Shown here: positions 1-35,863 of the stretch, piece after piece | Layout: the number at the start of each line of letters is the position of its first letter | How positions within the stretch are numbered: the first letter of the stretch is position 1 | IMG/VR virus record: IMGVR_UViG_3300015203_000018 | Coordinates: 1-35,863 of that record | Length of the DNA stretch: 35,863 nt | DNA from: a virus | Taxonomy: Duplodnaviria; Caudoviricetes | Reading direction: 5' to 3' (one strand) | Position numbers and translations under genes: made by a program | The notes under the pieces: generated by a model | What the model was told of the DNA's origin: nothing | Databases searched by the model: none | The model's input: the letters and a program-made list of their open reading frames with translations, nothing else

Positions 1-1256
1 CGGGTAAATATATCGTCGCGTGCCGTCTTAGATACATCACCATTGACTAACTCTACTGTATGGCGTTCTGCTAAATGGTTCACGATCATCTGCATAGCAA
101 ACTTAAATGGCGCAAAGATAATTACCTTACCCTGTGCGCCTTCCACTAGTTCGTCTAGAGCATCTAAGCGAGACTTAGGGTTTAGGTATACCGCATTGCC
201 CGCATCGTCTTTTACTACTCCGCACATTATCTGTTGCAGTTTAACTAACTTAACTGCTGCATTGACCGCGCTAATTTCTACTTCTTCATCTTCGTGCCGC
301 ATCTTCGCCTTAACCGCATCGAATACCGTTTTTTGTTCGTGCGACATTGAACACATACGATCATTGTACGTTACTGGCGGTAGGTGGCTTAGACATTGTT
401 CTTTAGTAAATCGTATCGCAGGCTGCATTAGCCCCATAACCCTTTCAGTTGCGCCGTCCCTCGGTACCCACTTATAAGGCCCGCGTTGTCGCATTAGGGT
501 TTCTTGGAATAACTTGAAGCTAGCTGGTATCGCTTCTGGACATACTAGTTTAATCAAGCCGTACGCATCTGTCGGAGCGTTAGGGGTTGGCGTACCCGTA
601 AGTAGCCACAGCCTAGTATCCGCCCCTATAATCTGTTTAAGCTTTTTGTATCTTTTATTCTGTGGATTACAATACGCACTTGCTTCGTCTATGATAATAA
701 GGTCGGGCTTCCACTGTTCTAGCTGCTTATTAATTGTGACCACACCATCGAAGTTAATTATCGCCAATTCTTTAGCGGATGAAATTAACTCTATCTTCTT
801 CTCGCGCTTACCTACTAACGTAGTTACGTTTAGGTGGGGCAACGTACTAAATGCTTCTTTAGCCCATACGTTCATCACGCTTACGGGGCAGATAACTAAC
901 ACCCGCTTGATACGTCCGCGCTGCCTAAGATAGTCCATAGCCCACAGTGCAGCGGCGGTCTTACCTGTACGCATGGCGTTGAAGCAGAAACACCTACGAT
1001 GCAGCGTTAGAAACTCCGCTGTCGTAACTTGGTGCCGCATTGGCGTATATCGGCCAGTAAACGTAAAGCCGTCATACAGTAACGGGCTAGGGGCATCCAT
1101 GCCCAAGTTACGTAGTACCTTCGCAGCTTCCAGTGTATGTTTAACCGCTACTATGTTATGGCCCTTAAAGCGCAAAAACTTAGCGTGCGGCATTACATCC
1201 AAAATAGGCTGGGGGTAATCTACCGATAAGACTAGCGCACCGTTACGTACTAGCAT
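1..1256 (-). CDS. SNF2-like (SF2) DNA helicase, 3' end truncated by the window edge
   Basis: Missed by the ORF track. Manual translation from ATG at 1256: MLVRNGALVLSV...MRHQVTTAEFLTLHRRCFCFNAMRTGKT (motif I)...RVLVICPVSV (Ia)...LIIIDEAS (II)...WLLTGTP (III). The plus-strand ORFs here are antisense shadows. Confidence 0.92.
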   Translation of the reverse strand, partial: MLVRNGALVLSVDYPQPILDVMPHAKFLRFKGHNIVAVKHTLEAAKVLRNLGMDAPSPLLYDGFTFTGRYTPMRHQVTTAEFLTLHRRCFCFNAMRTGKTAAALWAMDYLRQRGRIKRVLVICPVSVMNVWAKEAFSTLPHLNVTTLVGKREKKIELISSAKELAIINFDGVVTINKQLEQWKPDLIIIDEASAYCNPQNKRYKKLKQIIGADTRLWLLTGTPTPNAPTDAYGLIKLVCPEAIPASFKLFQETLMRQRGPYKWVPRDGATERVMGLMQPAIRFTKEQCLSHLPPVTYNDRMCSMSHEQKTVFDAVKAKMRHEDEEVEISAVNAAVKLVKLQQIMCGVVKDDAGNAVYLNPKSRLDALDELVEGAQGKVIIFAPFKFAMQMIVNHLAERHTVELVNGDVSKTARDDIFT

Positions 1257-1551
1257 AGGACTCTAGCGCTGCTTTAAGGTACTGTATACTATGCTCGTCT
1301 ACTACCATGTAGGTTCCCTTATGCTTCTGTACCTTAGCCATCCATGCTAACTGCATTTCTGTTTGCTTGTTCCTACCAAACTTCGTTTCTATTTCTAGGT
1401 ACCGTCCATAGGCGCAGCACACAAAGTCTGATACGCCAACCCTACCGAACCCACTTGCGCTGGGCATGTGGTACAAGATACCTAACTCTTTCAGTATCTC
1501 TATTACGTCCTGCTTAACGTGCGCTTCCTTCTCGTAGGTTCTACGCATCAT
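1243..1551 (-). CDS. VRR-NUC domain nuclease
   Basis: E..VK..VI..LK...GVSDFVCC..GRYLEIETK...QTEMQ is a VRR-NUC PD-(D/E)xK pattern, and the gene sits next to the SNF2 helicase. Start taken at ATG 1551, which has a GGAG RBS and overlaps the upstream stop (ORF track gives 1569). Confidence 0.85.
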   Translation of the reverse strand: MMRRTYEKEAHVKQDVIEILKELGILYHMPSASGFGRVGVSDFVCCAYGRYLEIETKFGRNKQTEMQLAWMAKVQKHKGTYMVVDEHSIQYLKAALESYAST

Positions 1552-1847
1552 GTATGCTCCGCTACCCATTTAGCGTACGCCGCATCTACGTCTATCTTGT
1601 AGAGCGCCGCATCCGCCGCTGGTGATCCTGATACGTCACAGTCCCGCAGTATATCTAACTTAAGTCCGTCTACATAATTAAATATAGGACTCTGCGGCTT
1701 CGGATCGGGGAACGTAAAGCGTAAACCTATGTTACATACTTCCTCACTATGCCATACTTCGATTTCTGTTTTCTCTGCCGTATACCCTAGCCCGCTAAGT
1801 GCTAGAATAATCTGCTCTGCGTATAAATTTGCCGTGCTAATAAACAT
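1548..1847 (-). CDS. hypothetical protein
   Basis: 99 aa ORF tightly packed in the minus-strand operon, with a GAGG RBS. Confidence 0.7.
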   Translation of the reverse strand: MFISTANLYAEQIILALSGLGYTAEKTEIEVWHSEEVCNIGLRFTFPDPKPQSPIFNYVDGLKLDILRDCDVSGSPAADAALYKIDVDAAYAKWVAEHT

Positions 1848-1849
1848 AT

Positions 1850-2131
1850 TTATCCCTCAGTTGGGCTTGCATACCATTGCGCTACAAGGTGGTATAATCC
1901 GTCTACGGTTAGCGCGTCTAATTCTTCCTGTTCTTCGGGGCTGGATGCTGTAGTCTTTTCAAAGGCTAGGAAAGCCTCGTCTATTTCTTCTGTCCTACTT
2001 TGTATTTCTTCGTAAGGCCCATGTTGCAAGGAGCGTATAGCAGCACTAAGCCATTCGTATCTATGCTCTAGCCCTAGAGCTATACCCATAGAAGCGTATT
2101 GGCAGAATATTGTTTGCTGTTCGGGGGTCAT
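1850..2131 (-). CDS. hypothetical protein
   Basis: 93 aa ORF whose start overlaps the upstream stop (TAATG). Confidence 0.7.
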   Translation of the reverse strand: MTPEQQTIFCQYASMGIALGLEHRYEWLSAAIRSLQHGPYEEIQSRTEEIDEAFLAFEKTTASSPEEQEELDALTVDGLYHLVAQWYASPTEG

Positions 2132-2805
2132 TAGTATTTCCTCTTAGGCTGCCAATGCCTACACGTCTTTACAGGACACCAGCCGCGACACAATCCGCTA
2201 GGTTTCTCCGGCCATGCATTATGTTGTTCACTCCACATCATGTTAGCGACACCTTCCGTAAATTGCTGCATAATCTCTGGTATCTCGTCGCGCATAAGTA
2301 TCTTACTAGTCGGCCTACTCGGTTCCTGAAACCACGTAAATAGGGTGATTACCTTCTCTACCTCTGGGAAGTTCGCAAAGACTAGTACGCCCATCATATC
2401 TAACTGCAATGACGCGGGTTTACGTTTTCCGGTTTTCCAGTCGTTAGCTAAGGCGTTCTTACCGTTAACCTTAACTAAGTCACCTATCCCGCGCATGTAG
2501 GCGTCTGGGGCATCGAAGGCGCACGGCTCTAGGTTTATTGTTGCGGCTAGCTGTATCTCTACGTACGTATCGCCCCTAGCGTGTATAATCTTGTCTGCTA
2601 CGGGGCTAAAGTGTTTCATCCTATCCGGCAAATCTACGCCTGTATTCGCCCTATCTTCTAAAGCCTTATGTACGTCCGTACCCCATACCGTATGTTCCGT
2701 AGGTTCCTCTACGAACGTCCGTGCTATCTTTGTTTCGTAGAATTGGCGCGGACAAGTTTGGTAGTGATTGTAACTACTGAAACTCCACGGAATTACGGGC
2801 TTCAT
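2131..2805 (-). CDS. Cas4/RecB-like PD-(D/E)xK exonuclease with a probable 4Fe-4S cluster
   Basis: WSFSS..YQTCPRQFY, GTDVHKALE, GIGDL, DWKTGK, QL; one N-terminal Cys and a C-terminal CRGWCPVKTC. Confidence 0.85.
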   Translation of the reverse strand: MKPVIPWSFSSYNHYQTCPRQFYETKIARTFVEEPTEHTVWGTDVHKALEDRANTGVDLPDRMKHFSPVADKIIHARGDTYVEIQLAATINLEPCAFDAPDAYMRGIGDLVKVNGKNALANDWKTGKRKPASLQLDMMGVLVFANFPEVEKVITLFTWFQEPSRPTSKILMRDEIPEIMQQFTEGVANMMWSEQHNAWPEKPSGLCRGWCPVKTCRHWQPKRKY

Positions 2806-3137
2806 GCGGCGGGGTGCCTTGTAGTATCCATGCCATCAAACTGTTCTAGATACGTAAGTATATCCACGACTACTCCCTTAGACTCTAGCCTATTAAGCGG
2901 ATTACCGATTACCATGAATCCTTGTACTTCGTTTCTAGTATCTAGTCTTACCATTACTACTGAACTTAGGTCGGCAAACGCCGGATCGCCTGCGTCTATC
3001 TTTTCCGCAAGCCTACGCAGCATACCCGCAATATCATTTAGCTTAGGCCCAAGCGGGGTAGGATCGTCTACGGCTTTGAGGGGCATCACGCCCCCTTGCT
3101 TGGCGGCTGTGGCATAGGCGTCTGCCCGCTGCCCCAT
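2802..3137 (-). CDS. hypothetical protein
   Basis: In-operon ORF with an ATGA overlap to the downstream gene. The real start may be nearer 3086-3089. Confidence 0.55.
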   Translation of the reverse strand: MGQRADAYATAAKQGGVMPLKAVDDPTPLGPKLNDIAGMLRRLAEKIDAGDPAFADLSSVVMVRLDTRNEVQGFMVIGNPLNRLESKGVVVDILTYLEQFDGMDTTRHPAA

Positions 3138-3403
3138 AGGTCACTGTTAAGGCCCATAGCTAACCGGGTATGCACCATACTTAATACGCCCATTGCTTCT
3201 ATCGGGGACGTAGTATTCTTTACTACGTGCAGTAGTACCTGATTGCCTAAATCGTACAGTCTAGCTGCTTCTTCCTGCCGCGCCTTACGCTCTGCATCTT
3301 CCGGCGATATTGGCGGATTGATCGGTACAACCTTAGCACTTTCAACGTTAGGCTTAAGTACGTGTTTCTCTGGCGGCATTATAATCTTCGGTGTGTCGGT
3401 CAC
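3086..3403 (-). CDS. hypothetical protein
   Basis: 105 aa, GTG start with an AGGAG RBS. Confidence 0.7.
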   Translation of the reverse strand: MTDTPKIIMPPEKHVLKPNVESAKVVPINPPISPEDAERKARQEEAARLYDLGNQVLLHVVKNTTSPIEAMGVLSMVHTRLAMGLNSDLWGSGQTPMPQPPSKGA

Positions 3404-3419
3404 TTTAGTTCTCCTTTAC

Positions 3420-4313
3420 TTACATATCGCGGCGGTCGCGGAATGCGACAAAAGTAGGAAACCGTGGCTTGTCTTTAACGCCTACGGTAAAGTGCTTGTA
3501 CTTAACGATTTTCCCAATAAGGTATTTACGTCCTTCCCACAAGTTTCTACGTTGCTCTGCGGTGAAGCCGGTGCCACAATCGAATTCAACTCCCGTAACC
3601 AAGTCTCTAACACGCAAGGCTCCGAGTATTCCGGCAGCGGTTTTGTTTTCTTGGTGGCTACTGCGCTTGGTAAATCCGCGTTCATCTGTCGTGGCCTCGT
3701 TGTCGTTGTGCATCTGTTCGATAGTGTCTAGTACTACCGCCTCGCCGTCACTAAACCGCTTCACCTTAAGCAAGTAGCCCTCTTTTAGAGTACTTCTATT
3801 CTGCTTATACGGCCCGTTCGGATCGCGGAGCATGATGCCTTCATAGCCTAAGTTAACGCTATCTTCCTCAAATGCTTTAAGCTCGTTAAGATTGTCGATG
3901 CGTCTGTGGGGCACCCACAACATCGGGATACCGGCTTGGGCATTTACTGTTGCGGCTAATCTAGCTACCTGCGCTCTCTCGCGGTACGGGCCGGGTTCGT
4001 CCCACTTGTCAAAGATAAACCACTTCACGTCCGGTTCGCCGTCTATAGACATAACCCCACTAGTCGTTTGCTGCATCAGGTTCTTATCCCACGGATTACC
4101 TACGACAAGTTCACCGTCGAGTCCGTGAAAACGTGGGCCTCCAAAAATAGCGCCTGTATAGTCATTCGGTATCGGCTTCATGCTACGGCTACGCAATTCA
4201 CCTTTTACATTCGTCGCTCTAATTCCGTCGATCTTTACAGACGCTAGCAGCGGGTACCGTAAAGTACTTAAGTCTTTACAAGCCGTAGCTAGCATTACCC
4301 TTTTCAAGTCCAT
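3420..4313 (-). CDS. ATP-dependent DNA ligase
   Basis: Motifs KIDGIR (adenylated Lys), LDGEL, FIFD, EGIMLR, LLKVK, and an OB domain ending in PRFP. Confidence 0.95.
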   Translation of the reverse strand: MDLKRVMLATACKDLSTLRYPLLASVKIDGIRATNVKGELRSRSMKPIPNDYTGAIFGGPRFHGLDGELVVGNPWDKNLMQQTTSGVMSIDGEPDVKWFIFDKWDEPGPYRERAQVARLAATVNAQAGIPMLWVPHRRIDNLNELKAFEEDSVNLGYEGIMLRDPNGPYKQNRSTLKEGYLLKVKRFSDGEAVVLDTIEQMHNDNEATTDERGFTKRSSHQENKTAAGILGALRVRDLVTGVEFDCGTGFTAEQRRNLWEGRKYLIGKIVKYKHFTVGVKDKPRFPTFVAFRDRRDM

Positions 4314-4316
4314 CGT

Positions 4317-4598
4317 TTATCTCCTTCCTTTGGTCGAACGTAGTTTATTTTCCAAGCGTGTTGTCAGTTCCTCGTATACCCTCTGGGCTAGGTGTTTCAG
4401 GTCTACAGTTTCTTCGTCGAAGTATCCTTCGGAATACGCTGTCTCTGCAAACTCTTTTCCGCCTTCGTCTAACCTAAAGGTAAATAGTACGCGGTCGCCT
4501 TTAAGCGGTTGCCGCTGCATGGTAACAGTCTGGCCCTTACAGGCTTTCTGTAGTGCCGTGCATATCTTTAGGACGCGATGTAAGGTAGCATCATCCAC
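4317..4598 (-). CDS. hypothetical protein
   Basis: 93 aa operon ORF sharing TAYSxxxF with the upstream ORF. Confidence 0.7.
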   Translation of the reverse strand: MDDATLHRVLKICTALQKACKGQTVTMQRQPLKGDRVLFTFRLDEGGKEFAETAYSEGYFDEETVDLKHLAQRVYEELTTRLENKLRSTKGRR

Positions 4599-4869
4599 CG
4601 ATAAGTACCTTAAAGTCCTTAAAGATTCTTGTTGCTTTCTCGCTGATGTTTTCTTTAGTAACGCTCAGGAAAAACTCGTCGCTATACGCCGTAGTTAATT
4701 CCTGACTGCTGGCGCTAATCCCTTCCGGCTTCATAGCTATTTCAATATAGCCTGTATCCCCACTGGCGTACCTGCGTACGTATGGCGTATGCTTAGGTAG
4801 TTTCTTAGCTACCGCTGCGGCTATCCTGTTGGCGACTTCCATCGCTTTGATACTCTGTTCTTCGGTCAT
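4591..4869 (-). CDS. hypothetical protein
   Basis: 92 aa with a GGGAG RBS. Confidence 0.7.
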   Translation of the reverse strand: MTEEQSIKAMEVANRIAAAVAKKLPKHTPYVRRYASGDTGYIEIAMKPEGISASSQELTTAYSDEFFLSVTKENISEKATRIFKDFKVLIGG

Positions 4870-4880
4870 AATATGCTCCC

Positions 4881-6812
4881 TTAAGTTTTCGCTTCGCCGT
4901 ATCTAATTGCTGTGCCGCAAGAAACACCTAACGGCAACCCCGGTAGGCAGTCTGGTGTATTGCCCATAATCCTACTAGCGGTTTCTATAAACAGCTTCTC
5001 GCTACCCTCTGGTACCATACATACAAGTTCATCGTATGTAGTCATTACTACTCGGAATATCTTATTAAGCAGTACCTTATGGGTTTTCATTATCCAAGCC
5101 GATAGGGCTTGACAGATATTCTCCGTGACCTTACCCCCAAACAGCTTAACACACTTCCCACCGTCTAGGTAGGTAAGCTGCCCCTCTGGGTCTTTAGCTA
5201 AACCGGGATACTTAATGTAGAGTCCGCCCGGTAGTCTAATACCCGGCGACTTAAATAACGGTTCGTACCCTGCGTATACTATCGGCGTACCTGTAAATGG
5301 AAGCGCTAATTCTTCATCTACGTTACCGTCTAGCAGCGTGTTAACTGCTAGGTTTGCCTGCTTCCAGAATTTAACTACTCCCTTGTAGGTCTGCCTATAC
5401 AGCCTAACGATACTCTCAGCAAACTCTGGCGTTATATTCTTGATACCGCTAGACTTACAATACTCAATAAATCGTGCGGCCCCCATACCGTAGCCTAGTC
5501 CTAGTACGGCTGACTTAGCTATCTGTCTTTCTGCTGGGTGTGTGGCTTCGCTAATCTCTATACCGTAAATCTTAGTACCGAAATATGCATAGATATCGCC
5601 GCCTTCCGCCATTAGTTTTAGCGACTTTGCTTCTTCGCTATCTGGCCCAGCTAATTGCATTCCTAGCCATAGTACTAGCCTGCATTCAATCTGCTTATAG
5701 TCGGCTACTCCTAGTGTGTATGGGTCGGGGGCGTAGATCGCCTTCCGTAGCGTTCCCTTGCGTTTTAGGTTCATGGGGTTGCCCCCGCCGCCATCGTTGC
5801 CGCTGTAGCGCTGCGTGACCTTAGCGCCCGCGTAGTTGTATCCTACAGGCCATAGCCCCCGGCCTGCCGCGTCCCGGTACCGAACGGCCCGCGTTTCTTC
5901 AATGGTACTCTTTAACTCTAGTCGTGCAGCGACTAACGCCTGTACGTCTGGATCGTCATGCTCTAGTAAAGCCTTATGCGCTTCGTCTGTCTTAGCGAAT
6001 GCGTAGGATATTTTACCTGTCTTAGCGGATATCTTCGTAGGCGGTGTGACGCCTAGATTCTCTAAGGCTTCTGCATACTGATTATTAGACATAAGCATAT
6101 CGCGGGACGTAAGCCCTGCATTAGCTAATGCGTCTATTTTATTCTGTTTTACTTCCTCTATATAGCTATCCAGCATATCCCCATCAAGGTATAGCTGCGG
6201 GTCGGTGAACGCTCGTATTGTCCAGTCCAAAGATGATAGTTCTTCCTTTGGGAAGTACGGCATTAACTTCCTAAATATGGCGTTAGTTAGTACTACGTCA
6301 CCCGCCTCTAGCATTTGCTTCTGCTCGTTCCACCGTGGCTCACCAATGGTGTAGTCGGCTAGCCTATCTTCGATATGCTGCGGAAGGTCGCGGTAGTTAT
6401 ACGCCTTAGCTAACTCGTCCATCTTGGTCATGCCGCAAAGCTTCTCGGCCACGTACTTTAATCCGTGCCTAGCTAACTGCGGGCCTAGCAGCGCTCTACT
6501 TAAGCCTAGTGTATCTATATACAGCTTCGGGTATATACCGTAATGGTGCGCTAGGATAAAGCCATCGAATTGTAAGTTATGGCCTACTAGCGCGCATTCC
6601 TCTAGCTTCAGTCTACGTAGCACTGTCTCTGCGTGCCTGTGCGTAACCCACTTCGCAGGGCCACAGTTAATACTAACCCCGAAACCGTGAAGCTTAAACC
6701 GTTCGTCGCGTACATACTTCTCGGTAGTCATATCCTTATTGGATAGACTATAGCCGTCGCCGTAGAATGTTTCTATATCGCAGGTTATGACTCGCACGGA
6801 CAAAGCTCCCAT
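4881..6812 (-). CDS. polA: family A DNA polymerase with 3'-5' exonuclease domain
   Basis: Exo I CDIET, Exo II HNLQFD, motif A DYKQIECR, motif B RQIAKSAVLGLGYG, motif C TTYDELV. The true start may be GTG 6797, which follows GGAG. Confidence 0.95.
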   Translation of the reverse strand: MGALSVRVITCDIETFYGDGYSLSNKDMTTEKYVRDERFKLHGFGVSINCGPAKWVTHRHAETVLRRLKLEECALVGHNLQFDGFILAHHYGIYPKLYIDTLGLSRALLGPQLARHGLKYVAEKLCGMTKMDELAKAYNYRDLPQHIEDRLADYTIGEPRWNEQKQMLEAGDVVLTNAIFRKLMPYFPKEELSSLDWTIRAFTDPQLYLDGDMLDSYIEEVKQNKIDALANAGLTSRDMLMSNNQYAEALENLGVTPPTKISAKTGKISYAFAKTDEAHKALLEHDDPDVQALVAARLELKSTIEETRAVRYRDAAGRGLWPVGYNYAGAKVTQRYSGNDGGGGNPMNLKRKGTLRKAIYAPDPYTLGVADYKQIECRLVLWLGMQLAGPDSEEAKSLKLMAEGGDIYAYFGTKIYGIEISEATHPAERQIAKSAVLGLGYGMGAARFIEYCKSSGIKNITPEFAESIVRLYRQTYKGVVKFWKQANLAVNTLLDGNVDEELALPFTGTPIVYAGYEPLFKSPGIRLPGGLYIKYPGLAKDPEGQLTYLDGGKCVKLFGGKVTENICQALSAWIMKTHKVLLNKIFRVVMTTYDELVCMVPEGSEKLFIETASRIMGNTPDCLPGLPLGVSCGTAIRYGEAKT

Positions 6813-7330
6813 TCGCTTTCAAGATTAAACGGAATAGTAATTTCTATTTTATGCGACTGTACTCTGTACCCTTCCGGGCCTATTGCTTCTACTATGTAGC
6901 GGCTATAGTCTCTCGCTTCAGAATCCAAGCTAGGACGTATGCAATCGCCGTACCAAAATTTGCGTTTCGCCATACGTCCAATAAGCGCTTCGCCTATAGT
7001 CGGCGCACCAATTAAATGCGCTTCGCTTAATGTTTTCGGTGCTGGCCTCGTTTCTATAAGCTTCGGGAACGGTAAACCGTTCTGCGCCCAGTTAAGATAC
7101 ACCGCAGCCTTAGCTAAGTCCTCTGCGCCATTCTTGTACGCAGCACGCGCGTTGTATTTCATCCAGTTACCCATGCAGTACGCCTTAAAGCCTTCCGGCC
7201 CAAGCGTCTGCGCGATAGCATAGATCGTTTCTATATAGCCCTGTGTGTAGTGGGCAGGGCTGTTAACGGATTCCTGTCCCGGTTTCTGCACTGTTTCATT
7301 CACGAAGTTATAGGGCTTATTCATCCCCAT
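6785..7330 (-). CDS. DUF3310 (T7 gp1.7-like nucleotide kinase) domain protein with C-terminal extension
   Basis: VNSPAHY...IETI...YCMGNWMKY..RA..KNGAEDLAKA..YL is the DUF3310 signature. Confidence 0.85.
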   Translation of the reverse strand: MGMNKPYNFVNETVQKPGQESVNSPAHYTQGYIETIYAIAQTLGPEGFKAYCMGNWMKYNARAAYKNGAEDLAKAAVYLNWAQNGLPFPKLIETRPAPKTLSEAHLIGAPTIGEALIGRMAKRKFWYGDCIRPSLDSEARDYSRYIVEAIGPEGYRVQSHKIEITIPFNLESEWELCPCES

Positions 7331-7610
7331 GCTCCCGCATAAACTCGTCGCTAACTAACATCGGAATCATTACGCAGTCCATACCTTTAGGCGCTTTCGC
7401 TTTACAGCTTTGGTACCGAGCTACGACTTGCTCCGGCGTTTGCTGCTTACCGAACGGGCCTACCGCTTCTGGCCTGTGCATGGATATATTTAGTCCGTAG
7501 CCTATAAAGGCGCTCATTATTAAGATAAACGCTACGACGATACTCGTTCGCAGTACATCCCATTTATCGCCATATTCATATAGTTTCATTAGGTTTCTCC
7601 GTGTAGACAA
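7317..7610 (-). CDS. hypothetical single-pass membrane protein
   Basis: Hydrophobic stretch SIVVAFILIMSAFIGYGL and a C-terminal Cys pair. Confidence 0.6.
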   Translation of the reverse strand: MSTRRNLMKLYEYGDKWDVLRTSIVVAFILIMSAFIGYGLNISMHRPEAVGPFGKQQTPEQVVARYQSCKAKAPKGMDCVMIPMLVSDEFMREHGDE

Positions 7611-7782
7611 TTTTACCTGCGGCTTCTATTTTCTTTTTAGCTATCTCTCTAAGCACATTGATATGTTTAGGTACCTCATAACCTATCTTTACTGCGCCAT
7701 GTTCTGAGATAGCCAGTACCCTTACTAGGATATTATCCCCAATCAATACGGCCTCTCCAACTTTGGACGTTAGTATAAGCAT
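7576..7782 (-). CDS. csrA: CsrA/RsmA-family translational regulator
   Basis: MLILTSKVGEAVLIGDNILVRVL...VKIGYEVPKHINVLREI aligns with CsrA (MLILTRRVGE..IGD.V.V.V....VRIG..APK.V.VHREE). The RNA-binding Arg44 equivalent is retained. Confidence 0.92.
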   Translation of the reverse strand: MLILTSKVGEAVLIGDNILVRVLAISEHGAVKIGYEVPKHINVLREIAKKKIEAAGKIVYTEKPNETI

Positions 7783-8003
7783 TAGATACGCTCCAATCGT
7801 TCTAACAGGTGTACCTTCGTCTTTTGGTCTAGGTACTGATGGCCGTCGTAGCTATTGTACCTGCCTATTAAATCCCTTATTTCCCTATCGCGCAGGTACT
7901 CTAGCCAGATACTCCATCTACGTGCCTGTTCGTGGACAAGCTTGTAGATTAAGCATGTAACGAATAGCTGCATGAAACAGATAAACACAAGTAAGTACAT
8001 CAT
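7782..8003 (-). CDS. hypothetical membrane protein
   Basis: N-terminal hydrophobic helix, AGGAG RBS, TAATG coupling to csrA. Confidence 0.6.
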   Translation of the reverse strand: MMYLLVFICFMQLFVTCLIYKLVHEQARRWSIWLEYLRDREIRDLIGRYNSYDGHQYLDQKTKVHLLERLERI

Positions 8004-8016
8004 GGCTCGCTCCTAT

Positions 8017-8469
8017 TCATAAGTTACTCCCGCTATGCCAACCCTTAAACTCCCGCTGTGCTATCTCTTTCGGGGATAGGTCGGGTAATAGCTGGGTAAG
8101 CGCAGCCCTAGACGCTGCCCTATGGATTATTTCTATGGCTATCTGTTCTGCCCACACGAAACTAGGATATCTAGCTAACTCAGCCTTCTCATATTCGACA
8201 AAAAACTGTACGCCTTGTGCGCCGCCTTCGTAACTAAGCTCTATGGCGATAGCGAACATGCGGCCTGATTCGCTTACTCTAACCGCAAGCTTATCTATTG
8301 TTATCTTGGATGGCCGGAAGTTCTTTTCCAGTATGCGTTCTAGTTCGCTTACCCACGGATGCGAGCTACCGTTGATAAGCTGGCTATCAGTTTTAGCTAC
8401 CGCTTTAGCTACCGCTTTAGCTACCGCTTTAGATTTCTCTATCTTCGCTATTGCTTTGCTTGGCTTCAC
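8017..8469 (-). CDS. hypothetical protein with N-terminal KAVA repeats
   Basis: 150 aa, GTG start after AGGAAGGAG. Confidence 0.7.
   Translation of the reverse strand: MKPSKAIAKIEKSKAVAKAVAKAVAKTDSQLINGSSHPWVSELERILEKNFRPSKITIDKLAVRVSESGRMFAIAIELSYEGGAQGVQFFVEYEKAELARYPSFVWAEQIAIEIIHRAASRAALTQLLPDLSPKEIAQREFKGWHSGSNL
8392..8432. repeat. 12-bp tandem repeat (TTTAGCTACCGC x3.4) encoding KAVA
   Basis: Read directly from the sequence. Confidence 0.9.
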
Positions 8470-8485
8470 GTTTATCTCCTTCCTA

Positions 8486-8560
8486 TGGTGCGTCCGGTAG
8501 GTGTCGAACCTACGACCCTCGCCGTGTAAAGGCGATGCTCTACCACTGAGCTACGAACGC
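8486..8560 (-). tRNA. tRNA-Val(UAC)
   Basis: GCGTTCG acceptor, D-loop TAGCTCAGTGGTAGAGC, anticodon arm TCGCC-TTTACAC-GGCGA, GGTTCGA T-loop, encoded CCA. Confidence 0.95.
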
Positions 8561-8561
8561 T

Positions 8562-8646
8562 TGGTGGGCATGGTCGGAATCGAACCGACACGTATTACTA
8601 CGGCAGATTTTAAGTCTGCTGCGTCTACCTATTCCGCCACACGCCC
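8562..8646 (-). tRNA. tRNA-Leu(UAA)
   Basis: GGGCGTG acceptor, TGGCGGAATAGGTAGACGC, anticodon arm GCAGA-CTTAAAA-TCTGC, long variable arm, GGTTCGATTCC, CCA; 85 nt. Confidence 0.95.
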
Positions 8647-8862
8647 GTTAATCTCTTTCATCTTCTCTGCAAAGTCTAGTATTCTTTCTATGACGGCCCA
8701 TTGACCTGCGGTTAACGTGATAAGCCCCGTACCTTTTCTAGTACCTATCTGATTGGGTTTCTCGTCTATACCTAATTGTATCCGTACGTGGGTGCGTATA
8801 CCTTCTATACTTAAGTCGGTGCATATGCTTCGTTGCTGGAAGCTCTCGGCTGGTAAGCTCAA
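8629..8862 (-). CDS. hypothetical protein (stop codon inside tRNA-Leu)
   Basis: TTG start after AGGAG, overlapping the upstream stop. Confidence 0.55.
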   Translation of the reverse strand: MSLPAESFQQRSICTDLSIEGIRTHVRIQLGIDEKPNQIGTRKGTGLITLTAGQWAVIERILDFAEKMKEINGRVAE

Positions 8863-9404
8863 GCGTGTTCTCCTAATAACTGCGTCAGATTATCTACTAA
8901 CTCCGAATACAGATCGTACTCACTTTCTACCAGCTTCCACGCAGTTAGAATCTTTTTGCCTGCGTATATAGCTTTCGTACTCTCCGACTCCGTACTAAGT
9001 AACGCCCGCAACGAAGCGAACACGTAGTCTAGTACCGGATCGAACGTGGTATACTGTAGGTGCCGTAGGGTTCTACAAAGCTGTAATCTCTGCGCGTCCC
9101 TACGCGGATTATTAATTACGCAAGTTAAGTCTATAAAGTCTACATTAAGCTTATAGCACAGGGCTTTGATTACTAGGTACAATTCTAGATTGTACGCTTT
9201 AAGTACATCCTCTGCCTCTTTCTTACACTTGGGGTGCGGGCAACCTAACACTGCTAGCGTGTTAGCTAAACCTATTTTATTAATCAGCGCACCGTCTATC
9301 GGTTCCTCGGCGGTAATATCTTCCGTTGCTTTACGCGCAAGCGTATCCGCATCCACGCACCATTGCGGGCCTGCTTTGATTCTAGCTATGCTAGTATGTA
9401 TCAT
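8859..9404 (-). CDS. hypothetical protein
   Basis: 181 aa ORF with the phage-typical NTA codon use. Confidence 0.75.
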   Translation of the reverse strand: MIHTSIARIKAGPQWCVDADTLARKATEDITAEEPIDGALINKIGLANTLAVLGCPHPKCKKEAEDVLKAYNLELYLVIKALCYKLNVDFIDLTCVINNPRRDAQRLQLCRTLRHLQYTTFDPVLDYVFASLRALLSTESESTKAIYAGKKILTAWKLVESEYDLYSELVDNLTQLLGEHA

Positions 9405-9482
9405 TTAAATAGCTTCTTTGCGCGGCGTACGTGGCCTAGTGTAATTAGCGAATTGTTTATTCCGAATACTGGGTTCACCCAT
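9405..9482 (-). CDS. small hypothetical peptide MGEPSIRNKQFANYTRPRTPRKEAI
   Basis: Manual translation; AGGAG RBS; fills the gap between neighbouring genes exactly. Confidence 0.4.
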   Translation of the reverse strand: MGEPSIRNKQFANYTRPRTPRKEAI

Positions 9483-9792
9483 TGGAGTTCTCCTGTTCTG
9501 CGGCGATGGCGCGGGCAAGTTCGTGGCGGCAAACCGTTACATGCCTCGATCCATATGGGCCGGAGCTTTCGCCTAGTGCATTGATCCGAGCTTCCCATCT
9601 TTCCAGCAACTCTCGCAGCGACGCAACACTCACTGCCGTCCCCTTCCGCGCAATCTCGGCTTCGGGTTCGCGCTGTGCGATGGCTGCGGCGCATTCTTCA
9701 AGTAGTTCCGTGTCCCCTTCGTCATAGAAGTGTTCTGCCCTACGGCGAATTGAGATGCGTTCGCGCAACCTCGCAATCAGTTCTTCGATCAC
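9475..9792 (-). CDS. hypothetical protein (TpA-poor island)
   Basis: GTG start at 9792 with a GGAGG RBS. The ORF-track extension to 9963 overlaps the upstream gene. Confidence 0.65.
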   Translation of the reverse strand: MIEELIARLRERISIRRRAEHFYDEGDTELLEECAAAIAQREPEAEIARKGTAVSVASLRELLERWEARINALGESSGPYGSRHVTVCRHELARAIAAEQENSNG

Positions 9793-9793
9793 A

Positions 9794-10249
9794 TCAACCT
9801 CCCTTGCGTGCTGCGTCGATGGCCTCGCTTTCTGTTTTGTACCAGCCATCTTGGTATTTTGGCGGGTCGAAGTCTTTAGCGTTTTCCAATCGCACTTTGT
9901 TGGCATATTCGTAGTCGAATGAAGTCCACTCTCCGGTGATGAAATACCGATACCGCTCCGCATCCTCGCGCAACTCCGCTATTTCATCCAACAATGCGCG
10001 CTGTGATTTAGGCGGCTGACATAGTGTCAGGCCACCCTTTGTTACTGCCCACAGGCATCGTGTCCTGTGAGGATGGTTGGGTGGCAACTCCGCGAAGCCT
10101 GCTGCGGCGAGGGCTTTTCTCGCAAACGCGCGGCACTGCGCTCGCGTAGATTCATGGATAGCCGACCACGGCGCACCGTGCCCGTCCTCCCAGTACTGTT
10201 TTGCAATGGACTCGACAACCTCATCCGGTATTTTCGTCGGGTCGGTCAT
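9794..10249 (-). CDS. hypothetical protein (TpA-poor island)
   Basis: Contains LREDAERYRY...IDAA, a pattern common in small accessory genes of proteobacterial phages. Confidence 0.7.
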   Translation of the reverse strand: MTDPTKIPDEVVESIAKQYWEDGHGAPWSAIHESTRAQCRAFARKALAAAGFAELPPNHPHRTRCLWAVTKGGLTLCQPPKSQRALLDEIAELREDAERYRYFITGEWTSFDYEYANKVRLENAKDFDPPKYQDGWYKTESEAIDAARKGG

Positions 10250-10398
10250 GGCTTACTCCTGCTGCAAACTCTGTGGAAAGTGTCGCTAATTACTAAACGC
10301 CACCACCAGATATATTTCCAGTGACGGCGGATTCGGAAGCGGAAGTTCCGGCGGCAGGATGGATTGAACAGGTCGAACGCCTCACGACTTGCATTCAT
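10246..10398 (-). CDS. small basic hypothetical protein
   Basis: ATGA coupling at both ends; MNASREAF... Confidence 0.45.
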   Translation of the reverse strand: MNASREAFDLFNPSCRRNFRFRIRRHWKYIWWWRLVISDTFHRVCSRSKP

Positions 10399-10568
10399 GG
10401 CTTCATCCGCATCCATCGGTTTAGCCTTTTCCACCATTTGTTATGCGCCCGTTCCGCTTTAAGACTCTCTTGATAGTCGATTGCTGCGAGCGCCTCTAGG
10501 ATGCCAACAGGGATGCCGTGACGTATCCTGTCGCTGATTTCTTCGAGCCTTTCGTCTCTCGTAGTCAT
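10395..10568 (-). CDS. small hypothetical protein MTTRDERLEEISDRIRHG...
   Basis: 57 aa by manual translation, ATGA-coupled on both sides; below the ORF-track cutoff. Confidence 0.6.
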   Translation of the reverse strand: MTTRDERLEEISDRIRHGIPVGILEALAAIDYQESLKAERAHNKWWKRLNRWMRMKP

Positions 10569-11017
10569 GGCTTAATCCCCAGTTCGATCAGCGTTTCTTT
10601 GAGTTCGTCGGCGTGGTGCTCTGTGACATTCATCACGATGCCGTTTTCTTCGCATTTGGTAGGGTCTAGTAACCCAGCGTAATCGCGCCATCTTTGTTCC
10701 AATTGTCGTAGCGCATCTACGCTGACTGTCTTGTTGGCAAGTGCGGCATAGTCTTGGTACGCCACCCAATACCCAAACTCGAATCGAACCATTGATGCTT
10801 TCTGTTGGTGCATCGCAAGGTTGTAGCGGGGAACGGTGCCCACGCTGACTGCGCGCGGAGTGTCGGCCTGCGCGGATTCGATCTGTGCGAGTGCGGCGGC
10901 TAAGACTTGCTGCACATCCTCCACCGCAACGATCAGGGTGTTGTGTCCCGTAAGCGGCGATGGATCAAGCTCGCACAAGTCGCGGATTATTTTTGCAATC
11001 AGCGCATCATTGTTCAT
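10565..11017 (-). CDS. hypothetical protein (TpA-poor island)
   Basis: 150 aa in-operon ORF. Confidence 0.7.
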   Translation of the reverse strand: MNNDALIAKIIRDLCELDPSPLTGHNTLIVAVEDVQQVLAAALAQIESAQADTPRAVSVGTVPRYNLAMHQQKASMVRFEFGYWVAYQDYAALANKTVSVDALRQLEQRWRDYAGLLDPTKCEENGIVMNVTEHHADELKETLIELGIKP

Positions 11018-11092
11018 GGTGTCGGCTTCTTTAGTGCCTTCGTGTCCATCATCTTGCCCTCGGTGGTCATGTTTTTCCTTCCTTTGGGTAAT

Positions 11093-11116
11093 CGCACCGC
11101 GATTAACTGCGGTGCG
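11093..11116. other. GC hairpin at the island boundary
   Basis: CGCACCGC-N8-GCGGTGCG perfect 8-bp inverted repeat with no U-tract. Confidence 0.6.
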
Positions 11117-11127
11117 GGGTTAGTTAC

Positions 11128-11571
11128 TTAGCCGCCAATTACTACTGGCGGGGCTGGTGCATCGACCGCTGTGCCATCGGGGTTTGTTACTGTACCTACT
11201 GCTGCCGCTGCTGCGGTAACTGCGGGCGGGATCGCTGCTACTGCATCGGCTACTGCGGTCTGCTGTGCTGGCGGTGTATCAATAGCTGCTGGGGTATTAG
11301 CGGCTACTGCGCCTGCCAGTGCATCCGTGTTAGCTTGCAAATCGCTAGCGATCTTATCCAGCACGGTCGTATCTCCCGCCTTAGCTGCCGCGATACCTGC
11401 GGCAAGCTGGGTTTGGAAGCCGTTGATTAACGCAATAGCTGAGTTAATTACGGTCGTCTGTGCTGCTACTTCTGCTGTTAACTTATCTGACTGTGCGCTC
11501 ATCTTTCTAAGCTCCTTATAGATTAAAGTACAAAACCCAATTACTAGACCTAGTAATACACTATCTAACAT
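11128..11571 (-). CDS. Ala-rich helical protein with a possible N-terminal membrane anchor
   Basis: AGGAGG RBS. LTAEVAAQTTVINSAIALING...ALAGAVAANTPA resembles a recurrent phage hypothetical family. Confidence 0.75.
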   Translation of the reverse strand: MLDSVLLGLVIGFCTLIYKELRKMSAQSDKLTAEVAAQTTVINSAIALINGFQTQLAAGIAAAKAGDTTVLDKIASDLQANTDALAGAVAANTPAAIDTPPAQQTAVADAVAAIPPAVTAAAAAVGTVTNPDGTAVDAPAPPVVIGG

Positions 11572-11574
11572 CTT

Positions 11575-11614
11575 CTACCTCCTATGCGCATCCTGCGCCT
11601 ATCTACTTCCTTGT
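11575..11614 (-). promoter_or_regulatory. triple CsrA-type binding site leader
   Basis: ACAAGGAAGT (matches A/U-CANGGANG-U/A), GCGCAGGATGCGC (GGA in a hairpin loop) and SD AGGAGG. Confidence 0.6.
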
Positions 11615-11616
11615 GC

Positions 11617-12177
11617 TTATTTACTAATGCTTATTGCAATAGCGCTACCTACTTCTTCAATGACTACGTGCTGTTTCATACCTACGTCTTTAATTAAGCG
11701 GAACAGATTACCCCGCATCTTGTCGGGGGTATTATCTCCTGCCGCATAAAGAAAGGCCAGAATAGCTAATAGCTGATTCGCTGGTACTGGGATAGTGCTA
11801 CCCATGAAGGCGGCGAATGCTGTATCGGCTTCGGTATCCTCACCCTTAGTAAACGATACGACGCTAACGCCGTTGAATTCTTCTTCCTTACCTTTACCGA
11901 AGCCGTGCTTTACAGCTTCCTTATTAAGACATTCCATTCTGTATTTCTCACGCGCTTCGTCTGCCTGCCGCATTACATCTTCCAACTTACGCAGAGTCTC
12001 TATTGTAGGCTCCCCTTTAGCTAATTCGTCTACTACCTTATTAAGCCGTTCAATCGTGGAAAGCTTCGTATACAACGGCAAGTCTATTTCGTGGTAGCTT
12101 TCATCTGGCGTGTCCTGCCAGTCTTGAAGCTGTATCGCTTTCATATGTTTATGGCTTGCGTAGTATTTAATGCTCAT
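11617..12177 (-). CDS. hypothetical protein
   Basis: 186 aa with an AGGAAGGAG RBS. Confidence 0.75.
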   Translation of the reverse strand: MSIKYYASHKHMKAIQLQDWQDTPDESYHEIDLPLYTKLSTIERLNKVVDELAKGEPTIETLRKLEDVMRQADEAREKYRMECLNKEAVKHGFGKGKEEEFNGVSVVSFTKGEDTEADTAFAAFMGSTIPVPANQLLAILAFLYAAGDNTPDKMRGNLFRLIKDVGMKQHVVIEEVGSAIAISISK

Positions 12178-12202
12178 GGTGTACTCCTTCCTGTGGTAGT
12201 AA

Positions 12203-12278
12203 TGGTGGGCCAGTCTGGAATCGAACCAGAATCAATCCGTTATGAGCGGAACGCTTGTAACCAATAAGCTACAGGCCC
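12203..12278 (-). tRNA. tRNA(CAU), probably lysidine-type tRNA-Ile2 reading AUA
   Basis: GGGCCTG acceptor with C4-G69 and C5-G68 (TilS determinants), anticodon loop CTCATAA, GGTTCGATTCC, CCA. It lacks the initiator GGG/CCC anticodon stem. Confidence 0.9.
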
Positions 12279-12586
12279 GTCTGTACTATAAACCCGAAGC
12301 TCTCGTACTCTGTTACTGTATCGGCTATACTTACTTCTTCGTCTGCCTGTAGCGCATCCCGCACTGTATCATCTTCCTGTTCTTCTATAAAGCAGGAGTC
12401 TTTCATAGAGTAGACTAAATTAACAAAGTCTATATCCAGTGTACTATCGTCCTCGCGCCATAGCTGTAACTTAACCCCCGGCGTAGGCGCAAAGGGAAGC
12501 AATACTACTTTACGCACCCATACGCTTTCGCTTTCACGTAGTCCCTGTATCTTGATATTAAGTACTAGCGTACAGTGCGGTATCAC
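12269..12586 (-). CDS. hypothetical protein (stop codon inside the tRNA)
   Basis: 105 aa, GGGGAG RBS, GTGA coupling. Confidence 0.7.
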   Translation of the reverse strand: MIPHCTLVLNIKIQGLRESESVWVRKVVLLPFAPTPGVKLQLWREDDSTLDIDFVNLVYSMKDSCFIEEQEDDTVRDALQADEEVSIADTVTEYESFGFIVQTGL

Positions 12587-12787
12587 GGCATTAACTCCCC
12601 GGTATGTACCTTATTCCTATCCAGCCGTTGCTGTTTCTCTAGCGCTCGCTTTGCTCTCTTGTACGCATTCCGTCCGTAGTCTCTAGGCTTGCGCTTCCCT
12701 AGCGCATCACGTTCCTCGGAGTCGTATACGAGTATACCTTTCTTAAGGTGTCGCTTAATTAACCCCCCGCGGGTAGGTGTTGGGAGT

Positions 12788-12804
<17 letters not shown>
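12583..12804 (-). CDS. small basic hypothetical protein
   Basis: 73 aa, Lys/Arg-rich, in operon. Confidence 0.6.
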
Positions 12805-13012
<208 letters not shown>

Positions 13013-13027
13013 TATAGCTTCCTGTGC

Positions 13028-13152
13028 TAGTTGTGGGAAGCCGCTAACGGCGGCAAGTCGCTTATTTCCAAACCTATGCTACGATCTTAAGGTCTGGTTA
13101 GGCTCGTAGCGCTCCGGCAATAGGTTGCCGCTGGTATTCTTTTAGTTGTGGG
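13028..13152 (-). ncRNA. candidate structured RNA (H-type pseudoknot plus two hairpins) flanked by 10-bp direct repeats
   Basis: Stems CGGCAA/TTGCCG and GCTACGA/TCGTAGC; loop CCAGACCT pairs with downstream AGGTTTGG; stem GCCGC/GCGGC; CCCACAACTA at both ends. Confidence 0.5.
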
Positions 13153-13173
13153 CCTACACAGCCCTCAATTCTG

Positions 13174-13302
13174 TTACATACCTTTTACTTTCTTTCCCTT
13201 CATCATCTGCTTTTTATCTAGTGCTTCCTCGGCCTTCGATCCCTCTTTCATAAAGGGATTCATACCTTTCTTGCCCTTCGGCATTTTCTTCTTGCTTTTC
13301 AT
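13174..13302 (-). CDS. small Lys/Met-rich peptide (42 aa)
   Basis: Manual translation MKSKKKMPKGKKGMNPFMKEGSKAEEALDKKQMMKGKKVKGM; ATGA-coupled to the HNH gene. Confidence 0.6.
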   Translation of the reverse strand: MKSKKKMPKGKKGMNPFMKEGSKAEEALDKKQMMKGKKVKGM

Positions 13303-13526
13303 GCTTTTGTCCTGTTTGCGTGGCGGGATACAACACGTAGATTCTTACGTGAATTATTATTCGCGTTACCGTCTTTGTGGTCTACCTCTTTACCGTCGCC
13401 CTTTCCCATGCGGCCTAACTTAGCGCGTGCTGCATTGCGGCTGGCACGCTTCGCTACCTGCTCAGGCTTACCGTGGAACGCGGCATACTCTTTCTTGTAG
13501 TTACGATCTTCTAGCTTAGTAGGCAT
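13299..13526 (-). CDS. small HNH endonuclease
   Basis: EVDHKDGNANNNSRKNLRVVSRHANR HNH motif. Confidence 0.85.
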   Translation of the reverse strand: MPTKLEDRNYKKEYAAFHGKPEQVAKRASRNAARAKLGRMGKGDGKEVDHKDGNANNNSRKNLRVVSRHANRTKA

Positions 13527-13836
13527 ATTCTAATCCCATTGCTTTCTTTCTAGCGTCTAGTTCTTCGCATACCTTACGCATTTCGTCGTGCTTACGCTGT
13601 ATATTCTCTTTGCGCTTATCTAAGCCCTGATTAGGGTCTGTTGGCCTAAGTAATGCTGCCCAAGTAGTCTCACCTCTACGCAATCTATTCCTGATGGTGC
13701 TAAAGGTATGCGTACTACCTCTATTTAACGCGGCGCAGTACACTTCCTGCATCGTCATGTACTTAGTACCGTCTATTATATAATGCGCGTGAGCGTTGCG
13801 CTCGTCGGTAATGAAGTTTTGTCTTGTTCGCGGCAT
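13516..13836 (-). CDS. hypothetical, possibly DNA-binding protein
   Basis: IDG...TMQEV...STIRNRLRRG resembles helical DNA-binding repeats of phage homing nucleases. Confidence 0.6.
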   Translation of the reverse strand: MPRTRQNFITDERNAHAHYIIDGTKYMTMQEVYCAALNRGSTHTFSTIRNRLRRGETTWAALLRPTDPNQGLDKRKENIQRKHDEMRKVCEELDARKKAMGLEYAY

Positions 13837-13849
13837 GTGATAGATCGCT

Positions 13850-13996
13850 CTAATGTAGCTTGCCCATTAACAAAAGAATGACTAGAATTACGATAATCAG
13901 TCCGATGCCACCATTCGGCCCCGGCCCCCAGTTAAAGTTAATCCCGCCTAACAAAACGATGATTAGTATGATAAGCAGTAGCAGTCCGATGCTCAT
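13850..13996 (-). CDS. DUF3309-like small two-TM membrane peptide (48 aa)
   Basis: Manual translation MSIGLLLLIILIIVLLGGINFNWGPGPNGGIGLIIVILVILLLMGKLH. Confidence 0.75.
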   Translation of the reverse strand: MSIGLLLLIILIIVLLGGINFNWGPGPNGGIGLIIVILVILLLMGKLH

Positions 13997-14217
13997 TGCG
14001 CTCTCCGGTATTCGTAGTAAGCGTGCTTAACTAACTCGCCGTGGTTATACTTCTCAGGGATCAGTAAGTGTTCTAACTTACCTTCGTGTGCCATCTGCTC
14101 TAACAGAGTCTTACTAGCGAACGTAGTAAGGTCGCGGAACGTATCGGTAGCGTGCCTAAGTACAAGCGCTTCCTGCCGCGCTAAATCTTCTGCTGCTAGT
14201 CTCTGTTCGTTTGTCAT
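13993..14217 (-). CDS. hypothetical protein
   Basis: 74 aa with a GGAG RBS. Confidence 0.7.
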   Translation of the reverse strand: MTNEQRLAAEDLARQEALVLRHATDTFRDLTTFASKTLLEQMAHEGKLEHLLIPEKYNHGELVKHAYYEYRRAQ

Positions 14218-14469
14218 ACCGTACTCCGAATTAATTAGTTAGTCCTAGTCGTCTTAGTAAGGCCACGCTAGGCGCGGGGGGAATTAACGCACTATACTAA
14301 CTTGCCAGTGTTTAGGCACTTGCTGGCTTGCCATCACCGTTCCCTCTCACCATGCTCTGATTCGGTGCTAGGACGCCGCAGGATCGCGCTACAGGCCGGG
14401 GAGTACCGCCGTACAGGGGAGTCGGGGGCAAGCCTTTTCACGTTGGCCCTGCGACGCCTAGCCAGTCCT

Positions 14470-14497
14470 ACCGTAGCGCCCGTAGCGCCCCTGTCAA
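14470..14497 (-). promoter_or_regulatory. sigma70-like promoter
   Basis: TTGACA-N16-TACGGT just downstream of a terminator; same -10 as the promoter at 24302. Confidence 0.5.
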
Positions 14498-14584
14498 GTC
14501 CCCGGCTTGGCCTCAGTAGATCACGCTACAACTCCCGGCGCAAGCGGCGCGGAGCCTGTTTTCATGCTGTCTTTCTGGACACAC

Positions 14585-14620
14585 AAAAGAAAAGCGGCCT
14601 AGCTATTAACTAGGCCGCTT
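14585..14620 (-). terminator. Rho-independent terminator
   Basis: AAGCGGCCTAG-TTAATAG-CTAGGCCGCTT followed by TTCTTTT on the minus strand. Confidence 0.9.
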
Positions 14621-14643
14621 CGGTTACTCACTAACGGGGTGAC

Positions 14644-15063
14644 TTAAGCCTCACCGACCTCGATTTCGTCGGGATTGGTTTCGGTTGCTTCGTCCTCGCT
14701 GGCGGTATCCGCTTCCGTACGCGGGCCAGCGTGCCATACCACAAGCTCCGGCTTGCCGCTGGTGTTGCCCTGTGCATCTGGCTCACCGTTCGGGTAATAC
14801 CGGCTCACAATCTTGATTTTCTGGCGCTTCGCAGTCATAGCAAGCGCACTCTGGCGCTGCCGTGCCTTACGCTCTGCATCCTGCGCCACCGATAACACTG
14901 TGCCATCCTCTTTCTTCTGGTTGGCCTTGCCTTCAATGCTCAGTGCGAAGCTATCGCCCTGCGACAGTCCACTGAAATTGTACTTCGGGGTACGCGGTGC
15001 GAAGTGCGCTTCACGCTTCGGGATCGGTACGCCTTTACGGACTACGATAGTAAAATCACTCAT
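14644..15063 (-). CDS. putative DNA-binding protein with an acidic tail, likely highly expressed
   Basis: RKGVPIP...KYNF..L..GDSF is a pattern common in small phage DNA-binding proteins. The gene has its own promoter and terminator and TpA-poor codons. Confidence 0.7.
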   Translation of the reverse strand: MSDFTIVVRKGVPIPKREAHFAPRTPKYNFSGLSQGDSFALSIEGKANQKKEDGTVLSVAQDAERKARQRQSALAMTAKRQKIKIVSRYYPNGEPDAQGNTSGKPELVVWHAGPRTEADTASEDEATETNPDEIEVGEA

Positions 15064-15131
15064 GTTAGTTCTCCCTTGTTGTTTGCCCGAAATTGGGCCT
15101 TACGTTAGCCGGTACTCCCCGGCTTGCTGCT

Positions 15132-15160
15132 ATTGAATCACGCCTTTTACTCGTTGTCAA
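15132..15160 (-). promoter_or_regulatory. sigma70 promoter
   Basis: TTGACA-N17-TTCAAT with an extended -10 TG. Confidence 0.7.
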
Positions 15161-15443
15161 CAGGCGCGTTCAATTCTGTTTCGTGGACTCTGGCCCACAG
15201 TGTTTCCGCCATACGCACAACATCATCGCGGCGGTAACGGTTCAGTCCGTAGGCTGGCCGGTAGACCTCGTACCAGCCGTGCCTATAAGTTACGCGGGCC
15301 TTGCCGCCGTAGGCTGCTTCGTAGGCTGCTTCGTAATTACTTATTACGGCATTAGCTACTAACGCACGTTCATGCTGCTCACCTTCACGTAGCTGTTTAG
15401 CTCGTATCTCACGTTTTAGCCTTAGCTGCTGATGGTAGTTCAT
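15147..15443 (-). CDS. hypothetical protein (paralog-like to 16003..16254)
   Basis: YEAAYEAAYG...GW pattern; GGGAG RBS. Confidence 0.7.
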   Translation of the reverse strand: MNYHQQLRLKREIRAKQLREGEQHERALVANAVISNYEAAYEAAYGGKARVTYRHGWYEVYRPAYGLNRYRRDDVVRMAETLWARVHETELNAPVDNE

Positions 15444-15991
15444 GCTATATCTCCCGTCCAGTCCATAGGCGTTACTACTTCCTTAGCCTTAGTTAAGTAC
15501 GTTGTACCTGCCTGTATCCTAGCATGTTGTACGTCTGATACGTCAAACCGTCCTATTGCTGGCGTAGCGTAGACATACCTAATCCGCTTGCGCTGCCGCA
15601 GGTCATACATTTCGCCGGTAGTAAACTTAATATCTGCCCTACCACCTAACGCACGGCATACCCGCTGCCATCCTTCATCGTGCCTATTACCTAAGTGCGG
15701 TCGTGCGAAGCATACTAAGTGCGCTACTTCGTGCGGCACTGTTTCCTGTAGATAGTCGGCCACGTTCTGTTCCACAGCTAACCGATTAACTACGATGGAT
15801 AACGTATTGCCCCGCATCCTTGCCAGTGCCGCCGTTGGTTTCTTAGTCACGCGGTTAATACTACCGTTCTGTAACAACTCAATAGCGAACGTGGGAAACT
15901 CGTCATCGCTAATTACGTACCTAGCGCAAGCTTCGCCCCATACATTCTGTATACGCTCTATGACTTTGGTTTCGTCATTGGTTATTTCCAC
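15440..15991 (-). CDS. SprT-family zinc metalloprotease
   Basis: ETVPHEVAHL (HExxH)...HDEGWQRVCRALGG is the SprT signature. Confidence 0.9.
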   Translation of the reverse strand: MEITNDETKVIERIQNVWGEACARYVISDDEFPTFAIELLQNGSINRVTKKPTAALARMRGNTLSIVVNRLAVEQNVADYLQETVPHEVAHLVCFARPHLGNRHDEGWQRVCRALGGRADIKFTTGEMYDLRQRKRIRYVYATPAIGRFDVSDVQHARIQAGTTYLTKAKEVVTPMDWTGDIA

Positions 15992-16002
15992 GGTCGTTCT
16001 CC

Positions 16003-16254
16003 CTATTGGTGCGCCCTGTTCCTAAGCTGCGAAGTTAACTCCCGTAGTCTGCGAAGCCGTACGCGCTCTGGCTGGCCCCGTAGCGTCACCCATGCGCCAT
16101 CGAAGCTGATTCCCGGCACGATACCGTAGACGGCCTTGTACGCCTCCCTGTACTTATCTAACATGCCTTGCTGCCCCTTGCTAGGCTTAAACGGCGGCTT
16201 GCGCGGCATCGGTACGTTCTTACGGATATGCGGTATGGCGGCATAGATACTCAT
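16003..16254 (-). CDS. hypothetical protein
   Basis: 83 aa; IRKNVPMP N-terminus; YREAYKAVYG. Confidence 0.7.
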   Translation of the reverse strand: MSIYAAIPHIRKNVPMPRKPPFKPSKGQQGMLDKYREAYKAVYGIVPGISFDGAWVTLRGQPERVRLRRLRELTSQLRNRAHQ

Positions 16255-16424
16255 TCTATTTCTCCAAGTGTACGTACTGCGGACATAAGGTGAATGTTAG
16301 CTTCTGTTAGTTTACTACGTTTCTCGCTGGTAGGGGTTAGCATCATAAGCTTATCCACCCTATCTAGCGCCCGCCTTAGCTCGCGGGCTAACAGAATAAA
16401 CTCTGCGCGTTCGTAAGTATTCAT
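16251..16424 (-). CDS. small hypothetical protein MNTYERAEFILLAREL...
   Basis: 57 aa by manual translation; GGAGG RBS; coupled at both ends. Confidence 0.65.
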   Translation of the reverse strand: MNTYERAEFILLARELRRALDRVDKLMMLTPTSEKRSKLTEANIHLMSAVRTLGEIE

Positions 16425-16813
16425 TATTTAATCCTCCATGCTTGTGCGCCATTGGTAAAGTGAATCTCGTTGTTGGGGGTGCGTACGCAATACCCGAATG
16501 CTACTATAGCGCGTACGCTCTCTAGCGTCAAGTCCGTGCCTACGCTCTCGCCCTCTTTATCTGTCGCTAGTATCAAGCCCTTGCCTGCCAGATACGCGGG
16601 GTTATCTCCGTCTACGCGAAACATGCCTACGTCGCGGGCCTTGCCATTAAGTAAACCCTCGTCGTCTACGTAGATAGTATTCTCGGCCTTATCTCCTAGT
16701 CTAACACAATCGAAACATGCTGCATCTATAAGTCTATAGATATGCTTATAGTCTCCGTTCCATTCGACCTCTGTTACTGTTTCGTCTTGGGGATTGATTA
16801 GTATTGCGCGCAT
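16424..16813 (-). CDS. DUF3846-like protein
   Basis: MRAILINP...IYVDDEGLL...LAGKGLILATDKEGES. Confidence 0.75.
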   Translation of the reverse strand: MRAILINPQDETVTEVEWNGDYKHIYRLIDAACFDCVRLGDKAENTIYVDDEGLLNGKARDVGMFRVDGDNPAYLAGKGLILATDKEGESVGTDLTLESVRAIVAFGYCVRTPNNEIHFTNGAQAWRIK

Positions 16814-16830
16814 GATAGTTCCTTATGTTT

Positions 16831-16873
16831 GCGGGCGTTAGCCCGTTAGTTCCCCCGGCAATCTCGCCGGGGG
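16831..16873 (-). other. tandem intergenic hairpins
   Basis: CCCCCGGC...GCCGGGGG and CGGGC-TAAC-GCCCG ahead of the RBS. Confidence 0.55.
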
Positions 16874-16886
16874 TTGTCGCCGCTGC

Positions 16887-17819
16887 TTATAGCTCTGTAT
16901 CTATATGCCGCTGCTTCTCTAGCTGCCTATTAACCCATGCTACCGGGTCGGTCGTAAGTATATGCTCGTCTACTAACCCGGCCCCTTGTATAACTATATC
17001 TTGCGGCGCTAGGTTTAGTACTGTGCGTATCATCTTCTCGCGTTCATCCCAATGGTCGTACGTATTCCAGCACCAGCCCCCGGTTAGGCGTCCCTCGCCC
17101 AGTGTCATACGCATATGCTCAAAGAAAATGTTGCGCTTAAACTGGCGGCTAGTGAATACTGCGACGCACTCGGCTAGGCTAATAGGGCTGCACCCCATCC
17201 TAATCATGCCTGCCGATATAGGCCCGATGCTAGTTTTCTGATTCATCCACGTAGAATATAACTCAACTGGCCTAGTCTCGCTTAGTTTCATAACTAGCGC
17301 CGCGATAGCCGCGCCTTGCGTTGCGATAGTGTATTCACTAATACCACCCGATACCATTATCTCAACACATACCCTAATCGGGCTGTTATCATCCTCGCGT
17401 TCCGTCCTTGCCCGCATACAATCGGGCGCACCTGCTAGATAGTCCGGTACTACGGGGTATGCCCCGTATACGCTAGGCGTCCATGCTTGCTGCGTTCTGT
17501 CATGGATAGCCGCGTCTACCTTATCCACTAACGCTTGCGCTCGTATGTATTCCCTATCGCTTTTCTCTGCACCGCGACTAACATACTTAATCGCTTCGCT
17601 TAGGGTGCAAGCCGCACTCCAATTACTTTCCCTAGAGTACTCCCCAGTACCCCTAGCCGCTACAGTTAGGAATTCGTCTAGTGAAGCGTACGCATTAAAC
17701 CGTACTTCTTCACCCCTAACCTGCTTCACTACCTGCGGCGCTAGCATAACTAGCGGACGTAAATCCTCCCGGTATACGGTAGGCTTGCTTACTGTGCGGT
17801 ATCGTTTACGGTATGCCAT
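16887..17819 (-). CDS. AAA-ATPase partner protein (vWA/CobT-like)
   Basis: GAYPVVPDYLAGAPDCM followed by a beta-alpha unit (IRVCVEIMVSGG...GAAIAALV...PVELY); lies directly downstream of the MoxR-type ATPase. Confidence 0.65.
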   Translation of the reverse strand: MAYRKRYRTVSKPTVYREDLRPLVMLAPQVVKQVRGEEVRFNAYASLDEFLTVAARGTGEYSRESNWSAACTLSEAIKYVSRGAEKSDREYIRAQALVDKVDAAIHDRTQQAWTPSVYGAYPVVPDYLAGAPDCMRARTEREDDNSPIRVCVEIMVSGGISEYTIATQGAAIAALVMKLSETRPVELYSTWMNQKTSIGPISAGMIRMGCSPISLAECVAVFTSRQFKRNIFFEHMRMTLGEGRLTGGWCWNTYDHWDEREKMIRTVLNLAPQDIVIQGAGLVDEHILTTDPVAWVNRQLEKQRHIDTEL

Positions 17820-17844
17820 TGTAATATCCTCGGTTAGTTAACTG

Positions 17845-19218
17845 CTAACACCGCGCCTGCACTTGGCGCACCTGTTCGGCAGACAGTCCTTTAAACACCA
17901 CCGATTGTAGCACTTCCGATTCTGGCACGCCATCCTTCAACAGTACCGCGCCACGGATACTAGCACGCGGGCTGACTACATGCTTAATGCCGCAGTCATG
18001 CACCGCTCGCCTGATGGTCTGCACCTTACTAACCCAATAATCATTACCGGCAAGCGTACGCTCGAACGCTTCATCATAGTCCCACGTAAGGGTAATAAAC
18101 CTGTCAAGCGTAGCAGCGTCTAACTTATTGCGGCCTACGTACTCATGCGTTGCGCCTGTCCCATACGTATTACCTGCGGCAATGATTATACAGTCGGGGT
18201 GCCTTGTCACCATCTCATCCCCGAATATACAGAACCCGTTCTCTAACGCGGCCTGCATGGCTACATATGCGAAGGGGTTGCCGCCGTCTATTTCATCCAC
18301 AAGAAATACCCCGCCGTACTTAAACACTTTATAGAATGCGGTTTCGACAAACTCGCCTAGTGCATTCTTAAATCCTAGCATCTTGTATTCCGTATCCACT
18401 GCACCGGTATAGTAGAACGGCAAGCCTAGCGCAGTCGCTACTGATTGCGCTGCCGTAGTCTTACCGCTACCCGTTGGCCCCGGTATCAGTACCGGAAACA
18501 CGAAACCCTTATAGTCGCGTTGCTGGCAGTAAGTAAGTAACCGTGGGAATGTCTTGTGCTGTACCCCTAAGTCTACCGCTGGTCTACTTTCATCCGCTAC
18601 CTGCACTACGATACGTTGCGGCCTATCTACTCCCCGCAATTCTTCCCGCACTATCTCGCGGATTGTGTCATGGTCTATATCGCCAACCCCTAACGCATCG
18701 CGTAGCACTTGCGCTAGCGCATCATTGCCAACGGGGTTATTAGCTTGCGGTGCTACATGCTTCGTTGCGGGTTTAGCTTGCGGTGCTACATGCTTCGTTG
18801 CGGGTTTAGCTTGCGGCTCTGCATCCGGCTCTGCATCCGGCATAGGCCTATCCCGACGCACTGTTGGCGTTGCCGCCGCAGGATGGTACGCATCCTGATA
18901 CTGTGAAGCTTGCGCTTGTCCTTCCGGCGTTCCCACGTTATTAAAAATGGTCATGGGTTTACCGGACGTTGCGCGGTTACGGTAAGACTCCGCACGTTGT
19001 TCCAGCGGCGGCAAGGCTGTTTCGATTGCCGCCCTATGCTGCGGATACGTTGCGACTAGCCATTGTGCGAAGTGCGCCTTGCGCGGAGTCTCAAAACGAG
19101 TCTGCCAGTTAACCCGCACTTGGCATACGTCTAATGCTAGCTTTTCGATATCGCCTGTAATGCAGTTAGCAATGCGGTGCGCGAGTGTATCAGTGAAGTT
19201 AAAATTAATGGTAGGCAT
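17845..19218 (-). CDS. MoxR/CobS-like AAA+ ATPase
   Basis: Walker A GPTGSGKT, Walker B FLVDEID, AAGNT, LDAATLDRF, SPRAS. Confidence 0.9.
   Translation of the reverse strand: MPTINFNFTDTLAHRIANCITGDIEKLALDVCQVRVNWQTRFETPRKAHFAQWLVATYPQHRAAIETALPPLEQRAESYRNRATSGKPMTIFNNVGTPEGQAQASQYQDAYHPAAATPTVRRDRPMPDAEPDAEPQAKPATKHVAPQAKPATKHVAPQANNPVGNDALAQVLRDALGVGDIDHDTIREIVREELRGVDRPQRIVVQVADESRPAVDLGVQHKTFPRLLTYCQQRDYKGFVFPVLIPGPTGSGKTTAAQSVATALGLPFYYTGAVDTEYKMLGFKNALGEFVETAFYKVFKYGGVFLVDEIDGGNPFAYVAMQAALENGFCIFGDEMVTRHPDCIIIAAGNTYGTGATHEYVGRNKLDAATLDRFITLTWDYDEAFERTLAGNDYWVSKVQTIRRAVHDCGIKHVVSPRASIRGAVLLKDGVPESEVLQSVVFKGLSAEQVRQVQARC
18740..18841. repeat. 33-bp x2.3 and 12-bp x2 in-frame tandem repeats in the ATPase linker
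   Basis: Encode PDAEPDAE and (PQAKPATKHVA)x2. Confidence 0.9.
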
Positions 19219-19307
19219 GGTAATGCTTCCTGTGCATTATGTTACATGGCAGTCTAGCCGCCGGGGTTGCTAGTCTAGCTAGCGGGTTGCTACTGTGTCG
19301 CACTTCG

Positions 19308-19499
19308 TTAAATATCGTTAGCGTAGTCCGTAATACGGACGGCCCTATCGTAGTCCTTTACCTGCCGCGTGTCAATCTTGTGCCGCTCTATCTCGCGGTA
19401 CTGCGCGTGCCTTGTTTCCATCCGTGCGCCACGGTCTAGCCTTACTGCGCGGTGCGCCTTGTTAGGGGTTAAGCAGCCCGCTAATGTTAGGTTACGCAT
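19308..19499 (-). CDS. small basic hypothetical protein
   Basis: ATG 19499 follows an AAGGAA RBS just downstream of the ribozyme. Confidence 0.6.
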   Translation of the reverse strand: MRNLTLAGCLTPNKAHRAVRLDRGARMETRHAQYREIERHKIDTRQVKDYDRAVRITDYANDI

Positions 19500-19519
19500 G
19501 ATGATAGTTCCTTGTGTCG

Positions 19520-19589
19520 GCAAGCTGGCCTTATCAGCGTGAGCCTTACTCACGGACAGTAGCAGGGTTACTGCTACTGTTTCGGCCTG
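19520..19589 (-). ncRNA. type II hammerhead ribozyme with variant core CUGAUAA
   Basis: GGCC-GAAAC-AGTAGCAG-TAACC-CTGCTACT-GTC^-CGTGAG-TAAGG-CTCACG-CTGATAA-GGCC-AGCTTGC. Stems I-III are perfect, and loop I can pair with the 3' tail. Confidence 0.88.
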
Positions 19590-19593
19590 TTTG

Positions 19594-20709
19594 TTAGTAT
19601 GTGAAGCCATAGTTACTACCGCAGTTACCCGCGTACCATGCGCGGTGCTGTATATTCTTTGCAAACTTCCGATACCGTTTAACTGGCAACCCTAGTGCCG
19701 CGATAAACTCTAGGAAGCGTTTAGTATCATATTGCCAGTCATTATCGGTAGTCCTGCTACCTGTTGGCAAGTCACGCTCGTATACCGGCAGACTGTAATC
19801 ATTATCCGCGATACGCTTTTCGATCATAGCGCAGTACGCGATAACGAAACTAATGTATAGCTCGTAATCCTTTACCTGCTTAGGTGCTTGAAAACATCTA
19901 AACTCTAACGTACCGCCACCATGATACGAAGTGCGTAGTATTCTACAATTGCCCGCACAGTCCATCCTACCCTGTATATCCAGCAAGCTTTTCGGCTTCG
20001 CTTGCGTACCGTATATGTTTGCATCGGCCCATTGCATCGGCCTTGCATTGCGGCTATCGGCAAAGTAACTAAATGCCCTGCTAATGTATGGACGGTACAG
20101 CATATCCGCTAGCGTAGTCTGAGTAAACATGTCCGCGCTATATCCAAAGTTACTTAACCCTACATGGATATGTGCGCCACCGCCCGCTGTATGTTGGCTA
20201 GTATGCGACAATCCCGCACTTCGTATTACCTTATCCAGATAACCCGCACTTGCACTAAATGTAGCGTAGTCACTACATGGGTTAGTAGGAATCTCTACGC
20301 ATCCGCAATCTGTATCTATCCGCCAGTATCTAGCCCGGATATCATCCGGCATGTTCTCCACTAACGCATTTACTGTCCGGCGGTGATACAGCTCCATGTG
20401 GTAGTAATCCGTTGCATGTTCTCCACTATACTTAACCGGAAAAGGCGCAGTCCATGTTAGCTCTACGCCTAGTGTATGTGGGAAAGGTTGCGCAGTTTGC
20501 TCCATTGTCGCTGGTAATGGGGTTAGCTTAGTGCGCCGAATTGTGCGACGGCTTGGCGGTCGCCATTTACTACCACCGAATAGGCTAGGCCAAGTATCCG
20601 TTAGTTCAGTAAGGGTAAGGATAGGCTGTAGCCAGTCAAACCTATTGGGTTCGGTGTCCCACGGATTAACTACTGCAAGTAACTGCGGCTTGATTGTGGA
20701 AGTTTGCAT
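19594..20709 (-). CDS. putative amidoligase (COOH-NH2 ligase, glutamate-cysteine ligase fold)
   Basis: TLGVEL, DCGCVEIPT, GGAHIHVG, TLEFR. Start taken at ATG 20709 with a GGAG RBS (ORF track gives 20772). Confidence 0.8.
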   Translation of the reverse strand: MQTSTIKPQLLAVVNPWDTEPNRFDWLQPILTLTELTDTWPSLFGGSKWRPPSRRTIRRTKLTPLPATMEQTAQPFPHTLGVELTWTAPFPVKYSGEHATDYYHMELYHRRTVNALVENMPDDIRARYWRIDTDCGCVEIPTNPCSDYATFSASAGYLDKVIRSAGLSHTSQHTAGGGAHIHVGLSNFGYSADMFTQTTLADMLYRPYISRAFSYFADSRNARPMQWADANIYGTQAKPKSLLDIQGRMDCAGNCRILRTSYHGGGTLEFRCFQAPKQVKDYELYISFVIAYCAMIEKRIADNDYSLPVYERDLPTGSRTTDNDWQYDTKRFLEFIAALGLPVKRYRKFAKNIQHRAWYAGNCGSNYGFTY

Positions 20710-20743
20710 GATACTGACTCCGATTGGGTTTAGGTTGTGGGGT

Positions 20744-20956
20744 TTACTCTGCCGCGTGCCAGTCTGCCGCATTGTCTTGTGTTATGTATCCATAATCGTA
20801 TAGGCCATGCTTAATTGGGATACTGAATTGCCCCGGCCTTGTTTTCCACGTCTTTGTTTTACCGTTGCGACGTGCGCGCATAGGCGTTCCATCCGCATTA
20901 CGTACTGTGTTATGCGTAAAGCGATTCGCGATGATGCTAGTTTCGTAACTAATCAT
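20744..20956 (-). CDS. small conserved phage early protein
   Basis: RRNGKTKTWKTRP..F.IPIKHGLY; start GGAGCATTACC-ATG at 20956. Confidence 0.7.
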   Translation of the reverse strand: MISYETSIIANRFTHNTVRNADGTPMRARRNGKTKTWKTRPGQFSIPIKHGLYDYGYITQDNAADWHAAE

Positions 20957-21030
20957 GGTAATGCTCCAATAGGTTAATTTACCACTAACGGGTCGGCAGA
21001 ATTGCCGGGTATCCGTCTGCCGCACTATCT

Positions 21031-21500
21031 GGAAACAGGAAACATGGCACAAGCTTGAAACGTGCTACAGATTATACGCCCCTATCCTGAAACAGGAAAC
21101 AGGGCACAAGCTTGAAACAGGAAACAAGCACGCACTAGGATGAAACAGGAAACAGCGAATTCTACAGATGGAGTTTGTAACAATGAAACAGCCGTCCTGC
21201 CTAGCTTGTAGCTTTGTAGCATCGCTGGCGACAAGGTAGGAAAGTCTTTAGAGGGTACAGATAACTGTTTCTGTTTCATTACAGTGCAAGGGTAGTGTAA
21301 GAATAGTGCGGAATAAATCATATATGCGCTGTAGTTTTCACGAAACAATGCAACAATGCTACAAACTAATAGCAGCATGGCTATCCTTGTTTCTGAACAT
21401 GCTACAAACTGAAACAAACACAATGCCGCAACACGAAACCCGCACTAATTGGAAACAGGAAACCGCGCACTAAGACGAAACAAGAAACAACGAAACAGAA
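21031..21500. repeat. array of about 20 GAAACA-like boxes (iteron- or operator-like)
   Basis: GAAACAGGAAAC doublets, GGCACAAGCTTGAAAC x2, and inverted TGTTTC copies near 21265, 21272 and 21388. Confidence 0.85.
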
Positions 21501-21529
21501 TTCTATGTATCGCTATTCACCGCGATTAA

Positions 21530-21736
21530 CTACAGGCCGCACGCTGCCATAAACCGGCCCTTGTCGAATCTAGGATTATCGCGTTGCGCGATACTAGCGA
21601 ACATATCCGCAAAATCCTTGCGCGCTGTATCTAGTACCTTATTAGCTGCGGCATGATGCTCGCTATTAACTAAGCAGTTATGCCATTTTGCCAGTTTGAT
21701 TGCCTCTGCCATTGCGATATAGTCTTTACGTGTCAT
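21530..21736 (-). CDS. small conserved phage early protein
   Basis: MTRKDY..MAEAIK...DNPRFDKGRFMAACG; GGAGTATTACC-ATG. Confidence 0.75.
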   Translation of the reverse strand: MTRKDYIAMAEAIKLAKWHNCLVNSEHHAAANKVLDTARKDFADMFASIAQRDNPRFDKGRFMAACGL

Positions 21737-21852
21737 GGTAATACTCCGGTTTGATTATACTTGCGACGGATTAGACTAGCTGCGACGGATTAATTAATCC
21801 CATTACTATGCTAGTCCGCTGGTATCGGCCTGCTACTCTTTGCCGATGTGCC

Positions 21853-21861
21853 ATTATAACA
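21853..21861 (-). promoter_or_regulatory. extended -10 early promoter (TGTTATAAT)
   Basis: Perfect TGnTATAAT facing the early arm. Further minus-strand TATAAT boxes lie near 21754 and 21072. Confidence 0.6.
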
Positions 21862-22113
21862 CGCCTAGCCTGTTAACTAAACTACCTTCCGTGATACTGC
21901 CATTAACTAACCTCCGCGCCATTAACTAATGCCATACTGCGATACCCTATACCCTACCCCATGCGGACTACGACACCACCGACCCCTCCCCGTCGCGACC
22001 CCACACACCTTGTCACCCTTATAATAGATACCTCTAAAAATTTCTACCGGCTAAAACACGTCGTCCCTACATTATCTAGCTAACTCACCTCTATAACGCA
22101 ACAACATACGCAC

Positions 22114-22142
22114 TTGACACGCAACGCACGCTCCGCTAGTCT
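22114..22142 (+). promoter_or_regulatory. sigma70 promoter for the terminase operon
   Basis: TTGACA-N17-TAGTCT. Confidence 0.65.
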
Positions 22143-22197
22143 CACGCCAAAGCATCTATGTTGTAGAAAATACTACAAGGCGTATCCCCGAAAACCT

Positions 22198-22809
22198 ATG
22201 TCTGCCGTGCCTTCCAGCCCTACTACCTTTACTGACTCACTCCCGGCCAGAGCGCGAAACCTGCGCTTTAGGTATGTAGGGAGTCCGTACCAATTCCTAG
22301 ACGAACTAGGAATCATGGTAATTAAGGAGTACATATATAAAGGCGCTATGATTATCGACGTAGCGGAAGCGTTAAACGTCCCCGTTACCGTCTTGAAAAC
22401 ATGGATCAACGAGAATAATCACGAAGCAGATATAGAAGAAGCATCTATACTCTCTGCCGAAGGCTACATACGTACGGGTGAGCAGCTACTTAAGGCAGCT
22501 ACAAATGCGTTTGAGTTGAATAAGGCTAAGGCTATTATTGAACATGGACGCTTTATGGCTAGCAAGAAGGATAAGAAAACCTACGGGAACCAGATCGAAG
22601 TAACAGGTGGCCCAGCACAGGTTCATTATATCTTCTCTATACCGGCATCCGCACCGCAGATACTAGACGCTAAAGCGCCAGAAGTACCGCTAATAGAAGC
22701 TGAGTACAACATCATGCCGCGCCTAGACCTGACAGCGCTTGGACTACCGCCTAAAGAGGCATCTAGCGTACTGCACAGCGGGGTACGGCCTGTGGAGGTA
22801 CCGGAATGA
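22198..22809 (+). CDS. terS: terminase small subunit
   Basis: HTH IIDVAEALNVPVTVLKTWI and FMASKKDKKTYG (Sf6 gp1-like); directly upstream of TerL. The ORF-track TTG at 22114 is the -35 box. Confidence 0.8.
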   Translation: MSAVPSSPTTFTDSLPARARNLRFRYVGSPYQFLDELGIMVIKEYIYKGAMIIDVAEALNVPVTVLKTWINENNHEADIEEASILSAEGYIRTGEQLLKAATNAFELNKAKAIIEHGRFMASKKDKKTYGNQIEVTGGPAQVHYIFSIPASAPQILDAKAPEVPLIEAEYNIMPRLDLTALGLPPKEASSVLHSGVRPVEVPE

Positions 22810-24305
22810 GCGCGACACCAGAAGCTATACCGCCACAGCCTACCCAGGAGCAGTACTCGTCTACGACTAAAAAGACGTTTACCTATGTAGCAGAGCCGAC
22901 GTTAGCCCTGTTGCATAACGATAGGAACGTACAGGTTCAGTACATCGAAGGGCCGTTCGGTAGCGGTAAGAGTACTGGCTGCATCATGGAGATACTTATG
23001 CGGGCGATGCGGCAGAAGCCGTATCAGGGCGTGCGTAAGAGTCGTTGGGCTATTATTAGAAATACGTACCCAGAGCTAAAAACAACTACAATCAAGACCT
23101 TCCAAGAGTGGATACCTAATAGTATAGCGCCTATAGTCTACTCCATGCCTATCGTGTGTAACTTCAAGCAGAAGCTACAGGACGGTACTATAATGGGGCT
23201 ACAGGTGTACTTCATGGCGTTGGACACGCCAGAGGACGTAGCGAAGCTACTTAGCTTGGAGCTAACGGGGGCGTACATAAATGAGGCCCGCGAGGTACCG
23301 TGGGAGATAGCCGAGGGTCTGTTAGGCCGTATAGATCGGTTTCCGCGAGTAGATGAAGGTGGGGCGAGTGAGCCGGGGCTACTGCTAGATAGCAACCCGC
23401 CACGTACGAACCATTGGACGTATATCAAGTTTGAGACAGGCGAGACACCTGTAGGGTGGAGGAAATATAAGCAACCGCCTGCGGTGTTCATGGATCAGGC
23501 TACAGGCGCGTGGGTATGTAATCCAGATGCGGAGAACCTAACCCACCTTAGCCAGAACTACTACCAGAATCAGTTAGCGCTAGGCGAAGAACATATCCGC
23601 GTTAACTTAGCGGGTGAGTTCGGCATGAGCCGTAAGGGCAAGCCGGTGTTTAGTAAGTTTAGTGAGACAAGGCATGTTAGTAAAGAAGTTTTACTACCAC
23701 AGCGGGGTATAAGTATCCTATTAGGTATCGACTTCGGGCTAACGCCGGGAGTAGTTATAGCGCAGCTTGGGTATAAAGGGATAGTACTGCTAGACGAGTT
23801 ACCGGCTACAGATGAGTCCCTAGAGGACTTCCTAGATGAATACGTACTGCCCTTACTACGTTCTAAGTATCAGGGATACGCAGTCGTGGCGTGCGGCGAC
23901 CCAGCAGGCAGCGGTAGGCAGAGCATTAATAAGATGACTAGTATCGGCGCGATGAATCAGCGCGGGATAAAAACATACCCAGCTATAACTAACGTGTTCC
24001 AGAAGCGTAAGGAAGCGGTAGATTTCTTTCTGGGTAGGGATGAAGGGTTCGTTGTAAGTAAGCACTTGACGCACGTACGAGAGGCGTTAGGGGCGGGATA
24101 TGTCTATAAAGAACAACGCAACGCAAACGGTAAGACGTTAGATATCCCAGATAAGAACGAGTTTAGCCACATAGCAGATGCTATCCAGTACCTATGCCTA
24201 TACGCTAGATACGGGGGCGGTAGCCTTGCCAGAGCCGTTGGATCGGGGGGAAGCCGCGCCGCAGGGGGCGATAGCAAGCCGGGAGGCGGGTTCCTGTGGG
24301 CTTGA
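22806..24305 (+). CDS. terL: terminase large subunit
   Basis: Walker A GPFGSGKS, Walker B AYINEA, DSNPP, nuclease GIDFG...SHIADA. Confidence 0.95.
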   Translation: MSATPEAIPPQPTQEQYSSTTKKTFTYVAEPTLALLHNDRNVQVQYIEGPFGSGKSTGCIMEILMRAMRQKPYQGVRKSRWAIIRNTYPELKTTTIKTFQEWIPNSIAPIVYSMPIVCNFKQKLQDGTIMGLQVYFMALDTPEDVAKLLSLELTGAYINEAREVPWEIAEGLLGRIDRFPRVDEGGASEPGLLLDSNPPRTNHWTYIKFETGETPVGWRKYKQPPAVFMDQATGAWVCNPDAENLTHLSQNYYQNQLALGEEHIRVNLAGEFGMSRKGKPVFSKFSETRHVSKEVLLPQRGISILLGIDFGLTPGVVIAQLGYKGIVLLDELPATDESLEDFLDEYVLPLLRSKYQGYAVVACGDPAGSGRQSINKMTSIGAMNQRGIKTYPAITNVFQKRKEAVDFFLGRDEGFVVSKHLTHVREALGAGYVYKEQRNANGKTLDIPDKNEFSHIADAIQYLCLYARYGGGSLARAVGSGGSRAAGGDSKPGGGFLWA

Positions 24306-24330
24306 CGCGGAGCCGGAAGCCGCCTACGGT
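24302..24330 (+). promoter_or_regulatory. sigma70-like promoter for lysis and head genes
   Basis: TTGACG-N17-TACGGT. Confidence 0.55.
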
Positions 24331-24382
24331 CATATAAGCTTTGGGGCTGGGCAGCCGCCTTACTATATAGGGACGCCGATAG

Positions 24383-24808
24383 ATGCGTACGCCACGTTAT
24401 ACCAAGTTATGGTGGGTTGCAGTTAGTTGCATATCGTTATCAATAACGACCGCAGCAATAGCGGCATCCGGTGTAATAGAGGACAACGATCCATTTAAGT
24501 ATGGGTTTCAGATAGCCATAGCGATTATTCTAGCGTTAGTCGGCGGGTACTGTAAGGCCATAGAACGTAGAGTGACCGGACTCGAAAAGGCTAATACCGA
24601 TAGGCTTGCGGAACTAACTAAGACTAGAGAGATGGTTATAGGGGAGTACGCTACTAAACTAGAAACCTTTACGCACAGGGAAAAGGTAGAATCTAGTTTA
24701 GCTACAATACACGGACGCCTAGACGACATATTTTCTATGGTGGTTAAGAATAGTAATGGGAATAATAGCGGCAATAACAGCAATAATCGGGATCGCAATG
24801 ACCGATGA
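24383..24808 (+). CDS. membrane protein of the lysis block
   Basis: Two hydrophobic segments, a coiled coil and an Asn-rich tail. Confidence 0.6.
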   Translation: MRTPRYTKLWWVAVSCISLSITTAAIAASGVIEDNDPFKYGFQIAIAIILALVGGYCKAIERRVTGLEKANTDRLAELTKTREMVIGEYATKLETFTHREKVESSLATIHGRLDDIFSMVVKNSNGNNSGNNSNNRDRNDR

Positions 24809-25155
24809 ATGAGGACGAGCTATTTAAGATAGCAACTATCGGGGTATCACTACTCTCGGTATTCGTCTCTCTATTAATTGCGGTACTACAGATTAAAGCA
24901 ATAAAAGAACGGCGCAGTAATGCAGATGAGACAAGAAGCAACCTTACGGAACTTGCAAGGTCAGTTAATGGGGCTAAATCAGCAGCAGAAGCAGCCGCTA
25001 AAGCAGCAGGCTATTTTGAAGGGCAGGCACCCACAAGTAAGAGAGGGAATGAGCTAAGTGAACAAGCGCACGACGCAAGCGTAGAATCTAGAAATGTATC
25101 AGCAGCAGCGGAGCTAGAAATCGCAAGGAACCCCAACGAAACTAAGGAGAGTTAA
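24805..25155 (+). CDS. single-TM coiled-coil protein of the lysis block
   Basis: IATIGVSLLSVFVSLLIAVL followed by an Ala-rich helix. Confidence 0.6.
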   Translation: MNEDELFKIATIGVSLLSVFVSLLIAVLQIKAIKERRSNADETRSNLTELARSVNGAKSAAEAAAKAAGYFEGQAPTSKRGNELSEQAHDASVESRNVSAAAELEIARNPNETKES

Positions 25156-25156
25156 T

Positions 25157-25312
25157 ATGGACATTATCACATTTATCCTGTTACTAGGCGCGTTTGTAGC
25201 ATTCGTCGTAGCCGCAGCGAAGCAGTCTTTCCCGTTCTGGATTGCCGTAGGACTAGCCGCGTATATGCTTGCGTTACTTATCGGTAGGTTCAATACGGTA
25301 CATTTAGGGTGA
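25157..25312 (+). CDS. small two-TM protein (holin candidate, 51 aa)
   Basis: Manual translation MDIITFILLLGAFVAFVVAAAKQSFPFWIAVGLAAYMLALLIGRFNTVHLG; AAGGAG RBS. Confidence 0.65.
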   Translation: MDIITFILLLGAFVAFVVAAAKQSFPFWIAVGLAAYMLALLIGRFNTVHLG

Positions 25313-25530
25313 CGCAGCTAGAACAAGTGCTTGCTAGTATAGATGCCGGACACAATACGGCAGAAAGGATAGTCGCAGATACAGAACTTAACAAAACAAT
25401 AGTGTACGCGGTGCTATATAGAGCGTATAAGCGGAAGCTAATAAGTCGCGTAAAGCTACGGTTTACGACGCACCGGTTACCCTGTTACGTATATAAGAGG
25501 GCAGAAGATGGCATTCTCAGGCAACGCTAG
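25309..25530 (+). CDS. small winged-helix DNA-binding protein
   Basis: QVLASI...TAERIVADTEL.K.IVYAVLYR..KRKLISR...YVY. Confidence 0.6.
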   Translation: MTQLEQVLASIDAGHNTAERIVADTELNKTIVYAVLYRAYKRKLISRVKLRFTTHRLPCYVYKRAEDGILRQR

Positions 25531-25924
25531 TACAGTATCGCGCGACCCACGCGCTATAACAAACATATCTGGCGGCTTAGTAGCTATAGGTCTACTCGGC
25601 TTATTAGGATTTGCGCTGTACGCTCTAGTTAAATTCGATGTTAGGCCGGATAACCACGATATGTTACTGGTGTTAATAACCTTCTTAACTACCAAAATGG
25701 GTACGGTCGTAGACTTCTTCTACGGCTCTAGTGCTACGAACAAAGGCAAAGACGAAACAATAGGTAAGTTAGCTATGGCAGCCGCTACCCCTGATGGGGA
25801 TACTACGAGTAAGACAGTAAGTACTACTGCAACAGCCCCATCGGCTACAGGTACAACTAGTAAGACTACAAGTACTACCTCAACTTCTCCGTCTACAACG
25901 GATACAACGGGAGTAACGCAATGA
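25508..25924 (+). CDS. holin-like two-TM protein with a Ser/Thr-rich tail
   Basis: Two TMs followed by VVDFFYGSS...KDETI, typical of phage holin-like proteins. Confidence 0.7.
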   Translation: MAFSGNASTVSRDPRAITNISGGLVAIGLLGLLGFALYALVKFDVRPDNHDMLLVLITFLTTKMGTVVDFFYGSSATNKGKDETIGKLAMAAATPDGDTTSKTVSTTATAPSATGTTSKTTSTTSTSPSTTDTTGVTQ

Positions 25925-26217
25925 AGCGTCTTATTTTAACGATGGCATTAGTACTGGGTTTAGCTAGCTGCGGTTTGACTATGCAGCAGAAAGCAGCTAC
26001 GGCGTGTACGGCGCGGGCTACGGCAATCGAGGCGTTAGTTGTAGCTAATAACAAAGGCAAGTTAAGTGCCATACAGCAGGCTAAAGTAACTGAGGCAATT
26101 AACTTAACGAAGGGCATTTGTACCGATCCGACAGCGCCTACGATCACTTCGGCGCAGGTAGATATCCTTACTCAGTACCTTGCGGTATTAGAGTCCAATG
26201 CAGCAGCAGCTAAATAA
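25921..26217 (+). CDS. lipoprotein (possible outer-membrane lysis or spanin role)
   Basis: MKR + hydrophobic core + LASC lipobox. Confidence 0.7.
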   Translation: MKRLILTMALVLGLASCGLTMQQKAATACTARATAIEALVVANNKGKLSAIQQAKVTEAINLTKGICTDPTAPTITSAQVDILTQYLAVLESNAAAAK

Positions 26218-26228
26218 GGACTAAGACT

Positions 26229-26468
26229 ATGACACTTTCACAGGCACAAGTAGACGCGCTGGGTACCACTATCGAAGGTATTGCAGCGGTGTTCGTACCC
26301 GCAGAAGCCGCAATGGTAGCTACAGTCGTAGCATTAGCCACAAAACTTAATGGTATTGTTAGTAGTATTAGGGCCAACGATCCTGCAATGTGGGCGAAAG
26401 TAACCGCTATGAATACGCAGGCGGAAGTAGACTGGAATAACTCCTTAGCCGCACATCCGGGGGCATAA
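26229..26468 (+). CDS. hypothetical amphipathic protein of the lysis block
   Basis: 79 aa, TAATG-coupled to the endolysin. Confidence 0.65.
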   Translation: MTLSQAQVDALGTTIEGIAAVFVPAEAAMVATVVALATKLNGIVSSIRANDPAMWAKVTAMNTQAEVDWNNSLAAHPGA

Positions 26469-26866
26469 TGTTCTACTTATCTAAGGCATCCCTAAATAAG
26501 CTAGTCGGGGTACACCCTGACTTGATTAGGGTAGTAGAATACGCTATAGGGCTGTCTAATGTAGACTTTGGCGTAGTGTACGGCCTCCGTACACTAGCCG
26601 AGGAAAAGCAGATGGTAGCTAAGGGAGCTAGTCAGACGCTCCATAGTAGACACCTACCCAACAAAGAAGGGTTGGGCTGCGCCGTAGACTTAGATGCGTT
26701 CCAAGACGGTAAGGTAGACTGGAAAGACATAGACCTGTATCGGGATATACACGTAGCGATGGTAGCAGCAGCTACGTTCTTATGTGTACCTATCGAATGG
26801 GGCGGTGACTGGACTACACTTAAAGATTGGGGACATTACCAACTTCCGTGGGCGCAGTATCCATAA
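26468..26866 (+). CDS. endolysin, M15-family L-Ala-D-Glu peptidase
   Basis: GVHPDL, GLRT, SRH, AVDL, WGGDW, DWGHYQL. Confidence 0.92.
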   Translation: MFYLSKASLNKLVGVHPDLIRVVEYAIGLSNVDFGVVYGLRTLAEEKQMVAKGASQTLHSRHLPNKEGLGCAVDLDAFQDGKVDWKDIDLYRDIHVAMVAAATFLCVPIEWGGDWTTLKDWGHYQLPWAQYP

Positions 26867-26875
26867 GGGATAGTA

Positions 26876-28933
26876 ATGGACAATAGCACTAACCCACTAC
26901 TTACTAAAGGCGATAATCCGTTAACATCTTACGGACTAGGCCAGATATCGAATGTAGAAATACAGAACGCTTTAGCAAAACATGTAAATACGCAATTCGA
27001 TAAGAATAAGCAGCATCGAATGATGCGCGGCGTAACCGATAGGTTACTGCGTAATCTTAGAGCTAAACGGTGCGAGTATCAGCCAGATGAAAAGGCATTG
27101 CTGGGGCCATATAATGATATCTACGTAGGCATAGCGGCGCTAAAGGCGCGGGCAGCCGAATCGTGGCTAATAGATATCATACTTAATAATATAGATAAGC
27201 CGTGGACATTAACCCCTTCGGTAGAACCTGATTTGCCAGATAGGCTTAAAGAGCAGATTATAGACGTATTATTAATGGAGCTTCCAGAGTTTAAGACTTT
27301 CGATGCGCTTAGGGATAGGACACAGCAGTTAAAATCAGCGGTACAGAGTATAGCCGTACAGCAGGCTACGGCATCCGTACAGCGAATGGAAACCCATATA
27401 GAAGCACAGCTTACAGAAGGTGGGTGGACAGATACATTTAGTAAATTCATTTCAGACCTTACGGTGTACCCCACAGCGATTATACGCGGGCCAATAGCAG
27501 TAGGTAAGCCCACCCCCGATTGGGACGGCGATAAGTTTACTGTTAAGACTCAATCAGTGCTGTCTACTCGCGTAGTAAGTCCATTTAATGCGTACCCAGC
27601 GCCTAATTGTTCTAGCGCACAGGATGGCGATAACTTCATCGAAGCGATAGAGTATACGCATTCCGATATACACGATTTAATAGGCGTACCATCGTTCTTA
27701 GAATCGAATATACGACAAGTACTAGAACGCTACAAAGATGGATATGCGCCTACTCGTATAGAGGATTCCCCGAAGAAAGCGCTAGAAGGTAAAGAACAGC
27801 CAATAAGCGTACACACCACAGGACTAGAAGTACGTATATATAATGGTAAGATAAAGGGTAAATTACTAGCCGATAATGGGGTAATCATAGATGATCTACA
27901 AAAATCATATGAAGCGGAGATTTGGGTTATTGGCGAGTACGTTATTCGTGCTGTGCTTAATCCTAACCCATTGGGTAAGCGCCCTGTATACAGTACCTCA
28001 TATGTAAAGATTAATAACTCGTTTTGGGGACAGGCCGTAATAGATACCGTGTACGACCTTATGCGCGTATGCAATGCGGCGTGTAGGGCAACAGTACGAA
28101 ATATGGGGTATTCCAGCGGGCCTATAGGTGAAGTAGTAGCCGATAGGTTAGCTGATGGGGAGACAGGCGCAGAGCTAGAACCCTATAAGATATTCCAAGT
28201 ACAGCCTGATCTAACAGGTACAGGCGCACCGGCTTTCAGGTTCCATAATGTAGGAGTAATAGCTGGAGAGCTTAAGCTAATCTTCGAGTACTATATGAAG
28301 TTAGCAGATGATATGTCTGGGGTACCCGCATACGTATTAGGTAATCCACAAGTAGCAGGAGCCGGTAGAACACTTGGCGGACTGTCGATGCTGATGGGTA
28401 ATGCAGCTAAGGGGATTAAGAACGTACAACTTAATATAGACCGTGATATCATTACAGGAGTAGTCGAAGCATATTATTTCTATAACATGGCGGTATCTGA
28501 CGATATAGGCATTAAGTCCGACGCTAAGGTAGTAGCGCGTGGCGCTACGGGTCTACTACAACGCGAGTTAGCGCAGACCAAGACCGTAGAGATACTGCAA
28601 CTGCTTACTCCATACGCACAGGCGGGCCTTGTAACTCCTACAGGTATAGAGTATCTACTCAGGGAAGTGCTGAAAGGCACAGGTATGGATATAGATAAGA
28701 TAATACCTAACCCAGACAAATCGCAGCAAACTAACGAGTTAGGTACGTTATTCGGCGGACAGGGGCAAACCCCATCCCCAGCACCGCCACCGATGCAAGG
28801 AGGGCCACAAGCGCCAGCGCTTAATACTGGCACTAATACTCCCCCTAATCTACCAGCACAAAGCCAGCCACCAGCAACACCTAGTAACTTAGCGCCATTT
28901 CCAAGACCTTTAAACGTCGCACAAGGAGCGTAA
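26876..28933 (+). CDS. portal protein
   Basis: 685 aa; position before the scaffold and capsid; LADDMSGVPAY..G...GAGRTLGGLSMLM portal-type segment; Pro/Gln-rich tail. Confidence 0.85.
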   Translation: MDNSTNPLLTKGDNPLTSYGLGQISNVEIQNALAKHVNTQFDKNKQHRMMRGVTDRLLRNLRAKRCEYQPDEKALLGPYNDIYVGIAALKARAAESWLIDIILNNIDKPWTLTPSVEPDLPDRLKEQIIDVLLMELPEFKTFDALRDRTQQLKSAVQSIAVQQATASVQRMETHIEAQLTEGGWTDTFSKFISDLTVYPTAIIRGPIAVGKPTPDWDGDKFTVKTQSVLSTRVVSPFNAYPAPNCSSAQDGDNFIEAIEYTHSDIHDLIGVPSFLESNIRQVLERYKDGYAPTRIEDSPKKALEGKEQPISVHTTGLEVRIYNGKIKGKLLADNGVIIDDLQKSYEAEIWVIGEYVIRAVLNPNPLGKRPVYSTSYVKINNSFWGQAVIDTVYDLMRVCNAACRATVRNMGYSSGPIGEVVADRLADGETGAELEPYKIFQVQPDLTGTGAPAFRFHNVGVIAGELKLIFEYYMKLADDMSGVPAYVLGNPQVAGAGRTLGGLSMLMGNAAKGIKNVQLNIDRDIITGVVEAYYFYNMAVSDDIGIKSDAKVVARGATGLLQRELAQTKTVEILQLLTPYAQAGLVTPTGIEYLLREVLKGTGMDIDKIIPNPDKSQQTNELGTLFGGQGQTPSPAPPPMQGGPQAPALNTGTNTPPNLPAQSQPPATPSNLAPFPRPLNVAQGA

Positions 28934-28934
28934 T

Positions 28935-29126
28935 ATGAGCAGTATGTATAGCAAAGCTGATGGTATCTGCGGTTTTGGTACGTCGTTTCCGAGTACTCCC
29001 GCTAGTAATGTAAAGAGTACTGGTAATAGTTTCGGTACTAAAGGGGCAGTAAAGAACGTAAAGAATATCCCTAGCGGGAAACCGAAGTCTGTAAAGCCGA
29101 AAGGGTTCAGTGCGCGAGGTAAGTAA
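28935..29126 (+). CDS. small basic virion-region protein
   Basis: AGGAG RBS; Lys/Gly/Ser-rich. Confidence 0.6.
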   Translation: MSSMYSKADGICGFGTSFPSTPASNVKSTGNSFGTKGAVKNVKNIPSGKPKSVKPKGFSARGK

Positions 29127-29326
29127 TGCGTAAAGATATAGAAGAAAGAGTAAAAATAGCTCTAGCAAGCGGAATTAACCTCCCCTTGCTAGAGTATCTA
29201 CAAGCGAAGCAACAAGAAAAACTTAAAGAGTTAATGCTCGCAGGCGACTCTAATTTCCGGCTAGTACAGGGTAAAGCGCAGGAGTTAGAGGAATTAATCA
29301 CACTAGTCAAAAGCGTAAGGGAGTAA
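29126..29326 (+). CDS. hypothetical protein (head module)
   Basis: FRLVQGKAQELEELI, typical of the small gene found between portal and scaffold. Confidence 0.7.
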   Translation: MRKDIEERVKIALASGINLPLLEYLQAKQQEKLKELMLAGDSNFRLVQGKAQELEELITLVKSVRE

Positions 29327-29329
29327 TGT

Positions 29330-30271
29330 ATGGCACTACCAGCAGCAGCGCAAGCGGTTAAAGATAGGTTAGTAGCGGAAAGTATGGCGCCTAGTAATGA
29401 GCCAGTAGCGCCAGCTACGCCAGTAACTCCGGTACCTACTACGGGTACGGAAAGCCAAGTAACGATATCGCGGGACGAGTTTAATGAGCTACAGGCGGCG
29501 GCGGATCGCGTGAAGGCGGCAGAGGGGAGGGCGGAAGCCCTAAAGCTTGATCTAGAGGCTTTTCAGGGCCGCTTGACAGACTTGGAAAAGGCTTCTAAGG
29601 ATAGGCTTATCCCGGTAGCCCCTGAGCCTGTGACCCCGGCATTCCCCGTAGTAGCGTTCACCGAAAAGGAAGAAACGGAATACGGAGAGAGTAGGGAGTT
29701 TATCGAAAAGGTAGTAATGCAGTTACTTGCTAAGGTGCTTCCAGATACCCTACAAGCAATCGACACTAAGTTAGCGGCAGTAGAGGATAAGTTAACCGAA
29801 GTCGGCACCGTAGCTACTACCGCTAGAAAGGGACTTACCGAAGTTACCGAAGAAGCGTTTACTGAAAAGGTAAAAGAAAAAGTAGGTAACTTTGACGAAG
29901 TAGTAAATAACAAGTACTGGGATGCTTTTTGCGACGCAACAGAACCCGTATCAGGATTCACGTACGCGCAATGTATAGTACGAAATTTGCAAAATCGTAA
30001 CTTAGACGGAATGATAAACGTATTTAACGTATTCAAGACTAAGTACGAGATTGGTAAGAAACCAAACACGGAAGGGTATCAAGGGGCGAACCCCAGTGGA
30101 ACCACAGATACACCGCAGGAACCCGGTGGGAAGGAAATACTTAAATTCAGCGATAGAAAGGCTTTAAGTATCAAGTTCCAGCGGCATGAAATAAATAACG
30201 CTGACTATGAAGTAGAGAGAAAGAGGTTTGATTTAGCTGATAAAGAAGGTCGTTTGGACTACACCAAATAA
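29330..30271 (+). CDS. capsid scaffolding protein
   Basis: Acidic coiled coil directly upstream of the major capsid gene; ends in KEGRL. Confidence 0.75.
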   Translation: MALPAAAQAVKDRLVAESMAPSNEPVAPATPVTPVPTTGTESQVTISRDEFNELQAAADRVKAAEGRAEALKLDLEAFQGRLTDLEKASKDRLIPVAPEPVTPAFPVVAFTEKEETEYGESREFIEKVVMQLLAKVLPDTLQAIDTKLAAVEDKLTEVGTVATTARKGLTEVTEEAFTEKVKEKVGNFDEVVNNKYWDAFCDATEPVSGFTYAQCIVRNLQNRNLDGMINVFNVFKTKYEIGKKPNTEGYQGANPSGTTDTPQEPGGKEILKFSDRKALSIKFQRHEINNADYEVERKRFDLADKEGRLDYTK

Positions 30272-30293
30272 GTAATTAACTAGGAGCATAGAA

Positions 30294-31223
30294 ATGCCAA
30301 TTCCCGCCGCAGCCGGTTATCCGCAATATAGTAATAACCTTATAACTCCCCTCTTTAGGATGGAGTTGTTAGAGCGCTTTTATTCAACCACAGTGTATAG
30401 CGACGTATCGACTACAGAGTATACGGGTGAATTGAGTAAGGGCGGCGATCAGATTACCTTCATGCGTGAGCCGAAGGTAGCCGTGCGTGATTACGATAAG
30501 AACGGCAAGATCATACATGATACGATCGACGGTGATCCGATCACTATGACGATAGATAACGCTAAGACGTTCTCTATTAAGATGAATCTGATCGACGAAA
30601 AGCAAATCCAGAACTTCGAGAACTGGAAAGCAGCGTTCTTAAAGAGTGCAGGCTACGAGTTAGCGCGTGCCATTGACCCGCAGTTACTTACGGCAATGTG
30701 GACTAGCGTAGCATCGTACAATCAGGGCGCTACCGCAGGCTTAGTATCCGCAAATGTTAATTTAGGAACCGCAGGCGCTCCAGTAGCGATTACTAAAAAT
30801 AACGTCATAGACGTACTGCAACAGGTACAACAGGTACTTGACGAAGCGTTAGCTCCACGCGAAGGACGGTTTATTGTACTTCCGTCAGCAGGTATGACGG
30901 CACTTAAGAGTAGTGAACTGCGCTTTGCATACGGTACTGCGTTAAGTACTACTCCGTCATTGAACGGTAAGGTACCAGAAGTAGTTGCTGGGTTCATCAT
31001 CTTAGAGTCACAGAATGTACCTTCGGTCATTGATGGTGCCGTACGTGCGTACCATATCGTAGCCGGTGTAAAGATGGCAACCGCATTCGCGGCGCAGATC
31101 GAGAACAGTCGCGTAGTTACCGATAAAGACGACTGGGCAAACTACTATCAGGGCTTATCGGTGTACGGGTTTAAGGTGCTGTACCCAGATGCGTTAGTAC
31201 ACCTGTACGCTAACTTCGCCTAA
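30294..31223 (+). CDS. major capsid protein
   Basis: Y.GE....GD.I..., TID.AK.F, P.EGRFIVLP, G.V..VAGF.I.ES.N.P, GLSVYGFKVLYP; host-like codon usage. Confidence 0.9.
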   Translation: MPIPAAAGYPQYSNNLITPLFRMELLERFYSTTVYSDVSTTEYTGELSKGGDQITFMREPKVAVRDYDKNGKIIHDTIDGDPITMTIDNAKTFSIKMNLIDEKQIQNFENWKAAFLKSAGYELARAIDPQLLTAMWTSVASYNQGATAGLVSANVNLGTAGAPVAITKNNVIDVLQQVQQVLDEALAPREGRFIVLPSAGMTALKSSELRFAYGTALSTTPSLNGKVPEVVAGFIILESQNVPSVIDGAVRAYHIVAGVKMATAFAAQIENSRVVTDKDDWANYYQGLSVYGFKVLYPDALVHLYANFA

Positions 31224-31237
31224 TAGGAGAATATAAA

Positions 31238-31810
31238 ATGACGCTGCACGAATTGTATTTAGGCGGGCCGAGTAATACTAATAGCGGCCAAAAGCAGTTT
31301 CCCGCCGCCGCGTTCAATAATGCTATAGCACCGTTTCTTACGATGCCAGTAGCAGAGCATAAGGCTACTACGGTAGCTGCGTTAACCCGTACGTTAGACT
31401 TTGGTACGGCGCAAGGTAGGCCGAATGATCCAGCGCTACAGGAATACGTACGTACGCATACGATTGCGGCGGCAGATGTTATGAACTTAGCGGTTATCCC
31501 CGCTAATACGTTACTGCTCGGAATCTACTGCCAAGTAGAAACCGTATCCGGTACGGTAGGTACTATGACGTTTACCCTAGACGATGGTACTACGTTCGGC
31601 GCAGCAGTAGATATCAATGCCGCGTTTAGCAAGATGGCAGCGCCTAATGGAGCATGGGTATCGGCAGGAGCAGTTAGTTTAGCAACCGCTAACTTCTCGA
31701 ATGTACCTCGCGTACTTAAAATGACGTTAACTACGCTTACTACCACCTTTGGCGCACTACGGATTAGTGTATCTCCGATCCTGATTGCGTTGCAGCAAGG
31801 CCAGTATTAA
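31238..31810 (+). CDS. capsid accessory (cement/decoration) protein, paralog 1
   Basis: Beta-rich, follows the major capsid gene, near-colinear with the next gene. Confidence 0.65.
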   Translation: MTLHELYLGGPSNTNSGQKQFPAAAFNNAIAPFLTMPVAEHKATTVAALTRTLDFGTAQGRPNDPALQEYVRTHTIAAADVMNLAVIPANTLLLGIYCQVETVSGTVGTMTFTLDDGTTFGAAVDINAAFSKMAAPNGAWVSAGAVSLATANFSNVPRVLKMTLTTLTTTFGALRISVSPILIALQQGQY

Positions 31811-31822
31811 TAGGGGGGTGGT

Positions 31823-32734
31823 ATGACGCTGCATGAGTTATACATAGGTGGCCCCGCTAATACAAATAGCGGGAAGAAGATGTTTCCGGCGGCGGCGTTT
31901 AATAACGCCGTTGCGCCGTTTACTACAATGCCGCTGGCGCAGCATACAGAAACATTAGTAGCTGCGTTAACTCGTACACTAGATTTTGGTACGGCGCAAG
32001 GTAGGCCCAACGATCCCGCATTAGCAGAGTACGTTCGCACTCATACTATTGCGGCGGGGGATGTACTTAATTTAATAGTCATTCCCGCTAATACGCTATT
32101 CTTGGGCGTCTACTGCAATATAGAGAACCCGCAAGCGGGCGTAGGTCTATCGTTTACCTTAGACGATAGTACCACATTAGGCGGTATTAATCAGTTAGCC
32201 GCACCAGTACAGACAGCAGGCTCTACAGTAGCAGTAGGCGGTACGGTACCTGACGGTACTCGTCACTACGGCGTTACTGCTATAACCGCGTTAGGCGAGA
32301 CTACAGTATCTAATGATATAGCAATAGTATCTGCCGGTGGCGGACTGTCGATCAATACAGTTAACTGGAATGCAGTTGCAGGAGCTACGGGGTATAAGGT
32401 GTACTACGGCGCAGTAGCCGGAGTATACGGGCACTACTTTACGGTAGGCGCAGTAGTTACGATGAATGATACTGGCGCGGTAGGTACTGTCGCTAGTCCG
32501 CCAACTACCAATACCAGCGGCAATACCGTTTATACCAATACAGCTAAGACAGAGTTTTCGGTACCGAACGCTACGGCATGGGTAACAGCAGGGGCAGCTA
32601 CGTTAGTTAACGCTAGCTTTTCCAATGTACCAAGAATGCTACGCGCTACGATAAACACACTGACCACAAACTTCGGATCGCTGCGTATTAGCATATCCCC
32701 AATAGTGGTACAGTTACAAGCAGGTCAGTACTAA
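31823..32734 (+). CDS. capsid accessory protein, paralog 2, with an inserted FN3/Ig-like domain
   Basis: Same termini as 31238 plus a ~113 aa insert (GTRHYGVTA...GET...WNAVAGATGYKVYYG). Confidence 0.7.
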   Translation: MTLHELYIGGPANTNSGKKMFPAAAFNNAVAPFTTMPLAQHTETLVAALTRTLDFGTAQGRPNDPALAEYVRTHTIAAGDVLNLIVIPANTLFLGVYCNIENPQAGVGLSFTLDDSTTLGGINQLAAPVQTAGSTVAVGGTVPDGTRHYGVTAITALGETTVSNDIAIVSAGGGLSINTVNWNAVAGATGYKVYYGAVAGVYGHYFTVGAVVTMNDTGAVGTVASPPTTNTSGNTVYTNTAKTEFSVPNATAWVTAGAATLVNASFSNVPRMLRATINTLTTNFGSLRISISPIVVQLQAGQY

Positions 32735-32749
32735 CTGGGAGTAAGTAAA

Positions 32750-32950
32750 ATGAGTGAGCGAGAGTACGAACAAGATAAGGTGTACTTGAAGAACAATAAA
32801 ACCGGCCAGATTTATCCGTACGAGAAATTGTTAGAGAAGCACGAAGATTTCGAGCCGTTCGTGCCTAATCCATCCCCAACAGCCCCGCCAGAGAAAGCAA
32901 CTAAGAAAGCGGCAAAAGATTTCGTAGAAAGCATAGAAGGTAGCGCGTAA
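32750..32950 (+). CDS. hypothetical protein
   Basis: 66 aa with a GGGAG RBS. Confidence 0.65.
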   Translation: MSEREYEQDKVYLKNNKTGQIYPYEKLLEKHEDFEPFVPNPSPTAPPEKATKKAAKDFVESIEGSA

Positions 32951-32971
32951 CCACCAAGATAGGTACCAGCG

Positions 32972-33676
32972 ATGGAAACGGTTGGACAATATGTAATTCA
33001 CGCTTCCTCGCAGCTTAACGATCAAGCGTATGGGCGTCCCTACATCCGGTGGGGGCGCTCTTTGCTTTTGGATTACCTAAACCGTGCGCTCTCGGAGATA
33101 GGAACCTACAGGCCGGAAGCGTTTTCCGTACCTACGGAATTAACGCTAGTACCGGGCGTAGAACAGTTTGCGAATACAGGCACAGGCATAATAGACGTAT
33201 ACGCTAACGTAGATGGGCCGGTAATACGCAAAGCAGATGGAAGTATATCCAATGCGTTTGCGGTATACGATATTTGTCCGCCAGCGCCTAAATTCGTAAG
33301 AGGTACCCCAGAATTTTGGGTTAGGTCGGTTAGCATAGACCCCAATAATACAGGCACGTTCTACGTAGAGCCACCGATACCTAACGGTATAACAGTTAAA
33401 GTTAAAGCGTTAATTCCCGGCGATACCCCGCAATATGGGCTAGTAGACTGGGACAAAAAACTAGGTATGCCGCATAAGTTTGATAATAACCTTATCGACT
33501 TTGTGCTTGGCTGCGCGTATGGATTAGATACGGAGTCCCCAGAATCGAGGGCTAATAGCGATATGTACTATAAGAGATTCTATACCGCTATGGGCGTTAA
33601 ATATAAACAAGAATCGAAATTCCGTTCAGGCAATTACTTAGGCCAAGTGGGGGCGGGTAATCCGCGTGCAGAATGA
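32972..33676 (+). CDS. head-tail adaptor protein (DUF6682-like)
   Basis: QLND....RW....LLDYLN.A..EI...RPEAF...L.PG.EQ...FYVEPP...LIDFVL..AY..D.E. Confidence 0.75.
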   Translation: METVGQYVIHASSQLNDQAYGRPYIRWGRSLLLDYLNRALSEIGTYRPEAFSVPTELTLVPGVEQFANTGTGIIDVYANVDGPVIRKADGSISNAFAVYDICPPAPKFVRGTPEFWVRSVSIDPNNTGTFYVEPPIPNGITVKVKALIPGDTPQYGLVDWDKKLGMPHKFDNNLIDFVLGCAYGLDTESPESRANSDMYYKRFYTAMGVKYKQESKFRSGNYLGQVGAGNPRAE

Positions 33677-34344
33677 GTACTGCCCCTAGCACTATATCAT
33701 TCCAAGATATGACGCAGCTAGAAACGCTGCTACGTCACGTAGTACCCATCGTGCCGGAATTACCGCACGGTATGGCGTTAGACAGGTTACGGCAGGCGTA
33801 TATAGAGTTTGCTAGGCGTTCTGGATTAATCGTAGCCAAGTTGGTATTAGATTATCAGGCGGGAGTTACGGACTACGAGCTAGTGCCGCCTGACGGATAC
33901 GAGATATACATGACGCAGGGCGTAGAGCATCATAACGGCTTCTACTGGTACGATGGTACAGCGGGGTACATAGGCGGGCTACAGGGTAGCTGGGGCAACG
34001 TATTCCCCGGCAACTCCGGCTTTCGTATGACTAGTAACCGTACGCTATGCCTTAACCATACACCTACAGCCGATCAGGTAGGCGGGATAAAAGTATACGT
34101 AACGCTATTACCTACCGAATGCGTTAGCGAAATACCTGTAGCGGTGTCCGTACCGTACGGCGATGGTATAGCACGTAGGGTAATATCCGACGCATTACGT
34201 ATCCCGAACAAAGGCTGGACAAATCCAGCGCTAGCTAAAGGGTACGAAATGGAGTTTAATAGAACCGTGCTATCGGCCAAACAATTAGCTAGCAGAAACT
34301 TGCAACGTGGGCCGCTTGTCGCTAGGCCAGTGAGAATACTGTGA
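33673..34344 (+). CDS. second adaptor/tail tubular protein
   Basis: V.P.VPELP..MAL..LRQA.IEF.RRS...L.IPNK.WTNP.LA. Confidence 0.7.
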   Translation: MSTAPSTISFQDMTQLETLLRHVVPIVPELPHGMALDRLRQAYIEFARRSGLIVAKLVLDYQAGVTDYELVPPDGYEIYMTQGVEHHNGFYWYDGTAGYIGGLQGSWGNVFPGNSGFRMTSNRTLCLNHTPTADQVGGIKVYVTLLPTECVSEIPVAVSVPYGDGIARRVISDALRIPNKGWTNPALAKGYEMEFNRTVLSAKQLASRNLQRGPLVARPVRIL

Positions 34345-34670
34345 CTAAACCTAATCGACTCGGATATATCACGGTAAGCAAGAAACAGCCGTTTTTTACG
34401 ATCTATGTTCAGGTCGTAAAACTAAACGACGTTACTACTTCGGGGGCTACTGGACTATCGGTAACTAGGCTAGGCGATACAGCGCCATGCGCCAACTATA
34501 GCCCGTTGCTTATAGATACGAATGCTAATAGCTTTCAGTTCGCTATAAATAGCTTAGTTACTAGTAAGGCAGGTGGAAGGTATCAAGGCGTGCTTACCTA
34601 TAAGGGTACAGTGCTAGGTACTTTCCCATTTGTATTCGATAAACCTAATCCAGTATTAGTAGGTGCATAA
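34341..34670 (+). CDS. virion/tail protein
   Basis: Beta-rich 109 aa protein, GTGA-coupled. Confidence 0.6.
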   Translation: MTKPNRLGYITVSKKQPFFTIYVQVVKLNDVTTSGATGLSVTRLGDTAPCANYSPLLIDTNANSFQFAINSLVTSKAGGRYQGVLTYKGTVLGTFPFVFDKPNPVLVGA

Positions 34671-35158
34671 TGTTTAAGCCCGTACACGGAGTAAGAGGCA
34701 GTTTAACTGCGCCAATTAATACAATGGCTACGTCATTGCTATTAGACGATGCTACGGTATGCCTACTTAAAAATATGCTGTCCGGTAGTGACTATACCTA
34801 CTTGATGATTCAGACAGGGTATAATTACGAGATAGTAAAGACCGTATCTTTTACTGGTAATGCATTAAACGTAGTCCGCGCTCAAGACGCTACGATAGCG
34901 CAGTCATTCCCAAGCGGGGCTAGTGTAGTATTCGTACTTAGCCAATCAGCCATAGACGATATAGTGAGCCAACAGAATATAGGGCAGATTCAGATTACGG
35001 GAGCCGGTATAGTAACAGTCACAGAGATAGCGCCTAATCAATTCAGTATCTCGGCCCCTATGATTAATATAACGAGTGATTCCGAAAAAATACTCGTAGG
35101 CGGGGAATTTCCTAACTTCGTAATTTCGAGTCCGCTATTATCCGACTGCTGTGATTAA
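34670..35158 (+). CDS. tail-associated protein, paralog 1
   Basis: EIVK...VVRAQD.T.A..F.SG, typical of tail fibre or spike N-terminal attachment domains. Confidence 0.65.
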   Translation: MFKPVHGVRGSLTAPINTMATSLLLDDATVCLLKNMLSGSDYTYLMIQTGYNYEIVKTVSFTGNALNVVRAQDATIAQSFPSGASVVFVLSQSAIDDIVSQQNIGQIQITGAGIVTVTEIAPNQFSISAPMINITSDSEKILVGGEFPNFVISSPLLSDCCD

Positions 35159-35863
35159 GGTACTATATAATGCTATAGGTACATTAGTAGCGACGATCTT
35201 AGAGAATACTACGGTACTCTCTGTAGATTCGACGTTACAGGCAACCTTACTTTCCGCGATAGGTACAGGAGATTGGACGTACTTAGCTATAGATAATGGC
35301 GATAGCGTAGAGGTAGTAAAGATATATAGGGTAGATTCTTCGGGGCTGCGGGTAATACGCGCACAGGACAATACCCTAGCTAGGAAGTTTGCGGCGGGTA
35401 CGCCAATAGCATATAGGCTTACGGCAGCAGAGATTAGGGATTCAATAATAGCGCCGCCGTTAATTTTATTGCCCTACGGCGGCATAGACATAAATGGACG
35501 CGAAGTAAGTTACTTTCAGATAACTATAGAGGGGCTAGGTGGAGCGTTCGCTACTGCTAGCGAGAACGATGTTAGATTAGGTAGGAATGAACAAGCGTAT
35601 GGATGCTGTAGCCTAGATAACCCAGGAATACCGCCGATAGGCCCGCCGTATGAGTATTTAACTAGTCAACTCTACCCAATAGAAGCGGAAGATGGTTACG
35701 AGTGCGTAACTGCGCTACTAGCAGGACTGGTACAAGGCGTTAATAGGGATGCGTACGAAACAGATACAGCGCTAACAGGTGGGGCACTTAGAGCGATAGT
35801 ACAGGTATACGATATGCCTCGTACGGATGCGTACGAAACAGATACAGCTCTAACAGGAGGCGA
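35151..35863 (+). CDS. tail-associated protein, paralog 2, truncated by the window edge
   Basis: Missed by the ORF track. Open from GTG 35151: MIKVLYNAIGTL...DWTYLAI...EVVK...VIRAQDNTLARKFAAG...YLTSQLYPIE...DAYETDTALTGG x2. Confidence 0.8.
   Translation, partial: MIKVLYNAIGTLVATILENTTVLSVDSTLQATLLSAIGTGDWTYLAIDNGDSVEVVKIYRVDSSGLRVIRAQDNTLARKFAAGTPIAYRLTAAEIRDSIIAPPLILLPYGGIDINGREVSYFQITIEGLGGAFATASENDVRLGRNEQAYGCCSLDNPGIPPIGPPYEYLTSQLYPIEAEDGYECVTALLAGLVQGVNRDAYETDTALTGGALRAIVQVYDMPRTDAYETDTALTGG
35747..35857 (+). repeat. 33-bp direct repeat with 78-bp period (DAYETDTALTG)
   Basis: GGATGCGTACGAAACAGATACAGC(G/T)CTAACAGG at 35747 and 35825. Confidence 0.9.

Follow-up and report, generated by a model that had tools for sequence, protein, structure and literature searches.

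The question raised by this DNA is why a phage genome should be rich in TpA (TA), a step whose under-representation ranks with the most widespread traits of genomes and has an unsettled cause. The stretch analysed, referred to here as the window, comprises 35,863 nucleotides (GC 48.6%) and represents 58% of a podophage genome of about 63 kb. Over its whole length rho*(TA) was found to be 1.44, with 3412 TA steps or one per 10.5 bp, and 35 of the 36 1-kb blocks were found at 1.10 or above, the sole low block being 10001-11000 (0.66). The neutral-bait set of 79 viral loci, from which 41 of 120 matches were dropped as too short or unlisted and in which the locus counts include near-duplicates, had a median of 0.69 and a maximum of 1.18. 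The genome-wide enrichment claimed in a preliminary description of the sequence was thus confirmed, and its hand counts (16 TA at 1141-1260; 14 TA and 2 TG at 27601-27720) were found to be correct. In this uncultured soil phage, and in the majority of its close relatives, the number of TA pairs reaches up to double that of other phages, the opposite of the common deficit.

A TpA ratio of about 1 or below after correction for composition had been named beforehand as evidence against an enrichment. The window was found to contain 1425 junction T|A steps against 844 expected (z 36) in 300 within-gene synonymous shuffles, which held protein and codon usage constant, and its non-coding DNA (3239 bases) was found at 1.35; the TpA excess is real. 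A single parameter, an approximately 4.7-fold preference for any silent choice creating an adjacent TA, accounted for 83% of the dinucleotide effect. With free codon intercepts fitted, the junction-only TA term was ln 1.82, followed by T-n-A at -0.16 and T-nn-A at -0.04, and the effect is therefore strictly adjacent. The bias was found to be frame-independent, the flanking-base effects on TA were mirrored between the strands, and so was a depletion of GA/TC; strand asymmetries were small and were also found in G002, a relative with normal TA. Frame independence, presence in non-coding DNA and the mirrored flank effects support the earlier claim that the force acts on DNA.

The excess (1..35863, both strands) is diffuse and strand-symmetric. 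No local clustering or periodicity was found across the whole window (lag autocorrelation at most 0.04), runs of at least 10 numbered 26 against 19.5 simulated, and the longest reached 20 against 17.6. As sources of the pattern, TA islands, a longer driving word and phasing at 10 bp were all rejected. A shift of amino acids toward Tyr was absent or small. The tetranucleotides described previously as abundant were found at order-2 Markov ratios of 0.95 (CTAG), 1.03 (GTAC) and 1.20 (TTAA); CTAG and GTAC are mere products of TA.

The viral and metagenome scans found no relative whose nucleotide identity to the window exceeded about 73%, and the relatives obtained ranged in TA from 0.90 to 1.75. 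The large terminase (22806..24305, plus strand), used as the clade marker, was placed in a clade of 15 rows (support 100) with TA of 0.84-1.64, whereas the 48 rows outside were found at 0.42-0.93. The family A DNA polymerase with 3'-5' exonuclease (PolA; 4881..6812, minus strand) belongs to a family of 70 loci, near-duplicates included, with a median TA of 1.03, against 0.69 in the 79 bait loci. The trait follows the terminase lineage and the polymerase family, in genomes that are kin and not independent. The closest cultured PolA (about 32%) was found in Kochitakasuvirus KPP25/phiR18 and in Rhizobium phage RHph_TM3_14A, the latter also containing the closest major capsid protein (29%). Their genomes are similar in size to that of the window's phage (61-64 kb), but their TA was found to be 0.62 and 0.70 (50 kb each), and no tRNA was found in the 50-kb stretches examined. 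T7, T5, SP6 and SPO1 were found at 0.89-0.99.

The NTA codon bias reported previously was also found in the 62 called genes, in which GTA accounted for 446 of 752 Val codons, CTA and TTA for 518 of 905 Leu codons and ATA for 295 of 621 Ile codons. The window was found to contain tRNA-Val(TAC), reading GTA (8486..8560, minus strand), followed by tRNA-Leu(TAA), reading TTA (8562..8646, minus strand), and a tRNA with a CAT anticodon (12203..12278, minus strand). The last contains C4-G69 and C5-G68 pairs and, by the determinants that we take to define this identity, is likely to be a lysidine-modified Ile2 reading ATA; the ATA share of Ile was 0.41-0.48 in genomes with a CAT tRNA and 0.09-0.15 in two without. 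All tRNAs of the clade were found to carry UNN or CAT anticodons, matching A-ending codons, and no tRNA was found in G002.

In the gene of the major capsid protein (MCP; 30294..31223, plus strand; phrog_267, E 1e-39), junction TA was unchanged (37/65), yet CTA was found in 0 of 25 and ATA in 4 of 20 codons of the respective amino acids, with TTA at 11/25. GTA was used in 17 of 26 Val codons of this gene in the window, where tRNA-Val(TAC) is encoded, against 22 of 129 in five relatives without that tRNA; CTA was used in 20 of 48 where Leu(TAG) is encoded against 1 of 99 where it is not. A seventh genome, checked later, fits the match (MCP CTA 14/26, GTA 1/19). For TTA the match was mixed, as G004 encodes a TTA-reading tRNA but has MCP TTA of 2/26, and ATA was low in the MCP even when a CAT tRNA was present. 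Retention of CTA or GTA in capsid genes is confined to phages that encode the matching tRNA; since this use switches with the tRNA, the clade is an exceptionally clear setting in which to test the reason for tRNAs in phages. Phage-encoded tRNAs have been proposed to compensate for codons over-used by the phage. Here they are likely to compensate for rare codons made by the TA bias; a dinucleotide, in place of low GC, is the driver, and over 8 genomes the capsid gene offers a codon-by-codon natural experiment.

A core gene of 139 aa with a weak DUF7303 match (14644..15063, minus strand) was found to be TA-poor, with NTA codons almost absent, in the 6 relatives examined from the clade. It had been described as a highly expressed capsid gene; the shift to ATC/CTG codons was upheld, and was also found in the orthologues, but the capsid identity was not, the MCP being encoded at 30294-31223. 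The gene is likely to be very highly expressed. Its codon use, that of its orthologues and that of the MCP support the view that translational selection works against the force.

What was observed directly comprises the size and shape of the bias, its strand symmetry, its adjacency and its inheritance within the clade, as well as the match between tRNAs and codons and the resistance of highly expressed genes. As to its source, the TA excess is tentatively attributed to a nearest-neighbour bias in the family A polymerase that the phage encodes, with the tRNAs probably offsetting the resulting rare codons; the mutational cause would then reside in PolA. Such a polymerase would add dA about twice as readily when the primer ends in dT, regardless of the template, and would raise TA-creating errors and lower TA-destroying errors by the same factor f; since the equilibrium odds scale as f squared, f would be about 2.2. 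C, G and A would be equal sources of TA. In the window minus viral background, CA was found at -0.35, GA at -0.29 and AA at -0.34, for which a pure-TA vector predicts -0.33 (r 0.98 overall). Before A, T was found to gain ln 1.5-1.9 over C, 2.4 over G and 2.1 over A, and matched 2-fold and 4-fold sites did not differ in their G/A odds. The fall of GA/TC within the clade (slope -0.55) exceeds that predicted by the pure-TA model.

A rate test on G003-G005 gave a best ln m of about 0, with pure gain (+0.5) losing 2.9-5.3 log units (gamma shape 0.3-0.5), and close pairs in the PolA family gave -0.25 to +0.01; the turnover of substitutions that change TA is close to the neutral rate. Shared-state odds were similar at TA and non-TA sites. 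The test is near saturation: the pair of the window and G001 was flat at shapes of 0.5 or less, G005-L005/L057 preferred an ln m of -0.3 to -0.9, and the G012/G015 set (99% identical) gave +0.42 +/- 0.18. A single sequencing run was found to contain this DNA, as contigs only and probably as its source; it yielded no usable variants, and no RNA dataset containing the DNA was listed. The test cannot separate a PolA bias from weak selection. PolA was found to contain Leu at the 762-equivalent position and an insertion inside ExoIII. This insertion was rejected as the cause, because G002 (TA 0.90) has it and G021:C37 (TA 1.26) lacks it, and no polymerase feature was found to track TA among the relatives compared. 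The TA parameter of G002 was 0.0, although its PolA is 60% identical to that of the window. The structure model of PolA was poor (pLDDT 63, 6 sequences) and was left out of the inference.

Weak selection for TA, whether through DNA mechanics or as a restriction refuge, fits the same data as the PolA bias. With lower confidence it may be supposed that the clade was selected to pack its coding DNA with, on average, one TA per helical turn for an unrecognised DNA-level function, for which mechanics, a phage reader protein and a general restriction refuge are candidates, and that it pays with dedicated tRNAs; if true, the genome would carry a second code along its entire length. A selection of about 1.5 units of Ns per step on physical properties (easier bending or opening in packaging, ejection or replication) or on binding by an abundant phage DNA-binding protein, with the product of the conserved and probably highly expressed 14644 gene as a lead, is considered unlikely. 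It predicts equal gains and near-neutral turnover alike, TA strength varies among relatives with similar polymerases, and TpA steps are flexible and favoured by H-NS, MvaT and Rok (PMC8476142). Phasing and islands are both absent, however, and G002 has an equal genome size without the TA excess. The 14644 protein also occurs in G002 and has no established DNA-binding fold: its model (pLDDT 75.7) gave a best structural match of Z 5.6 over 45 residues, with no Z of at least 8 among 48,161 chains and weak DUF matches only. Escape from defence, proposed earlier as a cause, was borne out in part, as a heavy purge of restriction sites, in that 31 of 64 six-base palindromes were strongly avoided and CCWGG (2/51) and GGWCC (0/38) were nearly absent. 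On this reading host recognition sites would seldom contain TA, and diffuse selection from a large, shifting repertoire of sites would push silent positions to TA. TA-containing palindromes were spared (observed/expected 0.90 against 0.21 for others), avoided words were TA-poor (6/604 testable words with TA against 68/1412 others, p 7e-6), TA tracked avoidance of non-TA palindromes in 13 clade sequences (Spearman -0.78), and the composition of the window's avoided words correlated with its signature (r 0.9, reached by 0 of 1000 random sets). Such a refuge is nevertheless rather doubtful as the driver: when 75 own and 204 pooled avoided words were penalised, the TA term fell only from 1.54 to 1.44, about 6%; four outside sets showed no correlation (Spearman -0.30 to +0.07); G001 and G005 are rich in TA though, after centring, their avoided words are not poor in it; T7 shows the reverse; and the island at 9400..11050 is purged of sites yet TA-poor. 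Type I and IIG sites, moreover, generally escape avoidance by phages (PMC6286503). The purge resembles that described there for lytic dsDNA phages in the near-complete loss of many type II-like palindromes, CCWGG and GGWCC, but differs from plain avoidance in its small share of the TA term and its completeness in the TA-poor island.

An unrecognised base modification, context-specific or duplex-stabilising, is improbable. PurZ was found in 0 of 5 records (the window and 4 complete relatives; search control detected in 14/14), ThyA and the FolE/Que pathway in 0 of 5 each, a C5- or N6/N4-methyltransferase in neither the window nor the 4 complete relatives per search, and no thymidylate-synthase-like or FolE/Que Pfam match was found among 144 relative and 50 window proteins; for the phage itself these searches saw 58% of the genome, the other 42% lying outside the window. 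Many small genes without a family, that missing 42% and a conserved Amidoligase_2-like protein (19594..20772, minus strand), the sole enzyme-like candidate for such a role, speak for it, but the amidoligase and ThyX both occur in TA-normal G002. Seven phages that we take to carry Z, m5C, hmU, hypermodified T or queuosine-pathway bases (phiVC8, SH-Ab 15497, S-2L, Xp12, SPO1, M6 and PaMx25) were found at TA 0.48-0.97; some share a family A polymerase with the window, but they carry pathway genes that the window and its relatives were found without. The preliminary suggestion of a modification or of compensation for one is not supported, and the heavy site avoidance weakly opposes a protective modification, though M6 avoids sites too. 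Deamination of CpA/TpG to TpA following cytosine methylation, also suggested, is highly improbable. CA/TG was indeed 0.82 in the window, and before A, C was somewhat drained relative to A, but T gains alike over C, G and A, GA/TC and AA/TT drop as much as CA/TG, no C5-methyltransferase was found in the 5 records, and the patterns of a phage with such an enzyme (CA -0.90, GA +0.44) and of L273/L296 (CA 0.32-0.37, GA normal) differ; the earlier statement that deamination alone does not explain the bias was correct. Avoidance of pyrimidine dimers (UV) was rejected because it predicts gains of TG/CA, whereas these fall, and duplex weakening, judged by the order of stacking energies, was rejected because GC and CG rise as well. 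A force on RNA (UpA in transcripts) or mimicry of a TA-rich host is hardly probable either. Because TA is its own complement, the symmetry of TA itself cannot reveal a DNA-level cause, and TA-rich bacteria exist, one relative being binned with a Bacteroidota MAG contig of TA 1.30. Against this stand the strand-mirrored flank effects and GA/TC depletion, the preference of the most expressed phage genes for ATC/CTG, Shine-Dalgarno sites in 35 of 62 phage genes against 0.08 in the Bacteroidota MAG, and nearest ligase and endolysin matches that are mostly to phages of Pseudomonadota. The search for a host by tRNA and island sequences gave no informative match.

Genomes carry a dinucleotide signature toward which imported genes ameliorate, a concept due to Karlin. 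The bias resembles such a signature in being pervasive, strand-symmetric, lineage-specific and weak in a probably imported island, but the sign of TpA is reversed and a single step carries the bias. The concept is cited in PMC11526014. A survey of 4969 phages (PMC11409064) calls Demerecviridae high in TpA at 0.96 against 0.77 in others, whereas the present clade reaches 1.44-1.75. No report of a TpA-enriched phage clade was found in the full-text literature searched, a body of text that leaves out most papers behind subscription, among them Karlin's earlier surveys of phages. With close relatives spanning TA from 0.9 to 1.75, a single small polymerase and an absence of recognised modification genes, the cause of the TpA level is directly testable in this clade. 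Binning by composition can also misplace TA-rich phage genomes; one relative is assigned to the TA-rich Bacteroidota MAG although it uses Shine-Dalgarno sites.

The TA-poor island (9400..11050, minus strand) has a rho of 0.66 and a GC of 54%, and no homologues of its genes were found in 5 complete relatives. It is likely to be a recent import that is still ameliorating, and was found to be free of the avoided restriction palindromes (0 against 16.7) though TA-poor. Many small genes were found without any family match, and the protein encoded at 8859-9404, for which an atlas search yielded no usable match, was found to be conserved.

The dinucleotide TpA was found to be in excess throughout the window (rho*(TA) odds ratio 1.44, hereafter TA, at a GC content of 48.6%), with TA of at least 1.10 in 35 of the 36 1-kb blocks; the ratios of GC, CG, CA/TG and GA/TC were 1.33, 1.19, 0.82 and 0.77. 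The hand counts of TA in the preliminary description were reproduced exactly, and the dominance of NTA codons that it reported was found in the 62 called genes, where GTA occupied 446 of 752 Val codons, CTA and TTA 518 of 905 Leu codons and ATA 295 of 621 Ile codons. The excess was retained after correction for coding, as T ending one codon and A starting the next were found at 1425 junctions where synonymous shuffles gave 844 (z 36), and TA was 1.35 outside the coding regions. The CTAG and GTAC words noted earlier were present but had no excess of their own, being fully accounted for by shorter words. In a conditional model of synonymous choice, a single TA term (ln 1.54) yielded 897 of the 1076 log-likelihood units gained by all ten symmetric dinucleotides; with free codon intercepts the junction TA term was 1.82 and the gapped T..A terms were about 0. 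TA was diffuse, with no islands and no helical period found in the window, and gene-to-gene variation was mild.

The window record (58% complete virus, soil origin) was found to contain helicase, exonuclease, ligase, family A DNA polymerase (PolA), CsrA-like and AAA ATPase genes in the leftward arm, and terminase, lysis, portal, capsid and tail genes in the rightward arm. Five complete syntenic relatives of 62-64 kb (G001-G005) had TA of 1.24, 0.90, 1.25, 1.11 and 1.25, a sixth (G021:C37) had 1.26, and partial relatives reached 1.64-1.75 at a GC content of 57-59%. On a tree of terminases, TA was 0.84-1.64 in the 15 rows of one clade (support 100) and 0.42-0.93 in the 48 rows outside it. The usual TpA deficit is strongly reversed in a phage clade. 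More distant loci sharing the PolA family (n=70) had a median of 1.03 and a maximum of 1.20, and the nearest cultured phages, KPP25 and RHph_TM3_14A (PolA about 32%), had 0.62 and 0.70. The early arm was found to be weaker in TA than the late arm in all of G001-G005, TA-normal G002 included, both within codons and at junctions. Shine-Dalgarno sites upstream of 35 of the 62 genes, the ATC/CTG preference of the presumably most expressed gene and the nearest ligase and endolysin matches point tentatively to a GC-rich pseudomonadote host. A 64.9-kb clade member sits in a Bacteroidota MAG that is TA-rich in places (L429, on G021:C1, and L428; TA 1.30, GA 0.56), and was probably binned there by composition.

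Viral loci caught by a neutral 14-mer (n=79) had a median TA of 0.69 and a maximum of 1.18, and T7, T5, SP6 and SPO1 had 0.89-0.99. With a TA-rich bait, 3 of 62 viral loci had TA of at least 1.4, two of them with another, CA-specific pattern. Demerecviridae are termed high-TpA (0.96 versus 0.77) in a survey of 4969 phages (PMC11409064). A full-text literature search, mostly of journals open without subscription, found no published account of such a TpA-rich clade. Two unrelated siphophage fragments (L273, L296) were found to have TA of 1.8-1.9 and CA/TG of 0.32-0.37, a very strong CpA-to-TpA signature, with no C5-methyltransferase within the available fragments. A second unrelated group (G018; L260, L266, L270, L280, L298) had TA of 1.25-1.35, CA and GA both at 0.55-0.67 and AA raised, which is a joint GA/CA purge.

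The cause of the reversal is open to testing. Relative to a viral background of similar GC, the scaled changes in the window were -0.35 for CA, -0.29 for GA and -0.34 for AA, matching a pure-TA prediction; before A, T was found to rise at the expense of C, G and A alike, with no extra drain of G at sites where G-to-T is silent. Deamination of CpA/TpG, which the preliminary description had rightly judged insufficient alone, is therefore most improbable, as a phage carrying a C5-methyltransferase instead showed CA -0.90 and GA +0.44. The base-modification causes proposed there are very unlikely: searches for PurZ, C5- or N6/N4-methyltransferase, ThyA and FolE families, each covering the window and four complete relatives, found none. 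When the proteins of the window and its relatives were scanned with Pfam and PHROG, the only finds were ThyX, pyrophosphatases and an Amidoligase_2-like protein, each of which occurs in TA-normal G002 too. Three Z phages and the modified-base phages Xp12, SPO1, M6 and PaMx25 had TA of only 0.48-0.97. Flank effects on TA mirror each other between strands, which supports a force on duplex DNA (the symmetry of TA itself is uninformative here). An RNA-level force or host mimicry is very unlikely. The turnover of TA-changing silent sites between G003 and G005 was about neutral (best ln m about 0; at shape 0.3-0.5 the cost in log units is 2.9-5.3 for pure gain and 1.2-4.2 for pure protection), the rate fit was flat for window-G001 and negative for G005 with loci L005/L057, and closer pairs with milder bias gave -0.25 to +0.01, with +0.42 in one very recent set. 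Hypermutation into TA is thus disfavoured, and balanced models are compatible.

A neighbour bias of the phage polymerase is our tentative preference, at a little under an even chance: an enzyme adding dA after dT about 2.2-fold more readily, correct or not, would raise TA gains and lower TA losses equally, and would reproduce all observed features without any unknown selective agent. Weak selection for TA steps, through DNA mechanics or a reader protein, would yield the same statistics and is rather unlikely. The 14644 protein, a candidate reader, gave no clear match in a fold search. Escape from restriction sites, with TA as a refuge, is also unlikely. In the window 31 of 64 six-base palindromes were almost missing (22-31 avoided in each relative), as were CCWGG (2/51) and GGWCC (0/38), whereas palindromes containing TA were spared (0.90 versus 0.21 for others). 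TA follows the avoidance of non-TA palindromes over 13 clade sequences (Spearman -0.78). Four sets from outside the clade lacked this relation, and the TA term was still 1.44 after a penalty on avoided words. The composition of the avoided words resembles the window signature (r 0.9), yet the departure from background is better described by pure TA (0.98), G001, G005 and T7 contradict the pattern, and an island at 9400-11050 has TA of 0.66 with 0 palindromes versus 16.7 expected. Such a refuge may account for the additional GA/TC loss. Several non-palindromic type IIS/IIG-like words were also almost missing.

No residue of PolA (4881-6812, minus strand) was found to track TA among the relatives. 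In the window's polymerase clade, an insertion of about 12-27 residues (5340-5400, minus strand; residues about 153-172) divides the ExoIII motif; the insertion was lost several times across the wider family and, not tracking TA, fails as a marker of the trait. In G001 (L001; 53967-56828) an inserted segment breaks PolA close to the C-terminus.

The clade offers a clean natural experiment on tRNAs and codons. The window was found to contain tRNA-Val(TAC), tRNA-Leu(TAA) and a tRNA with a CAT anticodon, likely tRNA-Ile2; the tRNAs of relatives contained UNN or CAT anticodons only, with none in G002 and five in G021:C37. In capsid genes, CTA was found in 20 of 48 cases where Leu(TAG) is encoded versus 1 of 99 where absent, and GTA in 17 of 26 where Val(TAC) is encoded versus 22 of 129. 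The G021:C37 capsid gene, examined afterwards, agrees (CTA 14/26, GTA 1/19); that of AT-rich G011 agrees for CTA (0/22), with GTA at 9/25 despite lacking the tRNA. TTA was mixed with respect to its matching tRNA, and ATA was low even with the CAT tRNA, while genome-wide ATA was 0.41-0.48 with it versus 0.09-0.15 without. The window capsid gene (30294-31223, plus strand) contained CTA 0/25 and ATA 4/20, with junction TA unchanged (37/65 versus 0.56 genome-wide). The gene at 14644-15063 (minus strand), earlier called the capsid gene, is a different, 139-aa core gene; its host-type codon use was correctly seen, as it is TA-poor with 4/20 NTA codons, and its orthologues in six relatives are TA-poor with 0-1. 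Within the clade genomes its codon use is the most strongly host-type, and the small, conserved product, which carries an acidic tail, is probably very abundant.

A LAGLIDADG endonuclease gene (L018:17251-17931) directly precedes the G001 capsid gene, and G002 contained an Acb2/Tad1-family anti-defence gene (L023:18910-19155). Short A-rich direct repeats with a GAAAC-containing word are clustered between the divergent arms at 21030-21500, a possible origin or packaging region. The word ATTAACTA recurs at 14605, 15785, 20665, 21525, 21665, 21902, 21921 and 30275, with several copies intergenic or shortly upstream of genes, the capsid gene among them, and is a possible phage promoter or operator. 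Over 35787-35863 the contig from the run that contains this DNA departs from the window at 12 listed places before going on with other sequence; the window end looks like a collapsed repeat within the tail gene.

What the first reader, a model, noticed from the sequence alone, without database searches (positions are those of the whole stretch)
8486..12278. All three tRNAs appear to decode NTA codons (GTA, TTA, ATA)
Seen: anticodons UAC (Val), UAA (Leu) and CAU, the last with C4-G69/C5-G68 in the acceptor stem. Established: those pairs are TilS determinants of tRNA-Ile2, which reads AUA after lysidine modification. Inference: the tRNA set compensates for the TpA drive and couples DNA composition to the translation supply. 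It predicts a tRNA-Leu(UAG) elsewhere in the genome or reliance on the host copy for CTA.
Basis: partly seen in the sequence, partly recalled or inferred. Interest (0 to 1): 0.75.

Follow-up and report, generated by a model that had tools for sequence, protein, structure and literature searches.

The report
Phage tRNAs matched to TpA-rich codons
This soil phage has DNA unusually rich in the letter pair TA and carries three tRNA genes that likely top up the host's supply for its favourite GTA, TTA and ATA codons; among its relatives, codon choice in the capsid gene follows which tRNAs each phage carries, a clean natural test of why phages carry tRNAs.

Summary
Observation confirmed: three intact tRNA genes, Val(UAC), Leu(UAA) and a CAU tRNA with Ile2 marks (G3-C70, C4-G69, C5-G68). 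They lie in a 36-kb piece of an uncultured ~63-kb podophage from soil. TpA is strongly over-represented (rho 1.44), also across codon junctions (odds ratio 7.1) and outside genes, so the bias is in the DNA and not made by the tRNAs. Eight complete or near-complete relatives form a natural experiment. Genome ATA share is 0.40-0.46 with Ile2 and 0.09-0.14 without. Capsid-gene CTA use is 35/79 with Leu(UAG) and 1/149 without; GTA is 17/26 here (the only Val(UAC)) and 23/185 elsewhere. This phage's capsid gene has CTA 0/25 and TTA 11/25, so a hidden Leu(UAG) is unlikely. Corrections: the clade rule is A-ending codons (27 of 27 tRNAs; 18 NTA), the capsid gene avoids ATA even with Ile2, the host is unknown, and the cause of the TpA excess is open. 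This is codon compensation, a known idea, in a variant driven by a dinucleotide bias rather than low GC. Interest 0.5.

The parts
8486..8560 (-). tRNA-Val(UAC), CCA encoded; the only Val(UAC) among the 9 records compared; 1 nt downstream of the Leu gene
8562..8646 (-). tRNA-Leu(UAA), class II with long variable arm, CCA encoded; 59-76% identical to the seven other clade Leu(UAA) genes
12203..12278 (-). CAU tRNA, predicted Ile2 (G3-C70, C4-G69, C5-G68, loop CUCAUAA, A73); atypical U6.U67, U27.U43 and D-loop; identical 76/76 in sister phage G001
12269..12586 (-). 105-aa ORF of unknown function whose last codons and TAG stop lie inside the 5' end of the Ile2 gene; homologs called in G000, G001, G003-G006, not in G002 or G008
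9401..11100 (-). Low-TpA island between the tRNAs (rho 0.65, host-like codons: GTA 4/26, ATA 3/27) that nonetheless lacks non-TA palindromes (7 seen, 26.8 expected); no phage match; likely a recent gain
30294..31223 (+). Major capsid gene: GTA 17/26, TTA 11/25, CTA 0/25, ATA 4/20; read-out of which tRNAs are supplied
29330..32734 (+). Head gene cluster (putative scaffold, capsid, two following genes): TTA:CTA 36:12 against 56:90 in eight early/replication genes
4881..6812 (-). Family A DNA polymerase; downstream boundary of the tRNA-bearing interval and marker for the tree
17845..19218 (-). AAA ATPase (CobS/MoxR-like); upstream boundary of the tRNA-bearing interval in the clade

Best explanation
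The phage's DNA is strongly TpA-rich at codon junctions and outside genes, its Val, Leu and Ile codons are shifted to GTA, TTA/CTA and ATA, and it carries three tRNAs that likely supplement a host pool predicted to be poor in readers of these codons, the CAU tRNA doing so after predicted lysidine modification by host TilS. Shown: the DNA-level TpA bias, the codon shift, the tRNA genes and their Ile2 marks, and the codon-by-codon match between tRNA set and codon use across relatives, sharpest in the capsid gene. Inferred: a DNA-level force of unknown origin pushes silent sites towards TpA; translation on a GC-rich host holds NTA codons down, most strongly in abundant late proteins; each captured tRNA lifts that limit for its own codon, which then spreads and makes the tRNA hard to lose. 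CTA has no phage tRNA here, so it is tolerated in moderately expressed genes and purged from the capsid gene. ATA stays rare in capsid genes even with Ile2, likely because supply depends on host TilS.
For: TpA rho 1.44; T3|A1 junction odds ratio 7.06 in codon boxes no phage tRNA reads; non-coding rho 1.32 on 2,741 nt. 0 of 98 loci of distant polymerase relatives exceed rho 1.2. Nine records (window plus G001-G006, G008, G012): genome ATA share 0.40-0.46 in 5 with Ile2, 0.09-0.14 in 4 without; CTA 0.32-0.38 in 3 with Leu(UAG), 0.04-0.28 in 6 without; TTA 0.09-0.29 in 6 with Leu(UAA), 0.03-0.05 in 3 without. Capsid gene: CTA 35/79 with against 1/149 without, and 1/76 when only TpA-rich genomes without it are counted; GTA 17/26 against 23/185 (22/124 in TpA-rich genomes); TTA 23/155 against 0/73. 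In the window CTA 0/25 in the capsid gene against 0.28 genome-wide, p=0.0005, although TpA pressure acts in that gene (junction OR 3.1). G004 is TpA-rich (OR 2.2), lacks Ile2 and has ATA 0.10. Carriers and non-carriers interleave on the polymerase tree. Ile2: in the Silva et al. set 22 of 22 CAU tRNAs with the same first 12 nt and 13 of 13 with the same 13-nt anticodon arm core are class Ile; G3/C70 is reported there as excluding Met and fMet.
Against: Host unknown, so scarcity of the host tRNAs is assumed; only stand-ins were measured (Ralstonia 50 kb: GTA 0.05, ATA 0.04, TTA 0.01, CTA 0.04; E. coli 20 kb: 0.13, 0.07, 0.12, 0.03). Capsid genes avoid ATA even with Ile2 (4/102). G006 keeps Leu(UAA) with TTA share 0.09 and capsid TTA 0/26; G003 and G005 have capsid TTA only 2/26 and 1/27. 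Pro(UGG) shows no effect (capsid CCA 0/13 in its one carrier) and Thr(UGU) little among TpA-rich genomes (17/105 against 7/46). G001 and G003 reach GTA 0.48-0.50 without Val(UAC). 9 of 27 clade tRNAs are not NTA, and fragment L240 holds six tRNAs at rho 0.92. The sample is small and related: the three Leu(UAG) carriers are two lineages, Val(UAC) is one genome, the 'TpA-rich without Ile2' case is one genome. TpA also co-varies with GC (Spearman -0.90). No expression, modification or charging data.
Confidence: 0.7

Rival explanations
1. The tRNAs are kept mainly to replace host tRNAs cut by anticodon nucleases or lost during host shut-off; codon use adapts afterwards to whatever is supplied.
For: Eight clade Leu(UAA) genes are only 48-80% identical, which fits repeated replacement; two have G37 in place of A37. 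The Ile2 gene has atypical positions yet is 76/76 identical in a sister phage at 72% overall nucleotide identity. G006 keeps Leu(UAA) with little TTA. A Schlafen nuclease leaves cleavage signatures on Val(UAC) and Ile(CAU) among others (PMC13056530, passages); hypothesis set out in PMC10264068 (passages).
Against: Nucleases give no reason for an NTA excess (18 of 27, p=4e-5 against 4/14 if taken as independent) or for tRNA-less relatives being those with least TpA (Spearman 0.81). The main known targets Lys(UUU), Tyr and fMet are nearly absent (one Lys in 27). In the mycobacteriophages used for that hypothesis codon use did not differ; here it differs sharply.
Confidence: 0.18
2. Reverse order: tRNAs were captured first, made NTA codons optimal, and the codon shift created the TpA excess.
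For: Capsid-gene CTA and GTA rise to or above the genome share only where the tRNA is present (ratios 0.9-1.5 and 1.1), so tRNAs do shape codon choice.
Against: TpA is enriched where no tRNA can act: junction OR 7.06, T favoured before A in two-codon NNY families (0.72 against 0.34-0.41), non-coding rho 1.32. CTA is 0.28-0.30 of Leu codons here with no Leu(UAG).
Confidence: 0.06
3. Base rate or hitch-hiking: Leu(UAA), Val(UAC) and CAU tRNAs are common phage cargo and the NTA match is coincidence.
For: Leu(UAA), Thr(UGU), Arg(UCU) and Val(UAC) are among the six commonest cyanomyovirus tRNAs and T-headed anticodons dominate (PMC3152331, passages). Three of three NTA has p about 0.3 from the clade pool.
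Against: Does not explain capsid CTA 35/79 against 1/149, GTA 17/26 against 23/185, or the non-overlapping ATA shares.
Confidence: 0.06

Closest known systems
Codon compensation by phage tRNAs, as in cyanomyovirus Syn9 (Leu-UAA, Thr-UGU, Arg-UCU, Val-UAC; PMC3152331, PMC11726456, passages read)
   Same: U34 tRNAs for A-ending codons carried by a phage whose codons depart from a GC-richer host; Leu(UAA) shortage is shown there to block phage translation.
   Different: There the driver is low GC overall in ~175-kb myoviruses. Here a ~63-kb podophage at 49% GC (a fragment at 57% GC, G014, shows the same bias) departs through one dinucleotide; AAA, CAA and GGA are not favoured; the capsid gene follows the phage's tRNAs rather than the host.
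Bacterial tRNA-Ile2(CAU)/TilS system (PMC1635315 main text parts 1-3 of 4 and supplementary file 3; PMC2500205 passages)
   Same: G3-C70, C4-G69, C5-G68, CUCAUAA loop; 5' end and anticodon arm match alpha- and betaproteobacterial Ile2 genes.
   Different: U6.U67 and U27.U43 mismatches and an atypical D loop; no tilS among the genes annotated, so the host enzyme is needed; modification untested.
Anti-defence phage tRNAs (T5 tRNA-Lys against PARIS, tRNA-Tyr against retron Eco7; PMC13015707 Background read, PMC10264068 passages)
   Same: Small, variable, repeatedly replaced tRNA set in an early-gene region.
   Different: Different isotypes, and a strong codon-use match that those cases do not need.
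Pseudomonas phage KPP25 (Kochitakasuvirus) and Rhizobium phage RHph_TM3_14A
   Same: Best cultured matches for the polymerase (about 32% identity; capsid 29% to TM3_14A), similar size and gene kinds.
   Different: TpA-poor (rho 0.62 and 0.69) and no tRNA in the 50 kb of each that I fetched; too distant to give a host.

Membership tests
tRNA-Ile2 (TilS substrate) | CAU anticodon with A37/A38 and discriminator A73 | tested here: met
tRNA-Ile2 (TilS substrate) | C4-G69 and C5-G68 (E. coli TilS positive determinants; not universal) | tested here: met
   determinants
tRNA-Ile2 (TilS substrate) | G3/A3 with C70/U70 instead of the C3-G70 of Met tRNAs; motifs confined to the Ile class | tested here: met
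   G3-C70; 22 of 22 and 13 of 13 motif hits in the Ile sheet
tRNA-Ile2 (TilS substrate) | Isotype-model score (tRNAscan-SE 2.0 or TFAM) | not testable with these tools
   not available; the paper's alignment and profile files could not be read
tRNA-Ile2 (TilS substrate) | Lysidine at C34, charging with Ile, AUA decoding | not testable with these tools
   needs biochemistry
elongator tRNA-Met | C3-G70, U4-A69, A5-U68, C27-G43 | tested here: not met
   G3-C70, C4-G69, C5-G68, U27.U43 (criteria)
initiator tRNA-fMet | C1:A72 mismatch, A11-U24, R29G30G31 in the anticodon stem | tested here: not met
   G1-C72, C11-G24, C29C30G31 (criteria)
codon-compensating phage tRNA set | Cognate codons over-used by the phage | tested here: met
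   RSCU GTA 2.38, TTA 1.64, ATA 1.41
codon-compensating phage tRNA set | Those codons and tRNAs rare in the host | tested here: inconclusive
   host unknown; rare in two stand-ins and in capsid genes of tRNA-less relatives
codon-compensating phage tRNA set | tRNA presence co-varies with codon use among relatives | tested here: met
   met for ATA, CTA, GTA, TTA; weak for ACA; not for CCA
anti-nuclease phage tRNA | Resistance to a host anticodon nuclease | not testable with these tools
   host and nuclease unknown; window anticodon loops are canonical
phage with protective DNA base modification | Modification genes, and no purge of protected sites | tested here: not met
   none recognised in 62 window ORFs (PHROGs) or 84 representatives (Pfam), many of which had no family; TA-containing sites are purged too

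The most novel reading that the evidence does not exclude
This clade escapes restriction enzymes partly by shifting its whole genome into TpA-rich sequence that host enzymes seldom target, and pays for it by capturing tRNAs one at a time, each unlocking one NTA codon: an anti-restriction, base-composition and tRNA ratchet seen in action. TpA excess tracks depletion of non-TA 6-bp palindromes across 9 records (Spearman -0.95), TA-containing palindromes are mostly spared at matched AT content, and the capsid gene flips codon with each tRNA. Against: the island has lost palindromes without gaining TpA, GC is a confounder, and a polymerase mutation bias is as likely.
Probability: 0.25. Interest if true: 0.75.

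Novelty: new variant of a known kind. Interest (0 to 1): 0.5.

Why it matters
Why phages carry tRNAs is still argued (codon compensation, host shut-off, nuclease escape). Most tests compare unrelated phages. Here one clade with 60-90% identical capsid proteins carries zero to six tRNAs, and the capsid gene's choice of CTA, TTA or GTA switches with the set, even among genomes under similar TpA pressure. That is unusually direct comparative support for a translational role, and it yields sharp predictions (for example, fragment G014 should carry Leu(UAG)). TpA over-representation of this size is also rare among the relatives sampled and has no identified cause.

Tried and rejected
No RNA holder listed. 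Laying G003's Leu(UAG)+Thr stretch on run X1 at 80% to look for a Leu(UAG) in the missing part was inconclusive: 8 of 33 pieces shown, none a long contig. Sigma-70-like sites are at chance level (17 against 16.3). A first DNA pattern was unspecific (5 of 23 loci had the polymerase). A protective TpA modification was rejected. The conserved 181-aa protein beside the tRNAs has no usable Atlas hit. Dropped before the count of 27 tRNAs: the odd 'Ala(UGC)' call in G005 (folds no better than shuffles), duplicates L231 and L242, the fMet-like gene of distant G009, a low-complexity call in L243. Left out of the 9-record comparison: partial G007, G011, G013, G014 and distant G009. Earlier-findings look-ups returned nothing.
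Full report
Observation. The window holds three tRNA genes, all on the minus strand with encoded CCA: Val(UAC) 8486-8560, Leu(UAA) 8562-8646 and a CAU gene 12203-12278. The CAU acceptor stem is G1-C72, G2-C71, G3-C70, C4-G69, C5-G68, U6.U67, G7-C66, A73. C4-G69/C5-G68 are the E. coli TilS determinants, while Met has U4-A69/A5-U68 (PMC2500205, passages); they are not universal (PMC1635315). That survey of 234 genomes reports G3 or C70 as excluding Met and fMet. In its supplementary file 3, 22 of 22 genes with the same first 12 nt and 13 of 13 with the same anticodon-arm core are class Ile, mostly alpha- and betaproteobacterial. fMet marks are absent (criteria). Ile2 is very likely; modification is untested. 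The paper's alignment and profile files could not be read.

Setting. The window is part of an uncultured tailed phage: PolA, ligase, helicase, terminase, portal, capsid. Its nearest cultured matches are about 32% identical in the polymerase. The one run holding it is a soil metagenome. Complete relatives are 59-65 kb. The host could not be identified; an Rz1-like gene in relatives and a CsrA-like gene, and CTG/ATC-rich capsid genes in tRNA-less relatives, point to a GC-rich Gram-negative bacterium (inference).

The TpA bias is in the DNA. Rho(TpA) is 1.44 at 49% GC; 0 of 98 loci of distant polymerase relatives exceed 1.2 (median 0.9). In four-fold boxes that no phage tRNA reads, a third-position T occurs 423/829 times before A and 253/1967 otherwise (OR 7.06); non-coding DNA has rho 1.32. 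GTA, CTA, TTA and ATA have RSCU 2.38, 1.78, 1.64 and 1.41, while AAA, CAA and GGA are below 1. So the phage favours NTA and not A-ending codons in general. In two stand-in bacteria these codons are rare, but the comparison with the real host was not possible.

Natural experiment. I searched eight relatives whole. G001: Leu(UAA), CAU. G003 and G005: Leu(UAA), Leu(UAG), CAU, Thr(UGU). G004: Leu(UAA), Thr. G006 contig 37: Leu(UAA), Leu(UAG), CAU, Thr, Pro(UGG). G002, G008, G012: none. Fragments add L240 (Leu-UAA, Gly-UCC, Thr, Arg-UCU, CAU, Lys-UUU) and L214 (Leu-UAA). All clade CAU genes have G3-C70 and C4-G69. All 27 tRNAs counted read A-ending codons and 18 read NTA. Genome ATA share is 0.40-0.46 in the 5 records with Ile2 and 0.09-0.14 in the 4 without; G004 is TpA-rich (OR 2.2) yet has 0.10. 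In the capsid gene CTA is 35/79 with Leu(UAG) and 1/149 without (1/76 among TpA-rich genomes), GTA 17/26 in the window and 23/185 elsewhere, TTA 23/155 with Leu(UAA) and 0/73 without. Carriers and non-carriers interleave on the tree, and CAU genes of different lineages are only 58-73% identical, Leu(UAA) genes 48-80%, which suggests repeated capture. The sample is small: two lineages for Leu(UAG), one genome for Val(UAC).

The CTA question. In the window the capsid gene has CTA 0/25 against 0.28 genome-wide (p=0.0005), though junction TpA acts there (OR 3.1), and the head cluster has TTA:CTA 36:12 against 56:90 in eight early genes (p=1e-5). In complete relatives every tRNA lies between the AAA ATPase and the polymerase, an interval the window covers in full. 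A Leu(UAG) in the missing part is therefore unlikely; a direct look was inconclusive.

Results against. Capsid genes avoid ATA even with Ile2 (4/102). G006 keeps Leu(UAA) with TTA 0.09. Pro(UGG) shows no effect and Thr(UGU) little. G001 and G003 reach GTA 0.48-0.50 without Val(UAC). L240 has six tRNAs at rho 0.92. These leave room for an anti-nuclease or shut-off role (PMC10264068 passages; PMC13056530 passages; PMC13015707 abstract and Background).

Cause of the TpA excess. Open. Six-base palindromes without TA are at 0.22 of expectation (those with TA 0.87), and GGWCC- and CCWGG-type words are nearly absent, as expected from restriction-site avoidance (enzyme link recalled). Across 9 records this depletion tracks TpA (Spearman -0.95), but so does GC (-0.90); fragment G014 (57% GC, OR 4.7) separates TpA from GC. 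A protective modification is unlikely: no such gene was recognised, and TA-containing sites are purged too (CCTAGG 0/11 and TGTACA 0/11 here; GGTACC 0/20 and 0/23 in G003 and G005). The island at 9401-11100 lacks palindromes but is TpA-poor, so site loss does not by itself bring TpA. Mutation bias and selection for restriction escape remain about equally likely.

Known and new. Phage tRNAs for A-ending codons are well known (PMC3152331 passages), and Leu(UAA) shortage blocks Syn9 (PMC11726456 passages). Capsid genes are usually described as adapted to the host (PMC9963407 passages). Ten literature searches (listings only, open-access library) showed no TpA-rich phage clade and no within-clade switch of capsid codons with tRNA content; subscription papers and unread supplements may hold such cases. 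Verdict: real; codon compensation about 70% likely; a new variant of a known kind; interest 0.5.

Noticed in passing
window 1-35863: Strong avoidance of restriction-type sites: 23 of 41 non-TA 6-bp palindromes absent outside the island; GGACC 3 against 104 and CCAGG 8 against 134 expected in window plus G001. The set purged differs between relatives.
   Followed up: partly
window 9401-11100: Low-TpA, higher-GC island of orphan ORFs between the tRNA genes, likely a recent gain; useful as a clock for the TpA shift.
   Followed up: partly
window 7576-7782 (-): CsrA-family translational regulator (Pfam PF02599, 53 bits) 0.7 kb from the tRNAs: a second translation-related gene.
   Followed up: partly
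window 12269-12278 and 8629-8646: Upstream ORFs end inside the 5' ends of the Ile2 and Leu genes; tRNA processing would clip those mRNAs.
   Followed up: no
L114:5970-8831 (G001) and L273:10643-13549 (G012): DNA polymerase match is split by about 0.9 kb inserts at different places; in G001 the insert holds a 224-aa ORF with a weak HTH. Possible introns or homing elements.
   Followed up: no
L128:4464-4559 (G005): Odd 96-nt tRNA-like element called Ala(UGC) by ARAGORN (Rfam 35 bits), with good acceptor and T arms but no clear anticodon arm; perhaps a decaying class II tRNA.
   Followed up: partly
L281 (G014): 15.8-kb fragment at 57% GC with extreme TpA (ATA 0.66, CTA 0.46, GTA 0.55, TTA 0.03); predicts Leu(UAG) and Ile2 in its missing part.
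   Followed up: partly
L123:13483-13567 and L214:13314-13398: Leu(UAA) genes with G37 in the anticodon loop instead of A37.
   Followed up: no
window 8397-8432, 12951-12983, 18754-18816: Short in-frame tandem repeats (AKAV x3, DT repeats, a duplicated 13-aa stretch in the ATPase); the last two break the contigs in run X1.
   Followed up: no
L119:12198-12875: ThyX thymidylate synthase in G002, G003 and G005 upstream of the polymerase; not found in the window.
   Followed up: no

Follow-up and report, generated by a model that had tools for sequence, protein, structure and literature searches.

This locus raises the question of whether a type II hammerhead ribozyme can still cut itself when A8 faces C3 in its core. 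Pairing between positions 3 and 8 sets the general acid in position and is regarded as essential, compensatory swaps aside; a 2007 paper by Przybilski and Hammann is reportedly the key one on 3-8 exchanges. The window (the whole stretch of DNA analysed, 35,863 nt) comes from a soil metagenome and represents a tailed phage of 35.9 kb, with terminase, portal, capsid and DNA polymerase genes. Three tRNA genes, Val(TAC), Leu(TAA) and Met(CAT), lie on its minus strand at 8486-8646 and 12203-12278.

The motif occupies positions 19520..19588 of the minus strand. It had been placed a few nucleotides past the stop codon of an upstream amidoligase gene, and six bases indeed separate the TAA of the amidoligase-like gene (19596-19594) from the motif. 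In the 5' to 3' direction, an A (19588) precedes the 5' strand of stem II (GGCC, 19584..19587). This is followed by the core segment G12-A13-A14-A15.1 (GAAA, 19580..19583), stem-loop III (19556..19580; 10 bp, 19580-71 with 19565-56, loop UAACC) and stem-loop I (19538..19554; 6 bp plus a U·G, 19554-48 with 19544-38). Stem-loop I is closed by a C1.1-G2.1 pair, and its first loop base is U (19548). The second core segment, C3-U4-G5-A6-U7-A8-A9 (CUGAUAA, 19531..19537), leads into the 3' strand of stem II (GGCC, 19527..19530) and the 3' tail AGCUUGC (19520..19526). The stems were assigned from sequence and fold, stem III also from its pairing probability. By analogy to the hammerhead consensus, the scissile bond is predicted after C17 (19555) of the GUC triplet, at 19555/19554, which upholds the cut initially proposed.

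Three stems surround the core, with I and III closed by loops and II open. G12-A13-A14, the A15.1-U16.1 pair and an NUH triplet (GUC) are present, and C3-U4-G5-A6 and A9 are intact. The Watson-Crick pair between positions 3 and 8 is missing, as C3 (19537) faces A8 (19532) in place of G8. Judged from its sequence, the window copy descends from a type II hammerhead yet fails this one defining feature.

The minimum free energy fold comprises all three stems (-32.1 kcal/mol, z -3.56), and 0 of 200 shuffles were as good. Stems III and I had pairing probabilities of 0.74-1.0 whatever the context. For stem II the probability was 0.95 in 96 nt and 0.35-0.42 in a wider or transcript context. With a loose type II descriptor that left positions 7 and 8 free and required stems of 4/4/2 bp or longer, there were 3 matches in 1000 order-1 Markov genomes of the window's size and 1 in the real window. 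The initial description of a minus-strand motif with a CUGAUAA core, three paired stems and type II topology therefore holds. The Rfam hammerhead search it had proposed as a check was run and gave no match on the window (E up to 1) or on 301 nt of it (E up to 10), a miss that may reflect the model rather than the motif. A8 was also read in one contig (depth 13.6); this contig is probably the window's own source, so the agreement is not independent. It was the one match among the sequencing runs listed, which included no RNA run with the sequence.

An IMG/VR scan with positions 7 and 8 left free covered 8 of 64 parts and gave at least 132 loci (about 1000 stretches estimated). The structured loci among the matches listed comprised 120 distinct G8 sequences, three with A8 and none with C8 or U8. 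They fall into two classes, a compact one (17-nt stem-loop I, 4-bp stem II) and one with a stem-loop I of 22-24 nt. The window copy has the hallmarks of the compact class. Among the matches listed, the closing G is found in 68 of 71 compact sequences and the closing C in 66, and the first loop-I base is U in 70 of 71, as is the A before the 4-bp stem II. By this comparison, the element belongs to a common phage class of type II hammerhead motifs and is a predicted self-cutter.

It had also been proposed that loop I (GUAAG) pairs with the tail (CUUGC). The two stretches are indeed complementary, with the final G of stem I counted as part of the loop, but pairing between loop and tail is at chance in the compact class (3.20 vs 3.11 in shuffles, p 0.16, n=71, among the matches listed). 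In the 22-nt class, the corresponding values were 5.02 and 3.84, with 0 of 2000 shuffles as good (n=63, among the matches listed). The covarying pairing of loop I with the tail that marks the pseudoknotted subclass is thus not found in the window's class, and the pseudoknot was rejected for the window copy. A different contact may take its place. In types I and III, loops I and II are joined by a conserved reverse-Hoogsteen pair, according to the available text of PMC6155905, and U1.7 (19548) and A19588 could be its equivalent here.

The same scans contained phage contigs on which at least five canonical type II hammerheads stand in arrays spanning a few kb (L050-L052 in IMGVR_UViG_3300038412_000035, L065-L066 and L031). 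A compact-class copy with U3·G8 was seen at about 2016 (-) of L037, and a near-identical copy in L045 has C3-G8.

The gene order around the motif was as initially described: the upstream gene is followed on the minus strand by a small ORF, an AAA ATPase gene and a partner gene. The identity of the upstream gene (19594..20772, -) is weaker than its amidoligase name implied. No Pfam or PHROG match was found for it, a PDB sequence search with its protein gave 0 matches, and Pfam on its homologues gave a faint DUF2126 signal (E 0.16) in one of them. The low-confidence model (pLDDT 48) of one homologue, P0004, best matches YbdK (E 4e-4) and also glutamine synthetases. This weak structure match points to a probable glutamine synthetase/YbdK fold, and the label amidoligase-like is modestly supported.

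Downstream, a 63-aa ORF (19308..19499, -) starts 31 nt past A9 of the hammerhead; the median distance between hammerhead and ORF is 30 nt for both A8 and G8 ribozymes. The AAA ATPase (phrog_249, AAA_5; 17845..19218, -) and the partner protein (DUF7192, phrog_1909; 16887..17819, -) come next. A search of IMG/VR with the AAA protein found nothing. The stretch AGGAACUAUCAU (19501..19512, -) is a probable ribosome-binding region and recurs at 16812 and twice in the related phage L371 described below. As a 12-mer, AGGAACTATCAT has two copies per phage (window 19501-19512 and 16812-16823; L371 5004 and 8229). Both window copies precede start codons; one L371 copy lies past the amidoligase-like gene and is not directly followed by a start codon. 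A promoter and terminator scan gave 7 (6.9 expected) and 6 (4.3 expected), respectively.

Elsewhere in the early region, 18 of the 45 window copies of the hexamer TGTTTC/GAAACA are packed into 460 bp (21032-21492), and the matching region of L371 (3130-3580) has 13 copies. The array is possibly a set of protein-binding sites or an origin, and a TTG-started ORF inside it (21082-21423) may be spurious.

The relative L371 was found by aligning the upstream protein with its two relatives and was the one related phage among 81 candidate stretches. It is syntenic with the window (TerL 73%, AAA ATPase 52% and upstream protein 46% identical) and carries one type II hammerhead in its early region (5264-5325), which closely follows a stop codon and precedes the AAA gene. 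The flanks of the two copies are similar. The stems differ in sequence yet pair in both, and the core of the L371 copy is canonical (CUGACGA, with G8). Given this homologous canonical copy, the window element appears to be an inherited ribozyme, and A8 appears specific to the window's lineage as judged from the one relative compared. The L371 copy has a mismatch of its own, C15.2·U16.2, at a UUC site, so that a feature which may lower the rate is present in both relatives.

The arrangement of two small genes differs between L371 and the window. The 63-aa ORF is weakly similar (E 4e-5) to a 59-aa ORF before the AAA gene of L371. A 68-aa ORF of the window (21530-21736) has a homologue that lies directly before the L371 hammerhead and, in L029, neighbours canonical hammerheads. 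The position of the small early genes relative to the ribozyme varies between phages. Other searches added no homologue: blastn of the ribozyme region against INPHARED gave no match, and the exact stem III pattern was not found in IMG/VR. A set of 73 INPHARED records returned for the ribozyme, all partial and at 80-90% identity, was taken as chance; the best 40 of the 73 had E = 3 and lay almost all inside DNA polymerase genes.

The recurrence of C3·A8 as a natural variant had been missed in the initial annotation. Four A8-directed scans gave 17 of 24, 17 of 28, 5 of 69 and at least 71 of 120 loci with structure, the last covering 51 of 64 parts. Together with the window there are at least 64 distinct C3·A8 sequences (63 others, of which L233 is doubtful), forming at least 35 clusters at 80% identity in phages and mobile DNA. 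The A8 sequences come from three collections and the G8 comparators from IMG/VR alone; U3-A8 was left out of the counts.

Other core changes on the same scaffold served as controls for mere decay. In complete IMG/VR scans with one scaffold, structured G8A amounted to 19 distinct sequences in 8 lineages, and 34 of the 40 G8A loci matching the control scaffold pattern were structured (of 52 from two IMG/VR scans). With G5 changed, 1 of 5 loci was structured, and with G12A 2 of 3. By lineage the comparison was 8 for A8 against 1 for G5A and 2 for G12A (8/11 vs one third, binomial p ~0.009). A tree of 104 long-stem-loop sequences, weakly resolved and built without positions 1.1, 2.1, 7 and 8 and without L233, required 24 changes between A8 and G8, of which at least 5 were forced by strong branches.

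Some lineages have held A8 while their sequences diverged. A clan of 8 keeps it with 94% column identity and 176 of 176 cells paired, with a variable position 7, 5 compensatory pairs (about two events) and downstream proteins that are 43-92% identical. A gut clan of 12 rows (phages of about 17 kb and one similar sequence) shows pairing in 93.9% of cells with 4 compensatory pairs, and three A8 copies share one of its records; blastn of this clan against INPHARED gave no match. Both were collected with a pattern demanding an intact core. Core-independent sampling of the A8 clans returned the seed only (1 of 401 genomes each), and further searches found known copies again, so an ascertainment bias remains.

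The variant is unevenly distributed between the classes. All 8 IMG/VR A8 lineages are pseudoknotted, and the ratio of pseudoknotted to compact was 28:7 in A8 clusters and 48:60 in G8 clusters (p 4e-4, among the matches listed). The C1.1-G2.1 pair, which the window copy also has, was found in 29 of 35 A8 clusters vs 51 of 108 G8 clusters (p 2e-4) and, within the pseudoknotted class, in 26 of 28 vs 24 of 48 (p 1e-4), both among the matches listed. The clusters are not fully independent, and p was 0.003 at 75% clustering. Mean G+C barely differed between A8 and G8 clusters. In the compact class the pair was not enriched (3 of 7 A8 vs 27 of 60 G8, among the matches listed), and all 7 compact A8 cases among the matches listed were singletons. 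The complete one-scaffold scans of IMG/VR gave one compact G12A and, besides the window, no compact A8. In one Acidobacteriota MAG, a compact A8 copy occurs together with a G8 paralogue whose stem-loop I is identical, which suggests a recent change from G8 to A.

As it recurs in about 35 clusters, some of which have held it long, C3·A8 probably represents natural variation that is tolerated, not mere decay. The evidence for tolerance comes from the pseudoknotted class and the compact class offers singletons only, so the window copy itself may be slow or dead.

The change from G to A had been linked to a genome-wide bias towards TpA. The excess is real in the window (odds 1.44, with GA and TC under-represented at 0.77), but as a general cause of A8 it was rejected, since position 7 of 63 A8 sequences (among the matches listed) was split between C (28), T (20), G (10) and A (5). 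The TpA excess may have favoured this particular mutation in the window. In the L371 stretch, the TpA odds are only 1.06. A-to-I editing of A8 was set aside, as its sequence context differs from what we take to be the TadA motif.

The reading we favour, at about even confidence, is that the window ribozyme is slowed but active. The change of G8 to A breaks the C3-G8 pair and likely slows cutting, so that the cut after GUC probably persists at a much lower rate. The acid is the 2'-OH of residue 8, and the crystal structure shows stacking of C3 on 2.1 and of G8 on 1.1 (PMC11300833, in the text available). An A at position 8 would retain this 2'-OH. A weak C·A mismatch, which may be a protonated wobble, would keep the A in place with C1.1-G2.1 as a buttress, and a U1.7·A pair would serve as the tertiary contact in place of a pseudoknot. 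The preference for C1.1-G2.1 would then have a structural reason, as the 3-8 pair stacks on 2.1 and 1.1. All other conserved features (stems I, II and III, U1.7 and the A before stem II) are intact, and this argues for activity, as do the G8 homologue in L371, the excess of G8A over G5A and G12A, the clans with compensatory pairs, the C1.1-G2.1 preference and the ORF spacing shared by A8 and G8 ribozymes. The compact singletons without C1.1-G2.1 enrichment, the MAG paralogues and the low pairing probability of stem II in the transcript context argue against it. The same is true of a mutational scan of a type III hammerhead, in the available text of which every single mutant of the core motif was low in activity (PMC9901934).

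Much of this evidence suits a recently inactivated ribozyme, in which G8A ended useful cleavage and the stems have yet to decay. Such a loss would explain why compact A8 cases are singletons with no excess over G12A in IMG/VR, why L371 has G8 and why a G8/A8 paralogue pair with one stem-loop I exists; it fits the weak single mutants of PMC9901934 (in the text available) and a change that makes a TpA in a TpA-rich genome. We consider it a serious possibility, though on the doubtful side, as the window copy has no second visible defect and G8A as a class exceeds the decay controls and persists in diverged clans. At the other extreme, C1.1-G2.1, a tertiary contact, pH or Mn2+ might compensate fully, with cleavage near normal or conditional. 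The deep retention of A8 in pseudoknotted clans and the neighbour-pair enrichment agree with this, and there are precedents in the accessible parts of two papers: the core variant A6C is cation-dependent (PMC7151607), and Perreault et al. argue that core variants are offset by tertiary contacts (PMC3088659). Full function is nevertheless improbable for the window, which lacks the Watson-Crick pseudoknot seen in 28 of 35 A8 clusters (among the matches listed), and the published single mutants are slow (PMC9901934, available text). Least probable by far is that C3·A8 is a passing intermediate between C3-G8 and U3-A8, or that the fold persists for a purpose other than catalysis, for instance protecting the 5' end of the downstream message. 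U3-A8 is a documented natural pair (PMC3088659, available text) and one U3·G8 copy was seen in L037, but clans hold C3 with A8 while their proteins drop to 43% identity. G5, G12 and the GUC site are kept in the clans as well, which speaks against a non-catalytic role, though the clan search pattern demanded them.

If the window copy is slowed but active, the cut likely processes no more than a fraction of the early transcript, at a point shortly before the small ORF and the AAA ATPase gene, and the 3' product would start with stem-loop I. RNase E prefers a 5' monophosphate, and RNase J attacks the glmS cleavage product. As glmS cleavage leads to degradation (PMC6765202, available text), stabilisation of the downstream RNA by a 5'-OH would depend on the host nucleases. 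Processing of polycistronic phage transcripts is a standing proposal, and what self-cleaving ribozymes do in bacteria and phages is described as still open (accessible parts of PMC3088659 and PMC6765202 for the former, of PMC6765202 for the latter).

The locus shares with the type II hammerheads of phages and prophages in the available text of PMC3088659 the topology, the GAAA/GUC/CUGA-N-N-A core and an intergenic site directly before a small phage gene. It differs from Rfam Hammerhead_II in its A8 opposite C3, its unsupported pseudoknot and the lack of an Rfam match. The natural variants given there by Perreault et al. are U3-A8, A6C, insertions and U15.1-A16.1. A8 is common to the window and the U3-A8 variant, but the window keeps C3 and so has a mismatch instead of a compensatory swap. 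The variants proposed to be slow or conditional, Bcep176 A6C and the HHmeta/HHphage insertions, likewise have one altered core position (PMC3088659 and PMC7151607, available text), whereas C3·A8 alters another position, has many origins and shows a neighbour-pair preference. No report of a natural C3·A8 core was found in the full-text literature, which mostly excludes subscription papers, or in the supplement text of Perreault et al., where the inactive variants of Figure S7 (PMC3088659) are not text-searchable.

A wider proposal is that C3·A8 is a recurrent, selected and rate-tuned core of many phage origins that serves partial or delayed processing of early transcripts, with the window copy as one working example, enabled by C1.1-G2.1 and tertiary stabilisation and possibly pH-responsive through an A+·C wobble. 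We put this forward tentatively, with confidence clearly short of even. For the window copy alone the stakes are smaller, as it may be a recent loss; the significance rests mainly on the recurrent C3·A8 class and a testable context rule. Should natural C3·A8 ribozymes prove able to cut, a context clause would have to be added to the core rule, and searches for CUGANGA only would miss about 2% of the scaffold (3 of 123 among the matches listed). The class would then also offer natural slow variants that are ready for testing whether phages tune the rate of cleavage.
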